64,000 bases of DNA from IMG/VR virus record IMGVR_UViG_3300034110_000988, one strand, 5' to 3'. The DNA comes from an uncultured virus (IMG/VR IMGVR_UViG_3300034110_000988) (lineage: Duplodnaviria; Heunggongvirae; Uroviricota; Caudoviricetes). This document shows, piece after piece, positions 1 through 64,000 of the stretch (within the stretch, counting starts at the first letter, position 1; the number at the start of each line of letters is the position of its first letter). The notes under the pieces are model-generated. The model searched no databases. It saw nothing but the letters and a program-made list of their open reading frames with translations, and was not told the origin of the DNA. Both the position numbers and the translations under genes were made by a program.

Positions 1-2
1 AT

Positions 3-83
3 CTATTAGAAAAAGTAGATATTGATGCGTTGAAGGAAGAAATTCTTGCTGCCAATTGTGGTTCGTTTACTTTTGATTTCTAA
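3..83 (+). CDS. 3' end of hypothetical protein (partial), paralog of 8222..8623
   Basis: Reads LLEKVDIDALKEEILAANCGSFTFDF*, matching LLKVVDINALKEEIMEKNLNSFNYDW* of 8222..8623. Confidence 0.75.
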   Translation, partial: LLEKVDIDALKEEILAANCGSFTFDF

Positions 84-99
84 TTCAGAATTTTGGCTG

Positions 100-128
100 T
101 TGACGCTTTTGTCTTAATAGGCTATAAT
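100..128 (+). promoter_or_regulatory. sigma70-type promoter of tRNA operon
   Basis: TTGACG-17nt-TATAAT. Confidence 0.75.
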
Positions 129-160
129 GCCCACCTGTCATACGTTGTTGTATGACACAT

Positions 161-238
161 CTATGTGTAGCTCAGTTTGGTTAGAGCATCTGCTGCTGAA
201 GCGGAAGGACATTGGTTCAAATCCAGTCGCATAGGCCA
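161..238 (+). tRNA. atypical tRNA, nominal anticodon CTG (Gln), G at position 33
   Basis: Acceptor CTATGTG/CGCATAG, D arm GCTC/GAGC, anticodon stem TCTGC/GCGGA with loop TGCTGAA, T arm ATTGG-TTCAAAT-CCAGT, G73-CCA. Confidence 0.75.
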
Positions 239-403
239 GTTTGTTGAAAAGAAGTGCTGTAATAGTGCCAGTGTGCTGATTTAGGTGGCGACGAGTTACT
301 AAGTTAGATGACATGGTTACAGTTAGGAAAGTCGCTATAACAAACATCCGAGAAAAGCTTTGTGGATTAAACTTCTCTAAGCAAAGATAAACTTTTCTCA
401 AAC

Positions 404-487
404 GCCCATGTGGTGGAATGGTAGACGCGGTGGATTCAAAATCCTCTGTCGAAAGACGTGTCGGTTCGAGTCCGACCTTGGGCACCA
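404..487 (+). tRNA. tRNA-Leu(CAA)
   Basis: Cloverleaf with long variable arm, loop TT-CAA-AA, GGTTCGAGTCC, ACCA end. Confidence 0.93.
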
Positions 488-522
488 AATTAACAGCATT
501 ATCTTAAAGGCACTCTATTATC

Positions 523-738
523 ATGTTTAAAGCATTTAAAGCTATGTTCTCGAAACCTGTCACCAAACCAGCATGCTTGGAATATCTGGTGTCTTATGGC
601 TCTGGTCAATTCATTCTTTGGAATATGGATCGCACTCAACAATTAAATACCTTCCATGAGCATGAATCCAACAAAATTAAACGTTGGGCGAAAATCAATG
701 GCTATCACATTGCCGAAAAGTTTGAAACTGTGATCTAA
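523..738 (+). CDS. hypothetical protein, paralog of next gene
   Basis: Shares YGSG.F..TF.EHES...W.K.N.(Y/F)H.AE with 814..1038. Confidence 0.8.
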   Translation: MFKAFKAMFSKPVTKPACLEYLVSYGSGQFILWNMDRTQQLNTFHEHESNKIKRWAKINGYHIAEKFETVI

Positions 739-813
739 ACAAGCCGACATTGGTTGCGTTTTATGATGTTATTTGGTAAAATGGCATTATCAAATTCCTT
801 ATGGAGCATTGAA

Positions 814-1038
814 ATGATGAAAATCTTGCAGAGCTTTAAACGCTTATTTGCCGTAGAAGACACAACGCCTGTTAGTGTTGAATACGTCAGCGATTATGGT
901 TCGGGATCTTTTATTGTTCGCAGTCTTGACCATAAGGTTACGTTGAAAACGTTCCAAGAGCATGAATCTCGCCAGATGAAACCTTGGATGAAAGCTAATT
1001 GTTTTCATGTCGCTGAACGCTTAAACACTATTATCTAA
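814..1038 (+). CDS. hypothetical protein, paralog of 523..738
   Basis: GGAG RBS before ATG 814; clear paralogy. Confidence 0.8.
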   Translation: MMKILQSFKRLFAVEDTTPVSVEYVSDYGSGSFIVRSLDHKVTLKTFQEHESRQMKPWMKANCFHVAERLNTII

Positions 1039-1056
1039 TTATTCAGGAGTGTTATC

Positions 1057-1260
1057 ATGGGTCAAGCTCGAAATCGTGGTTCTTTTGAAGACCGAAAAGC
1101 TAAATCTATTGTCGCTGAACAAGAACGGCTGGCCGCTTATGATCGTCGTCAAGCGTTGATTGAACTCAATCGCACACCCGAAGAACGTGCCGCTCGTAAA
1201 CGATCCCGCCATGCTTACCACACCATGATGGCAATTGCGGCTGGTGGTTTGATTCGCTGA
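1057..1260 (+). CDS. small basic hypothetical protein
   Basis: AGGAG RBS; MGQARNRGSFEDRK start. Confidence 0.75.
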   Translation: MGQARNRGSFEDRKAKSIVAEQERLAAYDRRQALIELNRTPEERAARKRSRHAYHTMMAIAAGGLIR

Positions 1261-1274
1261 TTTTGGAGTGACTT

Positions 1275-1562
1275 ATGACTGATAAGATTAAAGTAACCAT
1301 TACCTATGAGTATGAGACGCTTCAAAAGGAAACACTTCTTTTTGCGAACATTTGTTTAGGTATTAGTATTGTTGTTTTTATGGTGTTCTTTCTGATTCGT
1401 CATCATGACATGAACAGTTTTATACCGGGAAACAGCAGTTATTTGTATCATTCTATGGACTCAGTGGCTCGTTTTAAAGTTGGCTTGTTAATCCACAAGA
1501 TTTTCGTTGCTCTTGCTGGTATCGGTTATTTGTCTTACTTTATCCAGAAGTTTCAAAAATAA
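1275..1562 (+). CDS. 2-TM membrane protein
   Basis: GGAG RBS, two hydrophobic segments. Confidence 0.7.
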   Translation: MTDKIKVTITYEYETLQKETLLFANICLGISIVVFMVFFLIRHHDMNSFIPGNSSYLYHSMDSVARFKVGLLIHKIFVALAGIGYLSYFIQKFQK

Positions 1563-1664
1563 ATTAAAATTCATATTTTCAACAAAGCTGTCATTATGAT
1601 GGCTTTTTTTGTTCCATTTTTTTGTAGTTCCTGTTATAATCATGGCTCAATTTTGGGAGTTCGT

Positions 1665-2021
1665 ATGAATATTAAAATCATGTTGTTCAGTGTTTTTGCT
1701 CTGTTTCTGACAGGTTGCACCATCGGTTATTCTACTCACACGACCGCATTGCCTAACAATTATCGAGTGGTGTCTATTGCGAATACACCCGAATTGAAGG
1801 CCGACTTGTTGTCGATGACAGATTTCAACATTTTTTACAATCAAGTCCTGCCAGAATCGTGCCGTGGTGTTATTCAAGTGGGCGACTACATCCCCATGAT
1901 AGAAGAAACAACAACCACCTCATTGACGGTTGGTGAAGTGAAGACATTACAACCCTTGTTTCGGAGTGGTGAGTGCATTAAAGCCTCAAAAGATGCGGGT
2001 CTATATCTAGACAGTAAATAA
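1665..2021 (+). CDS. putative lipoprotein
   Basis: Signal peptide with lipobox LTGC; GGAG RBS. Confidence 0.7.
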   Translation: MNIKIMLFSVFALFLTGCTIGYSTHTTALPNNYRVVSIANTPELKADLLSMTDFNIFYNQVLPESCRGVIQVGDYIPMIEETTTTSLTVGEVKTLQPLFRSGECIKASKDAGLYLDSK

Positions 2022-2055
2022 GCTAATTTTTGATCGAATAGTTAGGAAAAAAATA

Positions 2056-2084
2056 TTGACAAAAAGGGTGTATATTTATATAAT
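2056..2084 (+). promoter_or_regulatory. consensus sigma70 promoter of nhaP
   Basis: TTGACA-17nt-TATAAT. Confidence 0.8.
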
Positions 2085-2156
2085 AGCGACATGACACGCG
2101 ATAGTATTCAGCTATTGTAATTTTAAACGAAAAGGAAAGAAAATGAGGACTCTCGA

Positions 2157-3509
2157 ATGCTAAATATTGTTGCTGCGTTTATGGCGATTACGACCGCCAT
2201 TACCTACCTTAACTACAAATTTTTCAAACTACCCCATGCGATTGGCGTCATGTTTGGTGCTTTGTTGCTGAGTTTCAGTATTCAAGCAGCTACCTATTTT
2301 GGTTATCCTTTCATGCAGTATACTGCTATTGATATGATTTCCAAGATTGACTTCCATGAGCTGTTGATGGTGTGGATTCTTCCAGCATTGCTGTTTGCGG
2401 GTTGCTTGACTGTTAACGTCAGCGATTTGAAAACACACAAATGGGCCATTGCTGGTTTGGCTACGCTTGGGGTTGTCATTGCAACAGTAGTTATTGGATT
2501 CTGCACCTTCCAAGTCCTTAACTCTCTTGGATTGAAAGTAAGCTTGCTGTATTGCTTCTTGTTTGGTGCATTGATTAGCCCAACTGATCCTATTGCAGTC
2601 ATGGGAATTTTGAGAAATGCGGGTGCCCCAAAGAACTTGCGAGTAACCATTGTGGGTGAATCATTGTTCAATGACGGGACAGCCATCGTAGCGTTTGCCA
2701 TCTTGTTTGCTTTGGTAACATCGGGTGGCGAACCAACCTTGTCTCATGCTGGTATGTTGTTCTTGCAAGAAGCTGTTGGTGGTGTGTTCTTTGGTTTGGC
2801 TTTGGGTGGTGCTACCGTGCTGTTGCTCAAAACCATTGATGAAGCTCATATTGCAGTAATGGTGACGTTGGTGATGGTTATCGGTGGTGCGACATTGGCA
2901 AGTAAGTTGCACGTTTCTGCACCTTTGGCTATTGTGATTGCTGGCCTTTGCTTGGGTCATAAAGAATTCAACCACATGAATGAGCAAACTCACAAAGTGG
3001 TCAATAGCTTCTGGCATATTGTTGATGAATTCTTGAACGGTATGTTGTTTGCTCTTATCGGTCTTGAACTGTTGATTGTGAAGTTTGACCTGCTACATGT
3101 TGTGATTGCTGTAACGATGTTTGTAGTGTTGGTTCTTAGCCGTCTATTGACTGTTATTCCGCCACTGGCTCTTATGAAGAAACTTCGTAAAGACACTGGC
3201 TTTGGGCCGGGTAGTGCTGCAATCTTGGCTTGGGGTGGTCTGCGTGGTGGTGTGTCGATTGCACTGGTCTTGTCGCTACCTTCAAGCCCTGAGAAAGACA
3301 TTCTGTTGCCTCTGACTTACATCATTGTGTTGGGTTCCATCCTCATTCAAGGTTTGACTGTTGGTAAGCTGGTTAAAATCTTGTTTGACAAGGACAAAAA
3401 CAATGTGTTGGACGAGTATGAAAACAGTCATGGTCACGGTGAAGTAAATGCCAAGCCTGTTGTGGAAATTGTCCAGCCAGCAATTGAACACAAGATCGAT
3501 ACTCATTGA
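2157..3509 (+). CDS. nhaP: Na+/H+ antiporter, CPA1 family
   Basis: About 12 TM segments; FGALISPTDPIAV, GESLFNDG and WGGLRG motifs. Confidence 0.95.
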   Translation: MLNIVAAFMAITTAITYLNYKFFKLPHAIGVMFGALLLSFSIQAATYFGYPFMQYTAIDMISKIDFHELLMVWILPALLFAGCLTVNVSDLKTHKWAIAGLATLGVVIATVVIGFCTFQVLNSLGLKVSLLYCFLFGALISPTDPIAVMGILRNAGAPKNLRVTIVGESLFNDGTAIVAFAILFALVTSGGEPTLSHAGMLFLQEAVGGVFFGLALGGATVLLLKTIDEAHIAVMVTLVMVIGGATLASKLHVSAPLAIVIAGLCLGHKEFNHMNEQTHKVVNSFWHIVDEFLNGMLFALIGLELLIVKFDLLHVVIAVTMFVVLVLSRLLTVIPPLALMKKLRKDTGFGPGSAAILAWGGLRGGVSIALVLSLPSSPEKDILLPLTYIIVLGSILIQGLTVGKLVKILFDKDKNNVLDEYENSHGHGEVNAKPVVEIVQPAIEHKIDTH

Positions 3510-3610
3510 GCATTTAGTTTATAACTAACCGCCCCTAGTGGCGGTTTTTTATTGCCTTTATTTTGTGTTAATGGTATAATCATCACTTACATCAATTAGA
3601 GTAAGAAACC

Positions 3611-4045
3611 ATGAATATCAAACGATTGAATCTTGATGGTTGGATGAAATCAAAACGAGGCTTTGAGGACACTATTAAATACAGTAGTGCTCATTACACT
3701 GAAATAGAGCCTATCATTGGTAAAGACGGCATCTACCTCAAAGGCAAGGAATGCTGGTTTGAAGTTAATGGTGTGGCTTATACATCCAGCAAAAGCTCTT
3801 TTGATTACATGTTCGATATTTTGACGGTTCGTGAATTGTCGAAACGACAGACAGACGCACTTGAAGCTATTGTGAAAGCTAGACTTGCAACAAAATCACA
3901 AAAGAAGCTGTATGGTTTCCATGTGCTACATGGCAACAAGTTTGATGTCAATGAAGCTCGCCGTAAAAAGCGATTAAAAGACATGAAAACACGTATGCAG
4001 GATAAACGAAAATCTGCTACACTAACCGCCACAACTATTGCTTAG
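3611..4045 (+). CDS. hypothetical protein, paralog of 23260..23646
   Basis: MNIKR.N, I.PI...DG....GK.CWFE shared. Confidence 0.8.
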   Translation: MNIKRLNLDGWMKSKRGFEDTIKYSSAHYTEIEPIIGKDGIYLKGKECWFEVNGVAYTSSKSSFDYMFDILTVRELSKRQTDALEAIVKARLATKSQKKLYGFHVLHGNKFDVNEARRKKRLKDMKTRMQDKRKSATLTATTIA

Positions 4046-4055
4046 GAATAATTGG

Positions 4056-4394
4056 ATGAAACATATTTTGCTTGCTGCTCTTACCACTGTTGTCCTTCTA
4101 TCTCTGTCTGGCTGCAATCATGGCGTTGAAGTTGAACGAAAAGTGAAAGAATATGAAGTCGTTCATATTAATCCTCCAAAGCGTTTTTACGTTGATTTAA
4201 AGGACGTTGAAACAGGTGTGGTCTACAAAAGTGAATATGTCAGTAAACGTTGTAGTTATTGGCGGAAACTTGAACTTGGCACGAAATGGAAATTTACAGA
4301 AATCACTTACCGAAATGATGAAGGTAAGTTGACATATCGCTTGAATGGTGTGAATACGTTGTGTGATTCTCTTCGCAACTTGCCTGATAAGTGA
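4056..4394 (+). CDS. putative lipoprotein, paralog of 5146..5496
   Basis: Lipobox LSGC; YEVV.I..PK.F.VDL.DVE.G shared. Confidence 0.8.
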   Translation: MKHILLAALTTVVLLSLSGCNHGVEVERKVKEYEVVHINPPKRFYVDLKDVETGVVYKSEYVSKRCSYWRKLELGTKWKFTEITYRNDEGKLTYRLNGVNTLCDSLRNLPDK

Positions 4395-4450
4395 TTGTTT
4401 GATGACGGGTGAAATCTTCGCCAGTTTTTTATTTTCAAGGAGATAAACCA

Positions 4451-5128
4451 ATGAACAGTAATTTTATTAAAGAAGTTTTCTGGAAAAATGACCTGACTTA
4501 TCTGTGTCTCACTTTTCCATTGGTTCTTTTTTTAATCAAAGAGCAATCAATTTTTTTGATAATGCCGATTGCCATTATTGTTTCATTACTCTTGGCTTTT
4601 TCTTGGCATGCTTCATTAGAGAAACGTTACATTTTTAATTCTTTGATGAAATTTCATTTTCTTGTTGGGATTATCTTGACTGGTTTTCATTTCATTCCAA
4701 CAACAGATACAAGTATGAAATTTATTTATAGCAGTATGGATATGATTTTTATATCTTTTTATAGCACGTATGTTTTCATGAATTCATATTGTTTAGCTGA
4801 AAATGCAAATGAACATTATGAAGGTGAGTATCATCCAGAACTAGAAGACACTTATCGAGAGAATGCTTATCGCCGTAGTATTTACAGTATTATGAAATGG
4901 AATAATACTATTCAGTATCAATATGACAAAGACATTGATACTTACTTGCTTCATAGTCAGCTTTATGAAAATATTGCTCATTTCCGGTTTGGTTTTCGTA
5001 TTATAAATGTCGGGAAAGGTGAAATATCATGTCTTCATGATTACATTTCCTACTTGCATGAAAATGGCATGTATTCAAATAAAATGAATACTGCTGAATT
5101 TGCGGTTTTTAAAATGTATTCTATTTGA
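4451..5128 (+). CDS. membrane protein with C-terminal MxxI motif
   Basis: AGGAG RBS; 4 TM segments; ends VFKMYSI. Confidence 0.75.
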   Translation: MNSNFIKEVFWKNDLTYLCLTFPLVLFLIKEQSIFLIMPIAIIVSLLLAFSWHASLEKRYIFNSLMKFHFLVGIILTGFHFIPTTDTSMKFIYSSMDMIFISFYSTYVFMNSYCLAENANEHYEGEYHPELEDTYRENAYRRSIYSIMKWNNTIQYQYDKDIDTYLLHSQLYENIAHFRFGFRIINVGKGEISCLHDYISYLHENGMYSNKMNTAEFAVFKMYSI

Positions 5129-5145
5129 TTTTCTTGGAGTTTTTT

Positions 5146-5496
5146 ATGATAAAATTAATGATTTCAGTCATTTCTTTGCCTATTTTATTAGGGCTTTACT
5201 TTTTGTATCTATTCAATCAACCAAATATTCCTGATGTTGTACTCTCTAATATATCTAAAGTTTATGAGGTTGTTAAAATACGTCATCCGAAACATTTTAA
5301 TGTCGATCTTCTGGATGTTGAAAATGGGAATATTTACCGTTCTCTTTATATATCAAAACATTGTGCATATTCTTACAATTTAAAGCTTCATAGTCGTTGG
5401 TCTTTTAATGAAGTTTTATATGAAAGTAAAGAAGGGGTTCGTTACAAGAAAATTGAAGGCGTTGACTCTTTATGTAAACAGCTAAAAGACAAATAG
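5146..5496 (+). CDS. membrane-anchored paralog of 4056..4394
   Basis: N-terminal TM segment; shared motif and Cys pair. Confidence 0.75.
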   Translation: MIKLMISVISLPILLGLYFLYLFNQPNIPDVVLSNISKVYEVVKIRHPKHFNVDLLDVENGNIYRSLYISKHCAYSYNLKLHSRWSFNEVLYESKEGVRYKKIEGVDSLCKQLKDK

Positions 5497-5613
5497 ATTT
5501 TTATACATTAAAATATTAAGATTGACAAAATTAGTTAATTTAATTTCAGTGAAAGATTAATGTTGACTTATTTCTTATATTTTTCTATAATCAGGGCGTT
5601 AATCGGAGGATTT

Positions 5614-6453
5614 ATGGAAATTAGAGAAGATTTTAAAGTCGATTTTGACTCTTGGAAAAAAGAGGCTAAACAGCTTTGTCGTAAATCTGTACTGTTTCTT
5701 TTGGTTTTTGTATTTTTAATCCCTTTTGGGGTATATTGCTTGATGCAAAAATTTCAAATGGCTGCTCCTAGTCTAAACGTTATTCACTATCCATTAGCCG
5801 CACTGGTTATGCTCTTTTTTAGTTTGTTTACTGCATTTTATGCAATGTTTTATTTTAAACGAACTGACTTTGGTGAAGCTAAAAACATTATCAACATTGT
5901 AAGAGATATTCTCTACACTTATAATAACTTTGTTGAATATGTCAAAATCCATATTGTCTTCTTTTATATTATTGGTGGCTTGGCAGTTTTCACGCTCTTG
6001 TTATCGCTTTTCGTTACTGTTCCAGCCGTGCCAAAAACTTATTTAAGCATATTTTCATCCAGTATGGTGGGTGTTTATATTTCTTTTTATTTATTGATGG
6101 CTGCAACTCAACGCTATATCTTTGGCATAGTCTATATCGGTTATGGCATGGTTAACCGAGAAGGTGCCTCAATTTTAACGACACAGGCTTATAGTAAGTA
6201 TCCTGAATTGCAAAAGTATGTGTTTGAAAAATCGGCTATCTTTAATATGGTATATATCTTTGGATGGCTCTTTATGATTATGTCTGGTAACGAGATTATT
6301 CGTTGTGCATTGTCTTGTATCTTTATTGGTTGGTCAAGTTATAATGTTGCTATCTATTATTTGATTTCACGCGACCTTTATGGTGGTAGGAAACAAACCC
6401 AAAAAGTAACAGAAAAAGTTGAAGATATTGGTGCATTGCCTAATCCAATTTAA
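5614..6453 (+). CDS. multi-pass membrane protein
   Basis: GGAGG RBS; about 6 hydrophobic segments. Confidence 0.75.
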   Translation: MEIREDFKVDFDSWKKEAKQLCRKSVLFLLVFVFLIPFGVYCLMQKFQMAAPSLNVIHYPLAALVMLFFSLFTAFYAMFYFKRTDFGEAKNIINIVRDILYTYNNFVEYVKIHIVFFYIIGGLAVFTLLLSLFVTVPAVPKTYLSIFSSSMVGVYISFYLLMAATQRYIFGIVYIGYGMVNREGASILTTQAYSKYPELQKYVFEKSAIFNMVYIFGWLFMIMSGNEIIRCALSCIFIGWSSYNVAIYYLISRDLYGGRKQTQKVTEKVEDIGALPNPI

Positions 6454-6519
6454 CTTCGATTAGTTTTAATAACGAAAAAGAAAGACACATCATTGTGTCT
6501 TTTTATTTTCTTCGACTAA

Positions 6520-7236
6520 TTATTGTTTTTCTAAGCTTACATATGTGCCTACACGACGACCAATAGCAATAGATGATAGATTGCCTTTCCCCATTACATC
6601 GCACACCACAATAGGAATATTAAAGTCTTTACACATTGTAAATGCTGTCATGTCCATGACTTCTAAGTTCTGGTCGATGGCTTCTTTAAAAGTTAAGGTA
6701 TCGTATTTAACAGCGTCTGGGTATTTGTTGGGGTCTTTATCATAAATGCCGTCTACTTTCGTGGCTTTAATGATAATATCGCAGTTGAGTTCTTGTGCTT
6801 TCAGACTGGATGCTGTGTCGGTGGTAGAGAAAGGGTTCCCGGTACCGGCTGATAAAATGACAATACGTTTCTTACTGAGGTGTTTCATGGCTTTCAATCG
6901 TATGAAAGGTTCAGCAACTTGGTTTACCCCTATGGCTGTCATTACACGGTTTTCAATGCCTTTAGACTTCAAAACATCCTGCAGATACAATCCATTCATA
7001 ACAGTGGCTAACATACCCATGTAATCAGCCGTGGCTGGATCAACGCCATGACCATTTAAACTTTTACCTCGACAGATGTTCCCGCCGCCGACCACAATAG
7101 CAATTTCTACACCCATTTTATGAATGCTGGCAATTTCGTTTACAATTGCATTGACCGCTTCTTTGCCATATCCAAATTTCTCATCTCCCATCAGGGATTC
7201 GCCGCTTAACTTTAACAAGATACGATTATATTTCAT
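6520..7236 (-). CDS. pyrH: UMP kinase
   Basis: RILLKLSGE, VVGGGN, ADYMGMLAT, GTGNPFSTTD, KATKVDGIYD.DP, VMDMTA. Confidence 0.97.
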   Translation of the reverse strand: MKYNRILLKLSGESLMGDEKFGYGKEAVNAIVNEIASIHKMGVEIAIVVGGGNICRGKSLNGHGVDPATADYMGMLATVMNGLYLQDVLKSKGIENRVMTAIGVNQVAEPFIRLKAMKHLSKKRIVILSAGTGNPFSTTDTASSLKAQELNCDIIIKATKVDGIYDKDPNKYPDAVKYDTLTFKEAIDQNLEVMDMTAFTMCKDFNIPIVVCDVMGKGNLSSIAIGRRVGTYVSLEKQ

Positions 7237-7386
7237 AAATTTTCCTCAGAATTGTTTTCGATATAATACATTGTTTGATGACTATCGTCAATTATAAATA
7301 AACACTTTTTTCAACCATTTTGATTGCTTCGTTTAGCGTTTTTTGGTATAATCCTATTCTTACTCATTATTGCATAGGTAGCTAAA

Positions 7387-7833
7387 ATGGCTCTCAGCAT
7401 TGAACAAACGAAAGTATTGATTACACTGGTCGATAACAGTTTCACTTGTATTGCAAATGAACGTAAGCGTCTTTGTTCCCTTCTTGATAATGACTATTAT
7501 AATGAGTCTATAAACAAAAAAGATACACTTCAATTCATTAATGATAGTTCTAATAAGAAAATGTTGGCATGCCTTACTTTCAATGAATTGGCTGCTGTTC
7601 TTCCAGTGGATGAAGAATTTATTGATGGAATGCATTCAGACTCTTTTAATATTATCCTCGAATGTATTAATAAGAACATTAAACTGTTGCAAAAAGAACG
7701 TAACAGTGTTGATGACATTAAAACATTTGTTTCACCAGAAGTATTAAAAATTATCAAAAATTCTTTTGATAAAAAAGTAATCCAGTTAGAAGAAATAAAA
7801 AACAATATGAATTCAATGTTCAGTTATTTATAA
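7387..7833 (+). CDS. hypothetical protein
   Basis: ORF after TGGTATAAT promoter. Confidence 0.7.
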   Translation: MALSIEQTKVLITLVDNSFTCIANERKRLCSLLDNDYYNESINKKDTLQFINDSSNKKMLACLTFNELAAVLPVDEEFIDGMHSDSFNIILECINKNIKLLQKERNSVDDIKTFVSPEVLKIIKNSFDKKVIQLEEIKNNMNSMFSYL

Positions 7834-7850
7834 TGAAAGGAGTTTGCCTC

Positions 7851-8198
7851 ATGAGTTATTTGGATCAGTTTAGCAGCAAGGTTAAATTCATTAATAACAA
7901 TGAAAACCAGAAACCTCACGCTTTTCATATTTTATCTAATGAATATGTGCGTATTACCGAAGATGTTCAACTACGCAAAAACACACTAAATCAGCAAGAT
8001 TATCAGAACTATTTTGCGGTTCATCAATTGTTTATTGAATTTATGGATTCTTTTATCATCAATGCTGCAACACCAATTATTAGATCGGCCTTGTCTGATT
8101 TTAAAAATTCGCTTGGTAACACTTACAAAAAAATCTATAAAGAATATGAACGCAAAAATAGTTTTTTCAGTGATCTTTCTGTTATTATTAACCGATAA
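7851..8198 (+). CDS. hypothetical protein
   Basis: AGGAG RBS. Confidence 0.65.
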   Translation: MSYLDQFSSKVKFINNNENQKPHAFHILSNEYVRITEDVQLRKNTLNQQDYQNYFAVHQLFIEFMDSFIINAATPIIRSALSDFKNSLGNTYKKIYKEYERKNSFFSDLSVIINR

Positions 8199-8221
8199 TT
8201 TTATCATTAGGAATTTTAATT

Positions 8222-8623
8222 ATGAACGTTCTTGAAAACATGCAAACACTTCATGCTAAGCTTGAAGAAATTAAACCGAATTTTGCTACCTATATTAAAA
8301 ACAAAGCTATCCCACTGGAAGAACGTTGGGCTGTCTTTTCTTTGGCTCCATCTAACTTAAAAGAACACGAAGAGTATGGGCCGGATTTTGACACTCTGCA
8401 TCCTGATTTCATTATGTGTGATGGCCCAGTTCATATGGAGCGTGGTCAAACCATGTCTACGATTGATCTTATTGAATCCATCGAAGAAAGTTTGAAGGAT
8501 CTTGAAGATAATTCTTATTGTGGACGAGAATGGGCTGAAAAATTGCTCAAAGTCGTTGATATTAATGCATTGAAAGAAGAAATCATGGAAAAGAACCTGA
8601 ACAGTTTTAATTATGATTGGTAA
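8222..8623 (+). CDS. hypothetical protein
   Basis: ORF; paralog at window start. Confidence 0.75.
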   Translation: MNVLENMQTLHAKLEEIKPNFATYIKNKAIPLEERWAVFSLAPSNLKEHEEYGPDFDTLHPDFIMCDGPVHMERGQTMSTIDLIESIEESLKDLEDNSYCGREWAEKLLKVVDINALKEEIMEKNLNSFNYDW

Positions 8624-8732
8624 TTTCTGTTTTATTTTTAATGATAGCCGTTTCTATTTTTGAATCGGTTTTTCTTGTTTTTGAATTGCCTATAGAGTAT
8701 AATCAACTTCTTTAAATGATTAGGATGCAACC

Positions 8733-9215
8733 ATGGAACTCATTGAAGATTTGACCGAAGAACAAATTATTGCTCAAGCCGAGATGAACTCCCGGCCAGA
8801 TGATGCTCCTTATTATTACATGTACAGCATTCTTCGCACTGACATTCATATGCTTGAAGGCAAAATGCTCTCGCAGTCTGGTCATGCCTTCACCGATTCT
8901 TTGTTAGCTGCACAGAAAAAGAAACCCGAAGTGTGTGATCAGTATCGTGCATGGTGTAACGAACACCGGGACGCCTTCAATGGTGGTGCTAAGGTCAACA
9001 TGAAAGCCAAAAACAGTTCTCAACTGGTGAAGGCATATAATATTGCTCGAAAGGCTGGTATTCCTTGTGCGATTGTTGTTGATCGTGATCATATCCATCC
9101 GCCACACTTCAATGGTCAATTGATTATTACTGCTCTTGGTCTTGGGCCTTGTACTCAGGAAGAAGCTTATCAAATTACGAAACGATTCACTTGTATTCAG
9201 GATAAGTTGAAATAA
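8733..9215 (+). CDS. pth2: peptidyl-tRNA hydrolase, Pth2 family
   Basis: ILRTDI.M..GKM.SQ.GHA, AKV.MK, IVVD, TALGLGP motifs. Confidence 0.88.
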   Translation: MELIEDLTEEQIIAQAEMNSRPDDAPYYYMYSILRTDIHMLEGKMLSQSGHAFTDSLLAAQKKKPEVCDQYRAWCNEHRDAFNGGAKVNMKAKNSSQLVKAYNIARKAGIPCAIVVDRDHIHPPHFNGQLIITALGLGPCTQEEAYQITKRFTCIQDKLK

Positions 9216-9268
9216 ATTTATTCTTGATTTTTTGTTAATAACTGTTATTATTCAATTGTTGTCATAAT

Positions 9269-9376
9269 GGGAAACCTCTTCGGCCCTTATAACATTGCAT
9301 CGAAAACCGAGTCAGGACCGGAAGGTAGCAGCTCTATTGGTGTCAATGTGTGTAAGTCAGTTTGAAGAGGTTTTCC
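9269..9376 (+). ncRNA. ffs: bacterial small SRP RNA (4.5S)
   Basis: Helix-8 motif TCAGG-ACC-GGAA-GGT-AGCAGC within a long hairpin closed by a 15-bp stem GGGAAACCTCTTCGG/TTGAAGAGGTTTTCC, followed by a T tract. Confidence 0.92.
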
Positions 9377-9466
9377 TTTTTTATTATATTTTTTTATCTT
9401 TATGTCTTGTAAAAAATATGAGTCTTTATATAATGTAAGTATAAGGGTTGACTGTCTCAGCTTCTT

Positions 9467-9772
9467 ATGACCTCTCTAATGGAGTATATGGATATGACGA
9501 CATACAAAGAAGGCTCGCTTTACACATTATCAGTTGACTATTATCATAAAATTACACTGCATTGCACCTACATTGCTGATGGTTTTGTTTATTTCATTGA
9601 TAACAACAAAGACATCAACTACAAAAAAAATCTCAAAACTAAAAAACTCTATATCTTCAACACTCAATATCAAAGTTGGGATACGCTTGAAGACACCATT
9701 AAGCCTCTGGCTGATAATGAATCGGTTGAACGACCACTACCACCTAACAAATTTCAGTTTCGCGGCGATTAA
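9467..9772 (+). CDS. hypothetical protein
   Basis: ORF with GGAG RBS; true start probably slightly downstream. Confidence 0.65.
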   Translation: MTSLMEYMDMTTYKEGSLYTLSVDYYHKITLHCTYIADGFVYFIDNNKDINYKKNLKTKKLYIFNTQYQSWDTLEDTIKPLADNESVERPLPPNKFQFRGD

Positions 9773-9836
9773 CGATAGTTTTTAGTTGTTGACTATGGTA
9801 TAATTAGAAATCTATCAATTGGGAATAGGTTTTGAT

Positions 9837-10925
9837 ATGTTTTATAAATTTCTTACTTTTGTCAAGATATTTTTATACAGCGAAGCCTCTTTTTTTATCA
9901 AAAAAAATACGGCCAACATCTATTTTGTCAAAGCTAAAAATGGCATGAACGCTGAAATTAATATTACTGACCGAACTATGTTTGTTAAAGCATGGTCTGA
10001 TGTAGATTATGTTGCTTTTTATTATTGCACACCTATGCAATCATCAGAGCAATCATTTGATCAGTTTGTGATTGATAATATTAAAAGTTCCATTGTGTTT
10101 ACTTTACCAACTAAACAATTGAACTCGTATGTTGGCATGCACAGTCAGTTCTTTGCACGTTTTAGTACGTCTAGGTTTCCTGTTCTTTTTTTAGGCGGAA
10201 ATATTTCGTCTAAAAACTTAAAAGATGATGAATACACTTATGATTTTAATAAATTAGATGGTGTGCGTTATCCTATTGTTTATTTCACAAAGAAAAAAGT
10301 TATAAAGAATGTTTTTCGATACAATTTGAAGGCTATTAGAAAGAGTGATAAATCAAGAGTACAAAAACTCGCTTATACTGTTGATAACAGTTTGTTTCAT
10401 CTGGCGGATATAGATTCTTTTTATTCCAGCAAAACAACCTCGACTGGTGATCCCAGATTGAACTCTTGGCTGATGAATTTTAATACTAGTGATTTTTATA
10501 AATCATCTGCTAAAACTATTGGCTTGGATAATCAGCTTTTTGAACACAATAAAATAGTGTCTAAACATTTAAATCTTGAAAAAGTGTTGTTGATTAAAAC
10601 AGAAAATAAAGAATTCTGTTTTTTTGAAAAAAATAAAAGACAATTAGTGTTAAGTTATATCACTCAGGATGAAGAAAAAAAGAACATCTTAACCACATAT
10701 ACTTATAATAAAGGGAAAGTTAAGAAAAAAAATAAAAGAACCATTTCAGATGAAGTTAAAAATCATGAACTATCCATTAGTAATATGGTTATGGATAATA
10801 TTGAAACTTTAAAGCTTAAAAACCCCTCTGATACTATTATTCAACTTTTACATACATTGGATATTTCTACAACATTGCCACTTAATCAAGATGATTTACT
10901 CGTATTGGATATGCATAATATATAA
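9837..10925 (+). CDS. hypothetical protein, MxxI C-terminal family
   Basis: Long ORF ending DDLLVLDMHNI. Confidence 0.75.
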   Translation: MFYKFLTFVKIFLYSEASFFIKKNTANIYFVKAKNGMNAEINITDRTMFVKAWSDVDYVAFYYCTPMQSSEQSFDQFVIDNIKSSIVFTLPTKQLNSYVGMHSQFFARFSTSRFPVLFLGGNISSKNLKDDEYTYDFNKLDGVRYPIVYFTKKKVIKNVFRYNLKAIRKSDKSRVQKLAYTVDNSLFHLADIDSFYSSKTTSTGDPRLNSWLMNFNTSDFYKSSAKTIGLDNQLFEHNKIVSKHLNLEKVLLIKTENKEFCFFEKNKRQLVLSYITQDEEKKNILTTYTYNKGKVKKKNKRTISDEVKNHELSISNMVMDNIETLKLKNPSDTIIQLLHTLDISTTLPLNQDDLLVLDMHNI

Positions 10926-10998
10926 TTAGCCAATATTTTGACAATGATTAGTTGATAGTGTTATAATATTAAATATAAAAACAATAATTAATTTCATC

Positions 10999-11652
10999 AT
11001 GAATACAAAAAAAATAATACTTTCAGCAGTGATAACTGCACTTTTTTCTGGTCAATCTATTGCGGCTTATCAAGTTCAATTTGGCAAACAACAAATCAAT
11101 GGTGACAATATTAACTTTGTTAACTCCGGTAAATGGATTCCAGCAGATCCTCTCATGAGTTCATGGACTAATATTGGCACATTAAAAGATTGCACAAATT
11201 GGACGCCTGATCCATCGACTGTTGACACTGGCGTTGTTTTTACACAAAATGCGACAGATTGTAGACAAGACCAAAACAGAACGGTTCAAAACAGAGAGCA
11301 GAATGACATTACACTTAAATTTCGTAATGTTGGTGTAGCCACTGTAGAGAATCAAACAATAGCTAACCAATCAAACAATCGTCCTGCTACTGGCACTAAA
11401 CTTCTTGAAGAGTGTTCATATGTGTATGGAAACACTAATACCATGTCAGCTTGGATTGACAATGATCAAACCAGAGCAATTGATATCTGGTGGAAAGGCT
11501 CTAGAATAATTTCAACGACACCTTCTTCGATTGTGACAACATACACAATAGGTGGCTTTAAATATCAAAGAACAGGTAGTTATATAGACAGGAGCCTTAG
11601 AAACTCAGATAGTTGGTATCGTTACTACAAAATATGTCGTTCACCTAGTTAA
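10999..11652 (+). CDS. secreted Cys/Trp/Thr-rich protein
   Basis: Sec signal peptide (SIA/AY); CTNWTPDPSTV..G..FTQ...C.Q.Q.RTVQ.REQ segment. Confidence 0.75.
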   Translation: MNTKKIILSAVITALFSGQSIAAYQVQFGKQQINGDNINFVNSGKWIPADPLMSSWTNIGTLKDCTNWTPDPSTVDTGVVFTQNATDCRQDQNRTVQNREQNDITLKFRNVGVATVENQTIANQSNNRPATGTKLLEECSYVYGNTNTMSAWIDNDQTRAIDIWWKGSRIISTTPSSIVTTYTIGGFKYQRTGSYIDRSLRNSDSWYRYYKICRSPS

Positions 11653-11655
11653 TAT

Positions 11656-11895
11656 ATGCAAACAATAGAGATCTTTCTAGGTCTTCTTGATGGTAAATTA
11701 ACCAAAAATACTGAACGATTTGACCTTGATATGGTGACTAAACATGAAATGGATATCAGTAATCAAGTGATGACTAATGCTGATTATTTGAAAACTCATT
11801 ATCCATCTGATTTTATTGTTAACCGGCTGAATGAATTTGGTATCTGTTCAGATATTCCACTTAGTCTGGATGATTTGGCGATGTGTGAAATATGA
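11656..11895 (+). CDS. stand-alone copy of the C-terminal domain of 9837..10925, possibly a remnant
   Basis: HEMDISNQVM..PSD.I...L...I...PL..DDL aligns to the C-terminus of 9837..10925. Confidence 0.6.
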   Translation: MQTIEIFLGLLDGKLTKNTERFDLDMVTKHEMDISNQVMTNADYLKTHYPSDFIVNRLNEFGICSDIPLSLDDLAMCEI

Positions 11896-11982
11896 CCACC
11901 TTCTGGTGGTTTTTTCATTGTTATTATTCTCTCCATGTGATAGAATACATTTCTTGAAACCTACCTTGTAATGAGGCATTCC

Positions 11983-12399
11983 ATGATCCGTTTAGCTTCA
12001 GAAGATGACTTAATCGACATTAAACGCATTGCGAATCAAAATCGAGAATTTATCGGCTTTGTCATGAAAGTGGCATTGATGGAAGCTATTCAAAAAAAAT
12101 CATTGCTGGTTTTTGAAAATTCCACTGGTGTGGTTGGTTTTGTTCATTATCATCCACGCAAAGATGGTTGGCATACCGTTCATGAGTTGGCAATTTCAAA
12201 GGGCATACAAGGCCAAGGTATTGGTCAGCAATTATTTGATAGTGTTCCATTGCCAATTCGTTTAAAAACAACCGAAGACAATACAAATGCCTTAAAATTC
12301 TACGCTAAGAATGGTATGACCATTGTCGGTATAGAAAACGGAAAAAAGAGAAAATTAACTGTTTTGGAGAAAACTAGTGGAACAAATCAAAAAGAGTGA
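11983..12399 (+). CDS. GNAT family N-acetyltransferase
   Basis: IRLA..DDL, ELAISK..QGQGIGQQL, N..ALKFY.K.G. Confidence 0.9.
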   Translation: MIRLASEDDLIDIKRIANQNREFIGFVMKVALMEAIQKKSLLVFENSTGVVGFVHYHPRKDGWHTVHELAISKGIQGQGIGQQLFDSVPLPIRLKTTEDNTNALKFYAKNGMTIVGIENGKKRKLTVLEKTSGTNQKE

Positions 12400-12604
12400 A
12401 ATTACTGCATTTGTTATTCGGTGTCTTGAAGAGCTTCCTGATAATCAAATTATTTACAAGACGGTGGTGGCTGAATACACCAAACAACAGTTGATTCTTG
12501 AAATCGAAAATCGTTCTGATGTTGGTTTGATTTACTGTACTGAAGTTTTTCGAGTAGCCCGTGATCTTATTGTTCGGAAAAAAGATACATCCATCTTGCA
12601 TTAA
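12377..12604 (+). CDS. hypothetical protein
   Basis: GGAG RBS, GTG start overlapping the GNAT gene end. Confidence 0.65.
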   Translation: MEQIKKSEITAFVIRCLEELPDNQIIYKTVVAEYTKQQLILEIENRSDVGLIYCTEVFRVARDLIVRKKDTSILH

Positions 12605-12678
12605 ACAATTTAATGCTTGTTGGCATGTTTTGATTGTGGTAGAATAACGTTCTCTTAATCCTTCAAAGGTTTATTCCC

Positions 12679-12996
12679 ATGTCGCCAAGCACTTCTACAG
12701 TTGCCATTGTTCGCAAAAATAATAACCTCATTCGCATTGTAAATATGGCTCTTCGAATGGACCAAAACTATCGCCTGACATCGCCTATGATTGATAGATT
12801 CATTACTGTTTTGCAGTCTGCTGAACATGCATTCAGAGCCGAACCGAGTATTGATTTGGTTGGTGCTTATGCAGAAACTCTTGATTTAATATCCGAAATG
12901 TTGGTTAAAAACGAGATGACTGTCTTGGCTGGCATAATTGTCGAACAGGGGGAAAAGGTTAAAAAAGAATGCCTTGCACCGCTATTTAGTGCTTAA
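12679..12996 (+). CDS. hypothetical protein
   Basis: ORF after promoter-like site. Confidence 0.7.
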   Translation: MSPSTSTVAIVRKNNNLIRIVNMALRMDQNYRLTSPMIDRFITVLQSAEHAFRAEPSIDLVGAYAETLDLISEMLVKNEMTVLAGIIVEQGEKVKKECLAPLFSA

Positions 12997-13050
12997 CATC
13001 TATTCATTTTTTTGCTATAATACACTTATCAAAACACATAGGAAAATTTG

Positions 13051-13476
13051 ATGAAAACTCCAATTGAATCACCGCGTAGCAAAGTCATGGTTGGTTTGAC
13101 CTTTATTGGTGCTTGGAATCACCATATGGACGCCTTTATCAATGATACGGCTGACTTGGAACTTCGTTGTGCCTTGTTTCACTCGATTCATCAAGTCACT
13201 CCTGAACACCACGAAGATGTTCAAACCACAGAAATTGATGGTGCCTTAGATAACTTGAAATCTCAAATTAAGGCGTATTCGAAAGCAGCTATTGAACGTG
13301 CCATTGAGGCTGAAAAACGTCAACTGAAAACTTCGGTTGAGCAATCGTTTGTTGGGATGAACAAACAAGACCCTGCAGGTAGCGTGAAAAGTCTGGCGGC
13401 TCATTATGGTGTGACTATCAGTGAATACCGTAAACTAAAACGTGAAGGTCGCCTTCATGAGTTAAAAACGAGCTAA
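13051..13476 (+). CDS. hypothetical protein, possible C-terminal HTH
   Basis: SVKSLAAHYGVTISEYRKL. Confidence 0.65.
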   Translation: MKTPIESPRSKVMVGLTFIGAWNHHMDAFINDTADLELRCALFHSIHQVTPEHHEDVQTTEIDGALDNLKSQIKAYSKAAIERAIEAEKRQLKTSVEQSFVGMNKQDPAGSVKSLAAHYGVTISEYRKLKREGRLHELKTS

Positions 13477-13553
13477 TACCCAACATCTTCAAATTTCGAA
13501 CAAATAAAAAATCAAGAATTCTAAGGTTCTTGATTTTTTTATCTTCTGGTTAA

Positions 13554-14147
13554 TCAGTATTCGTCATATTCGCCATTATATTTGTCGATGTAGTTAAAAC
13601 AAAAATCATCATTACCTTCTTCTTTTGCTCGTTCTACTTCCATTTTCAAATTATCGATAAACTCACCGAATGTAGCTTGTTGCCAGCCTAGTTCTCTTTC
13701 ATCAGACCAAATCATAAAGACGCCTTTACCATCTTTGCGTAAGTCCATGACCACATAGGCGTCATTGTCTATTAATAATGGAATTATGTGATCGCAGTCT
13801 TCTCTGCTTAGTAAATCTGGACGATCTTCTATCATTAGATAGTTTACAATGTCAAACTCATTTGCTAATTGAATTTCTTCCAACAACATCCATTCACCAT
13901 TCATTACTAGAACACCATCGTAGGTTCTGTAAAACTCAACAACATCATCTGGTAGTTTGTACCCAATGCGATCTTCCAATAATTTAATTCGGTTTTCAAA
14001 TACAAAGTAATAGTCTATATCCAGTTCTGGATCTTTTCTAAATTCATTTAACATGAACTCTCTATATGACCACGGAATAGAATGCCCCATTTTATTAAAT
14101 CTCGATTGTAATTCTCTTATAAAACCAAGCTCTTGTTCAGTTAACAT
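13554..14147 (-). CDS. SMI1/KNR4 (SUKH) family protein
   Basis: IKLLEDRIGYKLPDDVVEFYRTYDG, IIPL, YVVMDL, TFGEFI. Confidence 0.85.
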   Translation of the reverse strand: MLTEQELGFIRELQSRFNKMGHSIPWSYREFMLNEFRKDPELDIDYYFVFENRIKLLEDRIGYKLPDDVVEFYRTYDGVLVMNGEWMLLEEIQLANEFDIVNYLMIEDRPDLLSREDCDHIIPLLIDNDAYVVMDLRKDGKGVFMIWSDERELGWQQATFGEFIDNLKMEVERAKEEGNDDFCFNYIDKYNGEYDEY

Positions 14148-14330
14148 TTTAACACCTCTAATTTCTTATATTATTCATATAATAATACCATAGATAGACA
14201 ATAATACAAACGTCACCTATCACTTTTAAAGAGTGATTGAAAGCCTTTTAATTGTTGTTTTTATGTCTAAAAAAATTGACTTTGATAGTGTTTATTGTTA
14301 TAGTTAAGGATCATTATAGGAGTAGGAGAT

Positions 14331-14714
14331 TTGATAAAATCAAAAAGTAAACAAATTATCAGTGTTCAAGATTGGGACGAATTAGTGATATCAACTTATG
14401 GCCGACCTTATTCTTTCCAGCAGCAAGATGGCTGTAAGGATAGAGGCATATTTTACATCACCATTCCAGATGGTGGCGATGACTATGAGGCTGAATCAGT
14501 TCCCGAAGAAATCAATGGTGATGACATGGGTGTTAGTTTTGCTGCATGGTTAGCCCGCGATCCAGCAGAATGGAATGGTGATCCAAATGACAAGAATTTT
14601 CTTGATTTGTTTTGGGAGCGTAATTTCTATCCAGAAGTGCAAATGATTGCCAATGACTTGCATGCAAAAGGGTTGATTGAAGCTGGCGAATATGGCATTG
14701 ATATTGATTGGTAA
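14331..14714 (+). CDS. hypothetical phage-type protein
   Basis: AGGAG RBS with TTG start. Confidence 0.75.
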   Translation: MIKSKSKQIISVQDWDELVISTYGRPYSFQQQDGCKDRGIFYITIPDGGDDYEAESVPEEINGDDMGVSFAAWLARDPAEWNGDPNDKNFLDLFWERNFYPEVQMIANDLHAKGLIEAGEYGIDIDW

Positions 14715-14795
14715 TTCAAAAATCTAGTTTGACTAAAAGCTTAATGAGAATTAAGCTTTTTTTATAATTTGTTGAAAATAAAACGAAAAAAGATC

Positions 14796-14824
14796 TTGAC
14801 GGTACCGGTCATTTTCTCTATACT
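14796..14824 (+). promoter_or_regulatory. sigma70 promoter of tRNA-Arg/Leu operon
   Basis: TTGACG-17nt-TATACT. Confidence 0.7.
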
Positions 14825-14998
14825 TCTCACATCAAGACGAAACGGAGAAACACAATCTTGCAACAATGAACCAGCACTTCTTGTGAGTGGCAAGTTTCAG
14901 GATAAAGGTCGCGGCCTCCCGATATAACTCATGAGCATGGATAACTACTCGGTGCGGATATAAGTAGAGTAGGCCACTATCATATTAGCAACACCCAT

Positions 14999-15075
14999 GT
15001 CTGCGTAGCTCAGTTGGATAGAGCATCCGCCTTCTAAGCGGATGGTCGCTGGTTCGAATCCAGCCGTAGACGCCA
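14999..15075 (+). tRNA. tRNA-Arg(TCT)
   Basis: GTCTGCG/CGTAGAC acceptor, TCCGC-CTTCTAA-GCGGA, GCCA end. Confidence 0.96.
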
Positions 15076-15092
15076 GCTTTTGTGACATCCAC

Positions 15093-15177
15093 GCCCGAGT
15101 GGTGAAATTGGTAGACGCGGGGGACTTAAAATCCCCTTCCTTACGGAGTGCCGGTTCGAGTCCGGCCTCGGGCACCA
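15093..15177 (+). tRNA. tRNA-Leu(TAA)
   Basis: GGGGA-CTTAAAA-TCCCC, long variable arm, ACCA end. Confidence 0.96.
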
Positions 15178-15211
15178 GATTAACTTTTTGTATTGTTCTT
15201 TGGAGAATTAG

Positions 15212-15535
15212 ATGAGTTCTTTGTATAAGTTTGAAAACAAAGTGGTTGATAAAACCAATAAAGATGAACTTCGTAGTTATTTGGCTAATGCAAAAAAAGA
15301 ATTGTTGAAAGTTCGTTCCTCATGTGGTTTCGATGAATCGGTTAAAATTATTGAAGATCGTTCGCTGACCAAAGTTTCTCTTGTTGGTAGCCACTTTTCG
15401 CTGGCTGTTCGCCACGGTGAACATGCTTATAAGACTACTATCAAGCTGTTTAATAACGGGAGTCTTGTTCAAGAAATTAGTCTTGCTAACCTCTACAATC
15501 CAAAGCTTATTGAGCAATTGAAGGCTTTGGCGTAA
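15212..15535 (+). CDS. hypothetical protein
   Basis: GGAG RBS. Confidence 0.7.
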   Translation: MSSLYKFENKVVDKTNKDELRSYLANAKKELLKVRSSCGFDESVKIIEDRSLTKVSLVGSHFSLAVRHGEHAYKTTIKLFNNGSLVQEISLANLYNPKLIEQLKALA

Positions 15536-15640
15536 GAACTGTTTTAAAGTTCTTGATTTGTTGAAAAGAGATGCTGTTATGTTCCTCAAGCGGTGGTAGA
15601 AGTGCTGACGATTATTCTGCTACACAACAAAATAAACTAT

Positions 15641-15725
15641 GCCCGGTTGGTGAAATCGGTAGACACAGAAGACTTAAAATCTTCCGACGCAAGTCGTGCC
15701 AGTTCGAGTCTGGCACCGGGCACCA
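15641..15725 (+). tRNA. tRNA-Leu(TAA), second divergent copy
   Basis: GAAGA-CTTAAAA-TCTTC, long variable arm, ACCA end. Confidence 0.95.
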
Positions 15726-15792
15726 AATTAAATGCTTTCAATTCCCCTCTTTTTGTGTTATAATCTCTTATCTTTTTTGAGGTTAGAACACC

Positions 15793-16533
15793 ATGTCGCT
15801 AGATTTAGCCAACCACATTGTTGATGTCATCATGGCTTGTGAAGATCCTTCATCGAGTGAGATTGCACTGAAGGTTTTTCAAGACCGTTCAACTTCAATG
15901 TCAGATGTCAAATGTCATAAGTTGGACCGTATAAATCCTTGCCTATCTGGGTATAGTAATTTATTTACATGTCATAATGACATTCCTTTTTATTGCTTAT
16001 TTTCGTTGGATATATCAGTAGATTTGACAACTTTTTTCAAGCTTGTTGCTGACCCATCTCGTTCGGTTTTTGACTCTGGTCAACATTGTATCCAATCAAA
16101 TATTGTATGGTTTCAAACAATAATTAATCGTTTGAAAGATCAATCAGGCAATGCATTGTTTGAAGAACTCTATCAATCAGTCTTGATTGACTTTTCAATT
16201 AAGTTCTCAAGCGATGTCGGAGAAATTCTTTTAAATTTTTCTAAACATTCTCTTTATCTTGGTAAAAATATTCATTTTGAACTTCATTTGGACATGTTTG
16301 GGAATTTAAAATCAGTTAATTTTCGTTCATATACTTACAATGATAATTATCAAACTGACATTATTAAGAAATTTAAACCAGAAAACCAGATCGTAGCTTT
16401 TCATCTATTCTTGTCTTATTATTGTTATCCACTTGTTCATCAAGAGCTTGATAGTTTAATTGATATCTCGATGGAACTTAATGACAACAACTTACATAAT
16501 TATGAAAATATTATGAATATGATTAAAATTTAA
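15793..16533 (+). CDS. hypothetical protein, MxxI family
   Basis: GAGG RBS; ends ENIMNMIKI. Confidence 0.75.
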   Translation: MSLDLANHIVDVIMACEDPSSSEIALKVFQDRSTSMSDVKCHKLDRINPCLSGYSNLFTCHNDIPFYCLFSLDISVDLTTFFKLVADPSRSVFDSGQHCIQSNIVWFQTIINRLKDQSGNALFEELYQSVLIDFSIKFSSDVGEILLNFSKHSLYLGKNIHFELHLDMFGNLKSVNFRSYTYNDNYQTDIIKKFKPENQIVAFHLFLSYYCYPLVHQELDSLIDISMELNDNNLHNYENIMNMIKI

Positions 16534-16534
16534 T

Positions 16535-16900
16535 TCATTTCTTTTTTGACGTTAATTGATGACTCCAATCAATTAATTCATAGAGTTCATTGGCTGGATA
16601 GTTTTTATCTAACCTGACTGTTATCCAGTGTTTTTTGTTCATATGATAAGCTGGCAAAACATAATCCTGACTTCTCATTATGCTATTAAACTCTGGGTTT
16701 CCTTTTACATTTATGATATCTATCAGCCCGTCTTCATTTAAACCTAACTTACGTTTTTCTATGGTCATTATTACGCCATACCATTTATTGGTTTTTTCGT
16801 TTCTTAATACTGCAACACCTGGATGTTTCAAAAACATATACTCTGGTGTCGTGTCGTATTTTTCGCTTACATATTTGAAGATTTCTTCTCTATTTATCAT
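16535..16900 (-). CDS. MmcQ/YjbR family protein
   Basis: KW(Y)G.IM, INVK..PE, LPAYHMNKKHWITV, LIDWS. Confidence 0.92.
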   Translation of the reverse strand: MINREEIFKYVSEKYDTTPEYMFLKHPGVAVLRNEKTNKWYGVIMTIEKRKLGLNEDGLIDIINVKGNPEFNSIMRSQDYVLPAYHMNKKHWITVRLDKNYPANELYELIDWSHQLTSKKK

Positions 16901-17018
16901 CTCTCAACTCCTTTCTTTTTGTTATTTTATTACAAATTTGAAAAAATTCTAGTGACACCTATTGTCTTTTTTGATATACTAGCCACCTATTAAACACATT
17001 CTTATTTGAGGATTACCT

Positions 17019-17270
17019 ATGAAAAAGCTTGAAAGTTTGGCGTTGGACGAAATCAAAAAAAACGCAAGCTCAATCAACACTAACCTTTTTGATGCCAAAA
17101 ATCGTTTGGTTGAAATTAAAAACACGTTGATGCATTGCGATCCAAATTTGAGCAAAGAAGCTCTTACTGATTTCATTAATGCGGCTCAAAAGGCGATTGC
17201 TGGTATTGACAAGGCTTCTGCCTCTGGTACTTTGATTGAGTCTTGGGCTGAAGGATTGTCTGAAAAATAA
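17019..17270 (+). CDS. hypothetical protein
   Basis: GAGG RBS, terminator downstream. Confidence 0.7.
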   Translation: MKKLESLALDEIKKNASSINTNLFDAKNRLVEIKNTLMHCDPNLSKEALTDFINAAQKAIAGIDKASASGTLIESWAEGLSEK

Positions 17271-17397
17271 CATTCTATTATTGACTGATTTTTAACGCCG
17301 CCTTCGGGCGGTTTTTTGTTACTATTGATATTTAAAGCTGGCTATTTAAAATATTTTCAAGTATAATCCATTCATATTCAATATTCGGGAGTTCATT

Positions 17398-17676
17398 ATG
17401 TTTGGTTGCTGCAGTGCAAGGACATTTAAATATATCAGCAAAGAAGGTGTGCTTGATCTTGAAGCATTGAAAAAATTCTTCGGTGACGAAACAGAAGTCT
17501 TTAAAGCCCATGATGGCATCAAGATTAAAATTTTGAAAAAGGTTGAACCTGACAACTTGACTGATGATGAAATGGAAATGGTCTTTGCTCGTAAAGAGCT
17601 GCCTGAAAAAACACTGCGAACGTATCCACTCTGCACATGCCCTTGTCATGTTGAAGGCACAATGGTTGATTGCTAA
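17398..17676 (+). CDS. Cys-rich hypothetical protein
   Basis: GCC...CTCPCH...C; GGAG RBS. Confidence 0.7.
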   Translation: MFGCCSARTFKYISKEGVLDLEALKKFFGDETEVFKAHDGIKIKILKKVEPDNLTDDEMEMVFARKELPEKTLRTYPLCTCPCHVEGTMVDC

Positions 17677-17775
17677 ACTATCATTGTTATCAATAAGGAG
17701 CTTAGGCTCCTTTTTTGTTGCTTTTTTTATTACCTTATGTTATAGTTTTCACCTAATTAACTATAAGGAATATTT

Positions 17776-18090
17776 ATGAATACAGTTGCTCAAACCCTTG
17801 CTAAATTCCAAGCTGGCTTTAATCCAGAAGCCGCTGCTGGTAACGATTATATCTTCCAATTTAATGTCACTGATGACAAAACTTACTGTCTCAATATCAA
17901 AGACGGCCAGTGTACCGCTTCCGAAGGTGTGAATGAAGACGCCAACGTAACTTTGGTGACTGACTCCGCTACTCTGATGGCGATGTCGGATGGCTCTCTT
18001 GATGGTATGCAGGCTTTCATGAGTGGTAAACTGCGTATTGAAGGCGATATGATGCTGTCACTGAAACTCAATGAGATGTTCTCTAAATAA
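17776..18090 (+). CDS. SCP2 sterol/lipid-binding domain protein
   Basis: FNPEAAAG..YIFQF, DGMQAFMSGKLRIEGDMML.LKL. Confidence 0.92.
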   Translation: MNTVAQTLAKFQAGFNPEAAAGNDYIFQFNVTDDKTYCLNIKDGQCTASEGVNEDANVTLVTDSATLMAMSDGSLDGMQAFMSGKLRIEGDMMLSLKLNEMFSK

Positions 18091-18100
18091 GGAACATTTT

Positions 18101-18514
18101 ATGCCTATTTCATTAGTTCATGTGGTCGAAATCAACCATCAATCAGTTAGTTTATTTAAAATTCATCAATTGACAACGGCATTCATTGCCAATCAAATCA
18201 GAGTGGTTTCTAAACCCTTTAATGGCACTATTGATGAACTGTACAATGGTATGGGTGATATGTTGATCGGACGTACTAATTTGGCGGCGAAAGCTCAAGC
18301 AGTGGCTTTTGGTCAAAGTGAAAATCTTAATATTGAAGCGGGTAACTATGGTTATGCTGTTTCTTGTTTTGATATTACTGTTACCTTGACAGAGAATGTG
18401 ACTATTTTGTTAAAATTCTTGAAGCTTGAAGATGCTGAAAAATCGTATATTGAACTGTTGACGGCAGCTTCATTATCTCAAGAAATGCAAGAAAAAACTT
18501 CATTAAGGAAATAA
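18101..18514 (+). CDS. hypothetical protein
   Basis: AGGA RBS. Confidence 0.7.
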   Translation: MPISLVHVVEINHQSVSLFKIHQLTTAFIANQIRVVSKPFNGTIDELYNGMGDMLIGRTNLAAKAQAVAFGQSENLNIEAGNYGYAVSCFDITVTLTENVTILLKFLKLEDAEKSYIELLTAASLSQEMQEKTSLRK

Positions 18515-18517
18515 TAA

Positions 18518-18802
18518 ATGACAAACAAACTTCCACTCCACATAGCTGTTGATATAACACCTACTCCCCCTACTTCAATTGAGCTTGGTGATTTGCAGGT
18601 AGGTGATTTCGTAAAGGTCGCTACTGGCATTCATGGTCACGGTAGTGAAGCCTTTTGGGTAGTTCTAGAAACAGTTGATGACAATAAACTTTCAGGTATT
18701 ATTAACAATGAGTTGAAATTTACTCAACATCATGGCTACGCTTCTGGGCAAAAAATATTTTTTGATATTAGTTATGTTGTAAACTTTATTTATCAAGATT
18801 AA
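18518..18802 (+). CDS. hypothetical protein, DUF2314-like
   Basis: VKV...E.FWV....G.INNE pattern. Confidence 0.55.
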   Translation: MTNKLPLHIAVDITPTPPTSIELGDLQVGDFVKVATGIHGHGSEAFWVVLETVDDNKLSGIINNELKFTQHHGYASGQKIFFDISYVVNFIYQD

Positions 18803-19003
18803 GCCGCCTTCTGGCGGTTTTTTGTTTCTCTAATTGATTAAAAATCAATTTTGTGTTATTATCAAGCAATATTGTAAACGTTGTGATGATTGGGCTTGCT
18901 GTCGTTGTTGGTGGTCTTATTGGGGCTGCATTCTTTTAACTGTATTGCTTTGTGTTATATATTTATATAGTTACATACAATTAAAATAAAATAGGAGTTG
19001 TTT

Positions 19004-19417
19004 ATGCCAAACATTGCGTTTGCTGCTGCTTATCTTGACCCTGAATCGAATGATATTATCACTTCATTGGGTTTTCAAAAAGAAGATTTTCATTTGACTA
19101 CTTGTATTGATTTGTCAGGTGCAATTAATGAAATGCCTGTCTATGGGTTTCAGCCCAAAACTGCAGTGGTGAAAGCAGTTACTGAATGGCCTGTTCGTGG
19201 TGGGGTTTTTCTGGTGGCCGAAATGGTTGAGTGTGAGTGGAGTGCTTACATCAATAAAGTCTTAAAAGCCTATGGTGCTGTTGAGGATGTTCCACACAAC
19301 CCACACATTACGTTGCTTAAAACAAATGCCGAAGGCACCAGTCATTTGTATCAAAGCTTGGTGGGAAAAAAGTTCAGTTTTAATCGCCATGTTATTAAAC
19401 GAAAAGAAATTACATAA
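19004..19417 (+). CDS. 2H phosphodiesterase, Acb1 (T4 gp57B)-like
   Basis: Two HxT motifs (FHLTTC, PHITL); W...G..LV and GA..D...PHITL spacing like Acb1. Confidence 0.75.
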   Translation: MPNIAFAAAYLDPESNDIITSLGFQKEDFHLTTCIDLSGAINEMPVYGFQPKTAVVKAVTEWPVRGGVFLVAEMVECEWSAYINKVLKAYGAVEDVPHNPHITLLKTNAEGTSHLYQSLVGKKFSFNRHVIKRKEIT

Positions 19418-19489
19418 TACTCAGCAATAGCCTTTTAATAATTGTTGTATTGTGCTATAATCCAACATTATCATTTTATGAGGTGTCGC

Positions 19490-20017
19490 ATGACCACACT
19501 TAACTTTATACAGTCCAGTTTTAAAAACAGTCAAGCGACCATTTATCTGGCTCCCGACTTTGTGGATCTCTCTGTCACTGAGTTTCCGAATGGTATTCCG
19601 TTGGGTGGTCAATCTCTCAGTCCAGAAGATGCAGAAAGCTTTATTGCTAGCTTGCAACACTTTTTCACTGCATTTGTTGAAGATTTTGTTTATATGTTGG
19701 GGGATGACCCGGCCTATTTCAAAACCAAACATTTTACAGATCCTGTTGTGACCGTCACTGATGATTATGATTCCCGTCGCTGGTCGTCTGTTTATTGGGA
19801 CGGTCATTATGATGAAGTAAATGGAACTCGTTTGCTGCCTCATGTTAAGTTCCTTCCAGCCTTTGTAGATACGGAGGACGCAGGTTTCAGTCATGGCATT
19901 TCTGCTTTCAATCAGTTTTTTGAAACACAACAAGAAGCCTTTGACGCTTCGGTTAAGCTTGAAAACTTTATGAATGTGGTTCTAGCTGAATTGCTGTTGA
20001 AATACGTTAAGGTTTAA
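19490..20017 (+). CDS. hypothetical protein
   Basis: GAGG RBS, terminator. Confidence 0.7.
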   Translation: MTTLNFIQSSFKNSQATIYLAPDFVDLSVTEFPNGIPLGGQSLSPEDAESFIASLQHFFTAFVEDFVYMLGDDPAYFKTKHFTDPVVTVTDDYDSRRWSSVYWDGHYDEVNGTRLLPHVKFLPAFVDTEDAGFSHGISAFNQFFETQQEAFDASVKLENFMNVVLAELLLKYVKV

Positions 20018-20119
20018 TGTTAGATATCACTTCATAGAAAAAAGGTCACTTCGGTGGCCTTTTTTATTGTTTAAATAAACTCAATATGCTATTATCAAGA
20101 GATTATAAGGAGTTAGGTT

Positions 20120-20314
20120 ATGCTGATTAAAGAACATCCCGAAGACGAAACAATTGTTGGTAAAAGAGTCTGGAACAAAGCTCAAACTCAGGAAGGCACT
20201 GTTGTTCTCTTTGATCCAAAAGACCGCTATCCCAGCATTGATATTAAATGGGATGATGGACAACTGTCTCAGCGTTGCTTCATGATGAGTTTAGCTATTG
20301 AGCTTGTCGATTAA
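20120..20314 (+). CDS. small hypothetical protein
   Basis: AGGAG RBS. Confidence 0.65.
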   Translation: MLIKEHPEDETIVGKRVWNKAQTQEGTVVLFDPKDRYPSIDIKWDDGQLSQRCFMMSLAIELVD

Positions 20315-20387
20315 CCATCAAAACAATGATTGCTTTATTGCTCTATTTTTGGTAAAATATGGCATATTCTCTATTACATAGGTAACG

Positions 20388-20855
20388 ATGATGAGCCAGA
20401 TTGAAGTCAGCCAAGAAAATTTGAAAAACTTGATGGATAAACAATATAAGTTCCATGCGTTGCTTGGTAAGCTGGAACATATGTCACCACAAATCAAAGC
20501 AGATTTTGAAGAACTTAAACAGGCGGTGCATGATCTTTTCAAAGATCATCGTCAACGAGAAGATGAAGCCCAAGCCAATAAGTCAGACATGTTTGACAAA
20601 ATCAGTGAAGCTAATGGGTTTAAAAGCATTTGGTCGATTTATGAAGTTGATGATATTAACGCTGTTTTTGGCTATGTTGAAGGTGTTGAGTATGCAGGCT
20701 GCTCTGAACAGGTTGGAACAGAAATCACTTGGCTCCAATTGTGGGCGATTGCAGACCGCTTGATTGAAGAGTCTGGTGATGATCATCACATCTTTATTGA
20801 GAACTTTGCAAAAAAAGACAACGAACATATGCATCGACTGATTACGGGTAGTTGA
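20388..20855 (+). CDS. hypothetical phage-type protein
   Basis: ORF; TWLQLW..AD.LI..SGD.HHIFIE motif. Confidence 0.75.
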   Translation: MMSQIEVSQENLKNLMDKQYKFHALLGKLEHMSPQIKADFEELKQAVHDLFKDHRQREDEAQANKSDMFDKISEANGFKSIWSIYEVDDINAVFGYVEGVEYAGCSEQVGTEITWLQLWAIADRLIEESGDDHHIFIENFAKKDNEHMHRLITGS

Positions 20856-20921
20856 TTCTCAGTTTCCTATTAACCATGAACGCTTACAGTGTGTAAGCGT
20901 TTTATTATTTTTGGGGTCTTC

Positions 20922-21427
20922 ATGTCAATTAAAATTTCCCACGAAAACATTAGTAATCTTGAATCAGCCAGTAAACTCATTGACAACCTTCGGGAAAAAA
21001 TGGCTAACATGAATGATGGGGTTCTGGCTGATTTTGATGTCATAACTCAATCAGTTATGGCGATTTTGTTAACGAACACTCATACAACGCTAAATTGGCA
21101 TCGAGTAATTTCAAGTTATTTAACAAAGACTATGAAATTCACCGTACTAATTATTATATGCAGTCTTATTTTTGTGTTGAGCATTATCAAACAAGCAATA
21201 GCTCGCATGGTTATGACACAACCAATCTTGAACATGAATCAGCTTTTGTAGATAATATCATTATTAATGGCAAAAAAGAATTTGTTGGACGTAATCTCTC
21301 TACATTGGAAATTTGGCTTTTAGCTGATCGTCGTCTTGCGGGGATTAGTGATTATATTGTTTGTGTTGATGAAATGAATCTTCTACCCAATAGCCGAGAT
21401 TATGAAATCATTCACAGTTTGCATTGA
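20922..21427 (+). pseudogene. frameshifted paralog of 20388..20855
   Basis: N-terminal half in one frame, C-terminal half (LEIWLLADRRL) in the -1 frame; break near 21055. Confidence 0.65.
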
Positions 21428-21563
21428 AAAAATAGTTTAAAAAAAAAGATTGACTAAACAGTTTTAAATTGTTATGATTACTGTATTAAAGCCCACGGCG
21501 GTTTTCCTCATTGGAGTATGTTGATTTTTTGACATATAACGTAAAAGTTACTGCTGTTTATTT

Positions 21564-21637
21564 GCGGAATTGGCATAGTGGCTGTGCTCCAGCCTTCCAA
21601 GCTGGCTACACGAGTTCGATCCTCGTATTCCGCTCCA
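21564..21637 (+). tRNA. tRNA-Gly(TCC)
   Basis: GCGGAAT/ATTCCGC, CCAGC-CTTCCAA-GCTGG, TCCA end. Confidence 0.95.
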
Positions 21638-21649
21638 GATTTGAAAGTA

Positions 21650-21740
21650 ATGGTGCTAAGGTATGCCCATGTAAAAAAAAGAAAGCCTGTAGATAAGATG
21701 TGGTGCCAGAGATAAGCCCACGCTAAAAAAAGAAATACTC
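21650..21740 (+). repeat. two 50-nt-period structured repeats (putative pseudoknot ncRNA)
   Basis: RTGGTGC-N8/9-GCCCAY-G(C)T-A7/8-GAAA occurs twice, with compensatory changes. Confidence 0.6.
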
Positions 21741-21748
21741 AATAGAAT

Positions 21749-21772
21749 GAGCCTCGAAAGAGGTTTTTTTTT
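21749..21772 (+). terminator. intrinsic terminator of tRNA-Gly transcript
   Basis: GAGCCTC-GAAA-GAGGTTT plus T run. Confidence 0.8.
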
Positions 21773-21839
21773 GCTTCCATTTTAGTTGAGTATTTTTTCA
21801 AAATATGTAAAAAGACATCAGTAGATGTCTTTTACTCTT

Positions 21840-22226
21840 TTATGCATCTTCATTTATAAGTTTATCTTTGTTTTCATCCATCCATTGATACAACGACTCT
21901 TCACCATAATGACCCAGATCTTTCATGTTTTTTAATTCTGTGTAGTCTTCTTTCAATTGGTTCTTATCTTTCACTCGATAAATATAAACTCGATAACTAT
22001 ACATGAAATTCTTGGTATACTCATTTTCAATTTCTTGAATAGCTTGTTCAGTATCATCAATTAAAAGGATATCAGTAATCCCGCAAAATTGATCACGCAT
22101 TTCCACAAGAACCAGTAACTTTGGTTTTTCAAACAAAGCCGCTTCCATCATCTTTTTGAGTTCATCTTTTTTGATTTCAATCGTTCGCTCAAGATCTCGA
22201 ATTTCTTCTTTAAATTGCTCAATCAT
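21840..22226 (-). CDS. hypothetical protein
   Basis: GAGG RBS on minus strand. Confidence 0.7.
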   Translation of the reverse strand: MIEQFKEEIRDLERTIEIKKDELKKMMEAALFEKPKLLVLVEMRDQFCGITDILLIDDTEQAIQEIENEYTKNFMYSYRVYIYRVKDKNQLKEDYTELKNMKDLGHYGEESLYQWMDENKDKLINEDA

Positions 22227-22362
22227 TTGTTAGTCCTCAATATGAAAATTGCACTCTTAATTTTATCACAAAAAATATCAATCAACAAGAATAATCCTAT
22301 TTTCTTGACGATTTTGGTGAAATTTGATATACTATGGGTCTGTTATTTCAAAGGAATTTTTT

Positions 22363-22872
22363 ATGAAAAATAAAACCTATTTTACGATTGTTCAAAATTT
22401 GGATCTTAAAGACCTCGAAATGCGTCGATTTAGAGAGGTTGTGCAGCCTAATGAGCTTTTGTCTGCGTTCCATTCCTTTGCTCCGTCTATGGGAGTTTCT
22501 AGTGATCTTATTCAAATGCCGCTGGATTATGGTTTTATTATTCAAGAAAAAATTTCAGATGGTCATAAATTTAATAGTTTAGGCCGACCAAACTACTTGG
22601 GTCGTTTTGATTTCAATCGACTTGAATCAGCTTTGGAGTTTTCCTACAAGGCTAACAGGTCTATCTATGATGCGATTAATGCTCGCTTGGCGAAAGCTCA
22701 AACGCTTAATCTGAGAAAGGCTTTTTACTCAATGGCGGTTCTGTCTAAAGACAAACAACAAAAACACCAGCATTATCTTGAAACCATTGCCAAACTTCAA
22801 GAGATTGGTGACGGACAGCCAAGCTTCTTTGATTTTCATAAGCATGTTCATGTTGAGTTTGCTCAGCGATAA
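22363..22872 (+). CDS. hypothetical protein
   Basis: AGGA RBS, promoter. Confidence 0.7.
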   Translation: MKNKTYFTIVQNLDLKDLEMRRFREVVQPNELLSAFHSFAPSMGVSSDLIQMPLDYGFIIQEKISDGHKFNSLGRPNYLGRFDFNRLESALEFSYKANRSIYDAINARLAKAQTLNLRKAFYSMAVLSKDKQQKHQHYLETIAKLQEIGDGQPSFFDFHKHVHVEFAQR

Positions 22873-22922
22873 TGATATAATAGTCCATTAAAACAGGTTA
22901 ATCGATCTGTTCACCAAAGGAT

Positions 22923-23255
22923 ATGATAATGACTTCTATTTATGATCAGCTTACACCAGCACAAGTGGCTATTGTTGAACCCGTTTCAAATGAACTGCAG
23001 GAACGGTTCTTTGATGTGGTTGGACGCTTGAATGAGCCAGATTACTTGGGAGAATTCAAAGTAGAAGCTTACAAGGCTGCTTTGTTCTTGAATAAAGATA
23101 CTAAGGTTCCACTTTTCCTGACCTACAAGTATATTCGTCAACAATATCTTCGGGTATCAGATCTTGATGTTTCCGAAGAATACAATGTTATTCATAACGC
23201 TGTAAAATTGGGTATTGCATTGCTTGAAGACTCTTTGAAAACAAAAAAAGGTTAA
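22923..23255 (+). CDS. hypothetical protein
   Basis: ORF with RBS. Confidence 0.7.
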   Translation: MIMTSIYDQLTPAQVAIVEPVSNELQERFFDVVGRLNEPDYLGEFKVEAYKAALFLNKDTKVPLFLTYKYIRQQYLRVSDLDVSEEYNVIHNAVKLGIALLEDSLKTKKG

Positions 23256-23259
23256 ACGT

Positions 23260-23646
23260 ATGAATATCAAACGTATGAACATTCAGTTTTACATGGAAGA
23301 CGAAGATATGCTTGAAGACCTTGTGGAAGATAGTCAACGCAATGGTCGCTATCTCCAGATTGATCCGATTGTTCATCGGGATGGTGTTTTTAAACGTGGG
23401 AAAGACTGTTGGTTTGAAATTCGTGGTCAAGCATTCACCTACGACAGTAAAATGTTTGACTTTGAGTTTAGTTTGCTGGATGTTCCATCACTTTCTACAA
23501 GTCAGTTCCAAGCTTTGAAAATGGTCATTGACCAAAAACTGGCAAGTGTTGAACAAAAGAAACTTTACCAGACGATTTCTTATAATTTGGAAGATTTACA
23601 GAAACGCTTGGAAATTTATAAATCGAATAAACAATTTGGTATTTAA
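23260..23646 (+). CDS. hypothetical protein, paralog of 3611..4045
   Basis: Shared motifs with 3611..4045. Confidence 0.8.
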   Translation: MNIKRMNIQFYMEDEDMLEDLVEDSQRNGRYLQIDPIVHRDGVFKRGKDCWFEIRGQAFTYDSKMFDFEFSLLDVPSLSTSQFQALKMVIDQKLASVEQKKLYQTISYNLEDLQKRLEIYKSNKQFGI

Positions 23647-23766
23647 TCAATTCTTCATTTTAGACATAAAGATTGGTTTGAAATTAATATTCAAGTAGAA
23701 CCAGCGGTTGACGCTTAGCTGCAGGTTTGATATACTCTCAACACTTAATCAGATAGAGGTATCATC

Positions 23767-24279
23767 ATGGAACATCAAGAAAGCAAAATTGCAAAAATTC
23801 ATTCTCTTGCTCAGATTCCAAATCTTTCCAACTACATTTTTTGGTCGCGTCCCGGTAATGGTACATTGCATTGCTTGAGCAACCACTTTGATGCGGACAA
23901 ATATCATGTCCATCGCATCATTACACCACATATTTCAACCTTCGATTTGAAACCACTGCCTGTCCTTGGTCAACAAGGTGATGTGAACTATGTTATTTCA
24001 AACGAATTTCAAGAGATCTTGAAAGCTCGTGATGTTGATGGTAAAAAATTGGTGCTCATTTTTGATGAGATTTCTAATGCTACCGAGTCTGGTGCCAATG
24101 CACTTTATAACGCAGCGATTCATCGTAAATTTGGTGACATTGAATTGAATGACGATGATCTTGTTATTTGTACGGGCATGTGTGACCCTAATGACAACCC
24201 TTACTTTGGAAACCTTTCTCGGCCATTTTACAATCGGATGTCTCACTGCATCCTTGAATTGAAGCCTTCAATGGCGTAA
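23767..24279 (+). CDS. stand-alone MoxR-like AAA+ domain with degenerate Walker A
   Basis: Walker B LIFDEI, VICTG sensor 1, NR arginine finger; P-loop SRPGNGTL lacks the Lys. Confidence 0.7.
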   Translation: MEHQESKIAKIHSLAQIPNLSNYIFWSRPGNGTLHCLSNHFDADKYHVHRIITPHISTFDLKPLPVLGQQGDVNYVISNEFQEILKARDVDGKKLVLIFDEISNATESGANALYNAAIHRKFGDIELNDDDLVICTGMCDPNDNPYFGNLSRPFYNRMSHCILELKPSMA

Positions 24280-24409
24280 TTCATTCGATAACCTTCAAGC
24301 ACTAAAAGAGGCCGTTAAAGCCTCTTTTTTTATGTCAATATCATTGTTATTTTAGTTGTGATATGTTATAATCATCACCTAAATAGATATTTTTAAAGGG
24401 TCTTAATCA

Positions 24410-24931
24410 ATGACAACACTTAATCGTCAAATTTTTGCCATCGTGAATACTGATAAAACCAAAGTGCTCACAGAGATTGGCTGGGTGGGTCTTTTCCTTT
24501 CAGATCCCATTTCGACAGACGAACTGATTAAGAAGCTGTATGACAATATTCCGGCTCAAGAATTTATGTATGAGCGACGTTCTGATTCTTATGACTATAT
24601 CCAGTATTATTCTTCTTTTTCACGGGCGTCAGCAGTAATCTATGAAGCCAGCACCCGGAGCAACAATCCAATTACAGAACCGATGTGCATTATTGTGATT
24701 GATATCAATATATCATCCAGTGTTCAAACGCTTCCAGTGTTTAAAAACCCTCAAGATTTTGCGTTCCTTGACCAATTTGAAAGCTTGGTGAGTGGTCACC
24801 TCAATATGCCACTGGACACTATTAAAAGCTATCGAAATAAAGATTTTGTAGGTTACACGAACAAACCTCTTCAACGAGCTTATACCTCTTGGCTGAATTT
24901 GACTTTAAACAATTTAGAGGAATCTGAATAA
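24410..24931 (+). CDS. hypothetical protein
   Basis: ORF after TGTTATAAT. Confidence 0.7.
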   Translation: MTTLNRQIFAIVNTDKTKVLTEIGWVGLFLSDPISTDELIKKLYDNIPAQEFMYERRSDSYDYIQYYSSFSRASAVIYEASTRSNNPITEPMCIIVIDINISSSVQTLPVFKNPQDFAFLDQFESLVSGHLNMPLDTIKSYRNKDFVGYTNKPLQRAYTSWLNLTLNNLEESE

Positions 24932-25218
24932 TGAAAACGAATCATAATCGTGGTTTTAAAGATGACAAAGCACCTCGGGCTGTTTTTTCTCGCTATATTG
25001 TCTTCGGTCAATGTGTCGCACTTCCGTTGTCTGACCGTTCTGTTTCCGCAAGCGTGACGTGTGGTGATCACACCAATGGCAAACGTGGGATTGCACGGGA
25101 TCGTCGGGGAGCTAAAAAATATATTAACTCTCGTAGTCGTTTCCATGAGAATGCTGCTTTGAAACGGCTAGTGAAAACCGTTGACCTTGATGATATTGAA
25201 CTTTCGGATCTTGATTAA
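24931..25218 (+). CDS. basic hypothetical protein
   Basis: GAGG RBS, translationally coupled start. Confidence 0.7.
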   Translation: MKTNHNRGFKDDKAPRAVFSRYIVFGQCVALPLSDRSVSASVTCGDHTNGKRGIARDRRGAKKYINSRSRFHENAALKRLVKTVDLDDIELSDLD

Positions 25219-25244
25219 ATTTTTTTAAAGCTTTAGGAGTTTAT

Positions 25245-25601
25245 ATGAAAACTAAAAGTGTTCTTATTGGTACTGCACTTCTTGCTATTGCTATTGGTAT
25301 CGGATTTATTATTCGAGACGATCTCAAGCGGGAAAAAGCTTATGATGAGTATGTTCAGAAGGCACCTGAACGCAATAAACAAAAACTTTTGGAACCAGCA
25401 GAAATCGTTGGTGTCACGGATGATGGTCAAGAAGTTAAACGTGTTGTTATTGAGTATGTCAAACCAAAACCGTGTGACAGTTGTAAAGTATATCCAGAAA
25501 AGCACTTTATCTATTTTGTTGGAAAAGTAAAAACGGACAATGCCATTGTACCATCCGGCAAATCAACGAAAATTGAGCCGCGTGTGACCGTCGAGCAATA
25601 A
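25245..25601 (+). CDS. membrane-anchored hypothetical protein
   Basis: N-terminal TM segment, CxxC. Confidence 0.7.
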   Translation: MKTKSVLIGTALLAIAIGIGFIIRDDLKREKAYDEYVQKAPERNKQKLLEPAEIVGVTDDGQEVKRVVIEYVKPKPCDSCKVYPEKHFIYFVGKVKTDNAIVPSGKSTKIEPRVTVEQ

Positions 25602-25681
25602 ACAGCCCTTCGGGGCTTTTTTTGACTGTATGTCTTGATTGTGGTATAATCATTATCACGTTTTCTATCAGGTATTTCAAA

Positions 25682-26149
25682 ATGACACTAGCCACTGAAT
25701 TGAAAAAAATCAAGAAAATTCCTTACAAAGTTGCTGGTATCTCTGAAAAACTGGCAATGATTGAAGCTTTGCTGGTTAATGACACATCCCTTCATAAGTG
25801 GTGGGTGGCGAATATAGTTTTCGACCGAACTCGTATGAGTAAGTCTGTGCTGTCTTGCGATGTTAAATACCAAATTCAATACCATCTTAACAACGTGGAT
25901 TGCACTCTTAGTGCTAAAGCTGATGCCGTGAGTTCACTGGTGGCTAATTATGAGCAGTTTGTTGATGTGGATTTACTTGTCAAAGAAGTTTTTGGTGATC
26001 TCTATCCAGCTATCATTGAGCAAATCAACCAGAATAAAATTGAACATGAAGAATTTCAGGAACGGATTCAAACTATACCTGCCAACTCAACAATGACTGA
26101 TGTTGCGGCAGTAATGTTACAAGTACAAGAAGACATGAAAAAAATCTAA
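25682..26149 (+). CDS. hypothetical protein (ends EDMKKI)
   Basis: ORF after promoter. Confidence 0.7.
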   Translation: MTLATELKKIKKIPYKVAGISEKLAMIEALLVNDTSLHKWWVANIVFDRTRMSKSVLSCDVKYQIQYHLNNVDCTLSAKADAVSSLVANYEQFVDVDLLVKEVFGDLYPAIIEQINQNKIEHEEFQERIQTIPANSTMTDVAAVMLQVQEDMKKI

Positions 26150-26258
26150 AAATATTATTTGTCAAACGTATATTTTAATGCTATAATTCTTTATAGAAAA
26201 TAGCCGCTTGTTCTAGTGGCTGTATCATCAGTAAATTCCATTATTAGAGACGACCACC

Positions 26259-26522
26259 ATGATTAAGAAAATTGTGTCTTTTTTTGATCTTATCAAAGAG
26301 CATATCCACCTAGATCGCCTTGAAACCAAGGCTAGAAAATGCGTATCCCACCTTGAAGACATGGCTGAACGTCAGTTGTGCATGGATAACTTTAATCTAT
26401 GGTTGTCGATCTATCAAAAGAAGTCTATCGAGCTTCGAGAAATCATGAAACATGGCACCAGCGAACGCCGTGAAAAATTAGAATCGTTTATTGAAAAGGT
26501 TCAAAACAAATACCTTTCATAA
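26259..26522 (+). CDS. hypothetical protein
   Basis: ORF. Confidence 0.65.
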   Translation: MIKKIVSFFDLIKEHIHLDRLETKARKCVSHLEDMAERQLCMDNFNLWLSIYQKKSIELREIMKHGTSERREKLESFIEKVQNKYLS

Positions 26523-26532
26523 GGAGTTGACC

Positions 26533-26721
26533 ATGCAAACCAGAATTGTAGAAGTCTTTGATCGTCAAGCGAATCGACAACGTTATTTTTGTCAATATCG
26601 CTGGCTTCTTTGGTGGAAGACTATTAGAAATCCATTAGTAAAAGAACCTACTTGTGCTTTTAGTGGTGGATACGTCACTCGTAGAGCCGCTGAACATGTG
26701 ATTCGTTCTTTTACACATTAA
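26533..26721 (+). CDS. small hypothetical protein
   Basis: AGGAG RBS; QYRWLLWWK. Confidence 0.7.
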   Translation: MQTRIVEVFDRQANRQRYFCQYRWLLWWKTIRNPLVKEPTCAFSGGYVTRRAAEHVIRSFTH

Positions 26722-26852
26722 GTTCAAACTTAACGTATAATAAATCAAATAAATGTAAACTAAATCACTCTTAGATGAGTGGTTTTTTGCTGCAGTAGAT
26801 TATTTATTTTTCTATGTTATATTTTCTAGTTAACATAACTAGGAGATATACA

Positions 26853-27389
26853 ATGACTAATAATAACTTATCACTTGATGCATCCGCTCAAACAAAAGAT
26901 CAACTTTTCATGATTCATTTATTTAAAAACAACAGTCATTTAACCAGTCTTTACAAAAAGTTTGGTACCGTTATGGCTAGACTAGCTAAGGTTGGTGAAG
27001 AAATTGTCACATTGATTGATGGTAAAGTTGAAACTAACAACACAGCCAAGGAAAATGATGTCATCGTTAAAGGCTTAAAAGATGAAGAGTATATTATAGG
27101 TCATGAGAAATTTAAATTGCGTTACACCGTCGATAAACCTGTAACTGATACGTTTACTGCTTATGAACCTAATGGTACTTGTATAGCCTACGAATATACT
27201 GGAGCTAGTTTTGTATTTAAAGCACCGTGGGATGAGGACATGATTGTCAATCATGGGGATTTTCTTGCAACCATTGATGAAAGTGTTCCAGAAGTATATC
27301 GAATCGAACGAAATGCTTTTTTCAAGACTTACAAGAAGGTCGTGGACTTGAATGACGATGAGAATTCTGTTATACTATCGACTAATTAA
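26853..27389 (+). CDS. PGDYG-like tandem-repeat protein
   Basis: Two repeats: A...D.IV.G...E.Y.I...KF...Y and APW.E.M....GD.L......YRI....F..TY. Confidence 0.65.
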   Translation: MTNNNLSLDASAQTKDQLFMIHLFKNNSHLTSLYKKFGTVMARLAKVGEEIVTLIDGKVETNNTAKENDVIVKGLKDEEYIIGHEKFKLRYTVDKPVTDTFTAYEPNGTCIAYEYTGASFVFKAPWDEDMIVNHGDFLATIDESVPEVYRIERNAFFKTYKKVVDLNDDENSVILSTN

Positions 27390-27409
27390 TCAGCCATCAA
27401 GGTGTTGAA

Positions 27410-27769
27410 ATGACTCGCAAAGCAAAAGTTGAAAAACCAGAAAAAATTACAGAATTGACTAAAAAACGCAAAATTGAAGATCGCCATGAAATGATTCGTG
27501 GTATTACTGATTGTCAATCACTTGCTGAAATCAAGATTCTGGTTGATTCTTTGATTGGTGATTATGGTGACGCTGCCAAGGTCAATTTTGATGCTGGTCA
27601 CAACAACATCAGCGAAGAAATTGTTGTTGTTCGTGATGAGACTGATGCCGAAGTCAATGCTCGGATTGATAAAGAAATCGAAGCTTTGATTAAAAAAGAA
27701 ATTGCCATCAAAAAAGAAGGTACCACAATTGCTGATGACATACAAAGCCTTATGAAAGCTAAAAACTGA
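27410..27769 (+). CDS. hypothetical protein
   Basis: ORF; R.ETD.E...R motif. Confidence 0.7.
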   Translation: MTRKAKVEKPEKITELTKKRKIEDRHEMIRGITDCQSLAEIKILVDSLIGDYGDAAKVNFDAGHNNISEEIVVVRDETDAEVNARIDKEIEALIKKEIAIKKEGTTIADDIQSLMKAKN

Positions 27770-27869
27770 TTTTTGTTCTCAAATAAACCGCCTTCTTGGC
27801 GGTTTTTTGTTGCTTAATAGGTTCTTTCTTGTTATAATGGCTCCATCAAACATCATAGGAATTACGACC

Positions 27870-28793
27870 ATGTTTAAAGTTTTCACTCACTCTCAACAAT
27901 TTCACATTGACGAACTCATCGCCATTGCTCTTTTGAGCGAGTATCACTTTGACAAAACCAAAGGGAATGAAAAAGGTCTATACACCGTAGTCCGAACCCG
28001 TGATGAAAAAATTCTCGAAGAAGCTCGTAAAGATCCAGAAGCTTTTGTGATTGACGTGGGTGGTGTTTATGACCCAGCCATGTTGAACTTTGACCACCAC
28101 CAGAATGATCCTAACCTGTGCTGGCCGGATGGTTTGCCTTATTCTTCTTGTGGTATCGTTTGGAAATGGTTGCGTGAAACCAAGAAACTTCACCAGCACA
28201 TGAACGAAGACACCATGAATATTTTCGAAAATGATTTGATTCGTCGTGTCGATAAACATGATAACGGTTTGGAAAAAATGTCTGAACTCATTCTGCTTAT
28301 CATGTATAACCGCAAACCTGATGATCCACGGGCACAAGACCGTCAGTTCAAAATGGCTTCGCGTGCTGCAAAAGACTACTTGAAAAACTACTTTACTTAC
28401 GTTCGTGGCAACATGAAAGCTGAAAAAGAAATCGTGAAAGCGATTGAATCAAGCAAAGATTACAAAGATATTGTTGTTTGTGAAAGCAACGTGAAAGACG
28501 CTTCCAAGCGTATTGCTCAACTGACTGACAAGAAAATGGTAATCTACCCACACAGCAATGGTATGTGGGCGATTAAAACCGTGCCATCCGATCCACGCAA
28601 CGACTTTTCTCAGAAATGTCCTGCACCGAAAGAATGGTTGGGCTTGAAGGAAAAAGAACTGGAAGCCGTTTCTGGTATTCAAGGGCTTTACTTCTGCCAT
28701 AAAGGGGGCTTTTTGACCTTTTATCGCGGTTCGATTGAAGACGCAATCAAGGTGGCTCGCGTTATCATCTTGAAACATGAAGGCCATATGTAA
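27870..28793 (+). CDS. MYG1 (UPF0160) family nuclease
   Basis: THSQQFHIDE, VRTRD, IDVGGVYD...FDHHQ, FCHKGGF. Confidence 0.93.
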   Translation: MFKVFTHSQQFHIDELIAIALLSEYHFDKTKGNEKGLYTVVRTRDEKILEEARKDPEAFVIDVGGVYDPAMLNFDHHQNDPNLCWPDGLPYSSCGIVWKWLRETKKLHQHMNEDTMNIFENDLIRRVDKHDNGLEKMSELILLIMYNRKPDDPRAQDRQFKMASRAAKDYLKNYFTYVRGNMKAEKEIVKAIESSKDYKDIVVCESNVKDASKRIAQLTDKKMVIYPHSNGMWAIKTVPSDPRNDFSQKCPAPKEWLGLKEKELEAVSGIQGLYFCHKGGFLTFYRGSIEDAIKVARVIILKHEGHM

Positions 28794-28921
28794 CACGGCC
28801 TAAATGGTAAACCACAAGAAAGCACTCAATGAGTGCTTTTTTTGTGCTTAACATTAAGCAGGTGCATTCATCTATTTTTTATGGTATAATGACGGCTCGA
28901 TTTACCATTAACAGGTGACTT

Positions 28922-29470
28922 ATGGACTTGGTTCAAGATTTTCAAGCGGCGTTCAAGCTGGCACAACAACAGCCTGAAAAGAGCATGACTGACTTGTTGA
29001 TTGTTCTTAAACAGCATGCTCAAGATATCAACGATTGCGAGACGTGGCGTTGGGATGTTATGCGTGCTGTTGTTGGTGATGATTTAGACTATGTGAAGCT
29101 CGTTACCACCACTCAGCTTACGATGAGCTATGAACAACAACGGAAAACGCTTGAAGAGGAACCCGCCATTCTTAATTTGACAGCAATGCTTCTCCACGCT
29201 CACTATGGAAAGTATCATCAATTGGTGGATGTAGTTAGCATTCAAAAAAGTGTGTTTGGTGACGAATTGTTCAGTAAAATCGAAGCTCAAACGATTGCTT
29301 TTTTGGATAAATTACTGACCAAAATGTTGACCAGTGAGAATGTTCATGATATGAGTGCTCTGGATTATGCCAATTATCTCTACAAGAGTTATTCGGTAGA
29401 GTATGAACAGTATTACTACTGGCCTCATATTAAAGCCATAATGGATAAAGCCATTGCTTCTATTTCCTAA
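28922..29470 (+). CDS. hypothetical protein
   Basis: AGGT RBS, promoter. Confidence 0.7.
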   Translation: MDLVQDFQAAFKLAQQQPEKSMTDLLIVLKQHAQDINDCETWRWDVMRAVVGDDLDYVKLVTTTQLTMSYEQQRKTLEEEPAILNLTAMLLHAHYGKYHQLVDVVSIQKSVFGDELFSKIEAQTIAFLDKLLTKMLTSENVHDMSALDYANYLYKSYSVEYEQYYYWPHIKAIMDKAIASIS

Positions 29471-29520
29471 TAAGCACCAGTCGTAAAAAAGGCCACTTGA
29501 AGTGGCCTTTTATTTACTGC

Positions 29521-30267
29521 TTATTTTGTTGCAAGTTGGTCATATTGGTTATTGAGTTTTCGAAACTCTTTTGCGTAAGTCATATACTTAAACATGAATT
29601 CTCTTTCACCTTTTCCAAACGACGATTTGTCTTCTAACAATACCCATATATCGTTTGAGTTGTTTTTCTTGACTGCTTTATTGACTTTTCCAACACCGCT
29701 GTAATAAGACAATACTGCTAATTCATCACTCTGGAAACGTTCCTTTGTATCACCAAGATGTCTCAATGCCGCTTCAGTGGACTTTTTCCAATCTTTACGT
29801 TCGTCAACCTTCTTGTTGACTACCAATCCCATATCGCGTCCTAATGCTGGCATTAATTGCCACATTCCGGTAGCACTGTTGACGCTTGATTTTATCTTTG
29901 GGTTGAAATCTGATTCAATCGCTGCCAATGCGTAAATCTCTTCTGGTAAGTCATGTTTTTCAGCAATACTTTCAATAAAATCTTTGTATTGAATGCCTTT
30001 GTGATAAGACTTTGAAGCTCTCGTTTTGATTGCTTTTCCATTTTCTTTTACAAATGTCTTGTATTCGGCTGAATATTGTGTATTATCTTTTTTGTAGTCT
30101 GTTTCAATTAACGCTACTTTGTTAACTGGTTTGACGACTTGTTCTTGTTTAACAACTTTTTTTGCAATCACATCCTGTTGTTGACTTTGTGGTGTATGAC
30201 TGCAAGCAGTAATTAAGACTAAACAGGTTGATAGAGTGAATACTTTAAATCGGTGTAAATGGTTCAT
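29521..30267 (-). CDS. lytic transglycosylase (SLT, MltD-like) lipoprotein
   Basis: Lipobox ITAC; AAIES.FNP, ATGMWQLMP, VDER.D...ST.AA. Confidence 0.92.
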   Translation of the reverse strand: MNHLHRFKVFTLSTCLVLITACSHTPQSQQQDVIAKKVVKQEQVVKPVNKVALIETDYKKDNTQYSAEYKTFVKENGKAIKTRASKSYHKGIQYKDFIESIAEKHDLPEEIYALAAIESDFNPKIKSSVNSATGMWQLMPALGRDMGLVVNKKVDERKDWKKSTEAALRHLGDTKERFQSDELAVLSYYSGVGKVNKAVKKNNSNDIWVLLEDKSSFGKGEREFMFKYMTYAKEFRKLNNQYDQLATK

Positions 30268-30576
30268 TATATTTTTCTCCTAAGTTATTAATTTAACAGT
30301 CCTTTTAAAAAAATCAATTTTAAAAAAAAAATCACGGCTCAATTAACGGCCAAAAATTATACATTAATCGCCATATTAAAGCAATTTTTTTTATTTTTAT
30401 TTTCGATAAAAATTTAACATTTAATTGTTTATCATCGTCTTTGAATTCATTTTTATTGATAAACTGTATACAATTTATTCTTTTTTTTGTATACATAATT
30501 TTTGTTTATTGTTACTATCGCTCTTTATCATTTAAATTGATATGGTATCATGGTCATATAAACAATATTTAATACT

Positions 30577-32049
30577 ATGACTCATCGTATGCTAATGATC
30601 CAAGATACTCTTGGAAACAGAACAAACTTTTCAACTATTAAAGATAATGAATGTGAAATTTATATCAAAACCCAACAAAAACTCAGTGAACGCATAGACA
30701 CTCTTTTCGATAACATATCGGCGGCTGAAAGTTTTGTATTGATTGAAACTCCTGTACATTTAAAACAGAATACCAGTGCTCAATTGTTGTCTACACTGTC
30801 TACTGGGTTGTCTAATCTTGCAAATCGTCAGGGTGATTTTCTTCATGTTGGATCTGACTTTGTTGATTTAAACATTCTTAAAGCAGGTTATCAAAAGTTT
30901 GGTGCTAATGCTATTTTAACCAATGAAGCCACAACTTTATTAACGAAATACAACTTACAAATTGAACAACTTGATTCATTTGATACTGACGAATTATTTG
31001 AAAATCTAAAAAACACGCAAAGAAATGTTTCTGTAAATTATCTTACAGAAAAGACAAACACATTTATTTTGCATTCAATTCCACATTTTCGACCAGAAGC
31101 TAATAGTCCATTAGCAGGTAACATTACGAATCAGCAAAAGATTGAGATATTGAGAAGTAGTAATCCTGAACTTTGTGCATCATCTTTTCAAAATGGTACG
31201 AAACATTTGTCTAATGATTTTGGACACACTAAAATAGGTGTTATTCTTTCTGATGGTATTGTTAAACACGCATCAAAAACTGACTTTGGCTCAACGGTTG
31301 ATAGTCATGGCATGCGTTCTAATAGTCACTCTTTTGAAAATCAACAAGATGTTATTGAAGATGTTATTAAAAGCAGAACTAATGATACAGGTTACAATGA
31401 AATCATTGTGGCTAAACCAGACATTGCTGGTGTGTATATTAATTTGGACTGTTTACCAAAAAATGGTGATAGTGAGATGTTCTTGAATAAAGAGTTTGAA
31501 CCATTATCATTGGTAGAAGTATTCAAAAACCTTCATCACATGGCAAAGAACAGGGAAAAAGATTTACCGATTTTAACTATTCATAATGGTGAAATCCGTG
31601 AAACTCGACTTAGTAAATCATTCCTTTCTGAGTATCTTCCAGAAAATCCAAAATTTCAATCTTGTTATGATATCGAAGAATATGGAACATCAGCCGAACG
31701 TCATGACTATGATAAGAAAAAAGAAAAATGGAAGTTATTGAGCAATGATGAAATTCTTCAAAAGGCTTTCATTCGCAGTGAACCTCTCTCTTATAGCGAT
31801 CTTCGTCAAATGGGTATTGATAACCGTTTAAGTGATACCCATAAGCTTGAGTTGTTGGAAAAGAACGCACCTATCATGAAAGGTGGACTGGCCCAACATA
31901 AAATTCAAGAATTAAAAACCATTATCGGTGATAAAAATGTTGCTTCGGTTGATTTAAATATGGATTTATCTGTTTTTCATGGTGTTGTTACTAAAAAACT
32001 GAAACACAATGAAACTGAACCCGTGCATAAAATAAAAGCTTCGATATAA
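30577..32049 (+). CDS. hypothetical protein, possible ADP-ribosyltransferase-like domain, basic C-tail
   Basis: FILHS...LCASS...IGVILS.G...YNEIIV pattern. Confidence 0.55.
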   Translation: MTHRMLMIQDTLGNRTNFSTIKDNECEIYIKTQQKLSERIDTLFDNISAAESFVLIETPVHLKQNTSAQLLSTLSTGLSNLANRQGDFLHVGSDFVDLNILKAGYQKFGANAILTNEATTLLTKYNLQIEQLDSFDTDELFENLKNTQRNVSVNYLTEKTNTFILHSIPHFRPEANSPLAGNITNQQKIEILRSSNPELCASSFQNGTKHLSNDFGHTKIGVILSDGIVKHASKTDFGSTVDSHGMRSNSHSFENQQDVIEDVIKSRTNDTGYNEIIVAKPDIAGVYINLDCLPKNGDSEMFLNKEFEPLSLVEVFKNLHHMAKNREKDLPILTIHNGEIRETRLSKSFLSEYLPENPKFQSCYDIEEYGTSAERHDYDKKKEKWKLLSNDEILQKAFIRSEPLSYSDLRQMGIDNRLSDTHKLELLEKNAPIMKGGLAQHKIQELKTIIGDKNVASVDLNMDLSVFHGVVTKKLKHNETEPVHKIKASI

Positions 32050-32152
32050 CGTAATTTATAACAAAAAAGGACTTGGTTCCTTTTTTTTTGTTGGTTTTCT
32101 CTCATTTTTGATGTATAATACCTTATCAAAACAAACCTATTGAGGTTCTTAC

Positions 32153-32521
32153 ATGATTCAGTCTTTTGATGAAATCCCCGCTAATGTACAGGTCTTTTTG
32201 GAGCGTTATTTCTCCGAAAAAACAAAATCTGCTATGCAAGAAAGCTTTGTTTATATGCTTCGCATGTTTTGGCAATCCCGTTATGACAAAATGAATGCTG
32301 ACCACAAAGAATGCTTTGATTGGATTAGTCTTCATTGCTTGCCACAACATGTCGTCTACGGTGGTCTGCAATTTCAAACTAATCTCATTTCGAGTGATTT
32401 CGATCACACTCAACTGGCTACTGATGTGTTTAAGTTGCTTTATGACTTGAAATTTCCAGTCGTTGTTAAACCAAAGAAAACATTCATTGAATTGGTTCTT
32501 GGTTTCTTCAGTAAAAACTAA
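32153..32521 (+). CDS. hypothetical protein
   Basis: GAGG RBS. Confidence 0.7.
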   Translation: MIQSFDEIPANVQVFLERYFSEKTKSAMQESFVYMLRMFWQSRYDKMNADHKECFDWISLHCLPQHVVYGGLQFQTNLISSDFDHTQLATDVFKLLYDLKFPVVVKPKKTFIELVLGFFSKN

Positions 32522-32547
32522 AATATTCATTAATTTTGAGGTGTATT

Positions 32548-33081
32548 ATGACGGTAGATTTGAAAGCACTCGTTAAGCAAACTGTTGTTGTCAACGCCGA
32601 TAACACTGGTGTAGTTGTGGCTTTGAAAAAGGCTAATGATGGTGAATGGGAACTGGCTCGTAAGTCAGAATACAAACGCGATGTTTTCATCATTCCAGAA
32701 TCCGATGTATTTCTTGAAGTCTGTTTCTCACGTTCAGGCACCTATCACAGCGGTTATATCTATGCCAAACCCACCTTCAGCTTGGTTGAGAAAACTTCAC
32801 AACAAGTGATTTCTTATCCAGCCGTGGCCGCTTTGAAAACTCAGGCTGATGCATTAAAAGCAGTTCACTTCGACAAGAACGATGATACAACACTGGTCCC
32901 TTTCTATGAATCTGGTTGGGTTTCTGGTCACAAGGCTAATTCGTATGAAAGCGTTTATGATGTCGGCGGGGTATTGTTCAAACAAACACTGTATGGTAAT
33001 TCGGAATGGACGGATTTCGTAGAATATGATATCGTTGACAAACATGAAGAGACGGTTGTTAGTTACAAAAAAATTAAATAA
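32548..33081 (+). CDS. hypothetical protein
   Basis: GAGG RBS. Confidence 0.7.
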   Translation: MTVDLKALVKQTVVVNADNTGVVVALKKANDGEWELARKSEYKRDVFIIPESDVFLEVCFSRSGTYHSGYIYAKPTFSLVEKTSQQVISYPAVAALKTQADALKAVHFDKNDDTTLVPFYESGWVSGHKANSYESVYDVGGVLFKQTLYGNSEWTDFVEYDIVDKHEETVVSYKKIK

Positions 33082-33097
33082 TTGTTGAGGTTCGATC

Positions 33098-33439
33098 ATG
33101 AGTGAACAATTAAGTGTTTTTCAGCAGGCTTCCAAACTGGTTGTCTTGTTGCAACAGGTTGAACGTTACAAGGCTTATATTAATAAGCAAACGGATATTA
33201 CTAACTCTTTGACAGCAACCGATATCATTAAAGATGGCACTTTGAGCGTTTTTGGTGCTGAAATCTTTCAATTCTGGTTGGCTTCCCGACGCATTCGCAA
33301 TACTGAAAAATCGGCTTTCTTAGATTATGCGGCGAGTGTTGGTATTCCAGTCAGAGATCGTGACCGTGGGCCAGAAGGTTTGTCATGGTTTGGACGTTCT
33401 GTTTATGATCTTTGGCTTGAAGCTGTTAAAGACGAATAG
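33098..33439 (+). CDS. hypothetical protein
   Basis: GAGG RBS. Confidence 0.7.
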   Translation: MSEQLSVFQQASKLVVLLQQVERYKAYINKQTDITNSLTATDIIKDGTLSVFGAEIFQFWLASRRIRNTEKSAFLDYAASVGIPVRDRDRGPEGLSWFGRSVYDLWLEAVKDE

Positions 33440-33509
33440 AAAATAGTTTCTTAATGCATGGGCATGTGGTATAATTACCATCTACTTTAATGGTTCTTGA
33501 GGATTACAC

Positions 33510-33956
33510 ATGTCTACTCAACAGAATGAGCAAAATTCGCTTAAAAACGGTAAGCTGGAAGAAGTTTTTCGCACCGAAGTTGATTTTTATGACCGTTTGG
33601 GAAATCATGCCATCTTGACCAAAGTTGTTTACCGTGACAAAAAAGGTAAATTCAGCGAGCAAGTTGTGCAAGTGAAATGGGTGAGTTTTATTGACATCAA
33701 GAAACTGACCTATATCACTAGCGTCTCTGTTGCTGTTAACAAATGCAGTAATGGTGTTTTCTTCTTGACAGCAGTTAAAAATAATCGCGGTGAGGTATCC
33801 TACCCTTTTGAATCGGAATCGTTAGAACAGGTCTTGTTTGACGCTTATGAGGTCGCTGCATTCTATAACCAAAAACCAGTTCCTTTCACGAATGACCAGT
33901 GGATTGGCAAAGAAGAAATCAAAGCTGCTTATGCTGCTGTTGAACGATTGTTGTAA
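33510..33956 (+). CDS. hypothetical protein
   Basis: GAGG RBS, terminator. Confidence 0.7.
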   Translation: MSTQQNEQNSLKNGKLEEVFRTEVDFYDRLGNHAILTKVVYRDKKGKFSEQVVQVKWVSFIDIKKLTYITSVSVAVNKCSNGVFFLTAVKNNRGEVSYPFESESLEQVLFDAYEVAAFYNQKPVPFTNDQWIGKEEIKAAYAAVERLL

Positions 33957-34087
33957 TACTCTACTCAACTAAGAACCTACTTCGGTAGGTTTTTTATTGC
34001 TTTTAATTTTTCAATTAGACCAATGGCAATTTCATTTTTCTTATTTTCATGATATTATAAAGTTCAATTTTTTATAGGAGAAATGTC

Positions 34088-34273
34088 ATGAGAAAAGATG
34101 TACATTATGAATACGATATCGTTGGCGGTCTTGATCAAACTGTTGTTTTGGACGAAGCTCCCACCCGTGAAAAAGCCCGACAAATCAAGCGAGATTTGGA
34201 CAGCGAAAAACCACAAGAGACTCATCGAATTGTTCAGCGTCGTTACACCGTAGTCACCAAACACATTCGCTAA
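34088..34273 (+). CDS. small hypothetical protein
   Basis: AGGAG RBS. Confidence 0.65.
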   Translation: MRKDVHYEYDIVGGLDQTVVLDEAPTREKARQIKRDLDSEKPQETHRIVQRRYTVVTKHIR

Positions 34274-34365
34274 TTCATGAGTCGTCTAATTTAAAATCCC
34301 CTTGTCACCCATCGGGATTTTTGTTATAATTGCGGTATGCAATTTAATCAATTTGGAGAAAAAGA

Positions 34366-34827
34366 ATGTCTAAAATCACTTTTTATGTTGGCATGAATAT
34401 TCAAAACCTCGAATTTCAATGTGGTGGTGGCCCACAGGGTTTTGAAGGCTCCGAACATATTGAAGATGGCGTAGTCCATTACTGGGTTCATTCTACTCAT
34501 CGTCATTTGATTGAGAAAGGGCTTCATCCACAAAAAATTGCAGAAAAAGTTTTGAGTGACATTCGCTATTGTGCTGGCAACTGGGATCTTAATATTTCTA
34601 CCCATTCTGATGTGCCTATTAACTTGGTTGGACATCTCATTCATTTGGGTGATATTAAGGCAGAAGATGTTCGTGTGATTGTCATGTCCGATGACAATAA
34701 AACTGTCAAGATGATTTCAACCTTTGACCCGAAAGGTTTCCTCGTTGAATGGCCGTATGGTTTTTTTGATTTTGACCTCAAAGCTGCTGCACGCAGCATT
34801 GACTTTCCTTTGACCGTGGAGGCATAA
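34366..34827 (+). CDS. C-terminal half of an ABC-type ATPase (DUF3696-like), no Walker A
   Basis: E.GLHP (D-loop), ISTHSD (H-loop), G.I..EDV, D..G.L..WP.GFFD tail. Confidence 0.7.
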   Translation: MSKITFYVGMNIQNLEFQCGGGPQGFEGSEHIEDGVVHYWVHSTHRHLIEKGLHPQKIAEKVLSDIRYCAGNWDLNISTHSDVPINLVGHLIHLGDIKAEDVRVIVMSDDNKTVKMISTFDPKGFLVEWPYGFFDFDLKAAARSIDFPLTVEA

Positions 34828-34828
34828 A

Positions 34829-35161
34829 TTGAAAAGTGATTCCGAAAGAAAGGCTTTGTTTGCTTGTAAGCTTCCAGATGGTTCAGAACGCAAAGAAATT
34901 GAAGATACAGGTGTTTTTGTGTCTGGCTTGCATTACTACCATCATGCCGTTGCCCAGCAGCCTAATGGGCAATGGGAAGCATTTGACGAAACGCCAGTGC
35001 TTACCGCTTCTGGTTGGGTTAGTTATGGCGATAGGCCCGATGTTTTGAAAGTTGAAGGTGCTTTTTCGTTGTCTTGGGAAAAATCACTTTGCATTCATGA
35101 ACGTTATGAAGTCAAATTGAAGCGTGTTCGTAAAACCATAAAAGTGAGTGGTATGAGTTAA
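34829..35161 (+). CDS. hypothetical phage-type protein
   Basis: AVAQ..NG.W.AF...P.....W, W.KSL motif. Confidence 0.7.
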   Translation: MKSDSERKALFACKLPDGSERKEIEDTGVFVSGLHYYHHAVAQQPNGQWEAFDETPVLTASGWVSYGDRPDVLKVEGAFSLSWEKSLCIHERYEVKLKRVRKTIKVSGMS

Positions 35162-35293
35162 AAAGGAGGCTTCTATGTGGGATGACTACGAAGGTTTTTA
35201 AAACTGTCGGTTGAAAAGGTCGCTTCGGTGGTCTTTTTTTATGGATTTATTTTTGAATTTTTGTTATAATCATTTCACTTTCTTATTGAGCAC

Positions 35294-35731
35294 TTGTCTA
35301 TGAGCAAAGAAATTTTTACTCGCTATACCATAAAGCTCAATGAAGAGCATAAATCTTATTCAAGTTTGTTGAACGATATTGAAGTTTATCTTCAAGATTG
35401 TCTGCAGATCGAAGAATCATCAGAAATTTTTGGTGAGAACTACAACGCTTCTAGTTGTTTTTTTCATGGTGAACTCTTTATTTCGTTTCAATCATTTGGT
35501 AGTCAATCACCTATTACGCTGTCAAATACAGTGCTTGAAAAAATAAAAGAAAATATCAATTCTCAACCATTATCTTGCTATTATTTTTATGAAGAACTCG
35601 ATGTAACTGGTTGTTGGCATGTGTTTGACGCTTTTGGAAAGGCTCGACCTATTTTTGAAAAACACGTTGAATATTCTCGGGTAGCTGGTGAAGATACTGT
35701 TAAGAAATTTCGTGAAGAATTGTACGCCTAA
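35294..35731 (+). CDS. hypothetical protein
   Basis: ORF after promoter. Confidence 0.65.
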   Translation: MSMSKEIFTRYTIKLNEEHKSYSSLLNDIEVYLQDCLQIEESSEIFGENYNASSCFFHGELFISFQSFGSQSPITLSNTVLEKIKENINSQPLSCYYFYEELDVTGCWHVFDAFGKARPIFEKHVEYSRVAGEDTVKKFREELYA

Positions 35732-35751
35732 TCAATTAATTGGAGTAATCT

Positions 35752-36015
35752 ATGGAACTCATTAGCACCGAAGTGATGGAAGCCAAATGCAATCATTGTG
35801 GGAGCGTTCATCGCACTCAAAATATGAAAGACTTTAAAGAATCCAATACCTATCCACCACATGCTGTCTTTATGTGTTTGGACTGCAAACAACCCGCACG
35901 TCTTGAAGCTGATCAGATGCCCAAACGTTTGTTTAGCTATCTTGTGGCAAAGATTACTCGGGAACGCTACGGTGATCTTGACCAACAAATGTTCAATCGC
36001 ATGAATGACATTTAA
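35752..36015 (+). CDS. zinc-ribbon protein
   Basis: CNHC and CLDC; GGAG RBS. Confidence 0.7.
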   Translation: MELISTEVMEAKCNHCGSVHRTQNMKDFKESNTYPPHAVFMCLDCKQPARLEADQMPKRLFSYLVAKITRERYGDLDQQMFNRMNDI

Positions 36016-36094
36016 ACCTTTTCAGTTTAATCCCGCAGCATGTGGGATTTTGTTGTTTATTCATTTTATTTCTGTTATACTCGTTTAAATTTTA

Positions 36095-36934
36095 TTGGAG
36101 TTCACTATGGACAAGCAAGCATTCACTGTTGATTTTATTAAAAGCTATCGGGAGCTTCTGTTGACTTGTTCTCATGATCAAATCAAGGTTTTTAATAACA
36201 GGCTCAAAAAATACGCTTATTTTATTGTCTATCCTTTTACCGGATCAGACGAGAATCCAGAAAAAACTTCTTTGCTGGTTGGTTTTGCTGATACTTTTGT
36301 TATTCATCAGAAAGACGATCAACCTAATATGCCAGCAGCCATGCAACAGATTGTGGCAGGTCAAGGTTACTTGACGGTTGGTAGCGGCCTTGATATTACC
36401 GAAACTGTTGGTATTCCAACGAGTGAAATTGAACCGCTTCCAGTGCGTAAAGTTGAATGGAAAGAGCTTATCAATGCTCCTAAGCTGAATGACGCTGATT
36501 TCAGCCTTCTTCAAGACTCGTTCCTTGAATACTTCAACCTTGATGAATACGCTTATCAAGCAGGCACTAATGAAAGTTTCCGTTTCCGTGATTACTTTGA
36601 TGAAGAATCCAATAAACCAGAAGGGCTTGAGCTTCGTGAAGTGTGGCATGATACTTGTGATGATGACAAACATGGTAATGTCCAGACGTTGGTGTTTTGG
36701 AAAGATGAATTTATCGGGTGGATTAGTTGTTCTGGTCGTTACTTGACCAGTTCGGCAGCTTCTACTGTTAATTTGCCAAAATGGACAGAACTGATGGATA
36801 CCCTTTACGCTAACTCTGGGTTTAATCCGGGGCGTAATGTTAATGGCGTTTCTGTCTATGACATGACCCAAGACGATGTTGATGATGTAGCCTATGTGCC
36901 GGGTGTCAGCACTGTCAATCATGACTACGACTAA
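36095..36934 (+). CDS. hypothetical protein
   Basis: ORF (likely ATG at 36107), terminator. Confidence 0.75.
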   Translation: MEFTMDKQAFTVDFIKSYRELLLTCSHDQIKVFNNRLKKYAYFIVYPFTGSDENPEKTSLLVGFADTFVIHQKDDQPNMPAAMQQIVAGQGYLTVGSGLDITETVGIPTSEIEPLPVRKVEWKELINAPKLNDADFSLLQDSFLEYFNLDEYAYQAGTNESFRFRDYFDEESNKPEGLELREVWHDTCDDDKHGNVQTLVFWKDEFIGWISCSGRYLTSSAASTVNLPKWTELMDTLYANSGFNPGRNVNGVSVYDMTQDDVDDVAYVPGVSTVNHDYD

Positions 36935-37023
36935 CCAGCATCCAGTTACAGCCCGCTTCGGCGGGTTTTTTATTGAGTTTTTAAAAGTAATCTGCTATAA
37001 TTATTTTAACTTAGGAGATCTTT

Positions 37024-37554
37024 ATGTTCAACATGTTAAGTGAATTCAAACGAAACCATGATCTTAGAGCAGAATTAAAAGTTGTCTGCAACAGTATTGA
37101 TTTTTCTGATAGCCATAGTCATCTGCCTAGTCTTGAATTTAAATATACACTGCATGATAATTTACTCACTATTGAAGGCCCATTTCAAAGTTTTCATTCG
37201 GTTGATCCCTATGTGTTAACCTATCTCTCGACCACTGGTTTTGTGACTTTTAACGGTGCGATAATGGATTCGAGTTCCTTTAAACACCTTCATAAAACAG
37301 TTAAGGAAGTTTACCGAAAGCTGATTAAACGAGAAAAATTTATGAAGGATATTCAGACGGCTCGAAATACAATCGGCCCGATTGTTGGTCGTTCAGGTGG
37401 TAGCATTGGTGGTTCTTCCGACTATGAGCGTTCTCGTTCAAATCATTATGATCGCCCACGTTCCTATGATGTAAATACTGACATTGTTTATGGTTCATCC
37501 GATAGTTGTTCATCTAGTTCTTCGGGACGTGATCGAGATCGTTGCGACGACTAA
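37024..37554 (+). CDS. hypothetical protein with Ser/Asp-rich tail
   Basis: AGGAG RBS. Confidence 0.7.
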   Translation: MFNMLSEFKRNHDLRAELKVVCNSIDFSDSHSHLPSLEFKYTLHDNLLTIEGPFQSFHSVDPYVLTYLSTTGFVTFNGAIMDSSSFKHLHKTVKEVYRKLIKREKFMKDIQTARNTIGPIVGRSGGSIGGSSDYERSRSNHYDRPRSYDVNTDIVYGSSDSCSSSSSGRDRDRCDD

Positions 37555-37596
37555 TTAGTTTTGATACACAAAAAAAGAGCCTGATGGCTCTTTTTC

Positions 37597-38142
37597 TTAT
37601 TCTGCATCATCACCTTCGGATCTTTCTAGATCATCATGATATTTTTTGAAGTCATCTATATTGGGTAAGTTGTCCAAATCATAGCGGTTCAATAACGCTA
37701 CGGCTCTATATCCAGCGTTATTTTCTGGGATGTATTGTGTAAACTCTTTCGCTTCTTTTGACTCATCTTTATTCTTGCCTTTGTAGACTTTGAATGAATG
37801 GTCATCTAAATCAACCACATAGACCCAGTTGCAAGAAGATTCGCCAGCGTATTCAATGCTTGGATACAGTTTGATGTCTTTTTCGATCTCATTAACTACT
37901 TTTAACACAGTATGAGCGGGCAGGACAAAAGTTGCTTCCGTATTAATCACTTCTTCATCGTCAGCAGGAATAAAATGCACGAAATTTAGTTGTTTTTTAA
38001 ATCTTTCCAAGTCTGACAAGATATCTTTTAAATGAGTTAAACATCCAACACCAGCACCTTGTGGTTGACCACCCATGCTGCCAAATTGTGAGACTTTGTA
38101 TTCTTGATTAAATTTCACACACACTAAATGTCTTGTTCCCAT
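37597..38142 (-). CDS. hypothetical protein, MGTR-start phage-type family
   Basis: MGTR...V.Q....G.P...G; W.YVVDLD...F.VY. Confidence 0.7.
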   Translation of the reverse strand: MGTRHLVCVKFNQEYKVSQFGSMGGQPQGAGVGCLTHLKDILSDLERFKKQLNFVHFIPADDEEVINTEATFVLPAHTVLKVVNEIEKDIKLYPSIEYAGESSCNWVYVVDLDDHSFKVYKGKNKDESKEAKEFTQYIPENNAGYRAVALLNRYDLDNLPNIDDFKKYHDDLERSEGDDAE

Positions 38143-38286
38143 AATGCACCTCAATAGTCTTTTGTTATTTTACATCATTATCGAAAATAAATCAATTATA
38201 ATAGGATTTTATTATTTGACAATTTTATTATTCAATATAAGATTTATTATCAATTATTCGTAACAAACCAACTATTAGGACAAGAT

Positions 38287-38697
38287 ATGAATCATTTTAA
38301 AAATACATCCAACAGCAAGATGCCATTAATAACAACACTAGTGGCGATATTAACGATTACTCTATTAACAGTTTTTTTGATCTATTATGGCCCGCCCGGA
38401 AAATATAAAGAAATCAATAATTACACATCTGACAACAATACGTTGACATATACCATTGATGGCGAATATCAGAACAGCACTTACAAATTAGAACTACCAG
38501 CACCTGCAAACTTCAAAAAGGAAGATACTTTAAAGTTTGCTGTTGTTCAACCTATATTTTCAGACCGAACGGTTATTGAACTCTGGGTTAATGGAACACA
38601 GATGTATGGGAAAGGTGACAATTTAGCATTGGATTTAACCATTAACAATAAAGAAGGCTATGCACCAACTGAATATCACTACAAAAGTAAGTGGTAA
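38287..38697 (+). CDS. membrane-anchored hypothetical protein
   Basis: N-terminal TM segment. Confidence 0.7.
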   Translation: MNHFKNTSNSKMPLITTLVAILTITLLTVFLIYYGPPGKYKEINNYTSDNNTLTYTIDGEYQNSTYKLELPAPANFKKEDTLKFAVVQPIFSDRTVIELWVNGTQMYGKGDNLALDLTINNKEGYAPTEYHYKSKW

Positions 38698-38813
38698 TTC
38701 AATAGGATCTCATTTTTAGCTTTCTATTTTTATTGTTTTTTGATATAATGCCCTCAACATACAGGATGACATAGGTTATCCTTTTTTCTTCCAATATTTG
38801 TGAGGTTTGTGCT

Positions 38814-39131
38814 ATGTCTACCATTACTCTGCGTGCTTATATGGCTCTGCTTGAATCGGTTAACGACCGTAACAAAGTGATTGAACATGCAATGGGCAAT
38901 TTGCATTCTTTTCGTGGTCATCCACAACATCTAGCTCTTAGTGCGGTTTCTTCTCGAACTGTTCAAGACATGCTGGATGAAGCTCGTAAAGCAGTAGGAC
39001 AGGAATTTACTGGATACAAAGATGGTGAACATGTAATGGATCTGCACACTGAAATTCATTTTGCGTTCTATGGTTCTATGGACGAACATCCAGAATGGTT
39101 CCCAAATTTTGTAGACGCTCTGTTTGCATAG
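38814..39131 (+). CDS. hypothetical protein
   Basis: GAGG RBS. Confidence 0.7.
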   Translation: MSTITLRAYMALLESVNDRNKVIEHAMGNLHSFRGHPQHLALSAVSSRTVQDMLDEARKAVGQEFTGYKDGEHVMDLHTEIHFAFYGSMDEHPEWFPNFVDALFA

Positions 39132-39260
39132 CTGTCCAACACTCTTGTTACAAATCAAATCCTCTTATGGAGCTTTTTTTATTGCTGTTTTCTGTCCAGT
39201 TTGATACAATATTCAGCCTTCAAGATTATTTTAAAAACACATTACGATTTGGAGAAAAAT

Positions 39261-39398
39261 ATGAAAACTAAACGCAAAGAAAATAAAATGGTTTATGGCA
39301 AAGCTGCAGTAGGCACCTCGAAAGTGGTTAACTCTACTGGTCATAGTCTGGTCATCGAAAATCTTGGTGCCCATTTTGCGAAAATGCTCAAAAAATAA
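39261..39398 (+). CDS. small basic protein
   Basis: GGAG RBS, terminator downstream. Confidence 0.55.
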   Translation: MKTKRKENKMVYGKAAVGTSKVVNSTGHSLVIENLGAHFAKMLKK

Positions 39399-39511
39399 GG
39401 TAATAGTTTTGCCTTTAGAAGCCTCTTCGGAGGCTTTTTTATAGGTTGTCATTTCAAGTTTTTTTTGTTATAATTATAGTCTAAATTTATGACTTTTTAA
39501 GGAGTTTTATT

Positions 39512-39604
39512 ATGCAAAAAATTATCGCTCTGTTGGTAACCGCACTGGCTTGTTCGTCGTTCAATCCGCGTGCTATTGCAGAAGTGCAGGATCAATCTAA
39601 ATAA
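39512..39604 (+). CDS. 30-aa signal-peptide-like microprotein
   Basis: TGTTATAAT promoter, AGGAG RBS; MQKIIALLVTALACSSFNPRAIAEVQDQSK. Confidence 0.5.
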   Translation: MQKIIALLVTALACSSFNPRAIAEVQDQSK

Positions 39605-39624
39605 ACTATTATTCTTTCTGAGGT

Positions 39625-40299
39625 GTGCCTATGAACAATATTCAACCTTCAATGTTTCAACAATATCAGAAAAATAAAGATAATGTTATTGATTTTGTTC
39701 CATTCTTAGAACAGAAAAACCATGCTACAACTGTTATCAGAAATATTGCTCAGACCATCTTCGAACAATTTGGTTGTGGTTCTCTTTTTAATGATGACTG
39801 CATTAAAAATTTTGGTGTAATGTCTAATCCAGCAAATTTTAAAATTACACTGTCGAATTTTCAACCAACTAAATCTATTTTTGCTTTCCTATCCAGTATT
39901 CGTAGAGGCCATTTTTTAAGTGTTAGTAATGAATGCACCTTTTCTACTGATGGATTTGGTAGGTTATTTGATATTAAAGTTTCTTATAGTTTTGTGGAAC
40001 GTATTAATTCAGGATTCATTGGAAATAAGATTTTTATCTCTTTTGACAGTCACTTTGATATTAGTGAAATTCGTTATCAACGGATTAATGAACGTCGAGA
40101 ATTACTGGATTCGATTTCTAAAACAAAAGACATGCTGTGTTCTCTGGATCATGAAACACTATTCCTTGAATTGTTCATGAATGATAATAACCTTGACTTA
40201 AAAGAACTTTTTCCAGCATTCTTTGAATATGGCCCTCACGTTTTTAATACGGATGAGATTGAAGCTAATAGCACTCTGGCTAGGATGTTGTTGATTTAA
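39625..40299 (+). CDS. hypothetical protein, MxxI family
   Basis: Ends STLARMLLI. Confidence 0.75.
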   Translation: MPMNNIQPSMFQQYQKNKDNVIDFVPFLEQKNHATTVIRNIAQTIFEQFGCGSLFNDDCIKNFGVMSNPANFKITLSNFQPTKSIFAFLSSIRRGHFLSVSNECTFSTDGFGRLFDIKVSYSFVERINSGFIGNKIFISFDSHFDISEIRYQRINERRELLDSISKTKDMLCSLDHETLFLELFMNDNNLDLKELFPAFFEYGPHVFNTDEIEANSTLARMLLI

Positions 40300-40440
40300 T
40301 ACATTAGTTTTCTAGTCCCATAAACTGCATTTAATGCAGTTTTTTTTTATTTAAAATTAAGTTATGAAAAAAGTTTATTTTAATTGATTATTACAATATA
40401 AACTGTTACAATTTATGACGCCTATTTTTTGGAGAAAACT

Positions 40441-41658
40441 ATGAAATGGAAACTTCTATTATTGATACCTCTTTGTTTGACATTATTAAGTCCGCTTACT
40501 ACCATTGCAGGAGAATCAGCTTATCGTCTACCTATTAATAATTATCCATCAGATGTTAATAAAAATCCTATTACAAAACCTATTCCATCGAAGATAGATA
40601 AAGTTGGCAAAGGACTTGAACCAGCTAATGATGCGAGCAAATTTTCAAAAACTAAAAAAATTGTTAAAGTTGGTGCCGCTTTAAAAACTGCAAACCATAT
40701 CAGACGAAATAAATGGAAGTATGCGGCTGGTGCTGTTATCGTAGGTGCTACCGCAGCAAGCTATTATCGTAATGATATTGATCGAATTATTGACAGAGAA
40801 TTTTATTCGGATAAATGGAGATCTGAAAAGAAGAAAAAATTAGTTCCTATTCTACAAAAGAAAATCAACAATGCAAAACCTGAAAAGAAAGAAGCGGTTG
40901 TTGAAGCTATTCAAGAATCTTTGATTTATTACATGTCAAAATATAATGGTGAATCTGCTGGTAAACTTGCGACTTCAATTTTAGAATCACTTAACATTAT
41001 GAATAATCAGGTTATGATGCAAGCTTCTTTTGAGACTCAACAACGTAATGATGCAAGAGTTTTAATAAAGTTAAAAATTGATGAAGTTGACAAAACCAGA
41101 AAGAGAACAGATTGTCGAAAAGGTAGTTATGAACGAGAGTATATTACAACAAATAATTCTTTTGGAACTAATGGTCTTAAAAGCTTGTCTGAGTTTGATG
41201 TTGATCATTATGGAGTACAACAAAATATAAATAGAGCATATAATGAAGGAGTTCATGAGTACAATAAATATAAGAAACCACATGATTTGCCGCAAAAATT
41301 TTATGATTTTGAAAAAGATCATATACCATCAAAAAAAGCAGTTGCATTATATTTAGCAAAAAGAGATAATTTTGGCGTATTATATGGAAAACCAAAATCT
41401 GATTATATTATTAAGAATGCTATATCTGTTGTAATGAGAACATCAATTCACAAAAGAGGCCGAACTAATGGTAAAGATAATATTGATATTAGTAAAGAAG
41501 ATGCTAAAAATTTAAAACAAGCAATATTTGATGACTTCGAAGAATATTATTTATTAGCTTCAATAGATAATCAAAATGACTATTCTTATAAAACTAATTG
41601 GGTTAAAGCGTTGATTAAAACTTATATTGAAAATGAAAAAATGTGTTTGTTTCTTTAG
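40441..41658 (+). CDS. secreted polymorphic toxin-like protein with C-terminal HNH-like nuclease
   Basis: Signal peptide, internal hydrophobic helix, EKDHIPS..A...NA..V....H..GRT.G..N. Confidence 0.65.
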   Translation: MKWKLLLLIPLCLTLLSPLTTIAGESAYRLPINNYPSDVNKNPITKPIPSKIDKVGKGLEPANDASKFSKTKKIVKVGAALKTANHIRRNKWKYAAGAVIVGATAASYYRNDIDRIIDREFYSDKWRSEKKKKLVPILQKKINNAKPEKKEAVVEAIQESLIYYMSKYNGESAGKLATSILESLNIMNNQVMMQASFETQQRNDARVLIKLKIDEVDKTRKRTDCRKGSYEREYITTNNSFGTNGLKSLSEFDVDHYGVQQNINRAYNEGVHEYNKYKKPHDLPQKFYDFEKDHIPSKKAVALYLAKRDNFGVLYGKPKSDYIIKNAISVVMRTSIHKRGRTNGKDNIDISKEDAKNLKQAIFDDFEEYYLLASIDNQNDYSYKTNWVKALIKTYIENEKMCLFL

Positions 41659-41667
41659 GAGAAAACA

Positions 41668-42096
41668 ATGAATTTACAAATTTTTTATGATAAAAATTAT
41701 TACAATAAAATTAATGAACTACTTTTTATATACGAAACTAACCCTATTTTCCCATTTGAAGATTTAGGAATGGCTCCTGATAAAATTACTGGTGGTCGTT
41801 ATGATGCAACTAATGTTTATAATTTTTTAAAGACTGTCAAATTTATTTATTATCTTGATCAAAGATATGTAGGCTATGTAAAAATAGATGGTGTCGATTA
41901 TATTATTGATGTAGATTCAGAAATAAATATAACTATTCTTGGAGATAATGAATTTAATTGGGTAAAATGTTGTGTTTATGAAGATCAGGATTATGAAGAT
42001 TTTAAACAGTTTTGTTTTGAGCAGTATAAAACAACAGTATCAGAACCAGACTATGATAAATTTGCTGCAATTGAAAGGAATTTCTTAAATTTTTAG
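41668..42096 (+). CDS. putative cognate immunity protein
   Basis: Small acidic/aromatic ORF directly after the toxin, AGGAG RBS. Confidence 0.55.
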   Translation: MNLQIFYDKNYYNKINELLFIYETNPIFPFEDLGMAPDKITGGRYDATNVYNFLKTVKFIYYLDQRYVGYVKIDGVDYIIDVDSEINITILGDNEFNWVKCCVYEDQDYEDFKQFCFEQYKTTVSEPDYDKFAAIERNFLNF

Positions 42097-42220
42097 TTTT
42101 TTGTGAAAAAAACTTGTCATGGGTGCGAAATCTTGCTATAATCAATCCCGTAAACAAGGCAACACCCTAGGCTGAGGCGGTTGGATTCGAAAACTACTTA
42201 AATCATCTAGGAGAAATTCC

Positions 42221-42874
42221 ATGAAAAAAATTAAAACGTTGTTCGTGATTGACCGTAACACCGATATGGCTACCGATGTGCTGACTGCTGGTGCAGAGTG
42301 GGTTATTCGTGGCGAAGGTAAAGCAACCATCAAGTTTGACGGTTCTTCTGCCTACTTTGCTGAGGGTAAGTTGTTCAAACGCTTTGACCGTAAATTGAAG
42401 TCTAACTTCTCTAAGATGGCTCGTAGCATGGGCGACAAGTTTGTGCCAGAAGATCACATGTTTAACGAAGTTCCAGAAGGTGCTATTCCTTGCGAAGCGG
42501 CTCCTGCAGCTCACAGTCTTCACTTCCCACACTGGGTTCCAGTTGGTGACGGCCCAGAAGACAAGTTCCATCGTGAAGCTCTGGAAAATGCGGGTGATCT
42601 TAAAGATGGTGCAACTTATGAGTTGGTTGGCCCAAAAGTTAATGGTAATCCATACAAACTGGAACGCCATGAGTTGTGGGAACATGGAAGTGTTGATTTT
42701 GAAGTGACTGACTTTACCTTTGAAGGGCTTAAAAAACTCTTTGCTGAGAAGTTGGTTAATGAGGAAGGCTTGGTGTTCCATCACCCAGACGGACGCATGA
42801 TTAAACTCAGAAACAAAGACTTTTCGTTTGCAACTTTCGGTAAATTTGACGAACGTAGTAAAAAGAAAAAATGA
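42221..42874 (+). CDS. ATP-dependent RNA ligase-like protein (DUF5565 type)
   Basis: KFDG motif I, TYELVGPKVNGNP, EGLVFH, MIKLR. Confidence 0.85.
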   Translation: MKKIKTLFVIDRNTDMATDVLTAGAEWVIRGEGKATIKFDGSSAYFAEGKLFKRFDRKLKSNFSKMARSMGDKFVPEDHMFNEVPEGAIPCEAAPAAHSLHFPHWVPVGDGPEDKFHREALENAGDLKDGATYELVGPKVNGNPYKLERHELWEHGSVDFEVTDFTFEGLKKLFAEKLVNEEGLVFHHPDGRMIKLRNKDFSFATFGKFDERSKKKK

Positions 42875-42893
42875 TGTAATGGTGTCATAAAAT

Positions 42894-42917
42894 AAAAGAG
42901 GCTTCGGCCTCTTTTTT
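42894..42917 (+). terminator. intrinsic terminator, repeated GAGGCTTCGGCCTC family
   Basis: Same or near-identical hairpin at about 43604, 44901 (reverse), 51195, 53212 and 54931. Confidence 0.8.
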
Positions 42918-42975
42918 GTTGTCTTTGATTTTATAATTTGATATAATACAGCTACTTTTTATAGAGGATGTTTAA

Positions 42976-43602
42976 ATGAACCTTCCAGTTATGCTTATCA
43001 TGGTTGGCATTTTTCAAATTTTGAGTGTGTTTTGGGAACATAAACGGCCACGATCTGTTACAGAATTTAAGATTAGTTGGTCTATTATCACACAAATTTT
43101 CTTGTCAGTATTGGCTTTGTCAGAATACTTGACGTTTTGCACCTTCTATACAAGCTATTTGTTGGCTTTTGCTCTATTGATGGCAATGCTGAACTTCATA
43201 GGTCACTTTATAAAATATAGCTGTTTCCTTTGGAAGTCTAAATTTCATCCTCATTTCAATAAAAATCACGCAGATGTCATATTTTACCTTAATTTGAGAA
43301 TTAGACAATTATGTTCAGTTGATAAAATTTCTCAAACGTTCTTTTACAAAAACGATGGTTTAACCATTTTCTTTGGAGATCCAGATAAACACTTTTCGGT
43401 CCTGAGTGAAACCCTTTTACAATTATTCAAAAACAATTTGACTGCTTGTACAATGGCTAATATTGACTTTGGTAGTTTTGTGATCGTTAAAGACAAAGAA
43501 AACTATATTTCATTGTCATCTGATGAATTAAAGACCTTAGATATTCCTTTAACTGGCATTGATCGAAATTATTTGGCATTAATTGAAATGTCAAGAATAT
43601 AA
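42976..43602 (+). CDS. membrane protein, MxxI family
   Basis: 3 N-terminal TM segments; ends LALIEMSRI. Confidence 0.75.
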   Translation: MNLPVMLIMVGIFQILSVFWEHKRPRSVTEFKISWSIITQIFLSVLALSEYLTFCTFYTSYLLAFALLMAMLNFIGHFIKYSCFLWKSKFHPHFNKNHADVIFYLNLRIRQLCSVDKISQTFFYKNDGLTIFFGDPDKHFSVLSETLLQLFKNNLTACTMANIDFGSFVIVKDKENYISLSSDELKTLDIPLTGIDRNYLALIEMSRI

Positions 43603-43629
43603 AAAAGAGGCTTCGGCCTCTTATATTAT

Positions 43630-44031
43630 TTATCTTTCTGGATATCTTTCTTCAAATAGATTTTTTGAAATATGTTTTCTGTTCACTTTTCCTTTGTAAA
43701 TATATTCTTTGATGGCATAACCTAACAATAACCATCCATTTTTTGTATCCAATTCGGGAACGTCTTGTTGGGATTCTATAAATTTTAAAAACTCTTCTTT
43801 TGTATAACTCTTTGTTTTATTCTTAATTTTGTTTAGAACATAAAAGCTTCTAGAAAGTGCTACGATTATATGTAACAGAATAAGAAGTGAGAGACTTCCA
43901 GATGTTATTAACAGCACTTCTGGTAGATTTGGAAATATCAAGTTAATATTATTTCTTGTTTCATATACTAAACCACTAGTCATAAACAACATTAAACTCA
44001 GTAAAAAGGCGATAAATAAAAATCCAAACAT
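43630..44031 (-). CDS. 2-TM membrane protein
   Basis: AGGAG RBS on minus strand. Confidence 0.7.
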   Translation of the reverse strand: MFGFLFIAFLLSLMLFMTSGLVYETRNNINLIFPNLPEVLLITSGSLSLLILLHIIVALSRSFYVLNKIKNKTKSYTKEEFLKFIESQQDVPELDTKNGWLLLGYAIKEYIYKGKVNRKHISKNLFEERYPER

Positions 44032-44182
44032 AATAAAAGCTCCTATTATTTTCAAATAATATACGTTAAAATGAATCAAAGTCAATTTTGCTTTTTTCGT
44101 AATATTATAACAAAAATAAAAGATTGTCTTTTCATGATAATTTTAGTATAATACATCAAATTATTTGAGGATGGTCATAACT

Positions 44183-44881
44183 ATGCGTAGCCTTCAAGAA
44201 CGTGCGATGTTGCTGTTGGAAACCATTGTTGGTAAAGAAGAACTCGCTACCATGCTGCTCAATGAAGATGGAGCCATTCTCCAAGGTGGTTTGTATACCA
44301 AACCCAGCCTTTATGCTGATATGCAAAAGTGCATTCACTTTGGTTTTACAGACAACTCGTTGATTCATCGTAATCGTCCATCGTCCGTCATGCCAGTTTT
44401 AAATACGTTCCAAACACCTTTCGCAACGATTGAAAATGATGAAAGTAAACACCTTCGCGTTTACATTGACTGGAAAACCAGAGGCCATGATAAACACAAT
44501 TGGTACGAAGACCATAATGCTATTGTAGACACTAACAATGCTATTTTGATGGCTGTCTCTAAAATGTTTGAAGAAGATTCAGTCTTTGAATTGAAATATG
44601 ATTTTGAAGAAATCGGTGGAGTCGCCACTCGTTACTACAAATTTGGTTTTCGTTTGCGGGGTGGTCGAGTGAAATATCAATTCATTTCTGCCAATACTAC
44701 TCTTGCCGACGACCCTTACTTTTGGCAAAGTTTGGCTGACTTCATTGGCTCTCGTTATACTGTTTATGTGCCTGCTGAATTACTTAAAACGGACTATGCC
44801 AACATCATTGAAGGCTTGCCAGAACAAATTGCTTGGGATGAATTTGAAGCCCGTTATGCTGACAAGCAATATGGCAAATAA
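44183..44881 (+). CDS. hypothetical protein
   Basis: ORF with promoter and terminator. Confidence 0.7.
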   Translation: MRSLQERAMLLLETIVGKEELATMLLNEDGAILQGGLYTKPSLYADMQKCIHFGFTDNSLIHRNRPSSVMPVLNTFQTPFATIENDESKHLRVYIDWKTRGHDKHNWYEDHNAIVDTNNAILMAVSKMFEEDSVFELKYDFEEIGGVATRYYKFGFRLRGGRVKYQFISANTTLADDPYFWQSLADFIGSRYTVYVPAELLKTDYANIIEGLPEQIAWDEFEARYADKQYGK

Positions 44882-44920
44882 AATCTAAAACAGGATAAAA
44901 AAAGAGGCCGAAGCCTCTTT

Positions 44921-46243
44921 TTATTTATTTTTTTTCCACCCAAAAAATTTTTTTAAGTTTTCTCCTAAATTATTTTCTTGTTTGTTGGTTTGCACCACTG
45001 GTGTTGGTTTATGGTTTTCTTCTAGTTCTTTTTCTTTTTTATTGAGACTATCTAAGATCATAATATTTAAATTATCAACGTCTATAAAACCTCCATTTTT
45101 ATTTTTTGTTATATTAATGAGTGTTCTTAAATAATTTTTTAATTCAAGTCCTATTTTTTTTCTTTCGTCCTTAAAATCAACAACACTCATATTTAATGAC
45201 TTTTTGTCAATTATATGTTTTATTACAGCATCCGCAAATTTAGTCATATCTAAATCTTGATTATGATCAAATATATTTTCTCCAGTGAATTCAACATTTT
45301 TTATAACTTCATCACAACATTCTCTTACTGTTGGAAATCCATCAATTATTTCAGGAGACTCTATATCAAAATTTTTTCTGTAAAATACATAGATATCAGA
45401 TAGTCCATGTTCATTATATATAGAACTATTTTCTAATATATAATATCCAATATATTCCCCTATTGTTTTTCTTGTACTTTTATTGTAAGTTGGTTCTGTT
45501 TGTGTTATTGATTGTGTTATTGATTGTTCTGTTTCTTGTTCGGTTGCTTGTTCTTCTAGTTTTCGTTCTGCTGCTTTCTGTTTTTCTGCGTTCTTTTCTA
45601 TGATTTCTTGTTGTGTTTTAGTGTAAGCAGTTTTTTCATACTTTAATGGTGTTTTATTGATTTTATTATATGCTACTACAAGATATTCGATCTTTTTTTC
45701 TCTTTCTGTTAATGTTTTATCGGTATAATTCATTTTTGTATCATAAGCAATTTCTTTTCTGTCACTAAAATTCGTTTTTATTTTATTATTATTATCAAAA
45801 TGAGTTATCATATTAAAGAAATGCTCCTGCATTTTTTCTTTTAATGGCCCAGTTTGGTAGGTATATTCTTTTATAAATTCCATAGTTGCTGTTATACTAG
45901 ATAACGCTTGATAATTCTTTTGTTTCTCTGTATACTTAGGGTTTATATTATCACTTGATCCAAATTTATTTATTTTAGTAGTATCCAATAAACCTTTAAG
46001 TTCTTGCCATGCCAAGCTTCTAATTTTAAATAGTTCAGTAGAATCTTTATTTTCTATATTGTTTGTAAGTCTTTCGATTTCATCTTTTATGGATTGTTCT
46101 GTATTATAGGGGACGTATCTAAAAACAGCTAATGCTATATATACAGCGTATTGTGGTTCATTTCTAGAAGTGGTTCCATTATTCTGATTTGTTTTGCTGT
46201 TTGGGTTAGCATCATCTCGCAGCGAATTGTAACTATATGTCAT
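44921..46243 (-). CDS. hypothetical protein, basic C-terminus
   Basis: 440-aa ORF, GGAG RBS. Confidence 0.75.
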   Translation of the reverse strand: MTYSYNSLRDDANPNSKTNQNNGTTSRNEPQYAVYIALAVFRYVPYNTEQSIKDEIERLTNNIENKDSTELFKIRSLAWQELKGLLDTTKINKFGSSDNINPKYTEKQKNYQALSSITATMEFIKEYTYQTGPLKEKMQEHFFNMITHFDNNNKIKTNFSDRKEIAYDTKMNYTDKTLTEREKKIEYLVVAYNKINKTPLKYEKTAYTKTQQEIIEKNAEKQKAAERKLEEQATEQETEQSITQSITQTEPTYNKSTRKTIGEYIGYYILENSSIYNEHGLSDIYVFYRKNFDIESPEIIDGFPTVRECCDEVIKNVEFTGENIFDHNQDLDMTKFADAVIKHIIDKKSLNMSVVDFKDERKKIGLELKNYLRTLINITKNKNGGFIDVDNLNIMILDSLNKKEKELEENHKPTPVVQTNKQENNLGENLKKFFGWKKNK

Positions 46244-46446
46244 TAATCAACTCCATTTTAATTTATTATATAAACATTTTTTTAAATATTCTCATCTAAA
46301 TAATGTATATTTTTTTTATATGCTGTCAAACTGATCCATATTTTTATACTGTATACAATGCTATATAAAAGATTCAATACTATTCTATGCTCCTTGAATT
46401 TATCATTTATTTGTGATATAATCATCTCTAATTCAGGAGACTTGAA

Positions 46447-47148
46447 ATGACCGAATTTAAGCAATTTGACACTCACAAAGCAAAACTTTCAGAGATTGCC
46501 GCTGGTTCTTTCAGGGTTCCTGTTGAACACCAGCCTGCCGTAAACAACTTTGTGCAGACTTTGCTGGCTGACATTCTGATTATGCGTAAGGACATCGAAG
46601 TAGAATTCGATTTCAACTTGAACATGGGCCAGCTTTATTTTGGTCTGAGCAAGTCCTTTCCTTTTATCCCTAATGACCGTCACGAATTTCTTTATCCACT
46701 CGATGGTAGCAAACCTCTCGCAGAAGTCATTGATGAAGCAGTAGAAGAAGCGGCTTATCATAAAAGTTCACTTCCTATCGAAGAATTTCAAAATATGTTT
46801 GCCAACATCAAGCTTTTTGATGAATTGTTTGACTTCAAAGGTGAATTTTACGCTCACATGAAAAAGTCATCGTTTTCGTATACCAATATGGGGCATAAAG
46901 ACGTTTTTAATGGCATCAACCTTGTTCGTGTCTTTGGTCACAGTCCCGGCGTGTCAATTAAAATGAATGGCCTCAGTGTGAATGTCAACAATAGCTGCTG
47001 GATCTTTGATATTGATGGTGTGAAACTCGACATTAAGAAAGAACATTTTGAGAAGGCTAATGCGAATGAGTGCATTAAGAACGCTTTGTTGGGGTTCTAC
47101 AACCTTTCAAAAGGCACTAACCACACTACGCTTGATTTTTTTAAGTAA
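46447..47148 (+). CDS. hypothetical protein
   Basis: AGGAG RBS. Confidence 0.75.
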   Translation: MTEFKQFDTHKAKLSEIAAGSFRVPVEHQPAVNNFVQTLLADILIMRKDIEVEFDFNLNMGQLYFGLSKSFPFIPNDRHEFLYPLDGSKPLAEVIDEAVEEAAYHKSSLPIEEFQNMFANIKLFDELFDFKGEFYAHMKKSSFSYTNMGHKDVFNGINLVRVFGHSPGVSIKMNGLSVNVNNSCWIFDIDGVKLDIKKEHFEKANANECIKNALLGFYNLSKGTNHTTLDFFK

Positions 47149-47157
47149 GGATAACTC

Positions 47158-47394
47158 ATGTTTACTTTATTTGATCAACCTTTTAAAATCAATAAGGACT
47201 TTGAGAGCAAAACTGATTTTGAAACCTTACTCTTGTCAGAATTTAATATTGATCAGAAACAATCGTCTATGTTGTATAATGGATTTTTTGAATATAATAA
47301 AGTTTTCACTTATTACGATATTGATGCTTACTTTAACTCTACTTCTGAATACCATTTGTTTTTAGCAAACGGTTTGATTATTGAGACTGCTTAA
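47158..47394 (+). CDS. hypothetical protein
   Basis: AGGA RBS. Confidence 0.6.
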   Translation: MFTLFDQPFKINKDFESKTDFETLLLSEFNIDQKQSSMLYNGFFEYNKVFTYYDIDAYFNSTSEYHLFLANGLIIETA

Positions 47395-47412
47395 CAATAT
47401 AAATTTATCTAT

Positions 47413-47820
47413 ATGGAGTTTACTATGACTCAACTTAATCGCAAAGACTTTTTCAGGCTCGATTATACCGATGGTAAAAGCTATCTTGGTTTCGTTCGCA
47501 GTGGTCTGGATCTGGTAACGCTTGTTTTGCTTGATCCCGAAACCAACTCATTGAAAACTGTCACAGGTATTTCAGCGAATGGCAACAACGTCACCAAGCT
47601 ACCGAAGCCAGATATGCCAGCTATCCTTAAAAAAGCCTATGACGAATGTTTTGTCACTATCAAGAAAGGTGCCACAGTGACCTTTAACTTCAATGGCGAA
47701 GATTATACTGGTGTGGTCATTAAAGGTGGGGCTAATCCCAAGGTAGAGGTAACTATCGACAACAAACTATGTCATACTACTGGCCCAGCAGTCCTGTTCA
47801 AAGTTGTTGAAGAATCTTAA
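47413..47820 (+). CDS. hypothetical protein
   Basis: ORF, GGAG RBS. Confidence 0.7.
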   Translation: MEFTMTQLNRKDFFRLDYTDGKSYLGFVRSGLDLVTLVLLDPETNSLKTVTGISANGNNVTKLPKPDMPAILKKAYDECFVTIKKGATVTFNFNGEDYTGVVIKGGANPKVEVTIDNKLCHTTGPAVLFKVVEES

Positions 47821-47887
47821 AAAGCTGTTTTTCTACCATTTCCCTTGAATGTGTGGTATAATCCGTCCATACATTTAAAGGGCGACG

Positions 47888-48670
47888 ATGATGACCGACA
47901 ATCAAAACACGATGGTGATGTTGACCGAAAAGTTCTTGGCTGAACATTTCCCTAATGACCCACATGATATTCGTCCAGTTGGACCTGAGTTTGCTGTTGA
48001 TGTGGGCGTCGAAGGCAATCTTAAATTGTCTTTTCGTATTGTAGGTCATAGTGTCTACAATGTCGTTATTCATCAGGATCATTTTGATACCATCCTGCCT
48101 CTGTTTGGTGTGAATGATTACAAACCAGAATCAAGCAACATCATCAATCAGTTTTTTGAAAGCATCAACAATAATGAATCCTTTCAGCAGGTGTTCAATC
48201 CTATTCCGATGGTTGATTTCAGTAAACACCTGACAGTTGACTCTAAGTTTGACGATGTATACAAAGACATTTATGACGCTGATAAAAAGATTTCACTGAC
48301 CACTCAGACAGGTGTCATTAAACGCCAAGGGTATGCACAGTTCTCGTTCCGATTTACCAAAGACAATCGTATGAAATGTTTGTCTACCGTTGGTTTTTTC
48401 TATGGGGAACTTGATAATTATCTGTTCGGGGTTGGTTTTGACCTCGATAATCAAAAAGTTCACAACATCAACAATCAAGTGACTATCTATGAGGACTTTT
48501 TCCTTGATAACAAAGAATTCAATTTTGAAACTGACATAGATGCGTTTGTTGTCAACTTTTTGAATGATTGGATTATTCACTTTCACAAAGATCGTCCAGA
48601 TGTTTCATTCATTCCTGATGAAGTCTCGTTTAAAGATAAAGTGGAACTGTTTAAAATGATTGCGATTTAA
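47888..48670 (+). CDS. hypothetical protein, MxxI family
   Basis: Ends VELFKMIAI. Confidence 0.75.
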   Translation: MMTDNQNTMVMLTEKFLAEHFPNDPHDIRPVGPEFAVDVGVEGNLKLSFRIVGHSVYNVVIHQDHFDTILPLFGVNDYKPESSNIINQFFESINNNESFQQVFNPIPMVDFSKHLTVDSKFDDVYKDIYDADKKISLTTQTGVIKRQGYAQFSFRFTKDNRMKCLSTVGFFYGELDNYLFGVGFDLDNQKVHNINNQVTIYEDFFLDNKEFNFETDIDAFVVNFLNDWIIHFHKDRPDVSFIPDEVSFKDKVELFKMIAI

Positions 48671-48759
48671 GCTGACTAATACTTTATCATTAATACAAAC
48701 TTGTTGTTGCTTAAACATGTTAATATGTTAATATAACAGGCTCTTCTCAGGAGCTTATT

Positions 48760-49050
48760 ATGTCTAACTATTTTGTAGAGCTTTTTAAGTATCATTCAAA
48801 ACTCATCAATAAAAAAGTGGTTGTTGTGTCAGATAAGCATGTTGTTTTCGGAAAGCTCAAAAGCTTTAAACAAGTCATCCACGGTGCAAAGCCAACATTT
48901 ACGATTAAATTTGAAAACAAAGATTGTGCCCTCTTTACCACTTCTGGTGTCATCATCCCTTGCTATGATGGTGTAGAACACGATTTAAAACATGATTTGA
49001 AATCAGTGTGTGATCGATACCGTCTTGGGCCATACTCGTTTACTCCTTAA
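48760..49050 (+). CDS. hypothetical protein
   Basis: AGGAG RBS. Confidence 0.7.
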   Translation: MSNYFVELFKYHSKLINKKVVVVSDKHVVFGKLKSFKQVIHGAKPTFTIKFENKDCALFTTSGVIIPCYDGVEHDLKHDLKSVCDRYRLGPYSFTP

Positions 49051-49113
49051 TTCATTGAACTCTCAGGCCGCTTCTGTTATACTACGGATCTATATTTATG
49101 GGGAGCTATAATA

Positions 49114-49299
49114 ATGGTTAAAGTTTTTGAATTTGAAGGCGGTTGGGATGTACCAGAAGAACGATCCAACAAAGATTTTAAAGGTTTCGATGATCGGGAT
49201 GTTTTTGGTGATGATCGCCCAAGTCAAAACATCAGTGGACCTACTTCTGATGGCTATATGGAATTTGGTGGTAAGGTCTATGAAATCAATCGAAACTAA
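49114..49299 (+). CDS. small acidic protein
   Basis: GGAG upstream, promoter. Confidence 0.55.
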   Translation: MVKVFEFEGGWDVPEERSNKDFKGFDDRDVFGDDRPSQNISGPTSDGYMEFGGKVYEINRN

Positions 49300-49442
49300 C
49301 ACCAGATCAAGAAAGATCTTTGGAAAAAAAATGTAAACGAAACTATTGAACGATGCCGTAGTTTTGTTATTAATAATCGAACTTACTATTGCAGTAAATA
49401 ATAAAATTTTCTGTTCAATAAACTACTGTGTCATCCAGTGGT

Positions 49443-50090
49443 TTAGAACATTATCATTTCTATTATATCATTAACTTCTTTACCACTAAGCAATGAAAAA
49501 TCATTATAATTTTTAATATAATAGCTAATATGATTTATATTTTTAAAGTTTATTTTTTTAACGTCTATTCCATTAATAGATTCTACACTTACTATTGTCC
49601 AATCATAATCCAATATGTTTAAACTATTTGATTGTATGTGTATATAATTATCTTTACTTAGAAAAGTAAAACAATTAGATTCTTTAAAAGTCAGATAACA
49701 ACAACTATTTCTGTTTATCTTGTTTTCATATTCTTTAAAATATCCATCAACCATCATGACTATCCATGCATGATTTTCAATAGCATTCGGATTTATTCTT
49801 TCATTTTTTACAATAGGATAATTCATTCCGGGTAAAATACTTAAATACTCTTTTAACTTTTCAGCTTTGTGAGTAAAAGTAAAATCAACGATATGTTCTA
49901 AATTTATTCCTTCTGGCATTTCTTTTTCATCTAGCATGCATTTTAAAAAATAAAAATATCTATAAATCCATACTACATGACTTGTATTTTGTACGGGTTC
50001 ATCTAACCATTTTACAAAATTCATTAAACTAACGATTTCTAATTTATTCCTAAGTTCTTCTTGTACAATATTTTCCATAAATTTTTCCAT
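49443..50090 (-). CDS. hypothetical protein, MxxI-like end
   Basis: Ends DIIEMIMF. Confidence 0.7.
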   Translation of the reverse strand: MEKFMENIVQEELRNKLEIVSLMNFVKWLDEPVQNTSHVVWIYRYFYFLKCMLDEKEMPEGINLEHIVDFTFTHKAEKLKEYLSILPGMNYPIVKNERINPNAIENHAWIVMMVDGYFKEYENKINRNSCCYLTFKESNCFTFLSKDNYIHIQSNSLNILDYDWTIVSVESINGIDVKKINFKNINHISYYIKNYNDFSLLSGKEVNDIIEMIMF

Positions 50091-50104
50091 AAATTAATTT
50101 TTTT

Positions 50105-50671
50105 TTAATAATAATATTCGTAAATCTTACCATTTAATATATCACCAGTGTTCGGATCAAATGAATAGTAGGTGTATACATAATCATTATTGGCTAGCTC
50201 TTTTTTTCCAAAAGACAAACTTGGTATGGATGAGTTGTCTGTTAAAGTAGACATCACATTATTTTGCCCCTTTATATTAACTTTAATTGCTTTGATGTCT
50301 TTATTGCTGATCTTTTCTTTTATCACTTTAAAATCGGCAAATTGTAGCTTACTTAAATCGTTTGTAATGTCTTTTCCTGTTTCATTTAGACAGATATGAC
50401 TAGTTCCGACATCCATTTTCAGGTAATTATTAGAATCTTTTTTCTTTCTGGCGAAGCAATGCATTAGATATTTATCAGTCGCTGTTCTGTCTTCTGTTTC
50501 GTAACTGATAGACGCCGCTTCAAACAATCCCCCAAAAGTTGCTAACTTGACCGTTTTGTTCGCTGGTACATTGATGAGTTGAACACCATTGTCTGCAGTA
50601 AACACTTTTGTTTCATCTGCCATTGCAATTGTAGATATTGCACCAAGCAATACCATGACACTTAATTTCAT
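50105..50671 (-). CDS. secreted hypothetical protein
   Basis: Signal peptide MKLSVMVLLGAISTIAMA; AGGAG RBS. Confidence 0.75.
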   Translation of the reverse strand: MKLSVMVLLGAISTIAMADETKVFTADNGVQLINVPANKTVKLATFGGLFEAASISYETEDRTATDKYLMHCFARKKKDSNNYLKMDVGTSHICLNETGKDITNDLSKLQFADFKVIKEKISNKDIKAIKVNIKGQNNVMSTLTDNSSIPSLSFGKKELANNDYVYTYYSFDPNTGDILNGKIYEYYY

Positions 50672-50850
50672 GATAAATCTCCTTAAAATATCAAAAATTT
50701 TACCATTGAGCCATATGTTGTCAATGTTATTAAAATATTGTTCGATTAACGGAACTATTTCCAACATTATATAGATATTGTTTGTCTTTTTAATCCTTGT
50801 CTATTTTTATGATTTTTGCTATAATCATGGAAATCAAATAGGAATCTATC

Positions 50851-51195
50851 ATGAAAAAGAAAACTCCTTTGTCAAAAATTGCCGAAGTCGATATCCAAAT
50901 TGTCAAGATGAGCGAGTCTTCTGGTAATGATCAGTTCTTTGTTCGTATGGTGCGTAATGATAGTGAAAGCTTTTTCAGCACTTCTGGACAGCTAGCATAC
51001 TCTTGCTGGCAAACTATTAAAGATGAGCTTTCAAAAGAAGAGTGCCTTGCTCGTGCTTGGTTTGATGCTGGCTTCGTAGCTCGTTTCGTTGGCATTAAGT
51101 CTTTGAGCGAAATCAAAGTGCTTGGTCTTGATGAAGAAGAAGAGAAAATTCTTCGCAGTTCAATGACGCTGTTTCGAGAAAATGATGAGGATTAA
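50851..51195 (+). CDS. hypothetical protein
   Basis: Promoter, RBS, terminator. Confidence 0.7.
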   Translation: MKKKTPLSKIAEVDIQIVKMSESSGNDQFFVRMVRNDSESFFSTSGQLAYSCWQTIKDELSKEECLARAWFDAGFVARFVGIKSLSEIKVLGLDEEEEKILRSSMTLFRENDED

Positions 51196-51288
51196 AAGGG
51201 GGCTTCGGCTCCTTTTTTCATTTGGTTTAAAAATAAATCTTGTTATTTTACGCCAATTTGTTTTAATTATTATATAAGGAGAACTACA

Positions 51289-52026
51289 ATGAATTGGAGC
51301 AATAACTTTTTCAACAACATTTCAAGAAACTTTTTTATTAAAACGACTATTGAACCTGAAATAATTGATTTTTTCAAATCACTTGGTGTATCTTATACTT
51401 CACAAGTCATTGAGCAATGTTGTGGTGAAGGTCAACTTCAAATTGCATTAACTCAATCATTTGGTTGTAAATCACTGGGCCTTGATCAGTGTTCCTCGTA
51501 TATTGAAACAGCTAAAAAATTAGCAAAAGCAGCAGAAGTTACTAGCAAATTCATGGAATACGATATTCTTAATGGTAAGTGTGTAGGTTTAGGTCACTTT
51601 GTTATTAATTGGAACACCAGTTGGGGTTATTTTGAAGATGACGCTTCAAATTTGAAGTTTTTGCAAAATGCATTCATGCATACAAGAAAAGATGGAATTT
51701 TTGTTCTTGAATACTATAATGCTGACTTTGTTAAGACTAACTTTGAAACATTCAGAAAAACAGAAAAAAAAGTTGATGGTCAAACTTATATATGTGAACG
51801 AACATCTAAAATTGTGAATGGATGTTTGATTTCAGATTGTGTTATTATGGATTCAAACAAAGCAGTTGTTTTCAATTCTTCTGGTTTGACGAAAATGTAT
51901 TCCAAGGATCAAATTGTTGACATGCTTCATTCGGTTGGATTCCAAAATGTTGTGTGTTACGCTGACTTAGCAAAAAACGAAGCTGCCTTAGACTCGCCAC
52001 GATTGATATTCGTTTCTAAAAAATAA
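51289..52026 (+). CDS. class I SAM-dependent methyltransferase
   Basis: VIEQCCGEG motif I, LGLD, TSWGYF, G.FVLE. Confidence 0.88.
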   Translation: MNWSNNFFNNISRNFFIKTTIEPEIIDFFKSLGVSYTSQVIEQCCGEGQLQIALTQSFGCKSLGLDQCSSYIETAKKLAKAAEVTSKFMEYDILNGKCVGLGHFVINWNTSWGYFEDDASNLKFLQNAFMHTRKDGIFVLEYYNADFVKTNFETFRKTEKKVDGQTYICERTSKIVNGCLISDCVIMDSNKAVVFNSSGLTKMYSKDQIVDMLHSVGFQNVVCYADLAKNEAALDSPRLIFVSKK

Positions 52027-52079
52027 CTTTATCTGTCTCTTAAATTATGGTATAATCTATCAAATTTAGGAGACTTTCC

Positions 52080-53213
52080 ATGTCTAAAACTTATGACCCA
52101 CAATATTCAACTCAGGTAGCATTTAACCGCCCTATCATGGTCGAAATGCTGCAGAAACGAGACATCAATCTCGTTAAACACTGGTTTGAGCATGGTGAGC
52201 CAAACAAGAAATTGGCTGCGTCTGCACTCGATACCATGTTGTTCATGGGCTGGATTGAAGCTCTTGACCTGTTGTGGGATCTGGGTTGGTTGACTAAAAA
52301 GAATATCGTCACAAAATCTTGGGATATTATTACTACGCCTAATGGTCGGTATTATGGCGAGCCTATTGCCAGAACACCAGCCGAAGAATGGCTGATCAAC
52401 AAAACTTACAATGAGAAAGTGTTGTCTGCCAATGAGCTAAATAACTTGCGGTTGACGGTTTTGGCACAAGTCAGCAATTCATCTGATTACTACTGGAATA
52501 TGTTTTTCACGCCAGATTTAAAAATGAAAGGCAAGCTATCGCACACCATTTTCCATTCAGTCAAGTATTTTGCTTATTACGAACACAGCAATAAAGGTAA
52601 TAAGCTGCAAAAATCACTCGATAATATTGATCGAATGAAAGCTCGGTTGGTTGAAGTTATCACTCATCCTAATGGCTTTGAAGTGCCTTACTATTACATT
52701 CTTGATTTCTTGGTTGAAGTTGAAGACTATGATATGTTTTGGTTCATCATGAACAATAAGTTCATTGTCACTCAAAAAGAACTTTTTATTTTGGCAACAC
52801 TGGTTTCTGTCTACTTCAATGTCGTAGCAACCAGAATCAAGAAGATTGATGAAAATGAAGTTGAATCAACTATTGATGAACTGTTGCAATGTCTGGTGAA
52901 TGCTGGCTTGAAAGAAAGTGTTACCTTTACAAAAGATGATTTTGTGGACACTTACTCTAGACTGTTTTCGAGTGGTTCGATGTCGCTGAAAAATATCAAT
53001 ATGCTGACACGTTATGGCTTCGATACAAATGCTAGCCACCTTGAACGTGCTCCAACCTACTATAATGACCCTAAACTTAGGGATATTACGTTCTATGTAG
53101 GGGATGCGGTCTTTGCTGTTCCTAAGACGGATCGTTTTGAAGTTCGCTATCTGCCGTTGAATGAGCAAGAAAAAACGGCTTTTAGACAAAAAATGTTAAC
53201 TTATCTTAAATGA
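52080..53213 (+). CDS. hypothetical protein
   Basis: 377-aa ORF, AGGAG RBS. Confidence 0.8.
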   Translation: MSKTYDPQYSTQVAFNRPIMVEMLQKRDINLVKHWFEHGEPNKKLAASALDTMLFMGWIEALDLLWDLGWLTKKNIVTKSWDIITTPNGRYYGEPIARTPAEEWLINKTYNEKVLSANELNNLRLTVLAQVSNSSDYYWNMFFTPDLKMKGKLSHTIFHSVKYFAYYEHSNKGNKLQKSLDNIDRMKARLVEVITHPNGFEVPYYYILDFLVEVEDYDMFWFIMNNKFIVTQKELFILATLVSVYFNVVATRIKKIDENEVESTIDELLQCLVNAGLKESVTFTKDDFVDTYSRLFSSGSMSLKNINMLTRYGFDTNASHLERAPTYYNDPKLRDITFYVGDAVFAVPKTDRFEVRYLPLNEQEKTAFRQKMLTYLK

Positions 53214-53232
53214 GGCTTCGGCCTCGTTTTTG

Positions 53233-53610
53233 TTAAGATGTCGTGCGGAAATTGAGATTTGCCTCCCAGTTTTCTAAATCTTTAAAAGATTCATAAGGTG
53301 AATCAGCTATACTTTTTTTCAATTCTTCCAAGGCATAGGCTTTATAATCATCTGATATTTGTAAGGCTTCGCCTAAATCCAAAAATTGACCATTATATAC
53401 ATTGAAAAATCCCATACCTATTAAAAAGTGAAAATTGCCGTCATCATGATCAATAACAAATGTAAATTTATCTCCGTCTAGTTCATAATAATTTTCTTGA
53501 TACTCTTCAACAGTTTCTGGATTTTTTTCAAACCATTCATTATATTCCTTGTAATCTTCGCCTTTCGGCTTAAATGTAAAACCATAACACGCTTTAATAT
53601 ACAATCCCAT
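53233..53610 (-). CDS. hypothetical protein
   Basis: AGGAG RBS on minus strand. Confidence 0.7.
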   Translation of the reverse strand: MGLYIKACYGFTFKPKGEDYKEYNEWFEKNPETVEEYQENYYELDGDKFTFVIDHDDGNFHFLIGMGFFNVYNGQFLDLGEALQISDDYKAYALEELKKSIADSPYESFKDLENWEANLNFRTTS

Positions 53611-53747
53611 TTTTGACTCCTTTATTCATTATTTAATGATAATAAATAAAGTTTTCTTGTCAATATTAAGGCTATTTAAAAATTAAATAATAGGCAAAGA
53701 ATGCTGGCATTATTTCAAAAAATATAAAAGAGGCCGTAGCCTCATTA

Positions 53748-54350
53748 TTAATATGGTTTTATTTTTAATGGTGGTCTGCTTTTTGCTTCTGGACTGGTGT
53801 ACTCTTCCATCATCTTTTTCACATATTCAGCAGTTTTTACTTTCAAGTCAGCTTCTGGTGTTTTTGATGTTTTCCACAAATCTCTCATTTCTTTAAATTC
53901 ATCATAGTCGCTGATGTGTTGTGAATACACTTGAATGCCAGCTTTATTTAAATCCATGACCAACTTTTCTTCAAACTTTGAAAAAGTGCCCATGTCTTGA
54001 AGTGGCCCAGTGGTTAATCGACTTCTGAAATTTTCTCTCAATGTTTCAATACTTCTATGCATGCCAGTATAAATGAACGACATAGCAAGGGATGCGTAGC
54101 CACCAGTTTTGATAATGTCAGGGCTGATTGTGTACAATTCATAGTTTTGTGAAAGAGCCATGCTGATGGTGATCAATCCGACAGTGCCTCCTACTGCTCC
54201 AATGACGTTATGTATTTTTGCCTTGGTTTTGATTGTCTGGTCAAGGTCTTCTGTTTCTTTTTTCTCTTGATGCAATTTCTTGAAAAAATCAAAAACATCA
54301 TGATACAACGATTCGCTAATTCTATCTTTGAATAATTTATTGTGTTCCAT
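53748..54350 (-). CDS. 2-TM protein with basic C-tail
   Basis: Two hydrophobic helices; ends KSRPPLKIKPY. Confidence 0.7.
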   Translation of the reverse strand: MEHNKLFKDRISESLYHDVFDFFKKLHQEKKETEDLDQTIKTKAKIHNVIGAVGGTVGLITISMALSQNYELYTISPDIIKTGGYASLAMSFIYTGMHRSIETLRENFRSRLTTGPLQDMGTFSKFEEKLVMDLNKAGIQVYSQHISDYDEFKEMRDLWKTSKTPEADLKVKTAEYVKKMMEEYTSPEAKSRPPLKIKPY

Positions 54351-54497
54351 AGATGACCTATTAAAAATGTTTATATATATTATTTTATCACATATTTTTG
54401 TAGTTGGCATTTTTTTTATATTTATATTGAGTCCTTTCATTGACTTTTTAACTTTTTTATCATAATATTTTGTTATATAACAAAAAAGTATACGACT

Positions 54498-54914
54498 ATG
54501 AAATTGAAACAAACGGCTTTATTTTTTCTATGTATAGCACCATTATCAGCTTTCGCAAATTTTACTGTCATTTTACCATTAGAAGCCAGTAATGGTGGTA
54601 GTTTACCAAACAGTAGCATTGTGTTTTCAAATTCTGGTGATGATACTTCTATTCCACCTCCACCACCTGTTGGCCCCGGCACAGATCCTGTTGATCCTGA
54701 TGAAGATCCTCGTATTCAAGCATGTCGTGATAAAGAATCACAAGTTATTAGTATTGTGGAACGTTATGGACAAACTTTTAGTGGCCTTTATCCTTATCTC
54801 GATCCAGATACTGATACGTTATATTGTACTGCTGATTACACTATTCCTGATGAGCCTGCACGCAGTCAAGTTATTCAAGAATTACAAAATATTGGTGTTG
54901 GAACTGCCATGTAA
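54498..54914 (+). CDS. secreted protein with Pro-rich linker
   Basis: Signal peptide AFA/NF, PPPPP linker, Cys pair. Confidence 0.75.
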   Translation: MKLKQTALFFLCIAPLSAFANFTVILPLEASNGGSLPNSSIVFSNSGDDTSIPPPPPVGPGTDPVDPDEDPRIQACRDKESQVISIVERYGQTFSGLYPYLDPDTDTLYCTADYTIPDEPARSQVIQELQNIGVGTAM

Positions 54915-55010
54915 TTTTGTTTTGGCAATAAAAGGGGCTTCGGCCTCTTTTTTCTTGTCTTTTGTTTGTAAATTTGTTATTCTATATCATTAATTTGGAG
55001 TAACTATCAA

Positions 55011-55550
55011 TTGAATAAACAGGCCCATCTCACTTTTTTCTCAAGGCTTCGTATTTTAGAAAAAATTGACATCTCACATTCTATTGATATCAGTGGCTTA
55101 TATATAGATCTTTTATTTTTATATTCGAAATTGATTGATAACAACTTTATTTTTGATATTAAAACTGTTACTTATGAAGATTTGATTGAATTTGAAAAAG
55201 ATTCTCAACATAAAGTTATCAAACCTTTAAATAAAAGGTCAGTTCAAGGTCTATTAATTTGGCTTAAAAAAATATATGCATTTGAACATGACGTTAAATC
55301 AGATTACGAAGGAAAACCTGTATTGTTTTCTAACTCTGATTTAAGTTTGATTATTACTGATAAAAACATTTCAGTTAAATTTTTCATTGATGGTAATTTG
55401 TTGCGTTATCATTCTTATAGCGTTGATGGTGTTGAACATCTTATTGAAGACTCTATTTTGATGAAACACTCTACTTTCTCACGTTTCATCTCAAATATTG
55501 TTGAGTATCATGCTTGCGAAAAATCTGTTCTTACAATGGTATTGTATTGA
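55011..55550 (+). CDS. hypothetical protein, MxxI-like end
   Basis: Ends SVLTMVLY. Confidence 0.65.
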   Translation: MNKQAHLTFFSRLRILEKIDISHSIDISGLYIDLLFLYSKLIDNNFIFDIKTVTYEDLIEFEKDSQHKVIKPLNKRSVQGLLIWLKKIYAFEHDVKSDYEGKPVLFSNSDLSLIITDKNISVKFFIDGNLLRYHSYSVDGVEHLIEDSILMKHSTFSRFISNIVEYHACEKSVLTMVLY

Positions 55551-55558
55551 GTTAATAG

Positions 55559-55747
55559 TTATAGGTAAACAATCACATATTCGCCGGGAAGAAGTTTGTA
55601 ATAACACATTACGTTTTGTTTTCCATCGCCAATATTTGGATTATGTTCCAGTACGTCAGTGTTATCTTTTTTTTCTAACGCTATTCCTTGTAGCCTTCTT
55701 TTTTCAACATTTTTTACATCATATATCACTGTATGTGGAACTTTCAT
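55559..55747 (-). CDS. small hypothetical protein
   Basis: AGGT RBS on minus strand. Confidence 0.55.
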   Translation of the reverse strand: MKVPHTVIYDVKNVEKRRLQGIALEKKDNTDVLEHNPNIGDGKQNVMCYYKLLPGEYVIVYL

Positions 55748-55917
55748 AACTACTACCTTCTTATTAAATCATTTATTTATTAAATAATACTATAATATAA
55801 ATCCATATCAAGTGTATTTTTAATATTATTTATTTTTACTTATATAATCTTGGTTTTGTATTTAAATTATTCATATTTGTGGTATAATGATAACATTGAA
55901 TAAAAATATTAATAACT

Positions 55918-57762
55918 ATGAATTTGAAAGAAAGTTTACGAACTATTGAGAAAGCTACCAGTCGTGTTGTCGATACAGGTTGGGAGACTTTATATGGAGA
56001 TCGTTTAAATTATAATGAAATGTATTTTATACCTCATTTAAAAAACAATAAAGCTAATAGAAAAATGGCTCAGGTGCCTCTACTATCGGATACGATTACT
56101 AAATTATCCGACTGTGTTGAAACTATCAAAAACACTGATATTCATTCATTCAGTACAGTTGCTGAAATCAATCTCTATGGTTCCCACGTATACCCTTCTG
56201 AGATGGATAAACAGAACATCACTAAACGGACATTGCTCGACTATGAATCAAATAAAGCATGGCTTGATTTTTATTCTGCTGAAATGAGTGGATCTCGTGC
56301 ATTTGATGAAGATCTGTCAGATTACCTTGAAGATCAAGTTATCGCTATTAATCGTATAGCTGAACAACTGGAAAAGCAACATGTTAATATTAATAAGTTT
56401 TTAATGTTTAACTACACCGTGACTAATCAGTTGTCTATTTCATTGCAACATGAAGAAGATAGAGCTTACGTTGCTGAATCCGCTATCAACTACATTACCA
56501 ACAATCTTCCAGACATCGAAGCTTTTAAATCCTTATATGCAGACTATGTGGCTGCTAATGATAAGTTTTTAACCGATGTTAAAGCGGAACTCGTTAAAAT
56601 CAATCCAGACACCTTTGTTACGAATGCTGACTTGTTTATATCAACCTTGGCGAAGAACAGTGGTACTAATGCTGTCGAAGGATTCTTGATTGAAAAAATG
56701 TTGACAGACGACTCTGTTATTACTTCTGTTGATTTTACTGCAGGACAAGCTATTAATAAGGCCATTCTTTTTGATGATGCGAGTATTGCTTATAAACAAG
56801 ATGGTCAATACCATACATTCAAAGACAACCAAAGTCTTGATAATTTCATGTATACGCTAAACCATAGTGCTCTTTCTTACATATTAAGAAAAAAGCCAAC
56901 CACTATTCCTTTTTTCAAAGAAAAATTAATAGAAGACAAAAATTACAATAACGCCATTAGTGCAGCTACATCGTTTATTGATAATTACACTGTTTTGAAA
57001 CAATATAACTATGATCTCAATTCTTTCAAAGATAAAAGTTTTGAAGCCATTGATGATGAAATTAACCATGTTGTTGACAAGAACAAAATTAAACAATATG
57101 CATTTAGTATTCTTAGTTCTAAAAATAAACACTTATTTAATGATGAAACAGAGCCTTATTTCAAAGCATTGTTTGACAACAATGTAACGACATCACAACT
57201 CCAAACGTTTGTAGGCAAAAAACTGGCAGCTCTACATTCTAACGGAGACGTTATTACGATGTTGAACGGTATTCGTAACCATTTCGATGGATTTACTCAG
57301 GAAGCTCTAACGTTGAAATTAGAAGCTTTTGCTATTGAAAAATTACATGACCAAGACAATGTGGTTACTTTTGCTGTTGCTAATTACGTTCAATGTGAAG
57401 CGTTAGGATCAACATCTTGGTGTATTGTTCGAGATCAAGAATACTACGATCAGTATGTTACTGACCATCGTAATATCCAGTATATGATGTATGACTTCAA
57501 CAAACCATCCACTGACATCAATTCTATGATTGGCTTCACTGTAGACCGTTCTGGGGCTATTTATGCTGAACACTTGAAAAATGATGATGCTATTCATTCA
57601 TATAGCAAAGATGAACAATTGACGCATATACAAACCAATACTATTTATCAAAACAGAAAGAACCATAAATTATCAGAAGAAACCCTATTTGCAATGGAAG
57701 AAACTCTGGGCATTCAGGATGTTGTCAAAAACACTAAACCTTTAAAAATGAGAAATATATGA
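55918..57762 (+). CDS. large hypothetical protein A (G.TSWCI domain), copy 1
   Basis: Paralog of 60284..62116; LGSTSWCIVRD..Y..QY, MIGFTV. Confidence 0.85.
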   Translation: MNLKESLRTIEKATSRVVDTGWETLYGDRLNYNEMYFIPHLKNNKANRKMAQVPLLSDTITKLSDCVETIKNTDIHSFSTVAEINLYGSHVYPSEMDKQNITKRTLLDYESNKAWLDFYSAEMSGSRAFDEDLSDYLEDQVIAINRIAEQLEKQHVNINKFLMFNYTVTNQLSISLQHEEDRAYVAESAINYITNNLPDIEAFKSLYADYVAANDKFLTDVKAELVKINPDTFVTNADLFISTLAKNSGTNAVEGFLIEKMLTDDSVITSVDFTAGQAINKAILFDDASIAYKQDGQYHTFKDNQSLDNFMYTLNHSALSYILRKKPTTIPFFKEKLIEDKNYNNAISAATSFIDNYTVLKQYNYDLNSFKDKSFEAIDDEINHVVDKNKIKQYAFSILSSKNKHLFNDETEPYFKALFDNNVTTSQLQTFVGKKLAALHSNGDVITMLNGIRNHFDGFTQEALTLKLEAFAIEKLHDQDNVVTFAVANYVQCEALGSTSWCIVRDQEYYDQYVTDHRNIQYMMYDFNKPSTDINSMIGFTVDRSGAIYAEHLKNDDAIHSYSKDEQLTHIQTNTIYQNRKNHKLSEETLFAMEETLGIQDVVKNTKPLKMRNI

Positions 57763-59195
57763 AAAAAGCGACTGCAGAAGATTTTTTAACTTTACTTGAT
57801 GATTTCAAATTATCCAATAATATCACGGATACTAACTTTGACTATTATGCAACCTTGAAATTTTGTAGGTCTACATTTTTGAATGATTTTTATGATATTT
57901 CTCTTGTGAAAACAGACTCTCAACAATATCCTATTTTATTGCAAATGAATGGTAAAGCACTTGTTTTTAAAATGAAAGATGCTAATTTTGCTGGTATTTC
58001 TGAGGATGAAATCAAGAATGTTGTGCCTTTTTTGACAAAAAAAGACTATTCTCATGTCAGTCATCTAAACACTATATTAAAAGAGAGCACATCGTTTAAA
58101 TCGTTTGTTGATAATATTAATACTGTATTTGGTGAAGGGTTTGATTTACATGATTTAAGTGGTGTTTCGAAAAATATCATGGCTTTTAATATTGCTGATA
58201 CACTTAATACATTAGTGAAAAAATTAAAAGATGTAGATGTAAAAGATTATGATATCAAATATTCATTACAAATATTAGAAGATGACTTATCTTCGGATAT
58301 ATTTATTGGACGTGGGATTGACGTATCACAAATGTCACATGATTTTAAGCGTTATGTTTCGCCTAACCAAAGTGGCTATTCAGGTGATACAGAAACTTAT
58401 TATGATAGCTTAATGGAAAAATATTATAAACACTTAGATCAGTATTTTGATTTGTTTAAATTTCAGCAGACGTTAAAAACAGGAATTATGCTTAATTCAA
58501 CAACTGATGAAAAACTATTAGACACACCATTATTAAATGAGTTTATTACCATTGTTAAAGCTAACCAACCAACTTGGTTTCAGTCGTTTGATGAATCAAT
58601 GGTTCACTCAAGGACCGATGATAACGCTATTAGAGCCGCTGGCACACCTTTGATTGATAAGAGTGCTGACTTTGATTTGATTAATTCTATATTGTGTCGA
58701 GCAAGTGTTTATCCATCCACTATAGATGGATACACTAATGTTTCAGAAATTTTTATGAAAGAAGATACTAACTCAGTTCATTTGTATGGAGATAATGTAT
58801 TCTTTAAACCTTATTACCATAACCTTATTATCAAGGAAAAAGAAAATCTAAATATTTGCACTTATATTCATTCTGAAATGGGCTTGTCTTTAAGTGATGA
58901 TATGAAATTCAGCTTCCTTTTACCTGTATTGGATTATTTAGAAAAAAATAAAATAATTCTTGATTTAGCTGATAGTAATGATTATTACTTAACTTTCTTG
59001 AATTATATAAAGAAGGAAGATCTATCAGCACTTATAAAAGAAAAATACCCTAATCTTATCTTTTTAAACTTTGATAAAGACCTTAAAAAATCTATTGAGA
59101 TTAGTCATGCAACGTCTTTTAAGGATGCATTGAAAATCTATAAGCAAGATGAGAAACCAACGCCTAAAACGACTAAATTAAAAAACGCCTTGTAA
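57759..59195 (+). CDS. hypothetical protein B, copy 1
   Basis: ATGA overlap with A; paralog of 62113..63519. Confidence 0.85.
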   Translation: MKKATAEDFLTLLDDFKLSNNITDTNFDYYATLKFCRSTFLNDFYDISLVKTDSQQYPILLQMNGKALVFKMKDANFAGISEDEIKNVVPFLTKKDYSHVSHLNTILKESTSFKSFVDNINTVFGEGFDLHDLSGVSKNIMAFNIADTLNTLVKKLKDVDVKDYDIKYSLQILEDDLSSDIFIGRGIDVSQMSHDFKRYVSPNQSGYSGDTETYYDSLMEKYYKHLDQYFDLFKFQQTLKTGIMLNSTTDEKLLDTPLLNEFITIVKANQPTWFQSFDESMVHSRTDDNAIRAAGTPLIDKSADFDLINSILCRASVYPSTIDGYTNVSEIFMKEDTNSVHLYGDNVFFKPYYHNLIIKEKENLNICTYIHSEMGLSLSDDMKFSFLLPVLDYLEKNKIILDLADSNDYYLTFLNYIKKEDLSALIKEKYPNLIFLNFDKDLKKSIEISHATSFKDALKIYKQDEKPTPKTTKLKNAL

Positions 59196-59271
59196 GGTGT
59201 TTTTTTATAGCTAATGTTTTCATTTCATGCTATACTGCCACAATATTTTATTTATCTACAGGTACGGTGGC

Positions 59272-60234
59272 ATGCTTAACGACTATATCGAAAACATTCA
59301 ATATATTGTTTCGGATCGCAAGCGGGGTGATACCTTTCTAGCGAATAATGCCGTTTTTCGATTGCCATGTCTATATCCACGACAATTGGCCGAGTATCAC
59401 AATAACCCGTCGATGGTTATTGAAGCATTGCTTAAACCTATTCTTGAAAGCGAACCTAGTGAATTCATGGTCGTTTCTGATTTTGTGAGCCATAATTCCG
59501 TTTATACGCTTTACACTGTTAAAACTGATAACATTTCAAAAGTTCTTACTTTATTTGCTGATGAACAACTTAGAATCGCTCAACAAAATGATTTGATTAT
59601 TCGCACAGAATTTTCTAATTTTTTTGAGAATTTTTTTGAAGAATTCTTTGTAGCTGACGATTTCAAAGAGAAGTTTTTCACTGACTTAAAGACAAAAAGT
59701 GTATCGACCGATTTTCGTGTTTCTGGATCTCTTGCCCCTAATAGATTTATAGAAAAGTCTAATTTTTATTTAGTTGACATTAATATTAAATTTACGCCAG
59801 AACATGAAGCGTTTTTGCGAAATGTATTAAATATTAAAACGACATTTAAACTCTTATATCGTGGATATGTCTCATTTAATGGTGACTTTACTGTCCGTGA
59901 GTTTAATTTGAAGTTGTTTTCAGAAAATGATCTTCATCGTGAACATCTCGAATACTCTCGTTCATCACCAACGTATGGTTTCATTAGGTCTACAAAAAAA
60001 GCACATCCTTATGTGTATGATAAAAATCCAAAATCATTTTTTACTCTTTTTAAGAAAGAAGATTATAAATTGACCTTGTATGAACTTTTGAAATTTCACA
60101 ATGACTCAGACACACTTGCAAAATACACTGCAATGTTTCCTGAGTTATACTGTCCATCAGCGTATGATTTCGCCAATCTATCTCTGGACGAATGGGATAC
60201 TCGTTTTATACTTCAAGACATGATTGATATTTAA
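59272..60234 (+). CDS. hypothetical protein, MxxI family
   Basis: Ends FILQDMIDI; C-terminus similar to 39625..40299. Confidence 0.75.
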   Translation: MLNDYIENIQYIVSDRKRGDTFLANNAVFRLPCLYPRQLAEYHNNPSMVIEALLKPILESEPSEFMVVSDFVSHNSVYTLYTVKTDNISKVLTLFADEQLRIAQQNDLIIRTEFSNFFENFFEEFFVADDFKEKFFTDLKTKSVSTDFRVSGSLAPNRFIEKSNFYLVDINIKFTPEHEAFLRNVLNIKTTFKLLYRGYVSFNGDFTVREFNLKLFSENDLHREHLEYSRSSPTYGFIRSTKKAHPYVYDKNPKSFFTLFKKEDYKLTLYELLKFHNDSDTLAKYTAMFPELYCPSAYDFANLSLDEWDTRFILQDMIDI

Positions 60235-60283
60235 TAATTATATTTGTGTGGTATACTGTTAATATCTAATTACAATATATAAC

Positions 60284-62116
60284 ATGAATTTAAAAGACGG
60301 TTTAAGAAGTATTGAATCATTAAACAACATTGTTCACTATGAATCACTACATGGCGAAAATGATGTCCGTTTGAATTATAATGAAATGACCTTTATTCCT
60401 TATCTCAGTAAGAATAAAGGAAACAAATATATTAGAAATAAAAATGCTCTTAAAGATGCTGTTGAAACACTGGCTGGTTTCGTTTCTATTATTGAAGAAA
60501 CCGATTTGAATACATTGACGACCATACCAGATGTCGTTAAATTTTCAGCTCGTTTTTCAAGAGGCTTGTTTGATTCTGATGGCATTTCTGCACACACCAA
60601 AACACAAGCAGAATTTAATGGTGCATGGATAGACTTTTATGCGTATGGCATTAAAACTGACACTAAAAATCCACGTATTATTAATAAAATTGAAGACCAA
60701 CGTGAAGAAATCAATCATATTGGTCAAGAATTAGATAAAAAATACAAAGAGCTTAGTAACTTTCTTTTATTCCACTACACATTACTTCAACAACTACCAA
60801 AGTCTTTGTTACATGAAGAAGATCGTGCTTATGTGGTGAAGAGTATCAACACCTACACAGAACAAATGCCAGACATTAATAACATTCGTTTATTACAACA
60901 AAAATATCAAGACTTAAATAATCAGTTTCTGGTTGATATTAAACAACACATTGTTGATATTGCCCCTGACACCTTTATATCAAAAGCAGACGCTTTCATC
61001 TCGAAGGAACATGAACACCAAACTAACAATACTGTTGAAAACTTCTTGAATGCTAAGATGTTGTCAGAAGATGTGAAAGTTGCTCTTGAATTCACTGCAG
61101 CTCAAAAAATTCAAAAAGTCTTTTTATTTGATGATAAGAGCATCGCCTATAAAAGAAACAACGAGTATCATACGATTAAGGATTCGAACGCTATATCTCT
61201 GTTTATTAATGAACTTCACCATGACAGTCTATCTTTTATTCTTAGAAAAAAACCAACGACGATTGCGTTCTTTCAAAATAAATTAAAAGAAGATGGCGGT
61301 TACTCAAATGCCATTAAAGCCGCGAGTTCTTTTGTTGAGCATTCACAAGTATTAAAACAATATAACTTTGATTTAAATACCTTAAAAGACAAAGGATTTG
61401 AAGCGATTGATGACACTATCAACAACTTGGTTTACAAAAATAAAGTTAAACAGTTTGCATTCAGTATTTTGAGTGCTAAATATAAACACCATTTCAACAC
61501 TGAAACTGAACCTTATTTCAAAGACCTCTTTGACAATAATGTGACGACTTCTCAATTACAGACGTTTGTCGGCAAAAAGATTGCTGCTTTGAAATCAAAC
61601 GAAGATGTTATCAAGATGATCAATGGTATGTTGGATCACTTCAATGGATTTACACAAGAAGCTTTGACTGAAAAACTTCAATCTTTGGGGATTGAGAAGA
61701 TACATGACGCTAATAACGCTGTCAGTTTCGAAGTGTCTACCTATGAACAATGTAAGGCATTAGGTACCACATCTTGGTGTATTGTGCGTGATGAAGACTA
61801 TTTCAACCAGTATGTGCATGATAGAGGCAATCGCCAGTATATTATTTATGACTTCAATAAATTATCGACAGACATTGAATCCATGATTGGTTTCACCGTT
61901 GAAGACAATGGCGACATCTATGCTGAACACTGGAAAAATGATGATTCGATTAGTCGTTATAATAAAGCAGATATGTTGACTCACATTCAAACTAATACTA
62001 TTTATAATAACCAATCACGTCATTCTTTATCAGAAGGAACGATTGTTGATATGGAAGACATTCTTAATATAAAAGATGTCAAAAAGAATAAACCTTTAAA
62101 AATGAGAGTGGCATGA
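60284..62116 (+). CDS. large hypothetical protein A, copy 2
   Basis: Paralog of 55918..57762. Confidence 0.85.
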   Translation: MNLKDGLRSIESLNNIVHYESLHGENDVRLNYNEMTFIPYLSKNKGNKYIRNKNALKDAVETLAGFVSIIEETDLNTLTTIPDVVKFSARFSRGLFDSDGISAHTKTQAEFNGAWIDFYAYGIKTDTKNPRIINKIEDQREEINHIGQELDKKYKELSNFLLFHYTLLQQLPKSLLHEEDRAYVVKSINTYTEQMPDINNIRLLQQKYQDLNNQFLVDIKQHIVDIAPDTFISKADAFISKEHEHQTNNTVENFLNAKMLSEDVKVALEFTAAQKIQKVFLFDDKSIAYKRNNEYHTIKDSNAISLFINELHHDSLSFILRKKPTTIAFFQNKLKEDGGYSNAIKAASSFVEHSQVLKQYNFDLNTLKDKGFEAIDDTINNLVYKNKVKQFAFSILSAKYKHHFNTETEPYFKDLFDNNVTTSQLQTFVGKKIAALKSNEDVIKMINGMLDHFNGFTQEALTEKLQSLGIEKIHDANNAVSFEVSTYEQCKALGTTSWCIVRDEDYFNQYVHDRGNRQYIIYDFNKLSTDIESMIGFTVEDNGDIYAEHWKNDDSISRYNKADMLTHIQTNTIYNNQSRHSLSEGTIVDMEDILNIKDVKKNKPLKMRVA

Positions 62117-63519
62117 AGAAAGCAACCAGTAAAGAGTTCTTAGACTTATTAAACGATTTTAAAATAAAAAATAATATTGAAGGTAATACGTTTGATTATT
62201 ATGCAACGTTTAAATTTTATAAATCGACATTTTTGAATGGGTTTTATGATATGTCGTTGGTCAAAACTGATCATATTGAACACCCGGTCATGATTAAACA
62301 CTCAACGTCTAGTTTACTTGAATTGGGGGATGAAAGGTTCACAACATTAGGTGCTAACAATATAGACTATATACCTGTACTAAAAGATGAATATGTTGAC
62401 CATATAAAATACATGTTTAATGCTTTACAAAATAGTAACAGTTTTAAAAGTTTTGTTAATGCCGCTATTGCTGATACCCATAATGTTCATTCTAGTTTCA
62501 TTTCGAATAAAGACAACATTTATCCTCATCCTGATTTCAGAAATGAAAAAACAATTAAAATGGTAGATGCTTTTTTAGGGTTAAAGAATGCTGTAGAAGA
62601 GGAATTGAAACGAGAAAAAAGTAATGAAACTGGACTTCTTTACTATCTTGACAATTTAATTGAAAAAATGCCCCGTGATAGTCTAAGAAAGTATCAAATT
62701 GTCAGTGTTTTTAGAGGCCGCGAAACCAATGATCCAGATATTGTTATGGACAAACTTTATGAACAATTTGAGCCTCATTTTCAATTATTTAAAATTGAAA
62801 AAATGTTGAACTATGGTCGATTGCTGAATGCAATCACTGAAAAAGCTACGATTGATACACCATTGCTTAACCATTTTATTGAAACAATAAAAGAAGCCCA
62901 CCCAGAATGGTTTGTGACTTTTGATGAATCGTTAACTCATTGCATAACTGACGACAACGCTATTAGGGCTGCTGGCATACCTTTGGTTGATATGACGGCT
63001 GATTTTGATTTGATTGACCCCAAATCGTTTATGGCGACCGCCTATCCTAGCTATACTGATGGGTTTTCTCATATCTCTAACCGTTTTAAAGATGCTGAAA
63101 CAAACTTTGTTCATTTGTATGGTGATAATGTCTTTTTTAAGGCTTATTATCACAACCTTCATATCGAACAAGACAATGGCCTTACTTACTGTAAAAGTGT
63201 GGATTCGGATGTGGCGTTCTGTTTAAAAGATTCCAACAGAAAAGATTTCATTACACCTGTTTTAGATTACTTAGATAAAAACGAAATCGTTCTTAATCTT
63301 TCAAGAGACAGCACACTTTATCATCACATTAAAAAAGATGATTTAGCAGTATTAGTGAAAAGCGAATACCCTAATCTTGTTTTTATTAATGATGAACTTG
63401 GTTACAAGAAGTTAGGGGCTATTTTTGAGGCTAAAACTTATAAGGAAGCTCTTTCTATTTATCAAGGGACTGATGAGCAAGCGGTTGCTAAAAGAATAAA
63501 AAATAAAGCTGGTCTTTAA
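62113..63519 (+). CDS. hypothetical protein B, copy 2
   Basis: ATGA overlap; TDDNAIRAAG and VHLYGDNVFFK shared with copy 1. Confidence 0.85.
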   Translation: MKKATSKEFLDLLNDFKIKNNIEGNTFDYYATFKFYKSTFLNGFYDMSLVKTDHIEHPVMIKHSTSSLLELGDERFTTLGANNIDYIPVLKDEYVDHIKYMFNALQNSNSFKSFVNAAIADTHNVHSSFISNKDNIYPHPDFRNEKTIKMVDAFLGLKNAVEEELKREKSNETGLLYYLDNLIEKMPRDSLRKYQIVSVFRGRETNDPDIVMDKLYEQFEPHFQLFKIEKMLNYGRLLNAITEKATIDTPLLNHFIETIKEAHPEWFVTFDESLTHCITDDNAIRAAGIPLVDMTADFDLIDPKSFMATAYPSYTDGFSHISNRFKDAETNFVHLYGDNVFFKAYYHNLHIEQDNGLTYCKSVDSDVAFCLKDSNRKDFITPVLDYLDKNEIVLNLSRDSTLYHHIKKDDLAVLVKSEYPNLVFINDELGYKKLGAIFEAKTYKEALSIYQGTDEQAVAKRIKNKAGL

Positions 63520-63581
63520 AATAGCATTGTTATTTTAATAATTTTTTGATATAATTCCTTTTCAAATGAAGAGGATTTTTT

Positions 63582-63983
63582 ATGAAGTTTAATCTTACAC
63601 CTGTTGGTAGTGATTCAACGCCACGCTTTGAAGTAACCATTCAATATCTACATGGTGCCACTGACTACACCGTGCGTCATGATATAGCTGTTATTCCTAG
63701 CGGAGATCTTGGCGATCTAGAAAAATATATCACTCGTTTTAATGAACTCAGCCATATGGTGGAAGCAAATAGAACAGATGGTGTTGAGTATCCAGTAGAG
63801 TACCGAGGCGACTTCGAAGACTACTTTGCAATTTTTGAGGTTGAAGGTTTGGATGTTGTTTCCATTGAGTTGGTTAATGACGAAACTGATGATGATTTTG
63901 ATTGTTTTGCTCGTATGTCGATTACTGAAATCTTCTATTACAACGAGCATGGTGCAAAATTCAAAGTCGAAATTTCAGAGTAA
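63582..63983 (+). CDS. hypothetical protein
   Basis: GAGG RBS. Confidence 0.7.
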   Translation: MKFNLTPVGSDSTPRFEVTIQYLHGATDYTVRHDIAVIPSGDLGDLEKYITRFNELSHMVEANRTDGVEYPVEYRGDFEDYFAIFEVEGLDVVSIELVNDETDDDFDCFARMSITEIFYYNEHGAKFKVEISE

Positions 63984-64000
63984 TATTGTTTACAGGTCAC

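Follow-up and report, generated by a model that had tools for sequence, protein, structure and literature searches.

The window, meaning the whole stretch of 64,000 nucleotides that was analysed, is part of the genome of an uncultured Rak2-like jumbo phage, and its DNA is AT-rich. A eukaryotic giant virus was set aside as a source because Shine-Dalgarno-like GGAG/GAGG sequences precede the starts, PHROG matches are present, and the region is syntenic with phage CBB; a Borg-like element was rejected, as tandem-repeat arrays are absent. The gene set comprises 106 ORFs of at least 60 residues, obtained by a greedy non-overlapping choice rather than as curated gene calls, and a few of them overlap tRNA genes. 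The sequence base consists of these 64 kb of phage plus 20.8 kb of one syntenic relative (L001), a single match from a scan of JGI metagenomes. No complete relative was found in INPHARED (megablast and tblastn), in IMG/VR with single proteins and the alignments A2, A3, and A4, or among GTDB genomes with A2 and A3. Alignment A5 retrieved from IMG/VR only phages as distant as CBB (30–36% identity), and a search of the ESM Atlas gave no usable lead.

In this window, proteins of 79–362 residues, both soluble and transmembrane, end in the same short tail, with Met at position -4 and Ile, or a residue replacing it, at position -1. The carriers are the following:

4451–5128, plus strand: 225-residue membrane protein with at least two TM-like segments, ending ...AEFAVFKMYSI-stop (tail codons 5105–5125)
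9837–10925, plus strand: 362-residue protein, ending ...LPLNQDDLLVLDMHNI-stop
11656–11895, plus strand: 79-residue protein, barely more than the C-terminal module, ending ...IPLSLDDLAMCEI-stop
15793–16533, plus strand: 246-residue soluble protein, ending ...NYENIMNMIKI-stop
39631–40299, plus strand: 222-residue soluble protein (carrier 39625), ending ...NSTLARMLLI-stop
42976–43602, plus strand: 208-residue membrane protein with three TM-like segments, ending ...NYLALIEMSRI-stop
47888–48670, plus strand: 260-residue soluble alpha+beta protein, ending ...SFKDKVELFKMIAI-stop
49443–50090, minus strand: 215-residue soluble protein, ending ...KEVNDIIEMIMF-stop
55011–55550, plus strand: 179-residue soluble protein, ending ...EKSVLTMVLY-stop
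59272–60234, plus strand: 320-residue soluble protein, ending ...DTRFILQDMIDI-stop

To these can be added a candidate member, a weak case, and a doubtful member:

35752–36015, plus strand: 87-residue candidate, ending ...QQMFNRMNDI-stop, which matches the h..M..h-stop pattern
25682–26149, plus strand: 155-residue weak case, ending ...LQVQEDMKKI-stop, with polar residues at -7 (Q) and -6 (E)
55918–57762, plus strand: 614-residue doubtful member, ending ...KPLKMRNI-stop, with P at -7

The start of carrier 39625 was reset from a GTG at 39625 to an ATG at 39631 by orthologue alignment. The carriers are ORFan accessory genes located within a block of small genes, mostly on the same strand. At the thresholds used, none of them matched Pfam or PHROG (relaxing to E≤5 yields noise only), PADLOC gave no match, and no DNA-handling domain is recognisable in any of them. 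The 4451 gene has paralogous genes on either side (4038–4394 and 5125–5496), and 59272 sits amid two pairs of paralogous genes (55918/57759 and 60284/62113). The pairs of 614- and 478-residue genes by 55011 and 59272 were set aside as a candidate hub, having no family, PDB, or defence-system match; a PDB sequence search with a profile of the 614-residue paralogues also gave no match. Adjacency is the one basis for considering these pairs and the carriers a cassette, and a 368-nt gap follows 55011.

The initial annotation of this DNA had quoted twelve C-terminal endings, and all twelve were recovered exactly on translation of the ORFs. The positions given with them correspond to the gene starts (or, for 49443 on the minus strand, to the lower coordinate), where nothing similar to the motif occurs; the tails lie at the opposite gene ends, at 5128, 10925, 11895, 16533, 26149, 36015, 40299, 43602, 48670, 49443 (minus strand), 55550, and 60234. 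Each runs to the stop codon and so occupies the extreme C-terminus. An ending M..I-stop is found in 11 of the 106 ORFs of the window (4451, 9837, 11656, 15793, 25682, 35752, 39625, 42976, 47888, 59272, and 55918, the last of which was missing from the original list), whereas 0.19 would be expected from composition and 0.22 from the internal frequency of M..I (binomial 7e-16). Relaxing the last position to M..[ILVFYM]-stop raises the count to 13/106 by adding 49443 and 55011. The full pattern, [LIVFM]..M..[ILVFYM]-stop, occurs in 10/106 ORFs versus 0.28 expected (P=4e-13). The hydrophobic -7/-6 positions of the proposed consensus are not matched by 25682 and 55918, which are doubtful. Outside the gene set, 828 frames run at least 30 codons from stop to stop, and only 2 of them end in M..I. 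When every pair of residues in the last seven positions was scanned without bias, Met at -4 with Ile at -1 came out on top (p=6.7e-16), the runner-up being at about 1e-5. The shared C-terminal tail is therefore confirmed as a real observation; all these enrichment figures refer to the 64-kb window.

Selection on the tail works at the protein level, since the final Ile is written as ATT, ATA, or ATC, the stop as TAA or TGA, and the hydrophobic positions -7 and -6 with many different codons, while the DNA downstream of the tails is not conserved and the spacing to the following gene differs between carriers. Replacements within the tail are conservative for the amino acid (Ile to Val, Phe, or Tyr) and not for the nucleotide. 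Orthologues, compared for four of the ten core carriers, bear the same feature. In the 39625 family, Arg-Met at -5/-4 is present in 21/21 members, and the last residue is Ile in 12, Val in 8, and Phe in 1. In the 47888 family, which spans from 92% identity down to E=2e-5, Met at -4 is retained in 33/36 and Ile at -1 in 31/36 members, with one extra residue beyond the Ile in 2/36; columns K251, M257, and I260 belong to the best-conserved positions of this protein, and the tail is conserved behind a variable linker. The L001 orthologues of 49443 and 55011 end in IMEMLMY and VLKMALY, respectively. The gene for 42976 is missing from L001. The doubtful 55918 has an L001 orthologue ending in KPLKMRTI and a paralogue (60284) ending in KPLKMRVA. 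In several families and over a wide clade, the tail has been kept far longer in evolution than the rest of the sequence, and it has retained its place at the extreme C-terminus. The initial interpretation is thus supported in part: a constant tail, under purifying selection, does sit on varied soluble and transmembrane bodies, while target-binding adaptors and a hub (protease, virion, or export machinery) would be hypothetical.

A constant, conserved C-terminal tail on variable bodies is how a docking or address peptide would be expected to look, and the reading favoured here, to which about an even chance is given, is that of a short peptide of this kind read by one common putative partner. 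The tail would form an amphipathic helix roughly 12 residues long, in many cases preceded by a linker containing Pro and by an S/T/N/D-x-x-D/E helix cap, with an aliphatic residue at -7, a hydrophobic one at -6, a polar one at -5, Met at -4, two free positions, and Ile (rarely Phe, Tyr, or Val) at -1. The Rak2-like jumbo phage lineage would have added this tail to ten or more accessory proteins that are otherwise unrelated and include two membrane proteins, and the partner would read the Met, the Ile, and the free terminus, bringing every carrier to the same place or fate. We infer the existence and nature of this partner and, hence, the function of the tail.

An unlikely but live rival holds that the carriers are one old, fast-evolving paralogous superfamily, in which the M-x-x-I helix, as the structural element conserved best, packs intramolecularly and is a relic of descent, not a portable signal. 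A 55-residue homologous C-terminal module is indeed common to 9837 and 11656 (42% identity over the last 55 residues, BLASTP E=1.6e-9), the tail helix of 11656 being about three residues shorter. In addition, the motif FP.(F/L)....F noted at the outset upstream of the tails of 39625 and 59272 is present in both, although its spacing had to be corrected, with seven residues before the last F rather than four (FP.[FL]x7F). Against common descent, all-against-all BLASTP of the bodies detected only the 9837/11656 module. Profiles tell the same: an HMM of family A2 matched no other carrier, hhalign of A2 against A3 gave no match (probability 0.1), and HMMs built from the C-terminal 17, 45, or 61 residues of the 47888 family failed to match the other carriers.

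In favour of the superfamily, the AlphaFold models of the 47888 and 39625 families are both alpha+beta, with an N-terminal helix, a beta-meander, and C-terminal helices, and in both the C-terminal half consists of a 5–6-stranded meander followed by 3–4 helices, the tail being last. Their weak PDB neighbours partly overlap: 4h62_Q and 4akr appear in the VIA lists of both models, and 4hbr, 4fr9, and 9tpm are listed by Foldseek for one model and by VIA for the other. The initial claim that the N-terminal parts are unrelated holds for sequence, as judged by BLASTP, HMM, and hhalign searches; the folds may be related. However, Foldseek searches of the models against the PDB and BFVD gave no match at E≤0.001, and the best VIA-align matches reach Z 5.8 (Med17C; the C-terminal domain of T4 MotA is at Z 5.3–5.7) and Z 5.9 (Omp33). 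Naming the fold after Med17C, MotA, or Omp33 was rejected, given that every match falls below Z 6, a class that the tool rates as common arrangements. Given the similar order of elements in the two models, the bodies may share a common ancestry. The tail helix is confidently placed in the model of the 47888 family (pLDDT about 87), which is what keeps an intramolecular structural role in play; this helix could pack against its own protein rather than hang free. In the model of the 39625 family, the tail region is poorly modelled (pLDDT 40–46). The strict C-terminal place and the near-invariant Met and Ile would be untypical of a purely structural helix, and the spread of the carriers from 79 to 362 residues, with or without TM segments, fits a single superfamily poorly.

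If the tail is instead a docking peptide, its partner might be the gp45-type sliding clamp of the phage itself; as clamp-binding peptides, the tails would then tether many accessory proteins to phage DNA. This appears quite unlikely. According to PMC2988020, T4 gp43, gp55, and gp33 carry interchangeable C-terminal clamp-binding epitopes on divergent linkers; these T4-family epitopes are short, C-terminal, and hydrophobic-acidic, and the C-terminal 11-mer of RB69 gp43 is the ligand crystallised with the clamp gp45. The RB69 DNA polymerase ends in SLFDMFDF, where L, F, D, and M fill positions -7 to -4 and the residue at -1 is hydrophobic, a register that matches LQDMIDI, VLDMHNI, and IIEMIMF, and the family-B polymerases encoded by Rak2-like phages are T4-like, with a conserved tail at the C-terminus. 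Nevertheless, of the 120 PolB tails retrieved from jumbo phages, most have an aromatic-rich ending of the [LFM]-F-x-[FW] type, and in none of the ten core tails are -3 and -1 both aromatic. The genes for the DNA polymerase, clamp loader, and late transcription factors of the phage lie outside the window, and with the CBB polymerase as query, none of the 120 matches listed could be attributed to this clade. A polymerase-type tail is found on only 2 of the 571 ORFs of CBB, compared with about 10% of the ORFs of the window bearing the tail described here. The clamp also sits badly with two carriers that are integral membrane proteins and with the lack of a recognisable DNA-handling domain in the carriers, as well as with the analogous tag of the megaphage LR756502 (see below), which lies on ORFans. 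A predicted complex between the RB69 clamp, a stand-in from another phage used with no alignments, and the last 45 residues of 59272 scored 0.02 against a mark of 0.34, which speaks neither for nor against the clamp.

A shared C-terminal degron, through which accessory or host-takeover proteins would be handed as a cohort to a single protease or unfoldase (FtsH, ClpXP, or Lon of the host, or else an adaptor of the phage) and removed on time, is considered improbable. Non-polar C-terminal tails can act as degrons, and the hydrophobic ending at the extreme C-terminus would suit this role, as would its presence on ORFan accessory proteins from a block of small genes that lie mainly on one strand, and on soluble and membrane proteins alike. 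The known degron classes include ssrA-like LAA and MuA-like basic tails of the RRKKAI type, and the tails resemble neither of these, though other degron classes or phage-specific adaptors may apply. Moreover, that Met and Ile hardly vary and keep a fixed spacing suggests a specific pocket over general hydrophobicity. Finally, chance, base composition, or a DNA- or RNA-level signal overlapping gene ends (a promoter, terminator, ribosome-binding site, or mini-ORF) can be virtually dismissed: ATG plus AT[TAC]-TAA is cheap in an AT-rich genome, and the final codons of 55918 run into the start codon (ATG) of the gene that follows, yet the scarcity of the ending in shadow frames and the variation in codons, stops, and downstream sequence described above argue against it.

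The docking-peptide reading gains in generality from other huge phages. No M..I-stop tail is found among the 571 ORFs of the whole genome of the related phage CBB, nor among the 90 of its region syntenic with the window (the tRNA region), and the published 642-kb megaphage LR756502 has none in 938 ORFs. However, 40 of these 938 ORFs have an ending L..[LIM]G[ILV], versus 0.3 expected, with the consensus h-R-[DN]-x-K-L-x-x-[LI]-G-I at the stop codon. The tagged proteins gave no BLASTP match over 780 pairs, 39 of the 40 are without a Pfam match above the cut-off, and the Arg, Leu, and Gly of the tag come from synonymous codon families. The tag is carried by 19% of the ORFs in the terminal regions, and its carriers cluster in small-gene blocks. 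Thus, this is a different sequence in a different phage, but alike in being a lineage-specific C-terminal peptide under protein-level selection on dozens of small ORFans with unrelated bodies. It backs the generality of the phenomenon and does not account for its mechanism. Since CBB is without M..I tails and LR756502 has a different tag, C-terminal tags appear to be lineage-specific. Because CBB lacks the tag and the different one of LR756502 sits in the same kind of genes, the partner of the tail described here is probably phage-encoded. No published description of lineage-specific C-terminal tags in huge phages was found in literature listings.

That a second megaphage has a comparable tag of another sequence suggests lineage-specific address tags as a general organising principle of huge phages. 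It is possible, at somewhat less than even chances, that huge phages run private addressing, in which each lineage puts its own tag on many ORFans (h-h-x-M-x-x-I here, K-L-x-x-L-G-I in LR756502) and encodes a dedicated receptor. If so, the receptor would gather, sort, package, or destroy the tagged proteins as a cohort, and the tag would be a handle to find this receptor and to list the whole cohort of a phage from sequence alone. Most giant-phage genes are ORFans that offer no handle for study, and a shared C-terminal peptide would link at least ten of them functionally and provide an experimental hook for pull-downs, tail swaps, and GFP fusions. The identity of the reader would tell whether such cohorts are delivered, compartmentalised, loaded on DNA, or destroyed on schedule.

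Among known systems, SspB-type adaptors have a substrate-binding body that varies and is joined by a flexible linker to a short, constant C-terminal peptide for docking on the unfoldase ClpX, the same architecture as in the initial proposal that the carriers are adaptors, although the SspB tail is basic/aliphatic and unlike M-x-x-I. T4 internal proteins are sent to the prohead by a capsid targeting sequence, which likewise is a short peptide on unrelated proteins with one destination, but it is N-terminal and cleaved off, and membrane proteins would not be expected as its cargo. The term "capsid targeting sequence" occurs in PMC5694885 and PMC7411985. The clamp-binding tails of T4 and RB69 may be regarded as the nearest known analogue: going by PMC2988020, they too are short hydrophobic/acidic extreme C-termini on unrelated bodies with divergent linkers, several clients sharing one hub, and the RB69 gp43 tail LFDMFDF shares the -7/-6/-5/-4/-1 register, including Met at -4. 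Their aromatic signature at -3 and -1 is replaced here by Ile at -1 and a free -3, and whereas their clients are few and handle DNA, the tail of the window is borne by about 10% of the ORFs, all of them ORFans and two of them membrane proteins.

Ten proteins of the window, named by their gene starts (4451, 9837, 11656, 15793, 39625, 42976, 47888, 49443, 55011, and 59272), hold a common C-terminal tail and represent the core carriers of this motif. Numbered from the stop codon, with -1 as the last residue, their tails present an aliphatic residue at -7, a hydrophobic one at -6, a polar one at -5, Met at -4, two variable positions, and Ile, Phe, or Tyr at -1. In front of this stretch stands an S/T/N/D-x-x-D/E helix cap, in many tails together with a proline located 12 to 29 residues from the end. 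All the endings quoted in the initial annotation (VFKMYSI, VLDMHNI, IMNMIKI, LARMLLI, LIEMSRI, LFKMIAI, LQDMIDI, IIEMIMF, VLTMVLY, QEDMKKI, FNRMNDI, and LAMCEI) were found by ORF translation exactly at the gene end; the positions listed with them bear no motif and correspond to gene starts (in the case of 49443, which is on the minus strand, to the lower coordinate of the gene). Besides the core tails, 35752 fits the pattern and is a candidate member, but 25682 misfits at -7 and -6 and is a doubtful member, as is 55918, another protein with an M..I ending that misfits at the same positions. In 11656 the tail helix is about three residues shorter, but homology to 9837 covers the last 55 residues (42% identity, E=1.6e-9).

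These endings are far more frequent than chance would allow. The count was made on 106 ORFs of at least 60 aa, chosen greedily and without overlap; the set is uncurated, and a few of its members lie over tRNA genes. Of the 106, 11 end in M-x-x-I versus 0.19 to 0.22 expected (binomial 7e-16). The broader M-x-x-[ILVFYM] is found at the end of 13/106 ORFs, and [LIVFM]-x-x-M-x-x-[ILVFYM]-stop in 10/106 versus 0.28 expected, while only 2 of the 828 open non-gene frames used as a control end in M-x-x-I. When all residue pairs of the last seven positions were scanned, Met at -4 with Ile at -1 ranked first (p=6.7e-16); the runner-up pairs reached about 1e-5 and in several cases belong to the same motif, as with Leu at -7 or -6 and Met at -4. 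At the DNA level, the Ile is encoded by ATT, ATA, or ATC, both TAA and TGA serve as stop, many codons are used for the hydrophobic residue at -7, and neither the sequence downstream nor the spacing to the following gene is constant. Therefore, the constraint acts on the protein.

The tail is also maintained in relatives, with data covering the orthologues of four of the ten core carriers. The 12 homologues of 47888 first compared (38 to 92% identity) all end in K-x-x-L/F-x-x-M-x-x-I, with M257 and I260 invariant. A profile search of this family against 1.84 billion cluster representatives yielded 32 clusters at E<=0.001; among 36 full-length aligned sequences, Met is found at -4 in 33 and Ile at -1 in 31, and two hold one extra residue. 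In a subset of 27 sequences filtered at 70% identity, few columns anywhere in the protein are as well conserved as K251, M257, and I260. In the 39625 family (21 sequences, 47 to 97% identity), R-M is invariant at -5/-4, and the last residue is I in 12, V in 8, and F in 1. A 20.8-kb syntenic metagenome locus of the same clade, which together with the 64 kb of the window makes up the clade sequence analysed, shows 78% identity over the 47888 orthologue and keeps the tails as LARMLLV, LFKMIAI, IMEMLMY, and VLKMALY; the 42976 gene is missing from it.

The bodies bearing this tail had been described as unrelated, and at the sequence level this is so, the module shared by 9837 and 11656 excepted. 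All-against-all BLASTP revealed no other similarity between carriers, the HMM of one family alignment (A2) matched no other carrier, its hhalign comparison with a second family (A3) gave a probability of 0.1, and HMMs of the C-terminus of the 47888 family, covering its final 17, 45, or 61 residues, found none of the other carriers. Both soluble and membrane proteins are represented, as proposed, with transmembrane-like segments in 4451 and 42976 and in none of the rest.

The best-supported reading is that the tail is a predicted docking peptide. The free C-terminus of each carrier would be recognised by one pocket, since Met and Ile are near-invariant at a fixed spacing from the terminus, C-terminal extensions are almost absent, and only conservative replacements occur. 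That the tail sits on bodies unrelated to one another points to a single reader, which would serve all carriers. The constant tail on variable bodies noticed in the initial annotation is seen; its docking on one hub is a prediction. Two other roles fit equally well, in which the tail would either mark a cohort of accessory proteins for degradation, as a degron, or direct their packaging or sorting.

The main alternative that does without docking is that all carriers belong to one superfamily, diverged very far, in which the tail is a terminal helix with a structural role. Structure models were made for two carrier families. For the 47888 family, AlphaFold predicts an alpha+beta fold at a pLDDT of 83.8, in which residues 248-259 form a confidently modelled terminal helix. 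The 39625 family gives a weaker model (pLDDT 69.6), in which a helix at the N-terminus is followed by a beta-meander and by helices at the C-terminus, and the tail reaches a pLDDT of only 40-46. Foldseek retrieved nothing at E<=0.001 with either model, and neither matched a known fold (best VIA Z-scores 5.8 and 5.9). Because their C-terminal halves show a similar order of elements, these two bodies may share a distant common ancestor.

The window is prokaryotic-viral, with Shine-Dalgarno-like motifs upstream of its gene starts, strong PHROG matches, and about 85% of its ORFs lacking a Pfam match. Its best protein matches come from Rak2-like jumbo phages, CBB and GAP32 among them; megaphages are matched by a few genes, and the tRNA/PTH2/small-ORF region is organised as in CBB. 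The clade was not found in INPHARED, IMG/VR, or GTDB genomes; DNA of this phage or a relative occurs in lake, plant, food, dairy, freshwater, and wastewater metagenome runs, with most of it in one run only. The features of the window include:

161-487, 14999-15177, 15641-15725, 21564-21637: six tRNA genes (Gln-CTG, Leu-CAA, Arg-TCT, two Leu-TAA, Gly-TCC)
523-738 / 754-1038; 3611-4045 / 23260-23646; 4038-4394 / 5125-5496: small paralogous gene pairs, 41 to 46% identity
2157-3509: CPA1 Na+/H+ antiporter
6520-7236, minus strand: bacterial-type UMP kinase (TIGR02075, 306 bits)
8733-9215: PTH2 peptidyl-tRNA hydrolase
9276-9371, plus strand: bacterial small SRP (4.5S) RNA (Rfam RF00169, 58.6 bits versus a gathering score of 40)
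13554-14147, minus strand: SUKH-1 immunity-type protein
17776-18090: SCP2 domain protein
27807-28793: MYG1-family protein
42221-42874: RLIG1-like RNA ligase
55918-59195, 60284-63519: tandem duplicated gene pairs (614 + 478 aa, 610 + 468 aa; 53% and 40% identity)

The kinase, antiporter, hydrolase, MYG1, ligase, SUKH-1, and SCP2 genes are cell-like accessory genes in a phage setting. The SRP RNA, which would be an unusual gene for a phage, holds an intact domain IV core (GUCAGG/CCGGAAGG/AGCAGC), is flanked by the PTH2 gene and ORF 9467, and was not found in the syntenic CBB region or metagenome locus. The two Leu-TAA tRNA genes lie about 550 nt apart. Carriers 55011 and 59272 stand before the two duplicated pairs, within each of which the genes overlap by ATGA; their proteins have no family, PDB, or PADLOC match, and the C-terminal 120 residues of the larger one are similar to megaphage proteins. 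The copies 4038-4394 and 5125-5496 lie on either side of the tail-carrying membrane protein 4451. Relatives of two carriers are found on contigs of 1,858,324/1,859,102 and 1,917,244 bases, about five times a Rak2-like genome and far above the size of any known phage; such contigs could reflect concatemer assembly or chimerism, or else an element of much larger size.

The complete genome of CBB holds no M-x-x-I ending in 571 ORFs, its enriched C-terminal pairs being lysine-rich ends only, and none was found in the 938 ORFs of the published 642-kb megaphage LR756502. An unbiased scan of the latter revealed a different tag, Leu at -6 with Gly at -2 (45 observed versus 4.4 expected, p=4e-30); L-x-x-[LIM]-G-[ILV] ends 40/938 ORFs versus 0.3 expected, with the consensus h-R-[DN]-x-K-L-x-x-[LI]-G-I. 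These 40 ORFs are found mainly at 4-20 kb and 585-641 kb of the LR756502.1 record, 34 of them within its first 25 kb or final 60 kb; 39 lack a Pfam match above cut-off, and 19 overlap the next gene by ATGA. With the tail removed, no BLASTP match was obtained in 780 pairs, and Arg, Leu, and Gly are each encoded by several synonymous codon families. LR756502 thus holds a second, different C-terminal tag system, likewise on small ORFan proteins, so that tagging of this kind is seen in more than one huge phage. A limited literature search found no published description of tags of this kind. Because CBB lacks the tag and LR756502 carries another, the reader would more likely be phage-encoded than a conserved host hub.

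One such reader, suggested by analogy but unlikely, would be the phage sliding clamp. Against it, most of the 120 polymerases retrieved from jumbo phages have an aromatic-rich [LFM]-F-x-[FW]-type ending that the window tails lack, polymerase-type tails are found in only 2/571 CBB ORFs, two window carriers are membrane proteins, and none of the carriers holds a recognisable DNA-handling domain. In the window, ORF 7387-7833 (148 aa, ending NMNSMFSYL) alone has a [LFMIV]-F-x-[FWY] motif no more than two residues from its terminus, and its product is, from this polymerase-like ending, a possible clamp client. The clamp-binding tails of T4 and RB69 represent the closest known system: RB69 gp43 ends in LFDMFDF, its C-terminal 11-mer is the crystallised gp45 ligand, and the epitopes of gp43, gp55, and gp33 are interchangeable (PMC2988020).

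Follow-up and report, generated by a model that had tools for sequence, protein, structure and literature searches.

A full-length 4.5S-type SRP RNA gene in giant phage-like DNA

The signal recognition particle (SRP) RNA is generally viewed as the product of one essential gene in the chromosome. The E. coli version, 4.5S RNA from ffs, acts on FtsY through its tetraloop and a distal site. The window, by which we mean the whole 64,000-nt stretch of uncultured-virus DNA analyzed here (IMG/VR record IMGVR_UViG_3300034110_000988), holds a gene whose RNA shares with E. coli 4.5S RNA a single rod of ~100–114 nt, the GGAA tetraloop, and the GUCAGG/AGCAGC loops of helix 8. Unlike the E. coli gene, it lies among ORFans, tRNAs, and phage-type genes rather than in a housekeeping context, its lineage shows neither ffh nor ftsY in the DNA examined, and its flanks are plastic. 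Outside the core, the RNA resembles none of the at least 120 cellular SRP RNAs listed.

Three described or recurrent situations on mobile DNA offer further comparisons. Huge phages carry tRNAs, tmRNA, aminoacyl-tRNA synthetases, and release factors (Al-Shayeb et al. 2020, PMC7162821, as far as its text was available); in that available text tmRNA is mentioned, and SRP, 4.5S, and Ffh have zero occurrences each. The window resembles this kit in placing a stable RNA of the translation apparatus beside tRNA arrays, and its relatives carry aminoacyl-tRNA synthetases, GatA/GatB, and TilS, but an SRP RNA serves membrane targeting rather than decoding or ribosome rescue. The attB site of phiEf11 lies in ffs, a known integration target (PMC12540744, available portion), which likewise ties the SRP RNA gene to mobile DNA and accounts for SRP RNAs or their fragments on small viral contigs; the window gene, in contrast, is complete, internal to the element, free of a duplicated fragment, and subject to compensatory evolution. 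Helix-8 miniatures on large viral contigs present the same conserved Ffh-binding motif beside tRNAs, yet these are hairpins of 44–59 nt, whereas the window RNA extends to a complete rod of 108 nt that includes distal elements. No report of a phage-carried SRP RNA gene was found in the literature covered, namely main texts and abstracts outside subscription journals. The terms signal recognition, SRP, 4.5S, and Ffh are absent from the available text of PMC13282480, PMC7824862, and 10.1101/2024.12.16.628780, as are signal recognition, SRP, and 4.5S from that of 10.1101/2025.01.14.633092. As far as these searches reach, the SRP RNA family is known and its carriage by huge phage-like genomes is undescribed.

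Relatives of the window were found by a motif scan of IMG/VR and a 37-nt lineage-specific scan of metagenome contigs, which together gave five lineage copies of the RNA: the window itself, L070 (the same copy as in the IMG/VR record G001), L071, L072, and L073. The gene and its immediate surroundings are laid out as follows.

8733..9215, + strand: pth2 (peptidyl-tRNA hydrolase 2), directly upstream of the SRP RNA (PF01981, E 1e-16; phrog_1866, E 1.9e-19)
9224..9251, + strand: sigma-70-like promoter-like site from a consensus scan, TTGATT-16-TATTAT with an upstream TG; putative function
9269..9376, + strand: SRP (4.5S-type) RNA gene, a 108-nt rod identified by RF00169, fold, and covariation
9302..9338, + strand: invariant helix-8 core (asymmetric loop, GUCAGG, GGAA tetraloop, AGCAGC), the expected Ffh-binding site
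9377..9395, + strand: T-rich tract after the terminal stem, read with the closing stem as a putative intrinsic terminator
9467..9772, + strand: small ORF of ~93–101 aa that adjoins the SRP RNA in the window, G001, and L073, with no Pfam or PHROG family

An earlier note, made from the letters alone, had described a textbook helix 8 in a 108-nt rod and proposed comparison with the Rfam Bacteria_small_SRP model. That comparison bears the description out: positions 9276–9371 on the + strand match RF00169 at 58.6 bits (E 2.6e-10, Rfam cmscan), above the family's gathering score of 40 bits and over the full model (positions 1–97 of 97). The interval 9269–9376 folds into a single rod with a minimum free energy of −42.8 kcal/mol and a z-score of −5.0, which none of 200 shuffles equaled. 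Read directly, the apical sequence is CAGG-ACC-GGAA-GGU-AGCA, as described, and the rod closes with 5′ GGGAAACCUCUUC paired with 3′ GAAGAGGUUUUCC, followed immediately by the T run. The GGAA tetraloop and the GUCAGG...AGCAGC loops align with conserved RF00169 consensus positions. The window RNA is a genuine member of the bacterial small SRP RNA (4.5S-type) family.

The promoter-like site and the T tract that the earlier note had pointed out are both present, but the former is weak by itself and only suggestive, because the consensus scan has a high background (seven sites in the region, where chance would give 4.9). The counterpart in G001 is readable as TTGCAT-16-TATTAT and keeps the −35/−10 arrangement of the window. 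A T run lies 3′ of the stem in all five lineage copies; the terminator scan reported no site, the rod's stem loop being beyond its limits, and the stem and T run were read directly. Contigs from RNA libraries X22 and X23 that align to window positions 8200–11700 cover parts of a relative's neighboring genes and not 9269–9376; such contigs cannot show transcription.

The pairing of the SRP RNA with pth2, also claimed from the sequence, holds in the window and in its closest relative L071 but not throughout the lineage: the G001 homolog of pth2, 75.7% identical in amino acids, lies ~16 kb from the G001 SRP RNA. On the other side, the small downstream ORF aligns together with the SRP RNA in G001 (66% amino-acid identity), and in L071 an inserted gene parts the two. 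This insert is a 255-aa ORF at 2137–2904 on the opposite strand. We considered the small ORF as a possible SRP partner protein and dropped it: it belongs to no family, shows no Met-rich M-domain character, and is separated from the RNA in L071. Upstream of it, window positions 9407–9434 hold a promoter-like site (TTGTAA-16-TATAAT) that is kept nearly base for base in G001, while the spacer around it is not. The flanks of the SRP RNA are altogether plastic and not conserved between the window and G001, and neither of the two contains a second, partial SRP RNA copy.

All five lineage copies score between 57.6 and 62.4 bits against RF00169. The window and G001 RNAs differ at 10 of 108 nt, and none of these differences breaks a pair: nine fall in six pairs (three compensatory double changes and three wobble-compatible single changes) and one is unpaired. 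Across the five copies and 41 pairs, 99% of the 204 pair cells are standard pairs, and 10 of the 41 pairs show compensatory double changes, compared with 3.2 ± 1.3 in shuffles, none of 500 of which reaches 10; sliding the partners as a control yields 0–5 double-change pairs. The 37-nt helix-8 core is identical in every copy, and a distal stretch that includes the 3′-side bulge is likewise invariant, while the stems in between vary by compensation. These compensatory changes and the invariant 37-nt core indicate that the RNA is under purifying selection. It is 90.7% identical between the window and G001, whose shared genes are 68–84% identical in DNA and whose proteins have a median identity of 44% (54 of 99 ORFs). 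The conserved distal stretch would fit a full SRP cycle.

Searches for the origin of the RNA gave no near source. Nucleotide searches with window positions 8000–12000 and 9250–9400 returned no match among GenBank phages, and none of 185,579 species genomes contains the lineage 37-mer. Many phyla have the helix-8 variant with AACC, which turns up at no fewer than 120 cellular loci. Among the at least 120 cellular SRP RNAs listed, no close donor was found, the best flank identity being 0.64. The two best flank matches (L185 and L271) were set aside as donors since they are ordinary cellular SRP RNAs.

The surrounding DNA consists of ~106 non-overlapping ORFs, mostly on the + strand, and a Pfam family (E ≤ 1e-3) was assigned to 15 of the 88 ORFs scanned. 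Features that bear on the setting of the RNA are given here; the tRNAs, six in all, rest on ARAGORN and Rfam.

161..487, + strand: tRNA-Gln(CUG) and tRNA-Leu(CAA)
2157..3509, + strand: Na+/H+ exchanger with 12 TM-like segments (PF00999, E 5.8e-62), a likely SRP client
14999..15725, + strand: tRNA-Arg(UCU) and two tRNA-Leu(UAA)
21564..21637, + strand: tRNA-Gly(UCC)
42221..42874, + strand: phage-type RNA ligase (phrog_14301, E 7.8e-46; tblastn matches in 25 phage records)

In addition to the ligase, phage-type genes in the window include pth2 (phrog_1866), an SLT lysin, and a phrog_17356 protein whose homologs occur only in jumbo phages of the CBB/GAP32/RaK2 kind; a search for loci related to this homolog gave no close relative. 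Shine-Dalgarno (SD) motifs precede 48–50% of ORFs against 6.5% of control ATGs, with a peak at −13 to −10, and this canonical spacing led us to reject a eukaryotic giant virus. Stop-codon recoding was also rejected as the source of the short ORFs, as TGA-, TAG-, and TAA-sense readings brought no specific gain. A duplicated two-gene cassette (~610 and 470 aa) stands at 55918–59195 and 60284–63519 of the window, occurring twice in G001 and once in the more distant relative G004. Its 614-aa protein has no family, an AlphaFold model with pLDDT 71 and pTM 0.48, and no fold match in the PDB (best E 0.1); its atlas matches, all below 0.9, merely lead to viral hypothetical proteins.

The phage-like cassettes reported from the sequence are real, comprising ORFans, SD-led ORFs, redundant tRNAs, and RNA-repair genes, and no ffh was found, as had been reported: neither Ffh nor FtsY families occur among the 88 window ORFs scanned or among the 81 ORFs scanned in G004, and the SRP_SPB and SRP54 GTPase domains are missing from all three of the records searched (G001–G003), with 14 of 14 controls detected. 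The statement that the window encodes many membrane and secreted proteins has modest support in its membrane part: a crude hydropathy count puts one or more TM-like segments in 21 of 92 ORFs.

The relatives extend this picture. G001 (290 kb) has 35 tRNAs, including 10 Leu(UAA), 6 Met, 4 Arg(UCU), and 2 with a CUA anticodon (L018–L032), as well as Rnl1, TnpB, and a WHH nuclease, and a Pfam family could be assigned to only ~24 of its 150 largest ORFs. G004 (437 kb), in which 14 of 99 window ORFs find a match, has 26 tRNAs, one of them CUA (L151–L172). The CUA anticodon is of the amber-suppressor type, but ORF lengths show no TAG recoding. G004 encodes DnaK, LigA, TyrRS, TrpRS, SerRS, a further class II synthetase, GatA/GatB, TilS, polynucleotide kinase (PNK), and RNA ligases, alongside the phage/conjugative-element domains ART-PolyVal, PBECR5, and T5orf172. 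Its DnaK (L160:2807–4708) is 66–73% identical to DnaK of records that are or resemble gammaproteobacterial DNA, which is high for a phage gene. G004 also has many transporters (MFS, MscS, CDF, HlyD/OEP), a chemoreceptor, and seven paralogs of a DEDDh_C-domain protein. Co-oriented small ORFans, tRNA arrays with suppressors, and RNA-repair and translation genes, the accessory signature of huge phages, are all present, and the context of the SRP RNA is phage-like.

SRP RNAs also occur on phage DNA outside this lineage, as the survey of phages proposed in the earlier note brought out. G002, of 497 kb and 57.7% GC, encodes a large terminase, portal, DNA polymerase, helicases, and GroEL and has none of 99 window proteins in common; its single full small SRP RNA (RF00169, 57.7 bits, 349767–349859; L035, L053) sits in an island of 46 tRNAs, where it shares its strand with the flanking tRNA-Met and tRNA-Ile. 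G003, of 372 kb and with a TerL at E 1.1e-24, has one RF00169 match, again a full small SRP RNA at 57.7 bits. These two are independent bona fide huge phages that carry an SRP RNA. A looser motif scan gave 45 loci, and Rfam was run on 20 of them, namely the larger contigs and a selection of the smaller ones. RF00169 scores 42.1 bits on G009 (194 kb) and 40.7 bits on G010 (175 kb) and G013 (101 kb), the last two over model positions 24–66 only, with weaker miniatures on G011 (183 kb) and on G012, which spans 436 kb and has terminal repeats and a TerL (E 3.7e-21); the miniatures of G010, G011, G012, and G013 adjoin tRNAs. In all, helix-8-only elements of 44–59 nt stand beside tRNAs at five loci (L337, L322, L330, L308, and L311) on IMG/VR contigs of 101–436 kb. 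At L311 (417 kb), a GGAA-tipped helix-8 hairpin without an Rfam match follows a promoter-like site and precedes a tRNA.

Several small viral contigs bear full SRP RNAs near their ends, and an 18,403-bp IMG/VR contig (L003, L013) has two helix-8 motifs 14.3 kb apart, one in a full SRP RNA and the other without an Rfam match; the contig-end RNAs and this doublet most plausibly represent host flanks or islands in ffs. RF00169 was found in none of five large phage genomes, the cultured jumbo phages CBB, GAP32, RaK2, and XbC2 and the 642-kb LR756502. A 40-nt helix-8 query at E ≤ 10, which detects near-identical helix-8 variants only, returned 10 records. The entries filed as 'Acinetobacter phage MD-2021a' (L068, H41/H42) were discarded as bacterial contigs, which carry a cellular ffs besides fabZ, lpxA, recA, and dnaK. 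Vibrio phages VP585 and VHML (L066, L067) were discarded because they share only a 22-nt motif and have no Rfam SRP match at E ≤ 0.01, and Serratia 2050H1 likewise has no such match. The near-perfect 22-nt helix-8 match of VP585 and VHML lies in unannotated DNA beside parA.

The kind of replicon that carries the lineage RNA is less clear-cut than its phage-like context. The metagenome contigs of L070 and L071 measure 1,539,155 and 1,859,102 bp, and the lineage 37-mer occurs once on each. L070 is 100% identical to G001, and the IMG/VR 'provirus' G001 is therefore a slice of the 1,539,155-bp contig. L071 is 88–90% identical to the window and syntenic with it over window positions 6537–11688. The description of the RNA as encoded by a mobile element is in keeping with IMG/VR, which calls the lineage relatives viral or proviral, but sits less easily with the megabase contigs and with the lack of terminase, capsid, and portal genes in the lineage DNA examined. 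Six IMG/VR pieces belong to the lineage (G001, G004, and G014–G017; ~1.43 Mb), five of which are labeled provirus, i.e., cut from larger contigs, including all of G014–G017 (152–193 kb); the SRP RNA is missing from G004 and G014–G017. The terminase phrog_2 is absent from all six, which are partial records, and present in the true huge phages G002, G003, G005, G006, and G012. G001 has no Terminase_6N, and capsid, portal, and terminase PHROGs are absent among the 100 largest ORFs of G001 and the 70 largest of G004. Cellular hallmarks are missing as well: no ribosomal protein S2 was found in four lineage records, and across the window, G001, and G004, 791 kb together, every ORF is shorter than 800 aa, so RpoB, RpoC, and DnaE are not encoded there. 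The largest phage genome found in print is 841 kb (10.1101/2025.01.14.633092, available text), about half the size of the 1.54- and 1.86-Mb contigs. Two readings of the replicon stand: a phage-like element of megabase size, or a cell that harbors several giant virus-like regions, in which case the SRP RNA could be a copy in a prophage region or, with lower probability in view of its context, the native ffs.

We favor, with a probability of about 0.55, the reading that the window carries a functional, element-borne 4.5S-type SRP RNA in giant phage-like DNA without an SRP protein gene; its expression, Ffh binding, and benefit we infer. The RNA would be transcribed from its own sigma-70-like promoter, with termination expected at the T run after the rod's closing stem and a short 5′ leader possibly trimmed. 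The invariant helix 8 would bind the Ffh of the resident cell, and the GGAA tetraloop together with the sequence-conserved distal internal loop may let the complex run the normal FtsY receptor cycle. The SRP RNA would form part of a translation-support set, represented in the window by redundant tRNAs, pth2, and the RNA ligase, to which the relatives would add PNK, several aminoacyl-tRNA synthetases, GatA/GatB, TilS, and DnaK. The likely benefit would be that SRP capacity is kept or raised for the element's membrane proteins during a shutdown of host RNA synthesis. On function, the earlier note had suggested that the RNA may replace host SRP RNA destroyed by defense or toxin RNases, or titrate or reprogram Ffh. 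Counted against this reading are the failure to find a virion or packaging gene, the megabase contigs, the provirus cuts, the DnaK of G004, the absence of the SRP RNA from G004 and G014–G017, and the failure to find a donor among the cellular SRP RNAs listed.

Much of that same evidence feeds the view that the gene is the native housekeeping ffs of an unusual cell with a 1.5–1.9-Mb low-GC chromosome, large parts of which look virus-like to classifiers. With relatives on contigs of 1.54 and 1.86 Mb and no terminase, capsid, or portal found in the lineage DNA examined, this view keeps some weight, and the single 37-mer copy per contig, the origin of G001 as an identical slice of the first contig, the provirus cuts behind five of six IMG/VR pieces, and the cell-like genes of G004 (DnaK, LigA, aminoacyl-tRNA synthetases, GatA/GatB) lend it more. 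We nevertheless consider it unlikely. A cellular chromosome is hard to square with 791 kb free of ORFs of 800 aa or more, four records without S2, a G001 without Ffh or FtsY and with so few Pfam families among its largest ORFs, a redundant tRNA set skewed to Leu(UAA), Met, and Arg(UCU) with amber suppressors, SRP RNA flanks that differ between the window and G001, and no match in 185,579 species genomes. Less probable again is that the RNA acts as an anti-host decoy, soaking up Ffh or forming a defective SRP and so shutting down host membrane-protein biogenesis. Large phage contigs do keep helix 8 alone, in 44–59 nt beside tRNAs, which suggests that Ffh binding by itself can be a selected property, and the helix-8 core is the most conserved part of the window RNA. 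But the window copy is full length with its GGAA tetraloop intact and its distal internal-loop region invariant, its closing stems are kept by compensatory changes needless for a simple Ffh sponge, and the same DNA encodes multi-pass membrane proteins that need SRP.

A non-functional passenger, either a recently captured host ffs or an att-site remnant of an element that integrates into ffs, we regard as very improbable. The precedent of phiEf11 (PMC12540744, available portion), the 18.4-kb contig with helix-8 motifs 14.3 kb apart, which is consistent with an island in ffs, and the small viral contigs with SRP RNAs near their ends show where such passengers might be sought; the window gene, however, is complete from end to end, comes with a promoter-like site and a T run of its own, has no partial second copy in the window or G001, keeps its structure by compensation while proteins have drifted to a median identity of 44%, and has no close donor among the at least 120 cellular SRP RNAs listed. 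Beyond the favored reading of a functional element-borne RNA, a more far-reaching proposal can be framed, which we hold to be doubtful: the window would belong to a 1.5–1.9-Mb phage-like bacterial replicon with its own SRP RNA in a near-cellular translation and targeting kit, and SRP RNAs, full or helix-8 only, would constitute a recurrent kind of huge-phage gene, so far undescribed, by which host membrane-protein targeting is taken over or sustained.

A lineage that resides on contigs of 1.5–1.9 Mb, without hallmarks of a cell or a virion in the parts seen, points to a phage-like replicon of unprecedented size or else to a highly unusual cell, and either is worth resolving. The recurrence of SRP RNAs in unrelated huge phages and of helix-8 miniatures beside tRNAs makes it directly testable whether a phage SRP RNA loads onto host Ffh and whether it acts as a help or a hijacker. 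Virus-borne SRP RNAs would add co-translational membrane targeting to the host processes for which large phages equip themselves, otherwise with tRNAs, tmRNA, synthetases, and translation factors.

Follow-up and report, generated by a model that had tools for sequence, protein, structure and literature searches.

Two tandem RNA repeats were identified between a tRNA-Gly gene and its terminator in the DNA of an uncultured virus of the Caudoviricetes (IMG/VR record IMGVR_UViG_3300034110_000988; the whole 64,000-nucleotide stretch that was analysed is referred to here as the window). Comparison with plasmid loci makes it very probable that these units are repeats of the TenpI type. TenpI is the antitoxin RNA of the TenpIN systems, which belong to the type III toxin-antitoxin class of abortive-infection defences. 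As the TenpI array is conserved, lacks a toxin gene, lies in a phage-like genome and has its own promoter together with a tRNA, it is best read as a decoy: the two units would constitute a phage-borne antitoxin directed against TenpN abortive infection, a reading to which we assign, from homology and context, a probability of about 0.55.

The repeats belong to a compact arrangement on the plus strand. It opens with a sigma-70-type promoter (21450..21478; TTGACT-17-TATGAT with a TG extension, 10 of 12 consensus matches), which is followed by a structured 5' leader (21495..21557), a tRNA-Gly gene with anticodon UCC and an encoded CCA end (21564..21637; found by ARAGORN and scoring 59.8 bits with the Rfam tRNA model) and a 12-base spacer (21638..21649), in which comparison of the records revealed an invariant TTTGAAAG. 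The 3' end of the spacer reads AGAT in two relatives, and AGAT is the motif preceding most TenpI repeats. Unit 1 occupies 21650-21688 and unit 2 occupies 21700-21740; the 11-base linker between them (21689..21699) ends in AAGAT, the repeat boundary motif. Downstream lies an intrinsic terminator consisting of GAGCCTC GAAA GAGGTTT plus a T run (21749..21772; hairpin 21749-21766). An earlier note on this DNA had described two units 50 nt apart between tRNA-Gly and the terminator, and their letters were read exactly as given there. Its statement that no same-strand gene follows the units also held in the window, where the next open reading frame (21840-22226) is on the minus strand, is convergent and has its own bidirectional terminator (21810-33). 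In one RNA-library run (X19), a single 159-base contig, possibly derived from DNA, covered 21503-21659.

For the leader, RNAalifold predicted from four records a closing stem with three hairpins, with compensatory changes at columns 13:75 (AU/UA) and 37:52 (UA/GC) and further one-sided changes that also keep the pairs; the single-sequence fold gave a z score of -2.79. The anticodon stem of tRNA-Gly likewise covaries between records according to RNAalifold. No Rfam match was obtained for the leader, and neither the leader nor the trailer has a paralogue in the window or in the 290-kb related record G001 presented below. The leader is part of the same conserved transcription unit as tRNA-Gly and the repeats.

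The whole block, promoter and terminator included, was found again in three metagenome contigs, in one record of IMG/VR and in three sequencing runs (X2, X4, and X7). A strict pattern recovered a single relative in IMG/VR (locus L001 in record G001, of 290 kb, classed as a provirus and with 96% CheckV completeness), and scans using the tRNA 3' end or the leader recovered only this same record. The metagenome scan returned 45 loci, three of which are true relatives and contain the two units at a 50-base spacing: L115, on a contig of 1.54 Mb, is identical to L001 over the locus; L122, on a contig of 1.86 Mb, is nearly identical to the window; and L151 lies on a contig of 132 kb. All 63 loci from the pattern scan of genome contigs were coding or chance matches with no relative among them, all 38 loci from the viral pattern scan with a narrower gap were unrelated, and a search for related loci with a 614-aa protein of the window found no relative. 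Local alignment of the locus by blastn against phages gave tRNA matches only, in five records, and against plasmids only the Priestia array described below.

The four-record alignment revealed that conservation spans the promoter, the leader of about 75 bases, the tRNA, both units and the terminator, with both flanks unrelated. It starts at the -35 hexamer, from which all four aligned records are alike and before which they are not. The contigs from runs X2, X4, and X7 cover the conserved block with few changes. Between the window and L115, differences were counted at 16 of 80 positions in the leader, 12 of 74 in the tRNA, 0 of 39 in unit 1 and 9 of 42 in unit 2; unit 1 was without difference over its 39 positions in all three relatives. 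The sole variant seen in unit 1 is 21685 G>A (runs X2 and X4), by which a U-G pair in stem 2 becomes U-A. When the window is compared with G001, proteins encoded nearby share only 42-76% identity, and the flanks of other tRNA genes are unconserved. Since the block is conserved between unrelated flanks, diverged neighbour proteins and unconserved flanks of other tRNA genes, it is, as judged from these alignments, a self-contained non-coding transcription unit under purifying selection, of which unit 1 is the most constrained part.

In unit 1 (ATGGTGCTAAGGTATGCCCATGTAAAAAAAAGAAAGCCT), stem 1 is predicted to form between 21650-53 plus 21655-56 and 21665-70, with U21654 bulged and a loop at 21657-64; the A-rich strand (21671-84) leads to the 3' strand of stem 2 (21685-88), which pairs with 21659-62 in the loop. 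In unit 2 (GTGGTGCCAGAGATAAGCCCACGCTAAAAAAAGAAATACTC), stem 1 joins 21700-03 plus 21705-06 to 21716-21 around a loop at 21707-15, and the A-rich strand (21722-37) is followed by the 3' strand of stem 2 (21738-40), paired with 21709-11. A pattern derived from the units matched twice in the window, 50 bases apart, where 0.00 matches were expected from 100 shuffles. With filters off, the unit covariance model gave 73.2 and 61.9 bits on the units and no more than 16.2 bits elsewhere in the 64 kb; as this model was built from these very units, its scores show only the absence of a third copy in the window.

The earlier note had proposed a tandem H-type pseudoknot with an A-rich loop, pointing to covariation of the stem 1 closing pair (A-U in unit 1, G-C in unit 2) and of the loop-to-tail pairing (AGG/CCU in unit 1, GAG/CUC in unit 2). 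Both covariations were recovered, the second with a further form, GAA/UUC, in two related records, and the pseudoknot gained support from covariation once relatives were included. The four orthologous records by themselves retain every one of the 19 proposed pairs but provide thin evidence, as a single pair covaries (in unit 2, where G-C of stem 2 becomes A-U). In a combined alignment of 12 rows (six from this locus and its relatives, six from plasmid TenpI repeats), 96.3% of cells pair, as compared to 83.6% in shuffles (none of 500 reached the observed value) and 31-57% in slid controls. Five of the nine pairs change on both sides: in stem 1 the closing pair and the innermost one, and in stem 2 all three. 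A loop-shuffling test gave a summed loop-to-tail complementarity of 44 against a shuffled mean of 31.5 for ten plasmid and genome TenpI units (0 of 5000 reached it), and 17 against 12.1 for the four distinct units here (reached by 42 of 5000). Covariation in stem 1 and in the loop-to-tail stem 2 thus supports the prediction of an H-type pseudoknot.

The hairpins of units 1 and 2 alone are marginally stable (-6.2 and -6.8 kcal/mol), which is consistent with a fold that depends on tertiary contacts or on protein. The trailer alone gave a z score of -1.47 and the unit 1 hairpin -0.58, and with scores this weak the case for the repeats is independent of thermodynamic stability. An alternative RNAalifold structure, in which the A tracts pair with U tracts of the leader or terminator, explains less than the TenpI fold. 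According to PMC12283969, tenpI repeats are longer and not identical to one another; their stem 1 is conserved, A-minor contacts have been proposed for their A stretch, and stem 2 covaries. The units match this description in their stem 1, A stretch and covarying stem 2, as predicted here from covariation. Cryo-EM of an Enterobacteriaceae TenpIN system showed a pseudoknot core in a 2:2 complex, and both non-identical repeats rescued TenpN toxicity (PMC13682666).

At Rfam gathering thresholds, only tRNAs and the SRP RNA were detected in the window. The sole non-tRNA Rfam match of note was to 6A (RF02925), with 23.8 bits for unit 2 and 14.1 bits for unit 1, where the cut-off is 41.2; across the 290 kb of G001, unit 2 (24.9 bits) and unit 1 (19.3 bits) are again the best two 6A matches. 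Taken alone this match is weak, because 7 of 151 Lactobacillales genomes contain unrelated sequences scoring 27-29 bits. Membership of the units in 6A was rejected on their scores, genuine copies reaching 59.6 and 67.5 bits. These genuine copies were found in one of 151 Bacillota genomes, in tandem with a period of 50, with a promoter before and a terminator after them. The same-strand open reading frame that follows encodes a TenpIN family toxin by NCBIfam NF047358 (143.4 bits, cut-off 90), so that 6A is a TenpI antitoxin array in that one locus. This TenpN was recognised by NCBIfam and missed by Pfam, by PADLOC and by phmmer against the PDB. As a by-product, a family that Rfam lists as an sRNA is a TenpI antitoxin array in the sole genuine locus examined. 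The 6A repeats share with the units the AGAU start, a hairpin, the GUAAAUAAAAAGAAA strand, a GAGC/GCUC loop-to-tail pairing, the AAUAGA end and the tandem 50-base period, although the sequence of stem 1 is entirely different and the genuine 6A locus has a TenpN gene downstream.

TenpN homologues were found in 285 plasmid records, 201 of them predicted to be conjugative, and TenpN scored above the cut-off in 4 of 401 sampled Bacillota genomes. Six plasmid loci were examined, from Yersinia pseudotuberculosis, E. coli, Vibrio harveyi, Fusobacterium, Clostridium estertheticum and Leptotrichia. All six TenpN reading frames pass NF047358 (112-143 bits), and upstream of every one lie repeats of one build: after an AGAU-type boundary come a hairpin and an A-rich strand, and the tail is complementary to the loop of that hairpin. 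In Yersinia pseudotuberculosis, repeat 1 reads AGAU-GUGGUGG-AAGGAUGUU-CCCCAC-GUAAAAAAAAGAAG-CAUCC... and repeat 2 reads AGAU-GUGGUGG-AAGAACAG-CCCCAC-GUUAAAAAAAGAAG-UGUUC..., followed by the terminator. This array aligns colinearly, end to end, with unit 1, unit 2 and the terminator of the window, and the terminator here is colinear with the one that separates tenpI from tenpN on the Yersinia plasmid. The array of a Priestia flexa plasmid is colinear with the locus too.

Covariance models gave the same correspondence in both directions. Model R1, built from the units of the window, scored 47.5 and 32.2 bits on the Yersinia repeats, 26.0 on the E. coli repeat and 24.8 on the 6A repeat. Model R3, built from five Yersinia, E. 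coli and Vibrio repeats only, placed unit 2 first in the window (43.7 bits, E 2.4e-8) and unit 1 second (20.6 bits, E 0.018), with the next match at 18.9 bits; in G001 the copies of unit 2 and unit 1 rank first and second with 35.6 and 29.0 bits, the next match being at 18.7. No match at E<=0.001 was obtained with R3 in 151 gammaproteobacterial genomes. By R3 in the window, unit 1 is marginal as a TenpI repeat, and its position and the copy in G001 contribute to its assignment.

The array might instead be a TenpI-derived RNA that is no longer toxin-directed and that serves as a stable tRNA 3' trailer, as an sRNA or sponge, or as an element for processing or stability of the tRNA-Gly precursor. 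The location of the units in the tRNA 3' trailer before the terminator would suit such a role, as would a leader that is likewise structured and conserved. The A-rich strands of the units could bind Hfq-like proteins. The use of tRNA spacers as sponges has been described as well (PMC7213987). However, all the TenpI hallmarks are kept, including stem 2 covariation and the AGAU boundaries, which would be unexpected if a generic structure or a pairing seed alone were needed, and we consider this alternative rather unlikely.

Several other identities were examined. The earlier note had compared the units to preQ1-I aptamers, a likeness that proved superficial: the Rfam PreQ1 model (RF00522) gave 12.8 bits against a cut-off of 39. 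The preQ1-I identity was rejected on its alignment, in which only stem 1 and the A tract correspond, the conserved loop UUCG.AACCAUC is missing and the tail has about double the length, and also on location, as the units lie in a tRNA 3' trailer with a convergent gene downstream and not in the 5' UTR of a queuosine gene. Real preQ1-I members score 39-55 bits and share UUCG.AACCAUC; matches at or above the cut-off occurred in 23 of 81 Lactobacillales genomes. A pair of preQ1-I-like ligand-binding aptamers acting as a metabolite sponge is therefore highly improbable: its weak Rfam match is far under the cut-off, the loop consensus is missing, the units are not in a 5' UTR, TGT and QueC were not found in the 290 kb of G001, and TenpI homology is enough to explain every feature in common with real aptamers (the GUGGU...CCCAC stem, the A tract and the C that precedes the 3' strand of stem 1).

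ToxI, ToxN, AbiQ and TenpN had been named together in the earlier note, and of these the TenpIN family fits and the others do not. ToxI/ToxN, with near-identical 36-base repeats followed by ToxN, was rejected as the units are non-identical and 50 bases long, and at E<=10 no Rfam antitoxin family matched at the locus except for a weak OrzO-P match. A mimic of CRISPR repeats was set aside (only a 14-bit match, to the T run), as was a dnaX-like A-AAA-AAG frameshift site, for which there is no open reading frame and whose motif is not conserved in L115. A CsrA or Shine-Dalgarno decoy, a codon mimic, a tmRNA and a Y-RNA-like element received no support from Rfam or ARAGORN, and the 3'-protective triplex offered in the earlier note found no specific support. 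Its interpretation thus survives in the structure and in the antitoxin mimic, which is favoured here by homology to the TenpI repeats found upstream of TenpN genes and by the absence of the toxin gene; the preQ1-I likeness was abandoned.

The toxin gene was sought with a TenpN HMM built from the 120-200-aa subset of 94 TenpN homologues. In six frames this model found no TenpN in the window, in G001 or in the flanks of L115, L122, and L151, and it recovered all four positive controls (L202, L204, L205, and L206). NF047358 gave no match in G001, and NCBIfam and PADLOC revealed no toxin among the 23 neighbouring open reading frames within about 6 kb; Pfam ToxN had no match in G001, in a search that carried no positive control. 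In TenpI systems, TenpN lies directly downstream on the same strand, and such a gene was found nowhere within the 64-kb window or the 290-kb G001. The gene after the terminator varies, being convergent in the window and an unrelated same-strand reading frame in G001. These results also make it improbable that the array belongs to a complete type III system with an unrecognised toxin of another or new family, whether its gene lies close to the array or farther off on the element. Type III toxins diverge widely, the true TenpN beside 6A was missed by Pfam, PADLOC and PDB sequence searches, and most neighbouring reading frames here are without a family; against this, a cognate toxin is expected directly downstream on the same strand, the gene in that position differs between relatives, and the 64 plus 290 kb contain no TenpN-like frame.

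The carrier of the array resembles a jumbo phage. The window showed matches to PHROG families with E values down to 1e-49, one of them an RNA ligase, and its proteins have homologues in Rak2-like and other huge phages. G001 contains 35 tRNA genes, all on one strand and two with a CUA anticodon; a 16S gene was not found in it. Both the window and G001 carry an SRP RNA, and also a UMP kinase, a PTH2 peptidyl-tRNA hydrolase and a Na+/H+ exchanger. PyrH shows about 50% identity to proteins of several phyla, and a hint of Bacteroidota from the Atlas is not decisive.

As the block occurs on contigs of 1.54 and 1.86 Mb and IMG/VR labels G001 as a provirus, the element may reside in a cell as a prophage or as part of something larger, and it could there have a function different from counter-defence. 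The array could then be a resident anti-addiction or immunity RNA of a prophage or island, which would neutralise the TenpN of incoming plasmids or mobile elements and allow the cell to lose or tolerate them, without being a lytic counter-defence. The provirus class, the two long contigs and the frequency of TenpN on plasmids (the 285 records, 201 predicted conjugative) are in line with this possibility, to which the jumbo-phage-like gene content is opposed, and it is best regarded as a minority explanation. Its mechanism, binding of TenpN, is the same as that of the decoy, and the beneficiary alone differs.

In the decoy reading, a TenpI array has lost the link to its toxin gene and now forms part of the 3' trailer in a tRNA-Gly transcription unit. 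It would be transcribed together with the tRNA from its own strong promoter and would be freed by tRNA processing or by TenpN itself. The repeats would then keep host TenpN inhibited after host transcription stops, so that abortive infection would be blocked. In characterised TenpIN systems, both of the two non-identical repeats bind the TenpN endoribonuclease, which is thereby neutralised in a 2:2 complex (PMC13682666), and TenpIN aborts T4-like phages (PMC5449768). A wider proposal, which we advance tentatively and at slightly less than even odds, is that huge phages carry a fixed, toxin-less two-repeat TenpI array in a tRNA-Gly operon as a constitutive decoy for host TenpN. No description of toxin-less tenpI arrays in phages was found in the literature, and the main text of PMC12283969 contains neither 'orphan' nor 'tRNA'.

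If the proposal is true, the array would be the first natural, non-laboratory-evolved RNA counter-defence against the TenpIN family, and RNA antitoxin mimicry would be a standing strategy in nature that reaches a family widely found on enterobacterial, staphylococcal and clostridial plasmids. The tRNA and the structured leader would form a built-in scaffold for expression and processing, the absolute conservation of repeat 1 would mark toxin-binding specificity, and decoys could hide in tRNA operons, overlooked by annotation pipelines. The two natural variant repeats could also be used to map TenpN recognition.

Among known systems, the closest is tenpI, for example that of plasmid p_153kb from Yersinia pseudotuberculosis IP 31758 or of the Enterobacteriaceae system solved by cryo-EM (PMC13682666). 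The locus shares with it two non-identical tandem repeats of about 50 bases running from promoter to intrinsic terminator, the AGAU boundary, a stem 1 of the form GUGG-N-GN/NCCCAC, a GU(U)AAAAAAAGAA strand and the loop-to-tail stem 2. It differs in that a structured leader and a tRNA-Gly gene are interposed between promoter and repeats, in that no tenpN follows the repeats, and in its carrier, a huge phage-like element; in addition, the innermost stem 1 pair, G-C in the plasmid arrays, is C-G here. The preQ1-I aptamers have in common with the units a small H-type pseudoknot, an A-rich 3' strand and a similar stem 1. The 3' external transcribed spacer of E. coli glyW-cysT-leuZ is comparable as a functional RNA in a tRNA 3' trailer (PMC7213987), whereas that spacer base-pairs with small RNAs and has no repeats, pseudoknot or relation to toxin-antitoxin systems.

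With respect to function, the decoy would be the natural counterpart of the pseudo-ToxI mimicry of the Pectobacterium phage PhiTE, which escapes ToxIN abortive infection by means of a pseudo-ToxI RNA that suppresses the host toxin (PMC5449768). This RNA came from laboratory escape mutants and was then the sole phage case worked out (PMC5449768, 2017). In both cases, phage-borne repeats without a toxin gene resemble a type III antitoxin, although the families differ, being ToxI/ToxN in PhiTE and TenpI/TenpN here; and whereas the active form in PhiTE arose by repeat expansion in laboratory escape mutants, the two-repeat array described here is conserved in several natural lineages.

The tRNA-Gly block with its two TenpI-like (RNA antitoxin) units is shared by contigs of very different length. 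The IMG/VR entry holding this block (G001) is a 290-kb piece labelled provirus, whereas the metagenome contigs L115 and L122, both of which hold it as well, reach the megabase scale, with 1,539,155 and 1,859,102 bases, respectively, and to our knowledge exceed every known phage by far in size. Gene content was compared between the window and G001, and homologues within a range of 75-89% identity were found for a Na+/H+ exchanger (window 2157-3509), a UMP kinase (6520-7236), a PTH2-type peptidyl-tRNA hydrolase (8733-9215), a MYG1-family protein (27807-28793) and an RNA ligase (42221-42874). Because these homologues are dispersed across G001, the five genes are assigned to the element and not to host flank.

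Both records also carry a bacterial-type small SRP RNA, located at 9276-9371 in the window (58.6 bits) and at 183334-183429 in G001 (58.7 bits; cut-off 40 in both cases), and the two genes adjoin homologous small ORFs. An SRP RNA is unusual in a phage-like element, and a literature search found no report of one. In addition, the window contains two successive pairs of large ORFs that match no family, one pair of 614 and 478 aa (55918-59195) and the next of 610 and 468 aa (60284-63519). The 614- and 610-aa ORFs both align with one and the same region of G001, with about 44% identity, which suggests that a two-gene cassette was duplicated.

Analysis of the whole 290 kb of G001 (L171-L185) revealed 35 tRNA genes, all on a single strand, with Leu(UAA), Arg(UCU) and Met(CAU) each present in many copies. 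Two tRNAs have the anticodon CUA and are expected to read TAG, which may indicate stop-codon recoding.

Around the tRNA-Gly itself, the leader on its 5' side (window 21495-21557) is predicted to form three hairpins held together by a closing stem, in a cloverleaf-like shape, and comparison of the records showed compensatory changes; the leader matched no Rfam family and gave no tRNA call. Directly after the terminator in G001, and on the same strand, begins an ORF (MNTTESVIERFKALHGDLYDYS...CPVC...; L001, about 1420-1200, minus strand), which resembles a small insertion of the zinc-ribbon or homing-endonuclease type and has no counterpart in the window.

Regarding known type III systems, Rfam family 6A (RF02925), typed 'sRNA' by Rfam, forms in genome G305 (L200/L203, 615-715) an array of two repeats, after which come a terminator and a TenpN toxin gene; at this one genuine locus, 6A is the antitoxin of a type III system, and related arrays lie upstream of TenpN in C. 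estertheticum and in genome G329. At L206 in genome G541, the stretch at about 1300-1500 holds three diverged copies of a repeat of about 60 bases, in which the pairing between loop and tail covaries. They lie 5' of an ORF with a weak, below-cut-off TenpN match (34.8 bits), and together these may represent a distant type III system.
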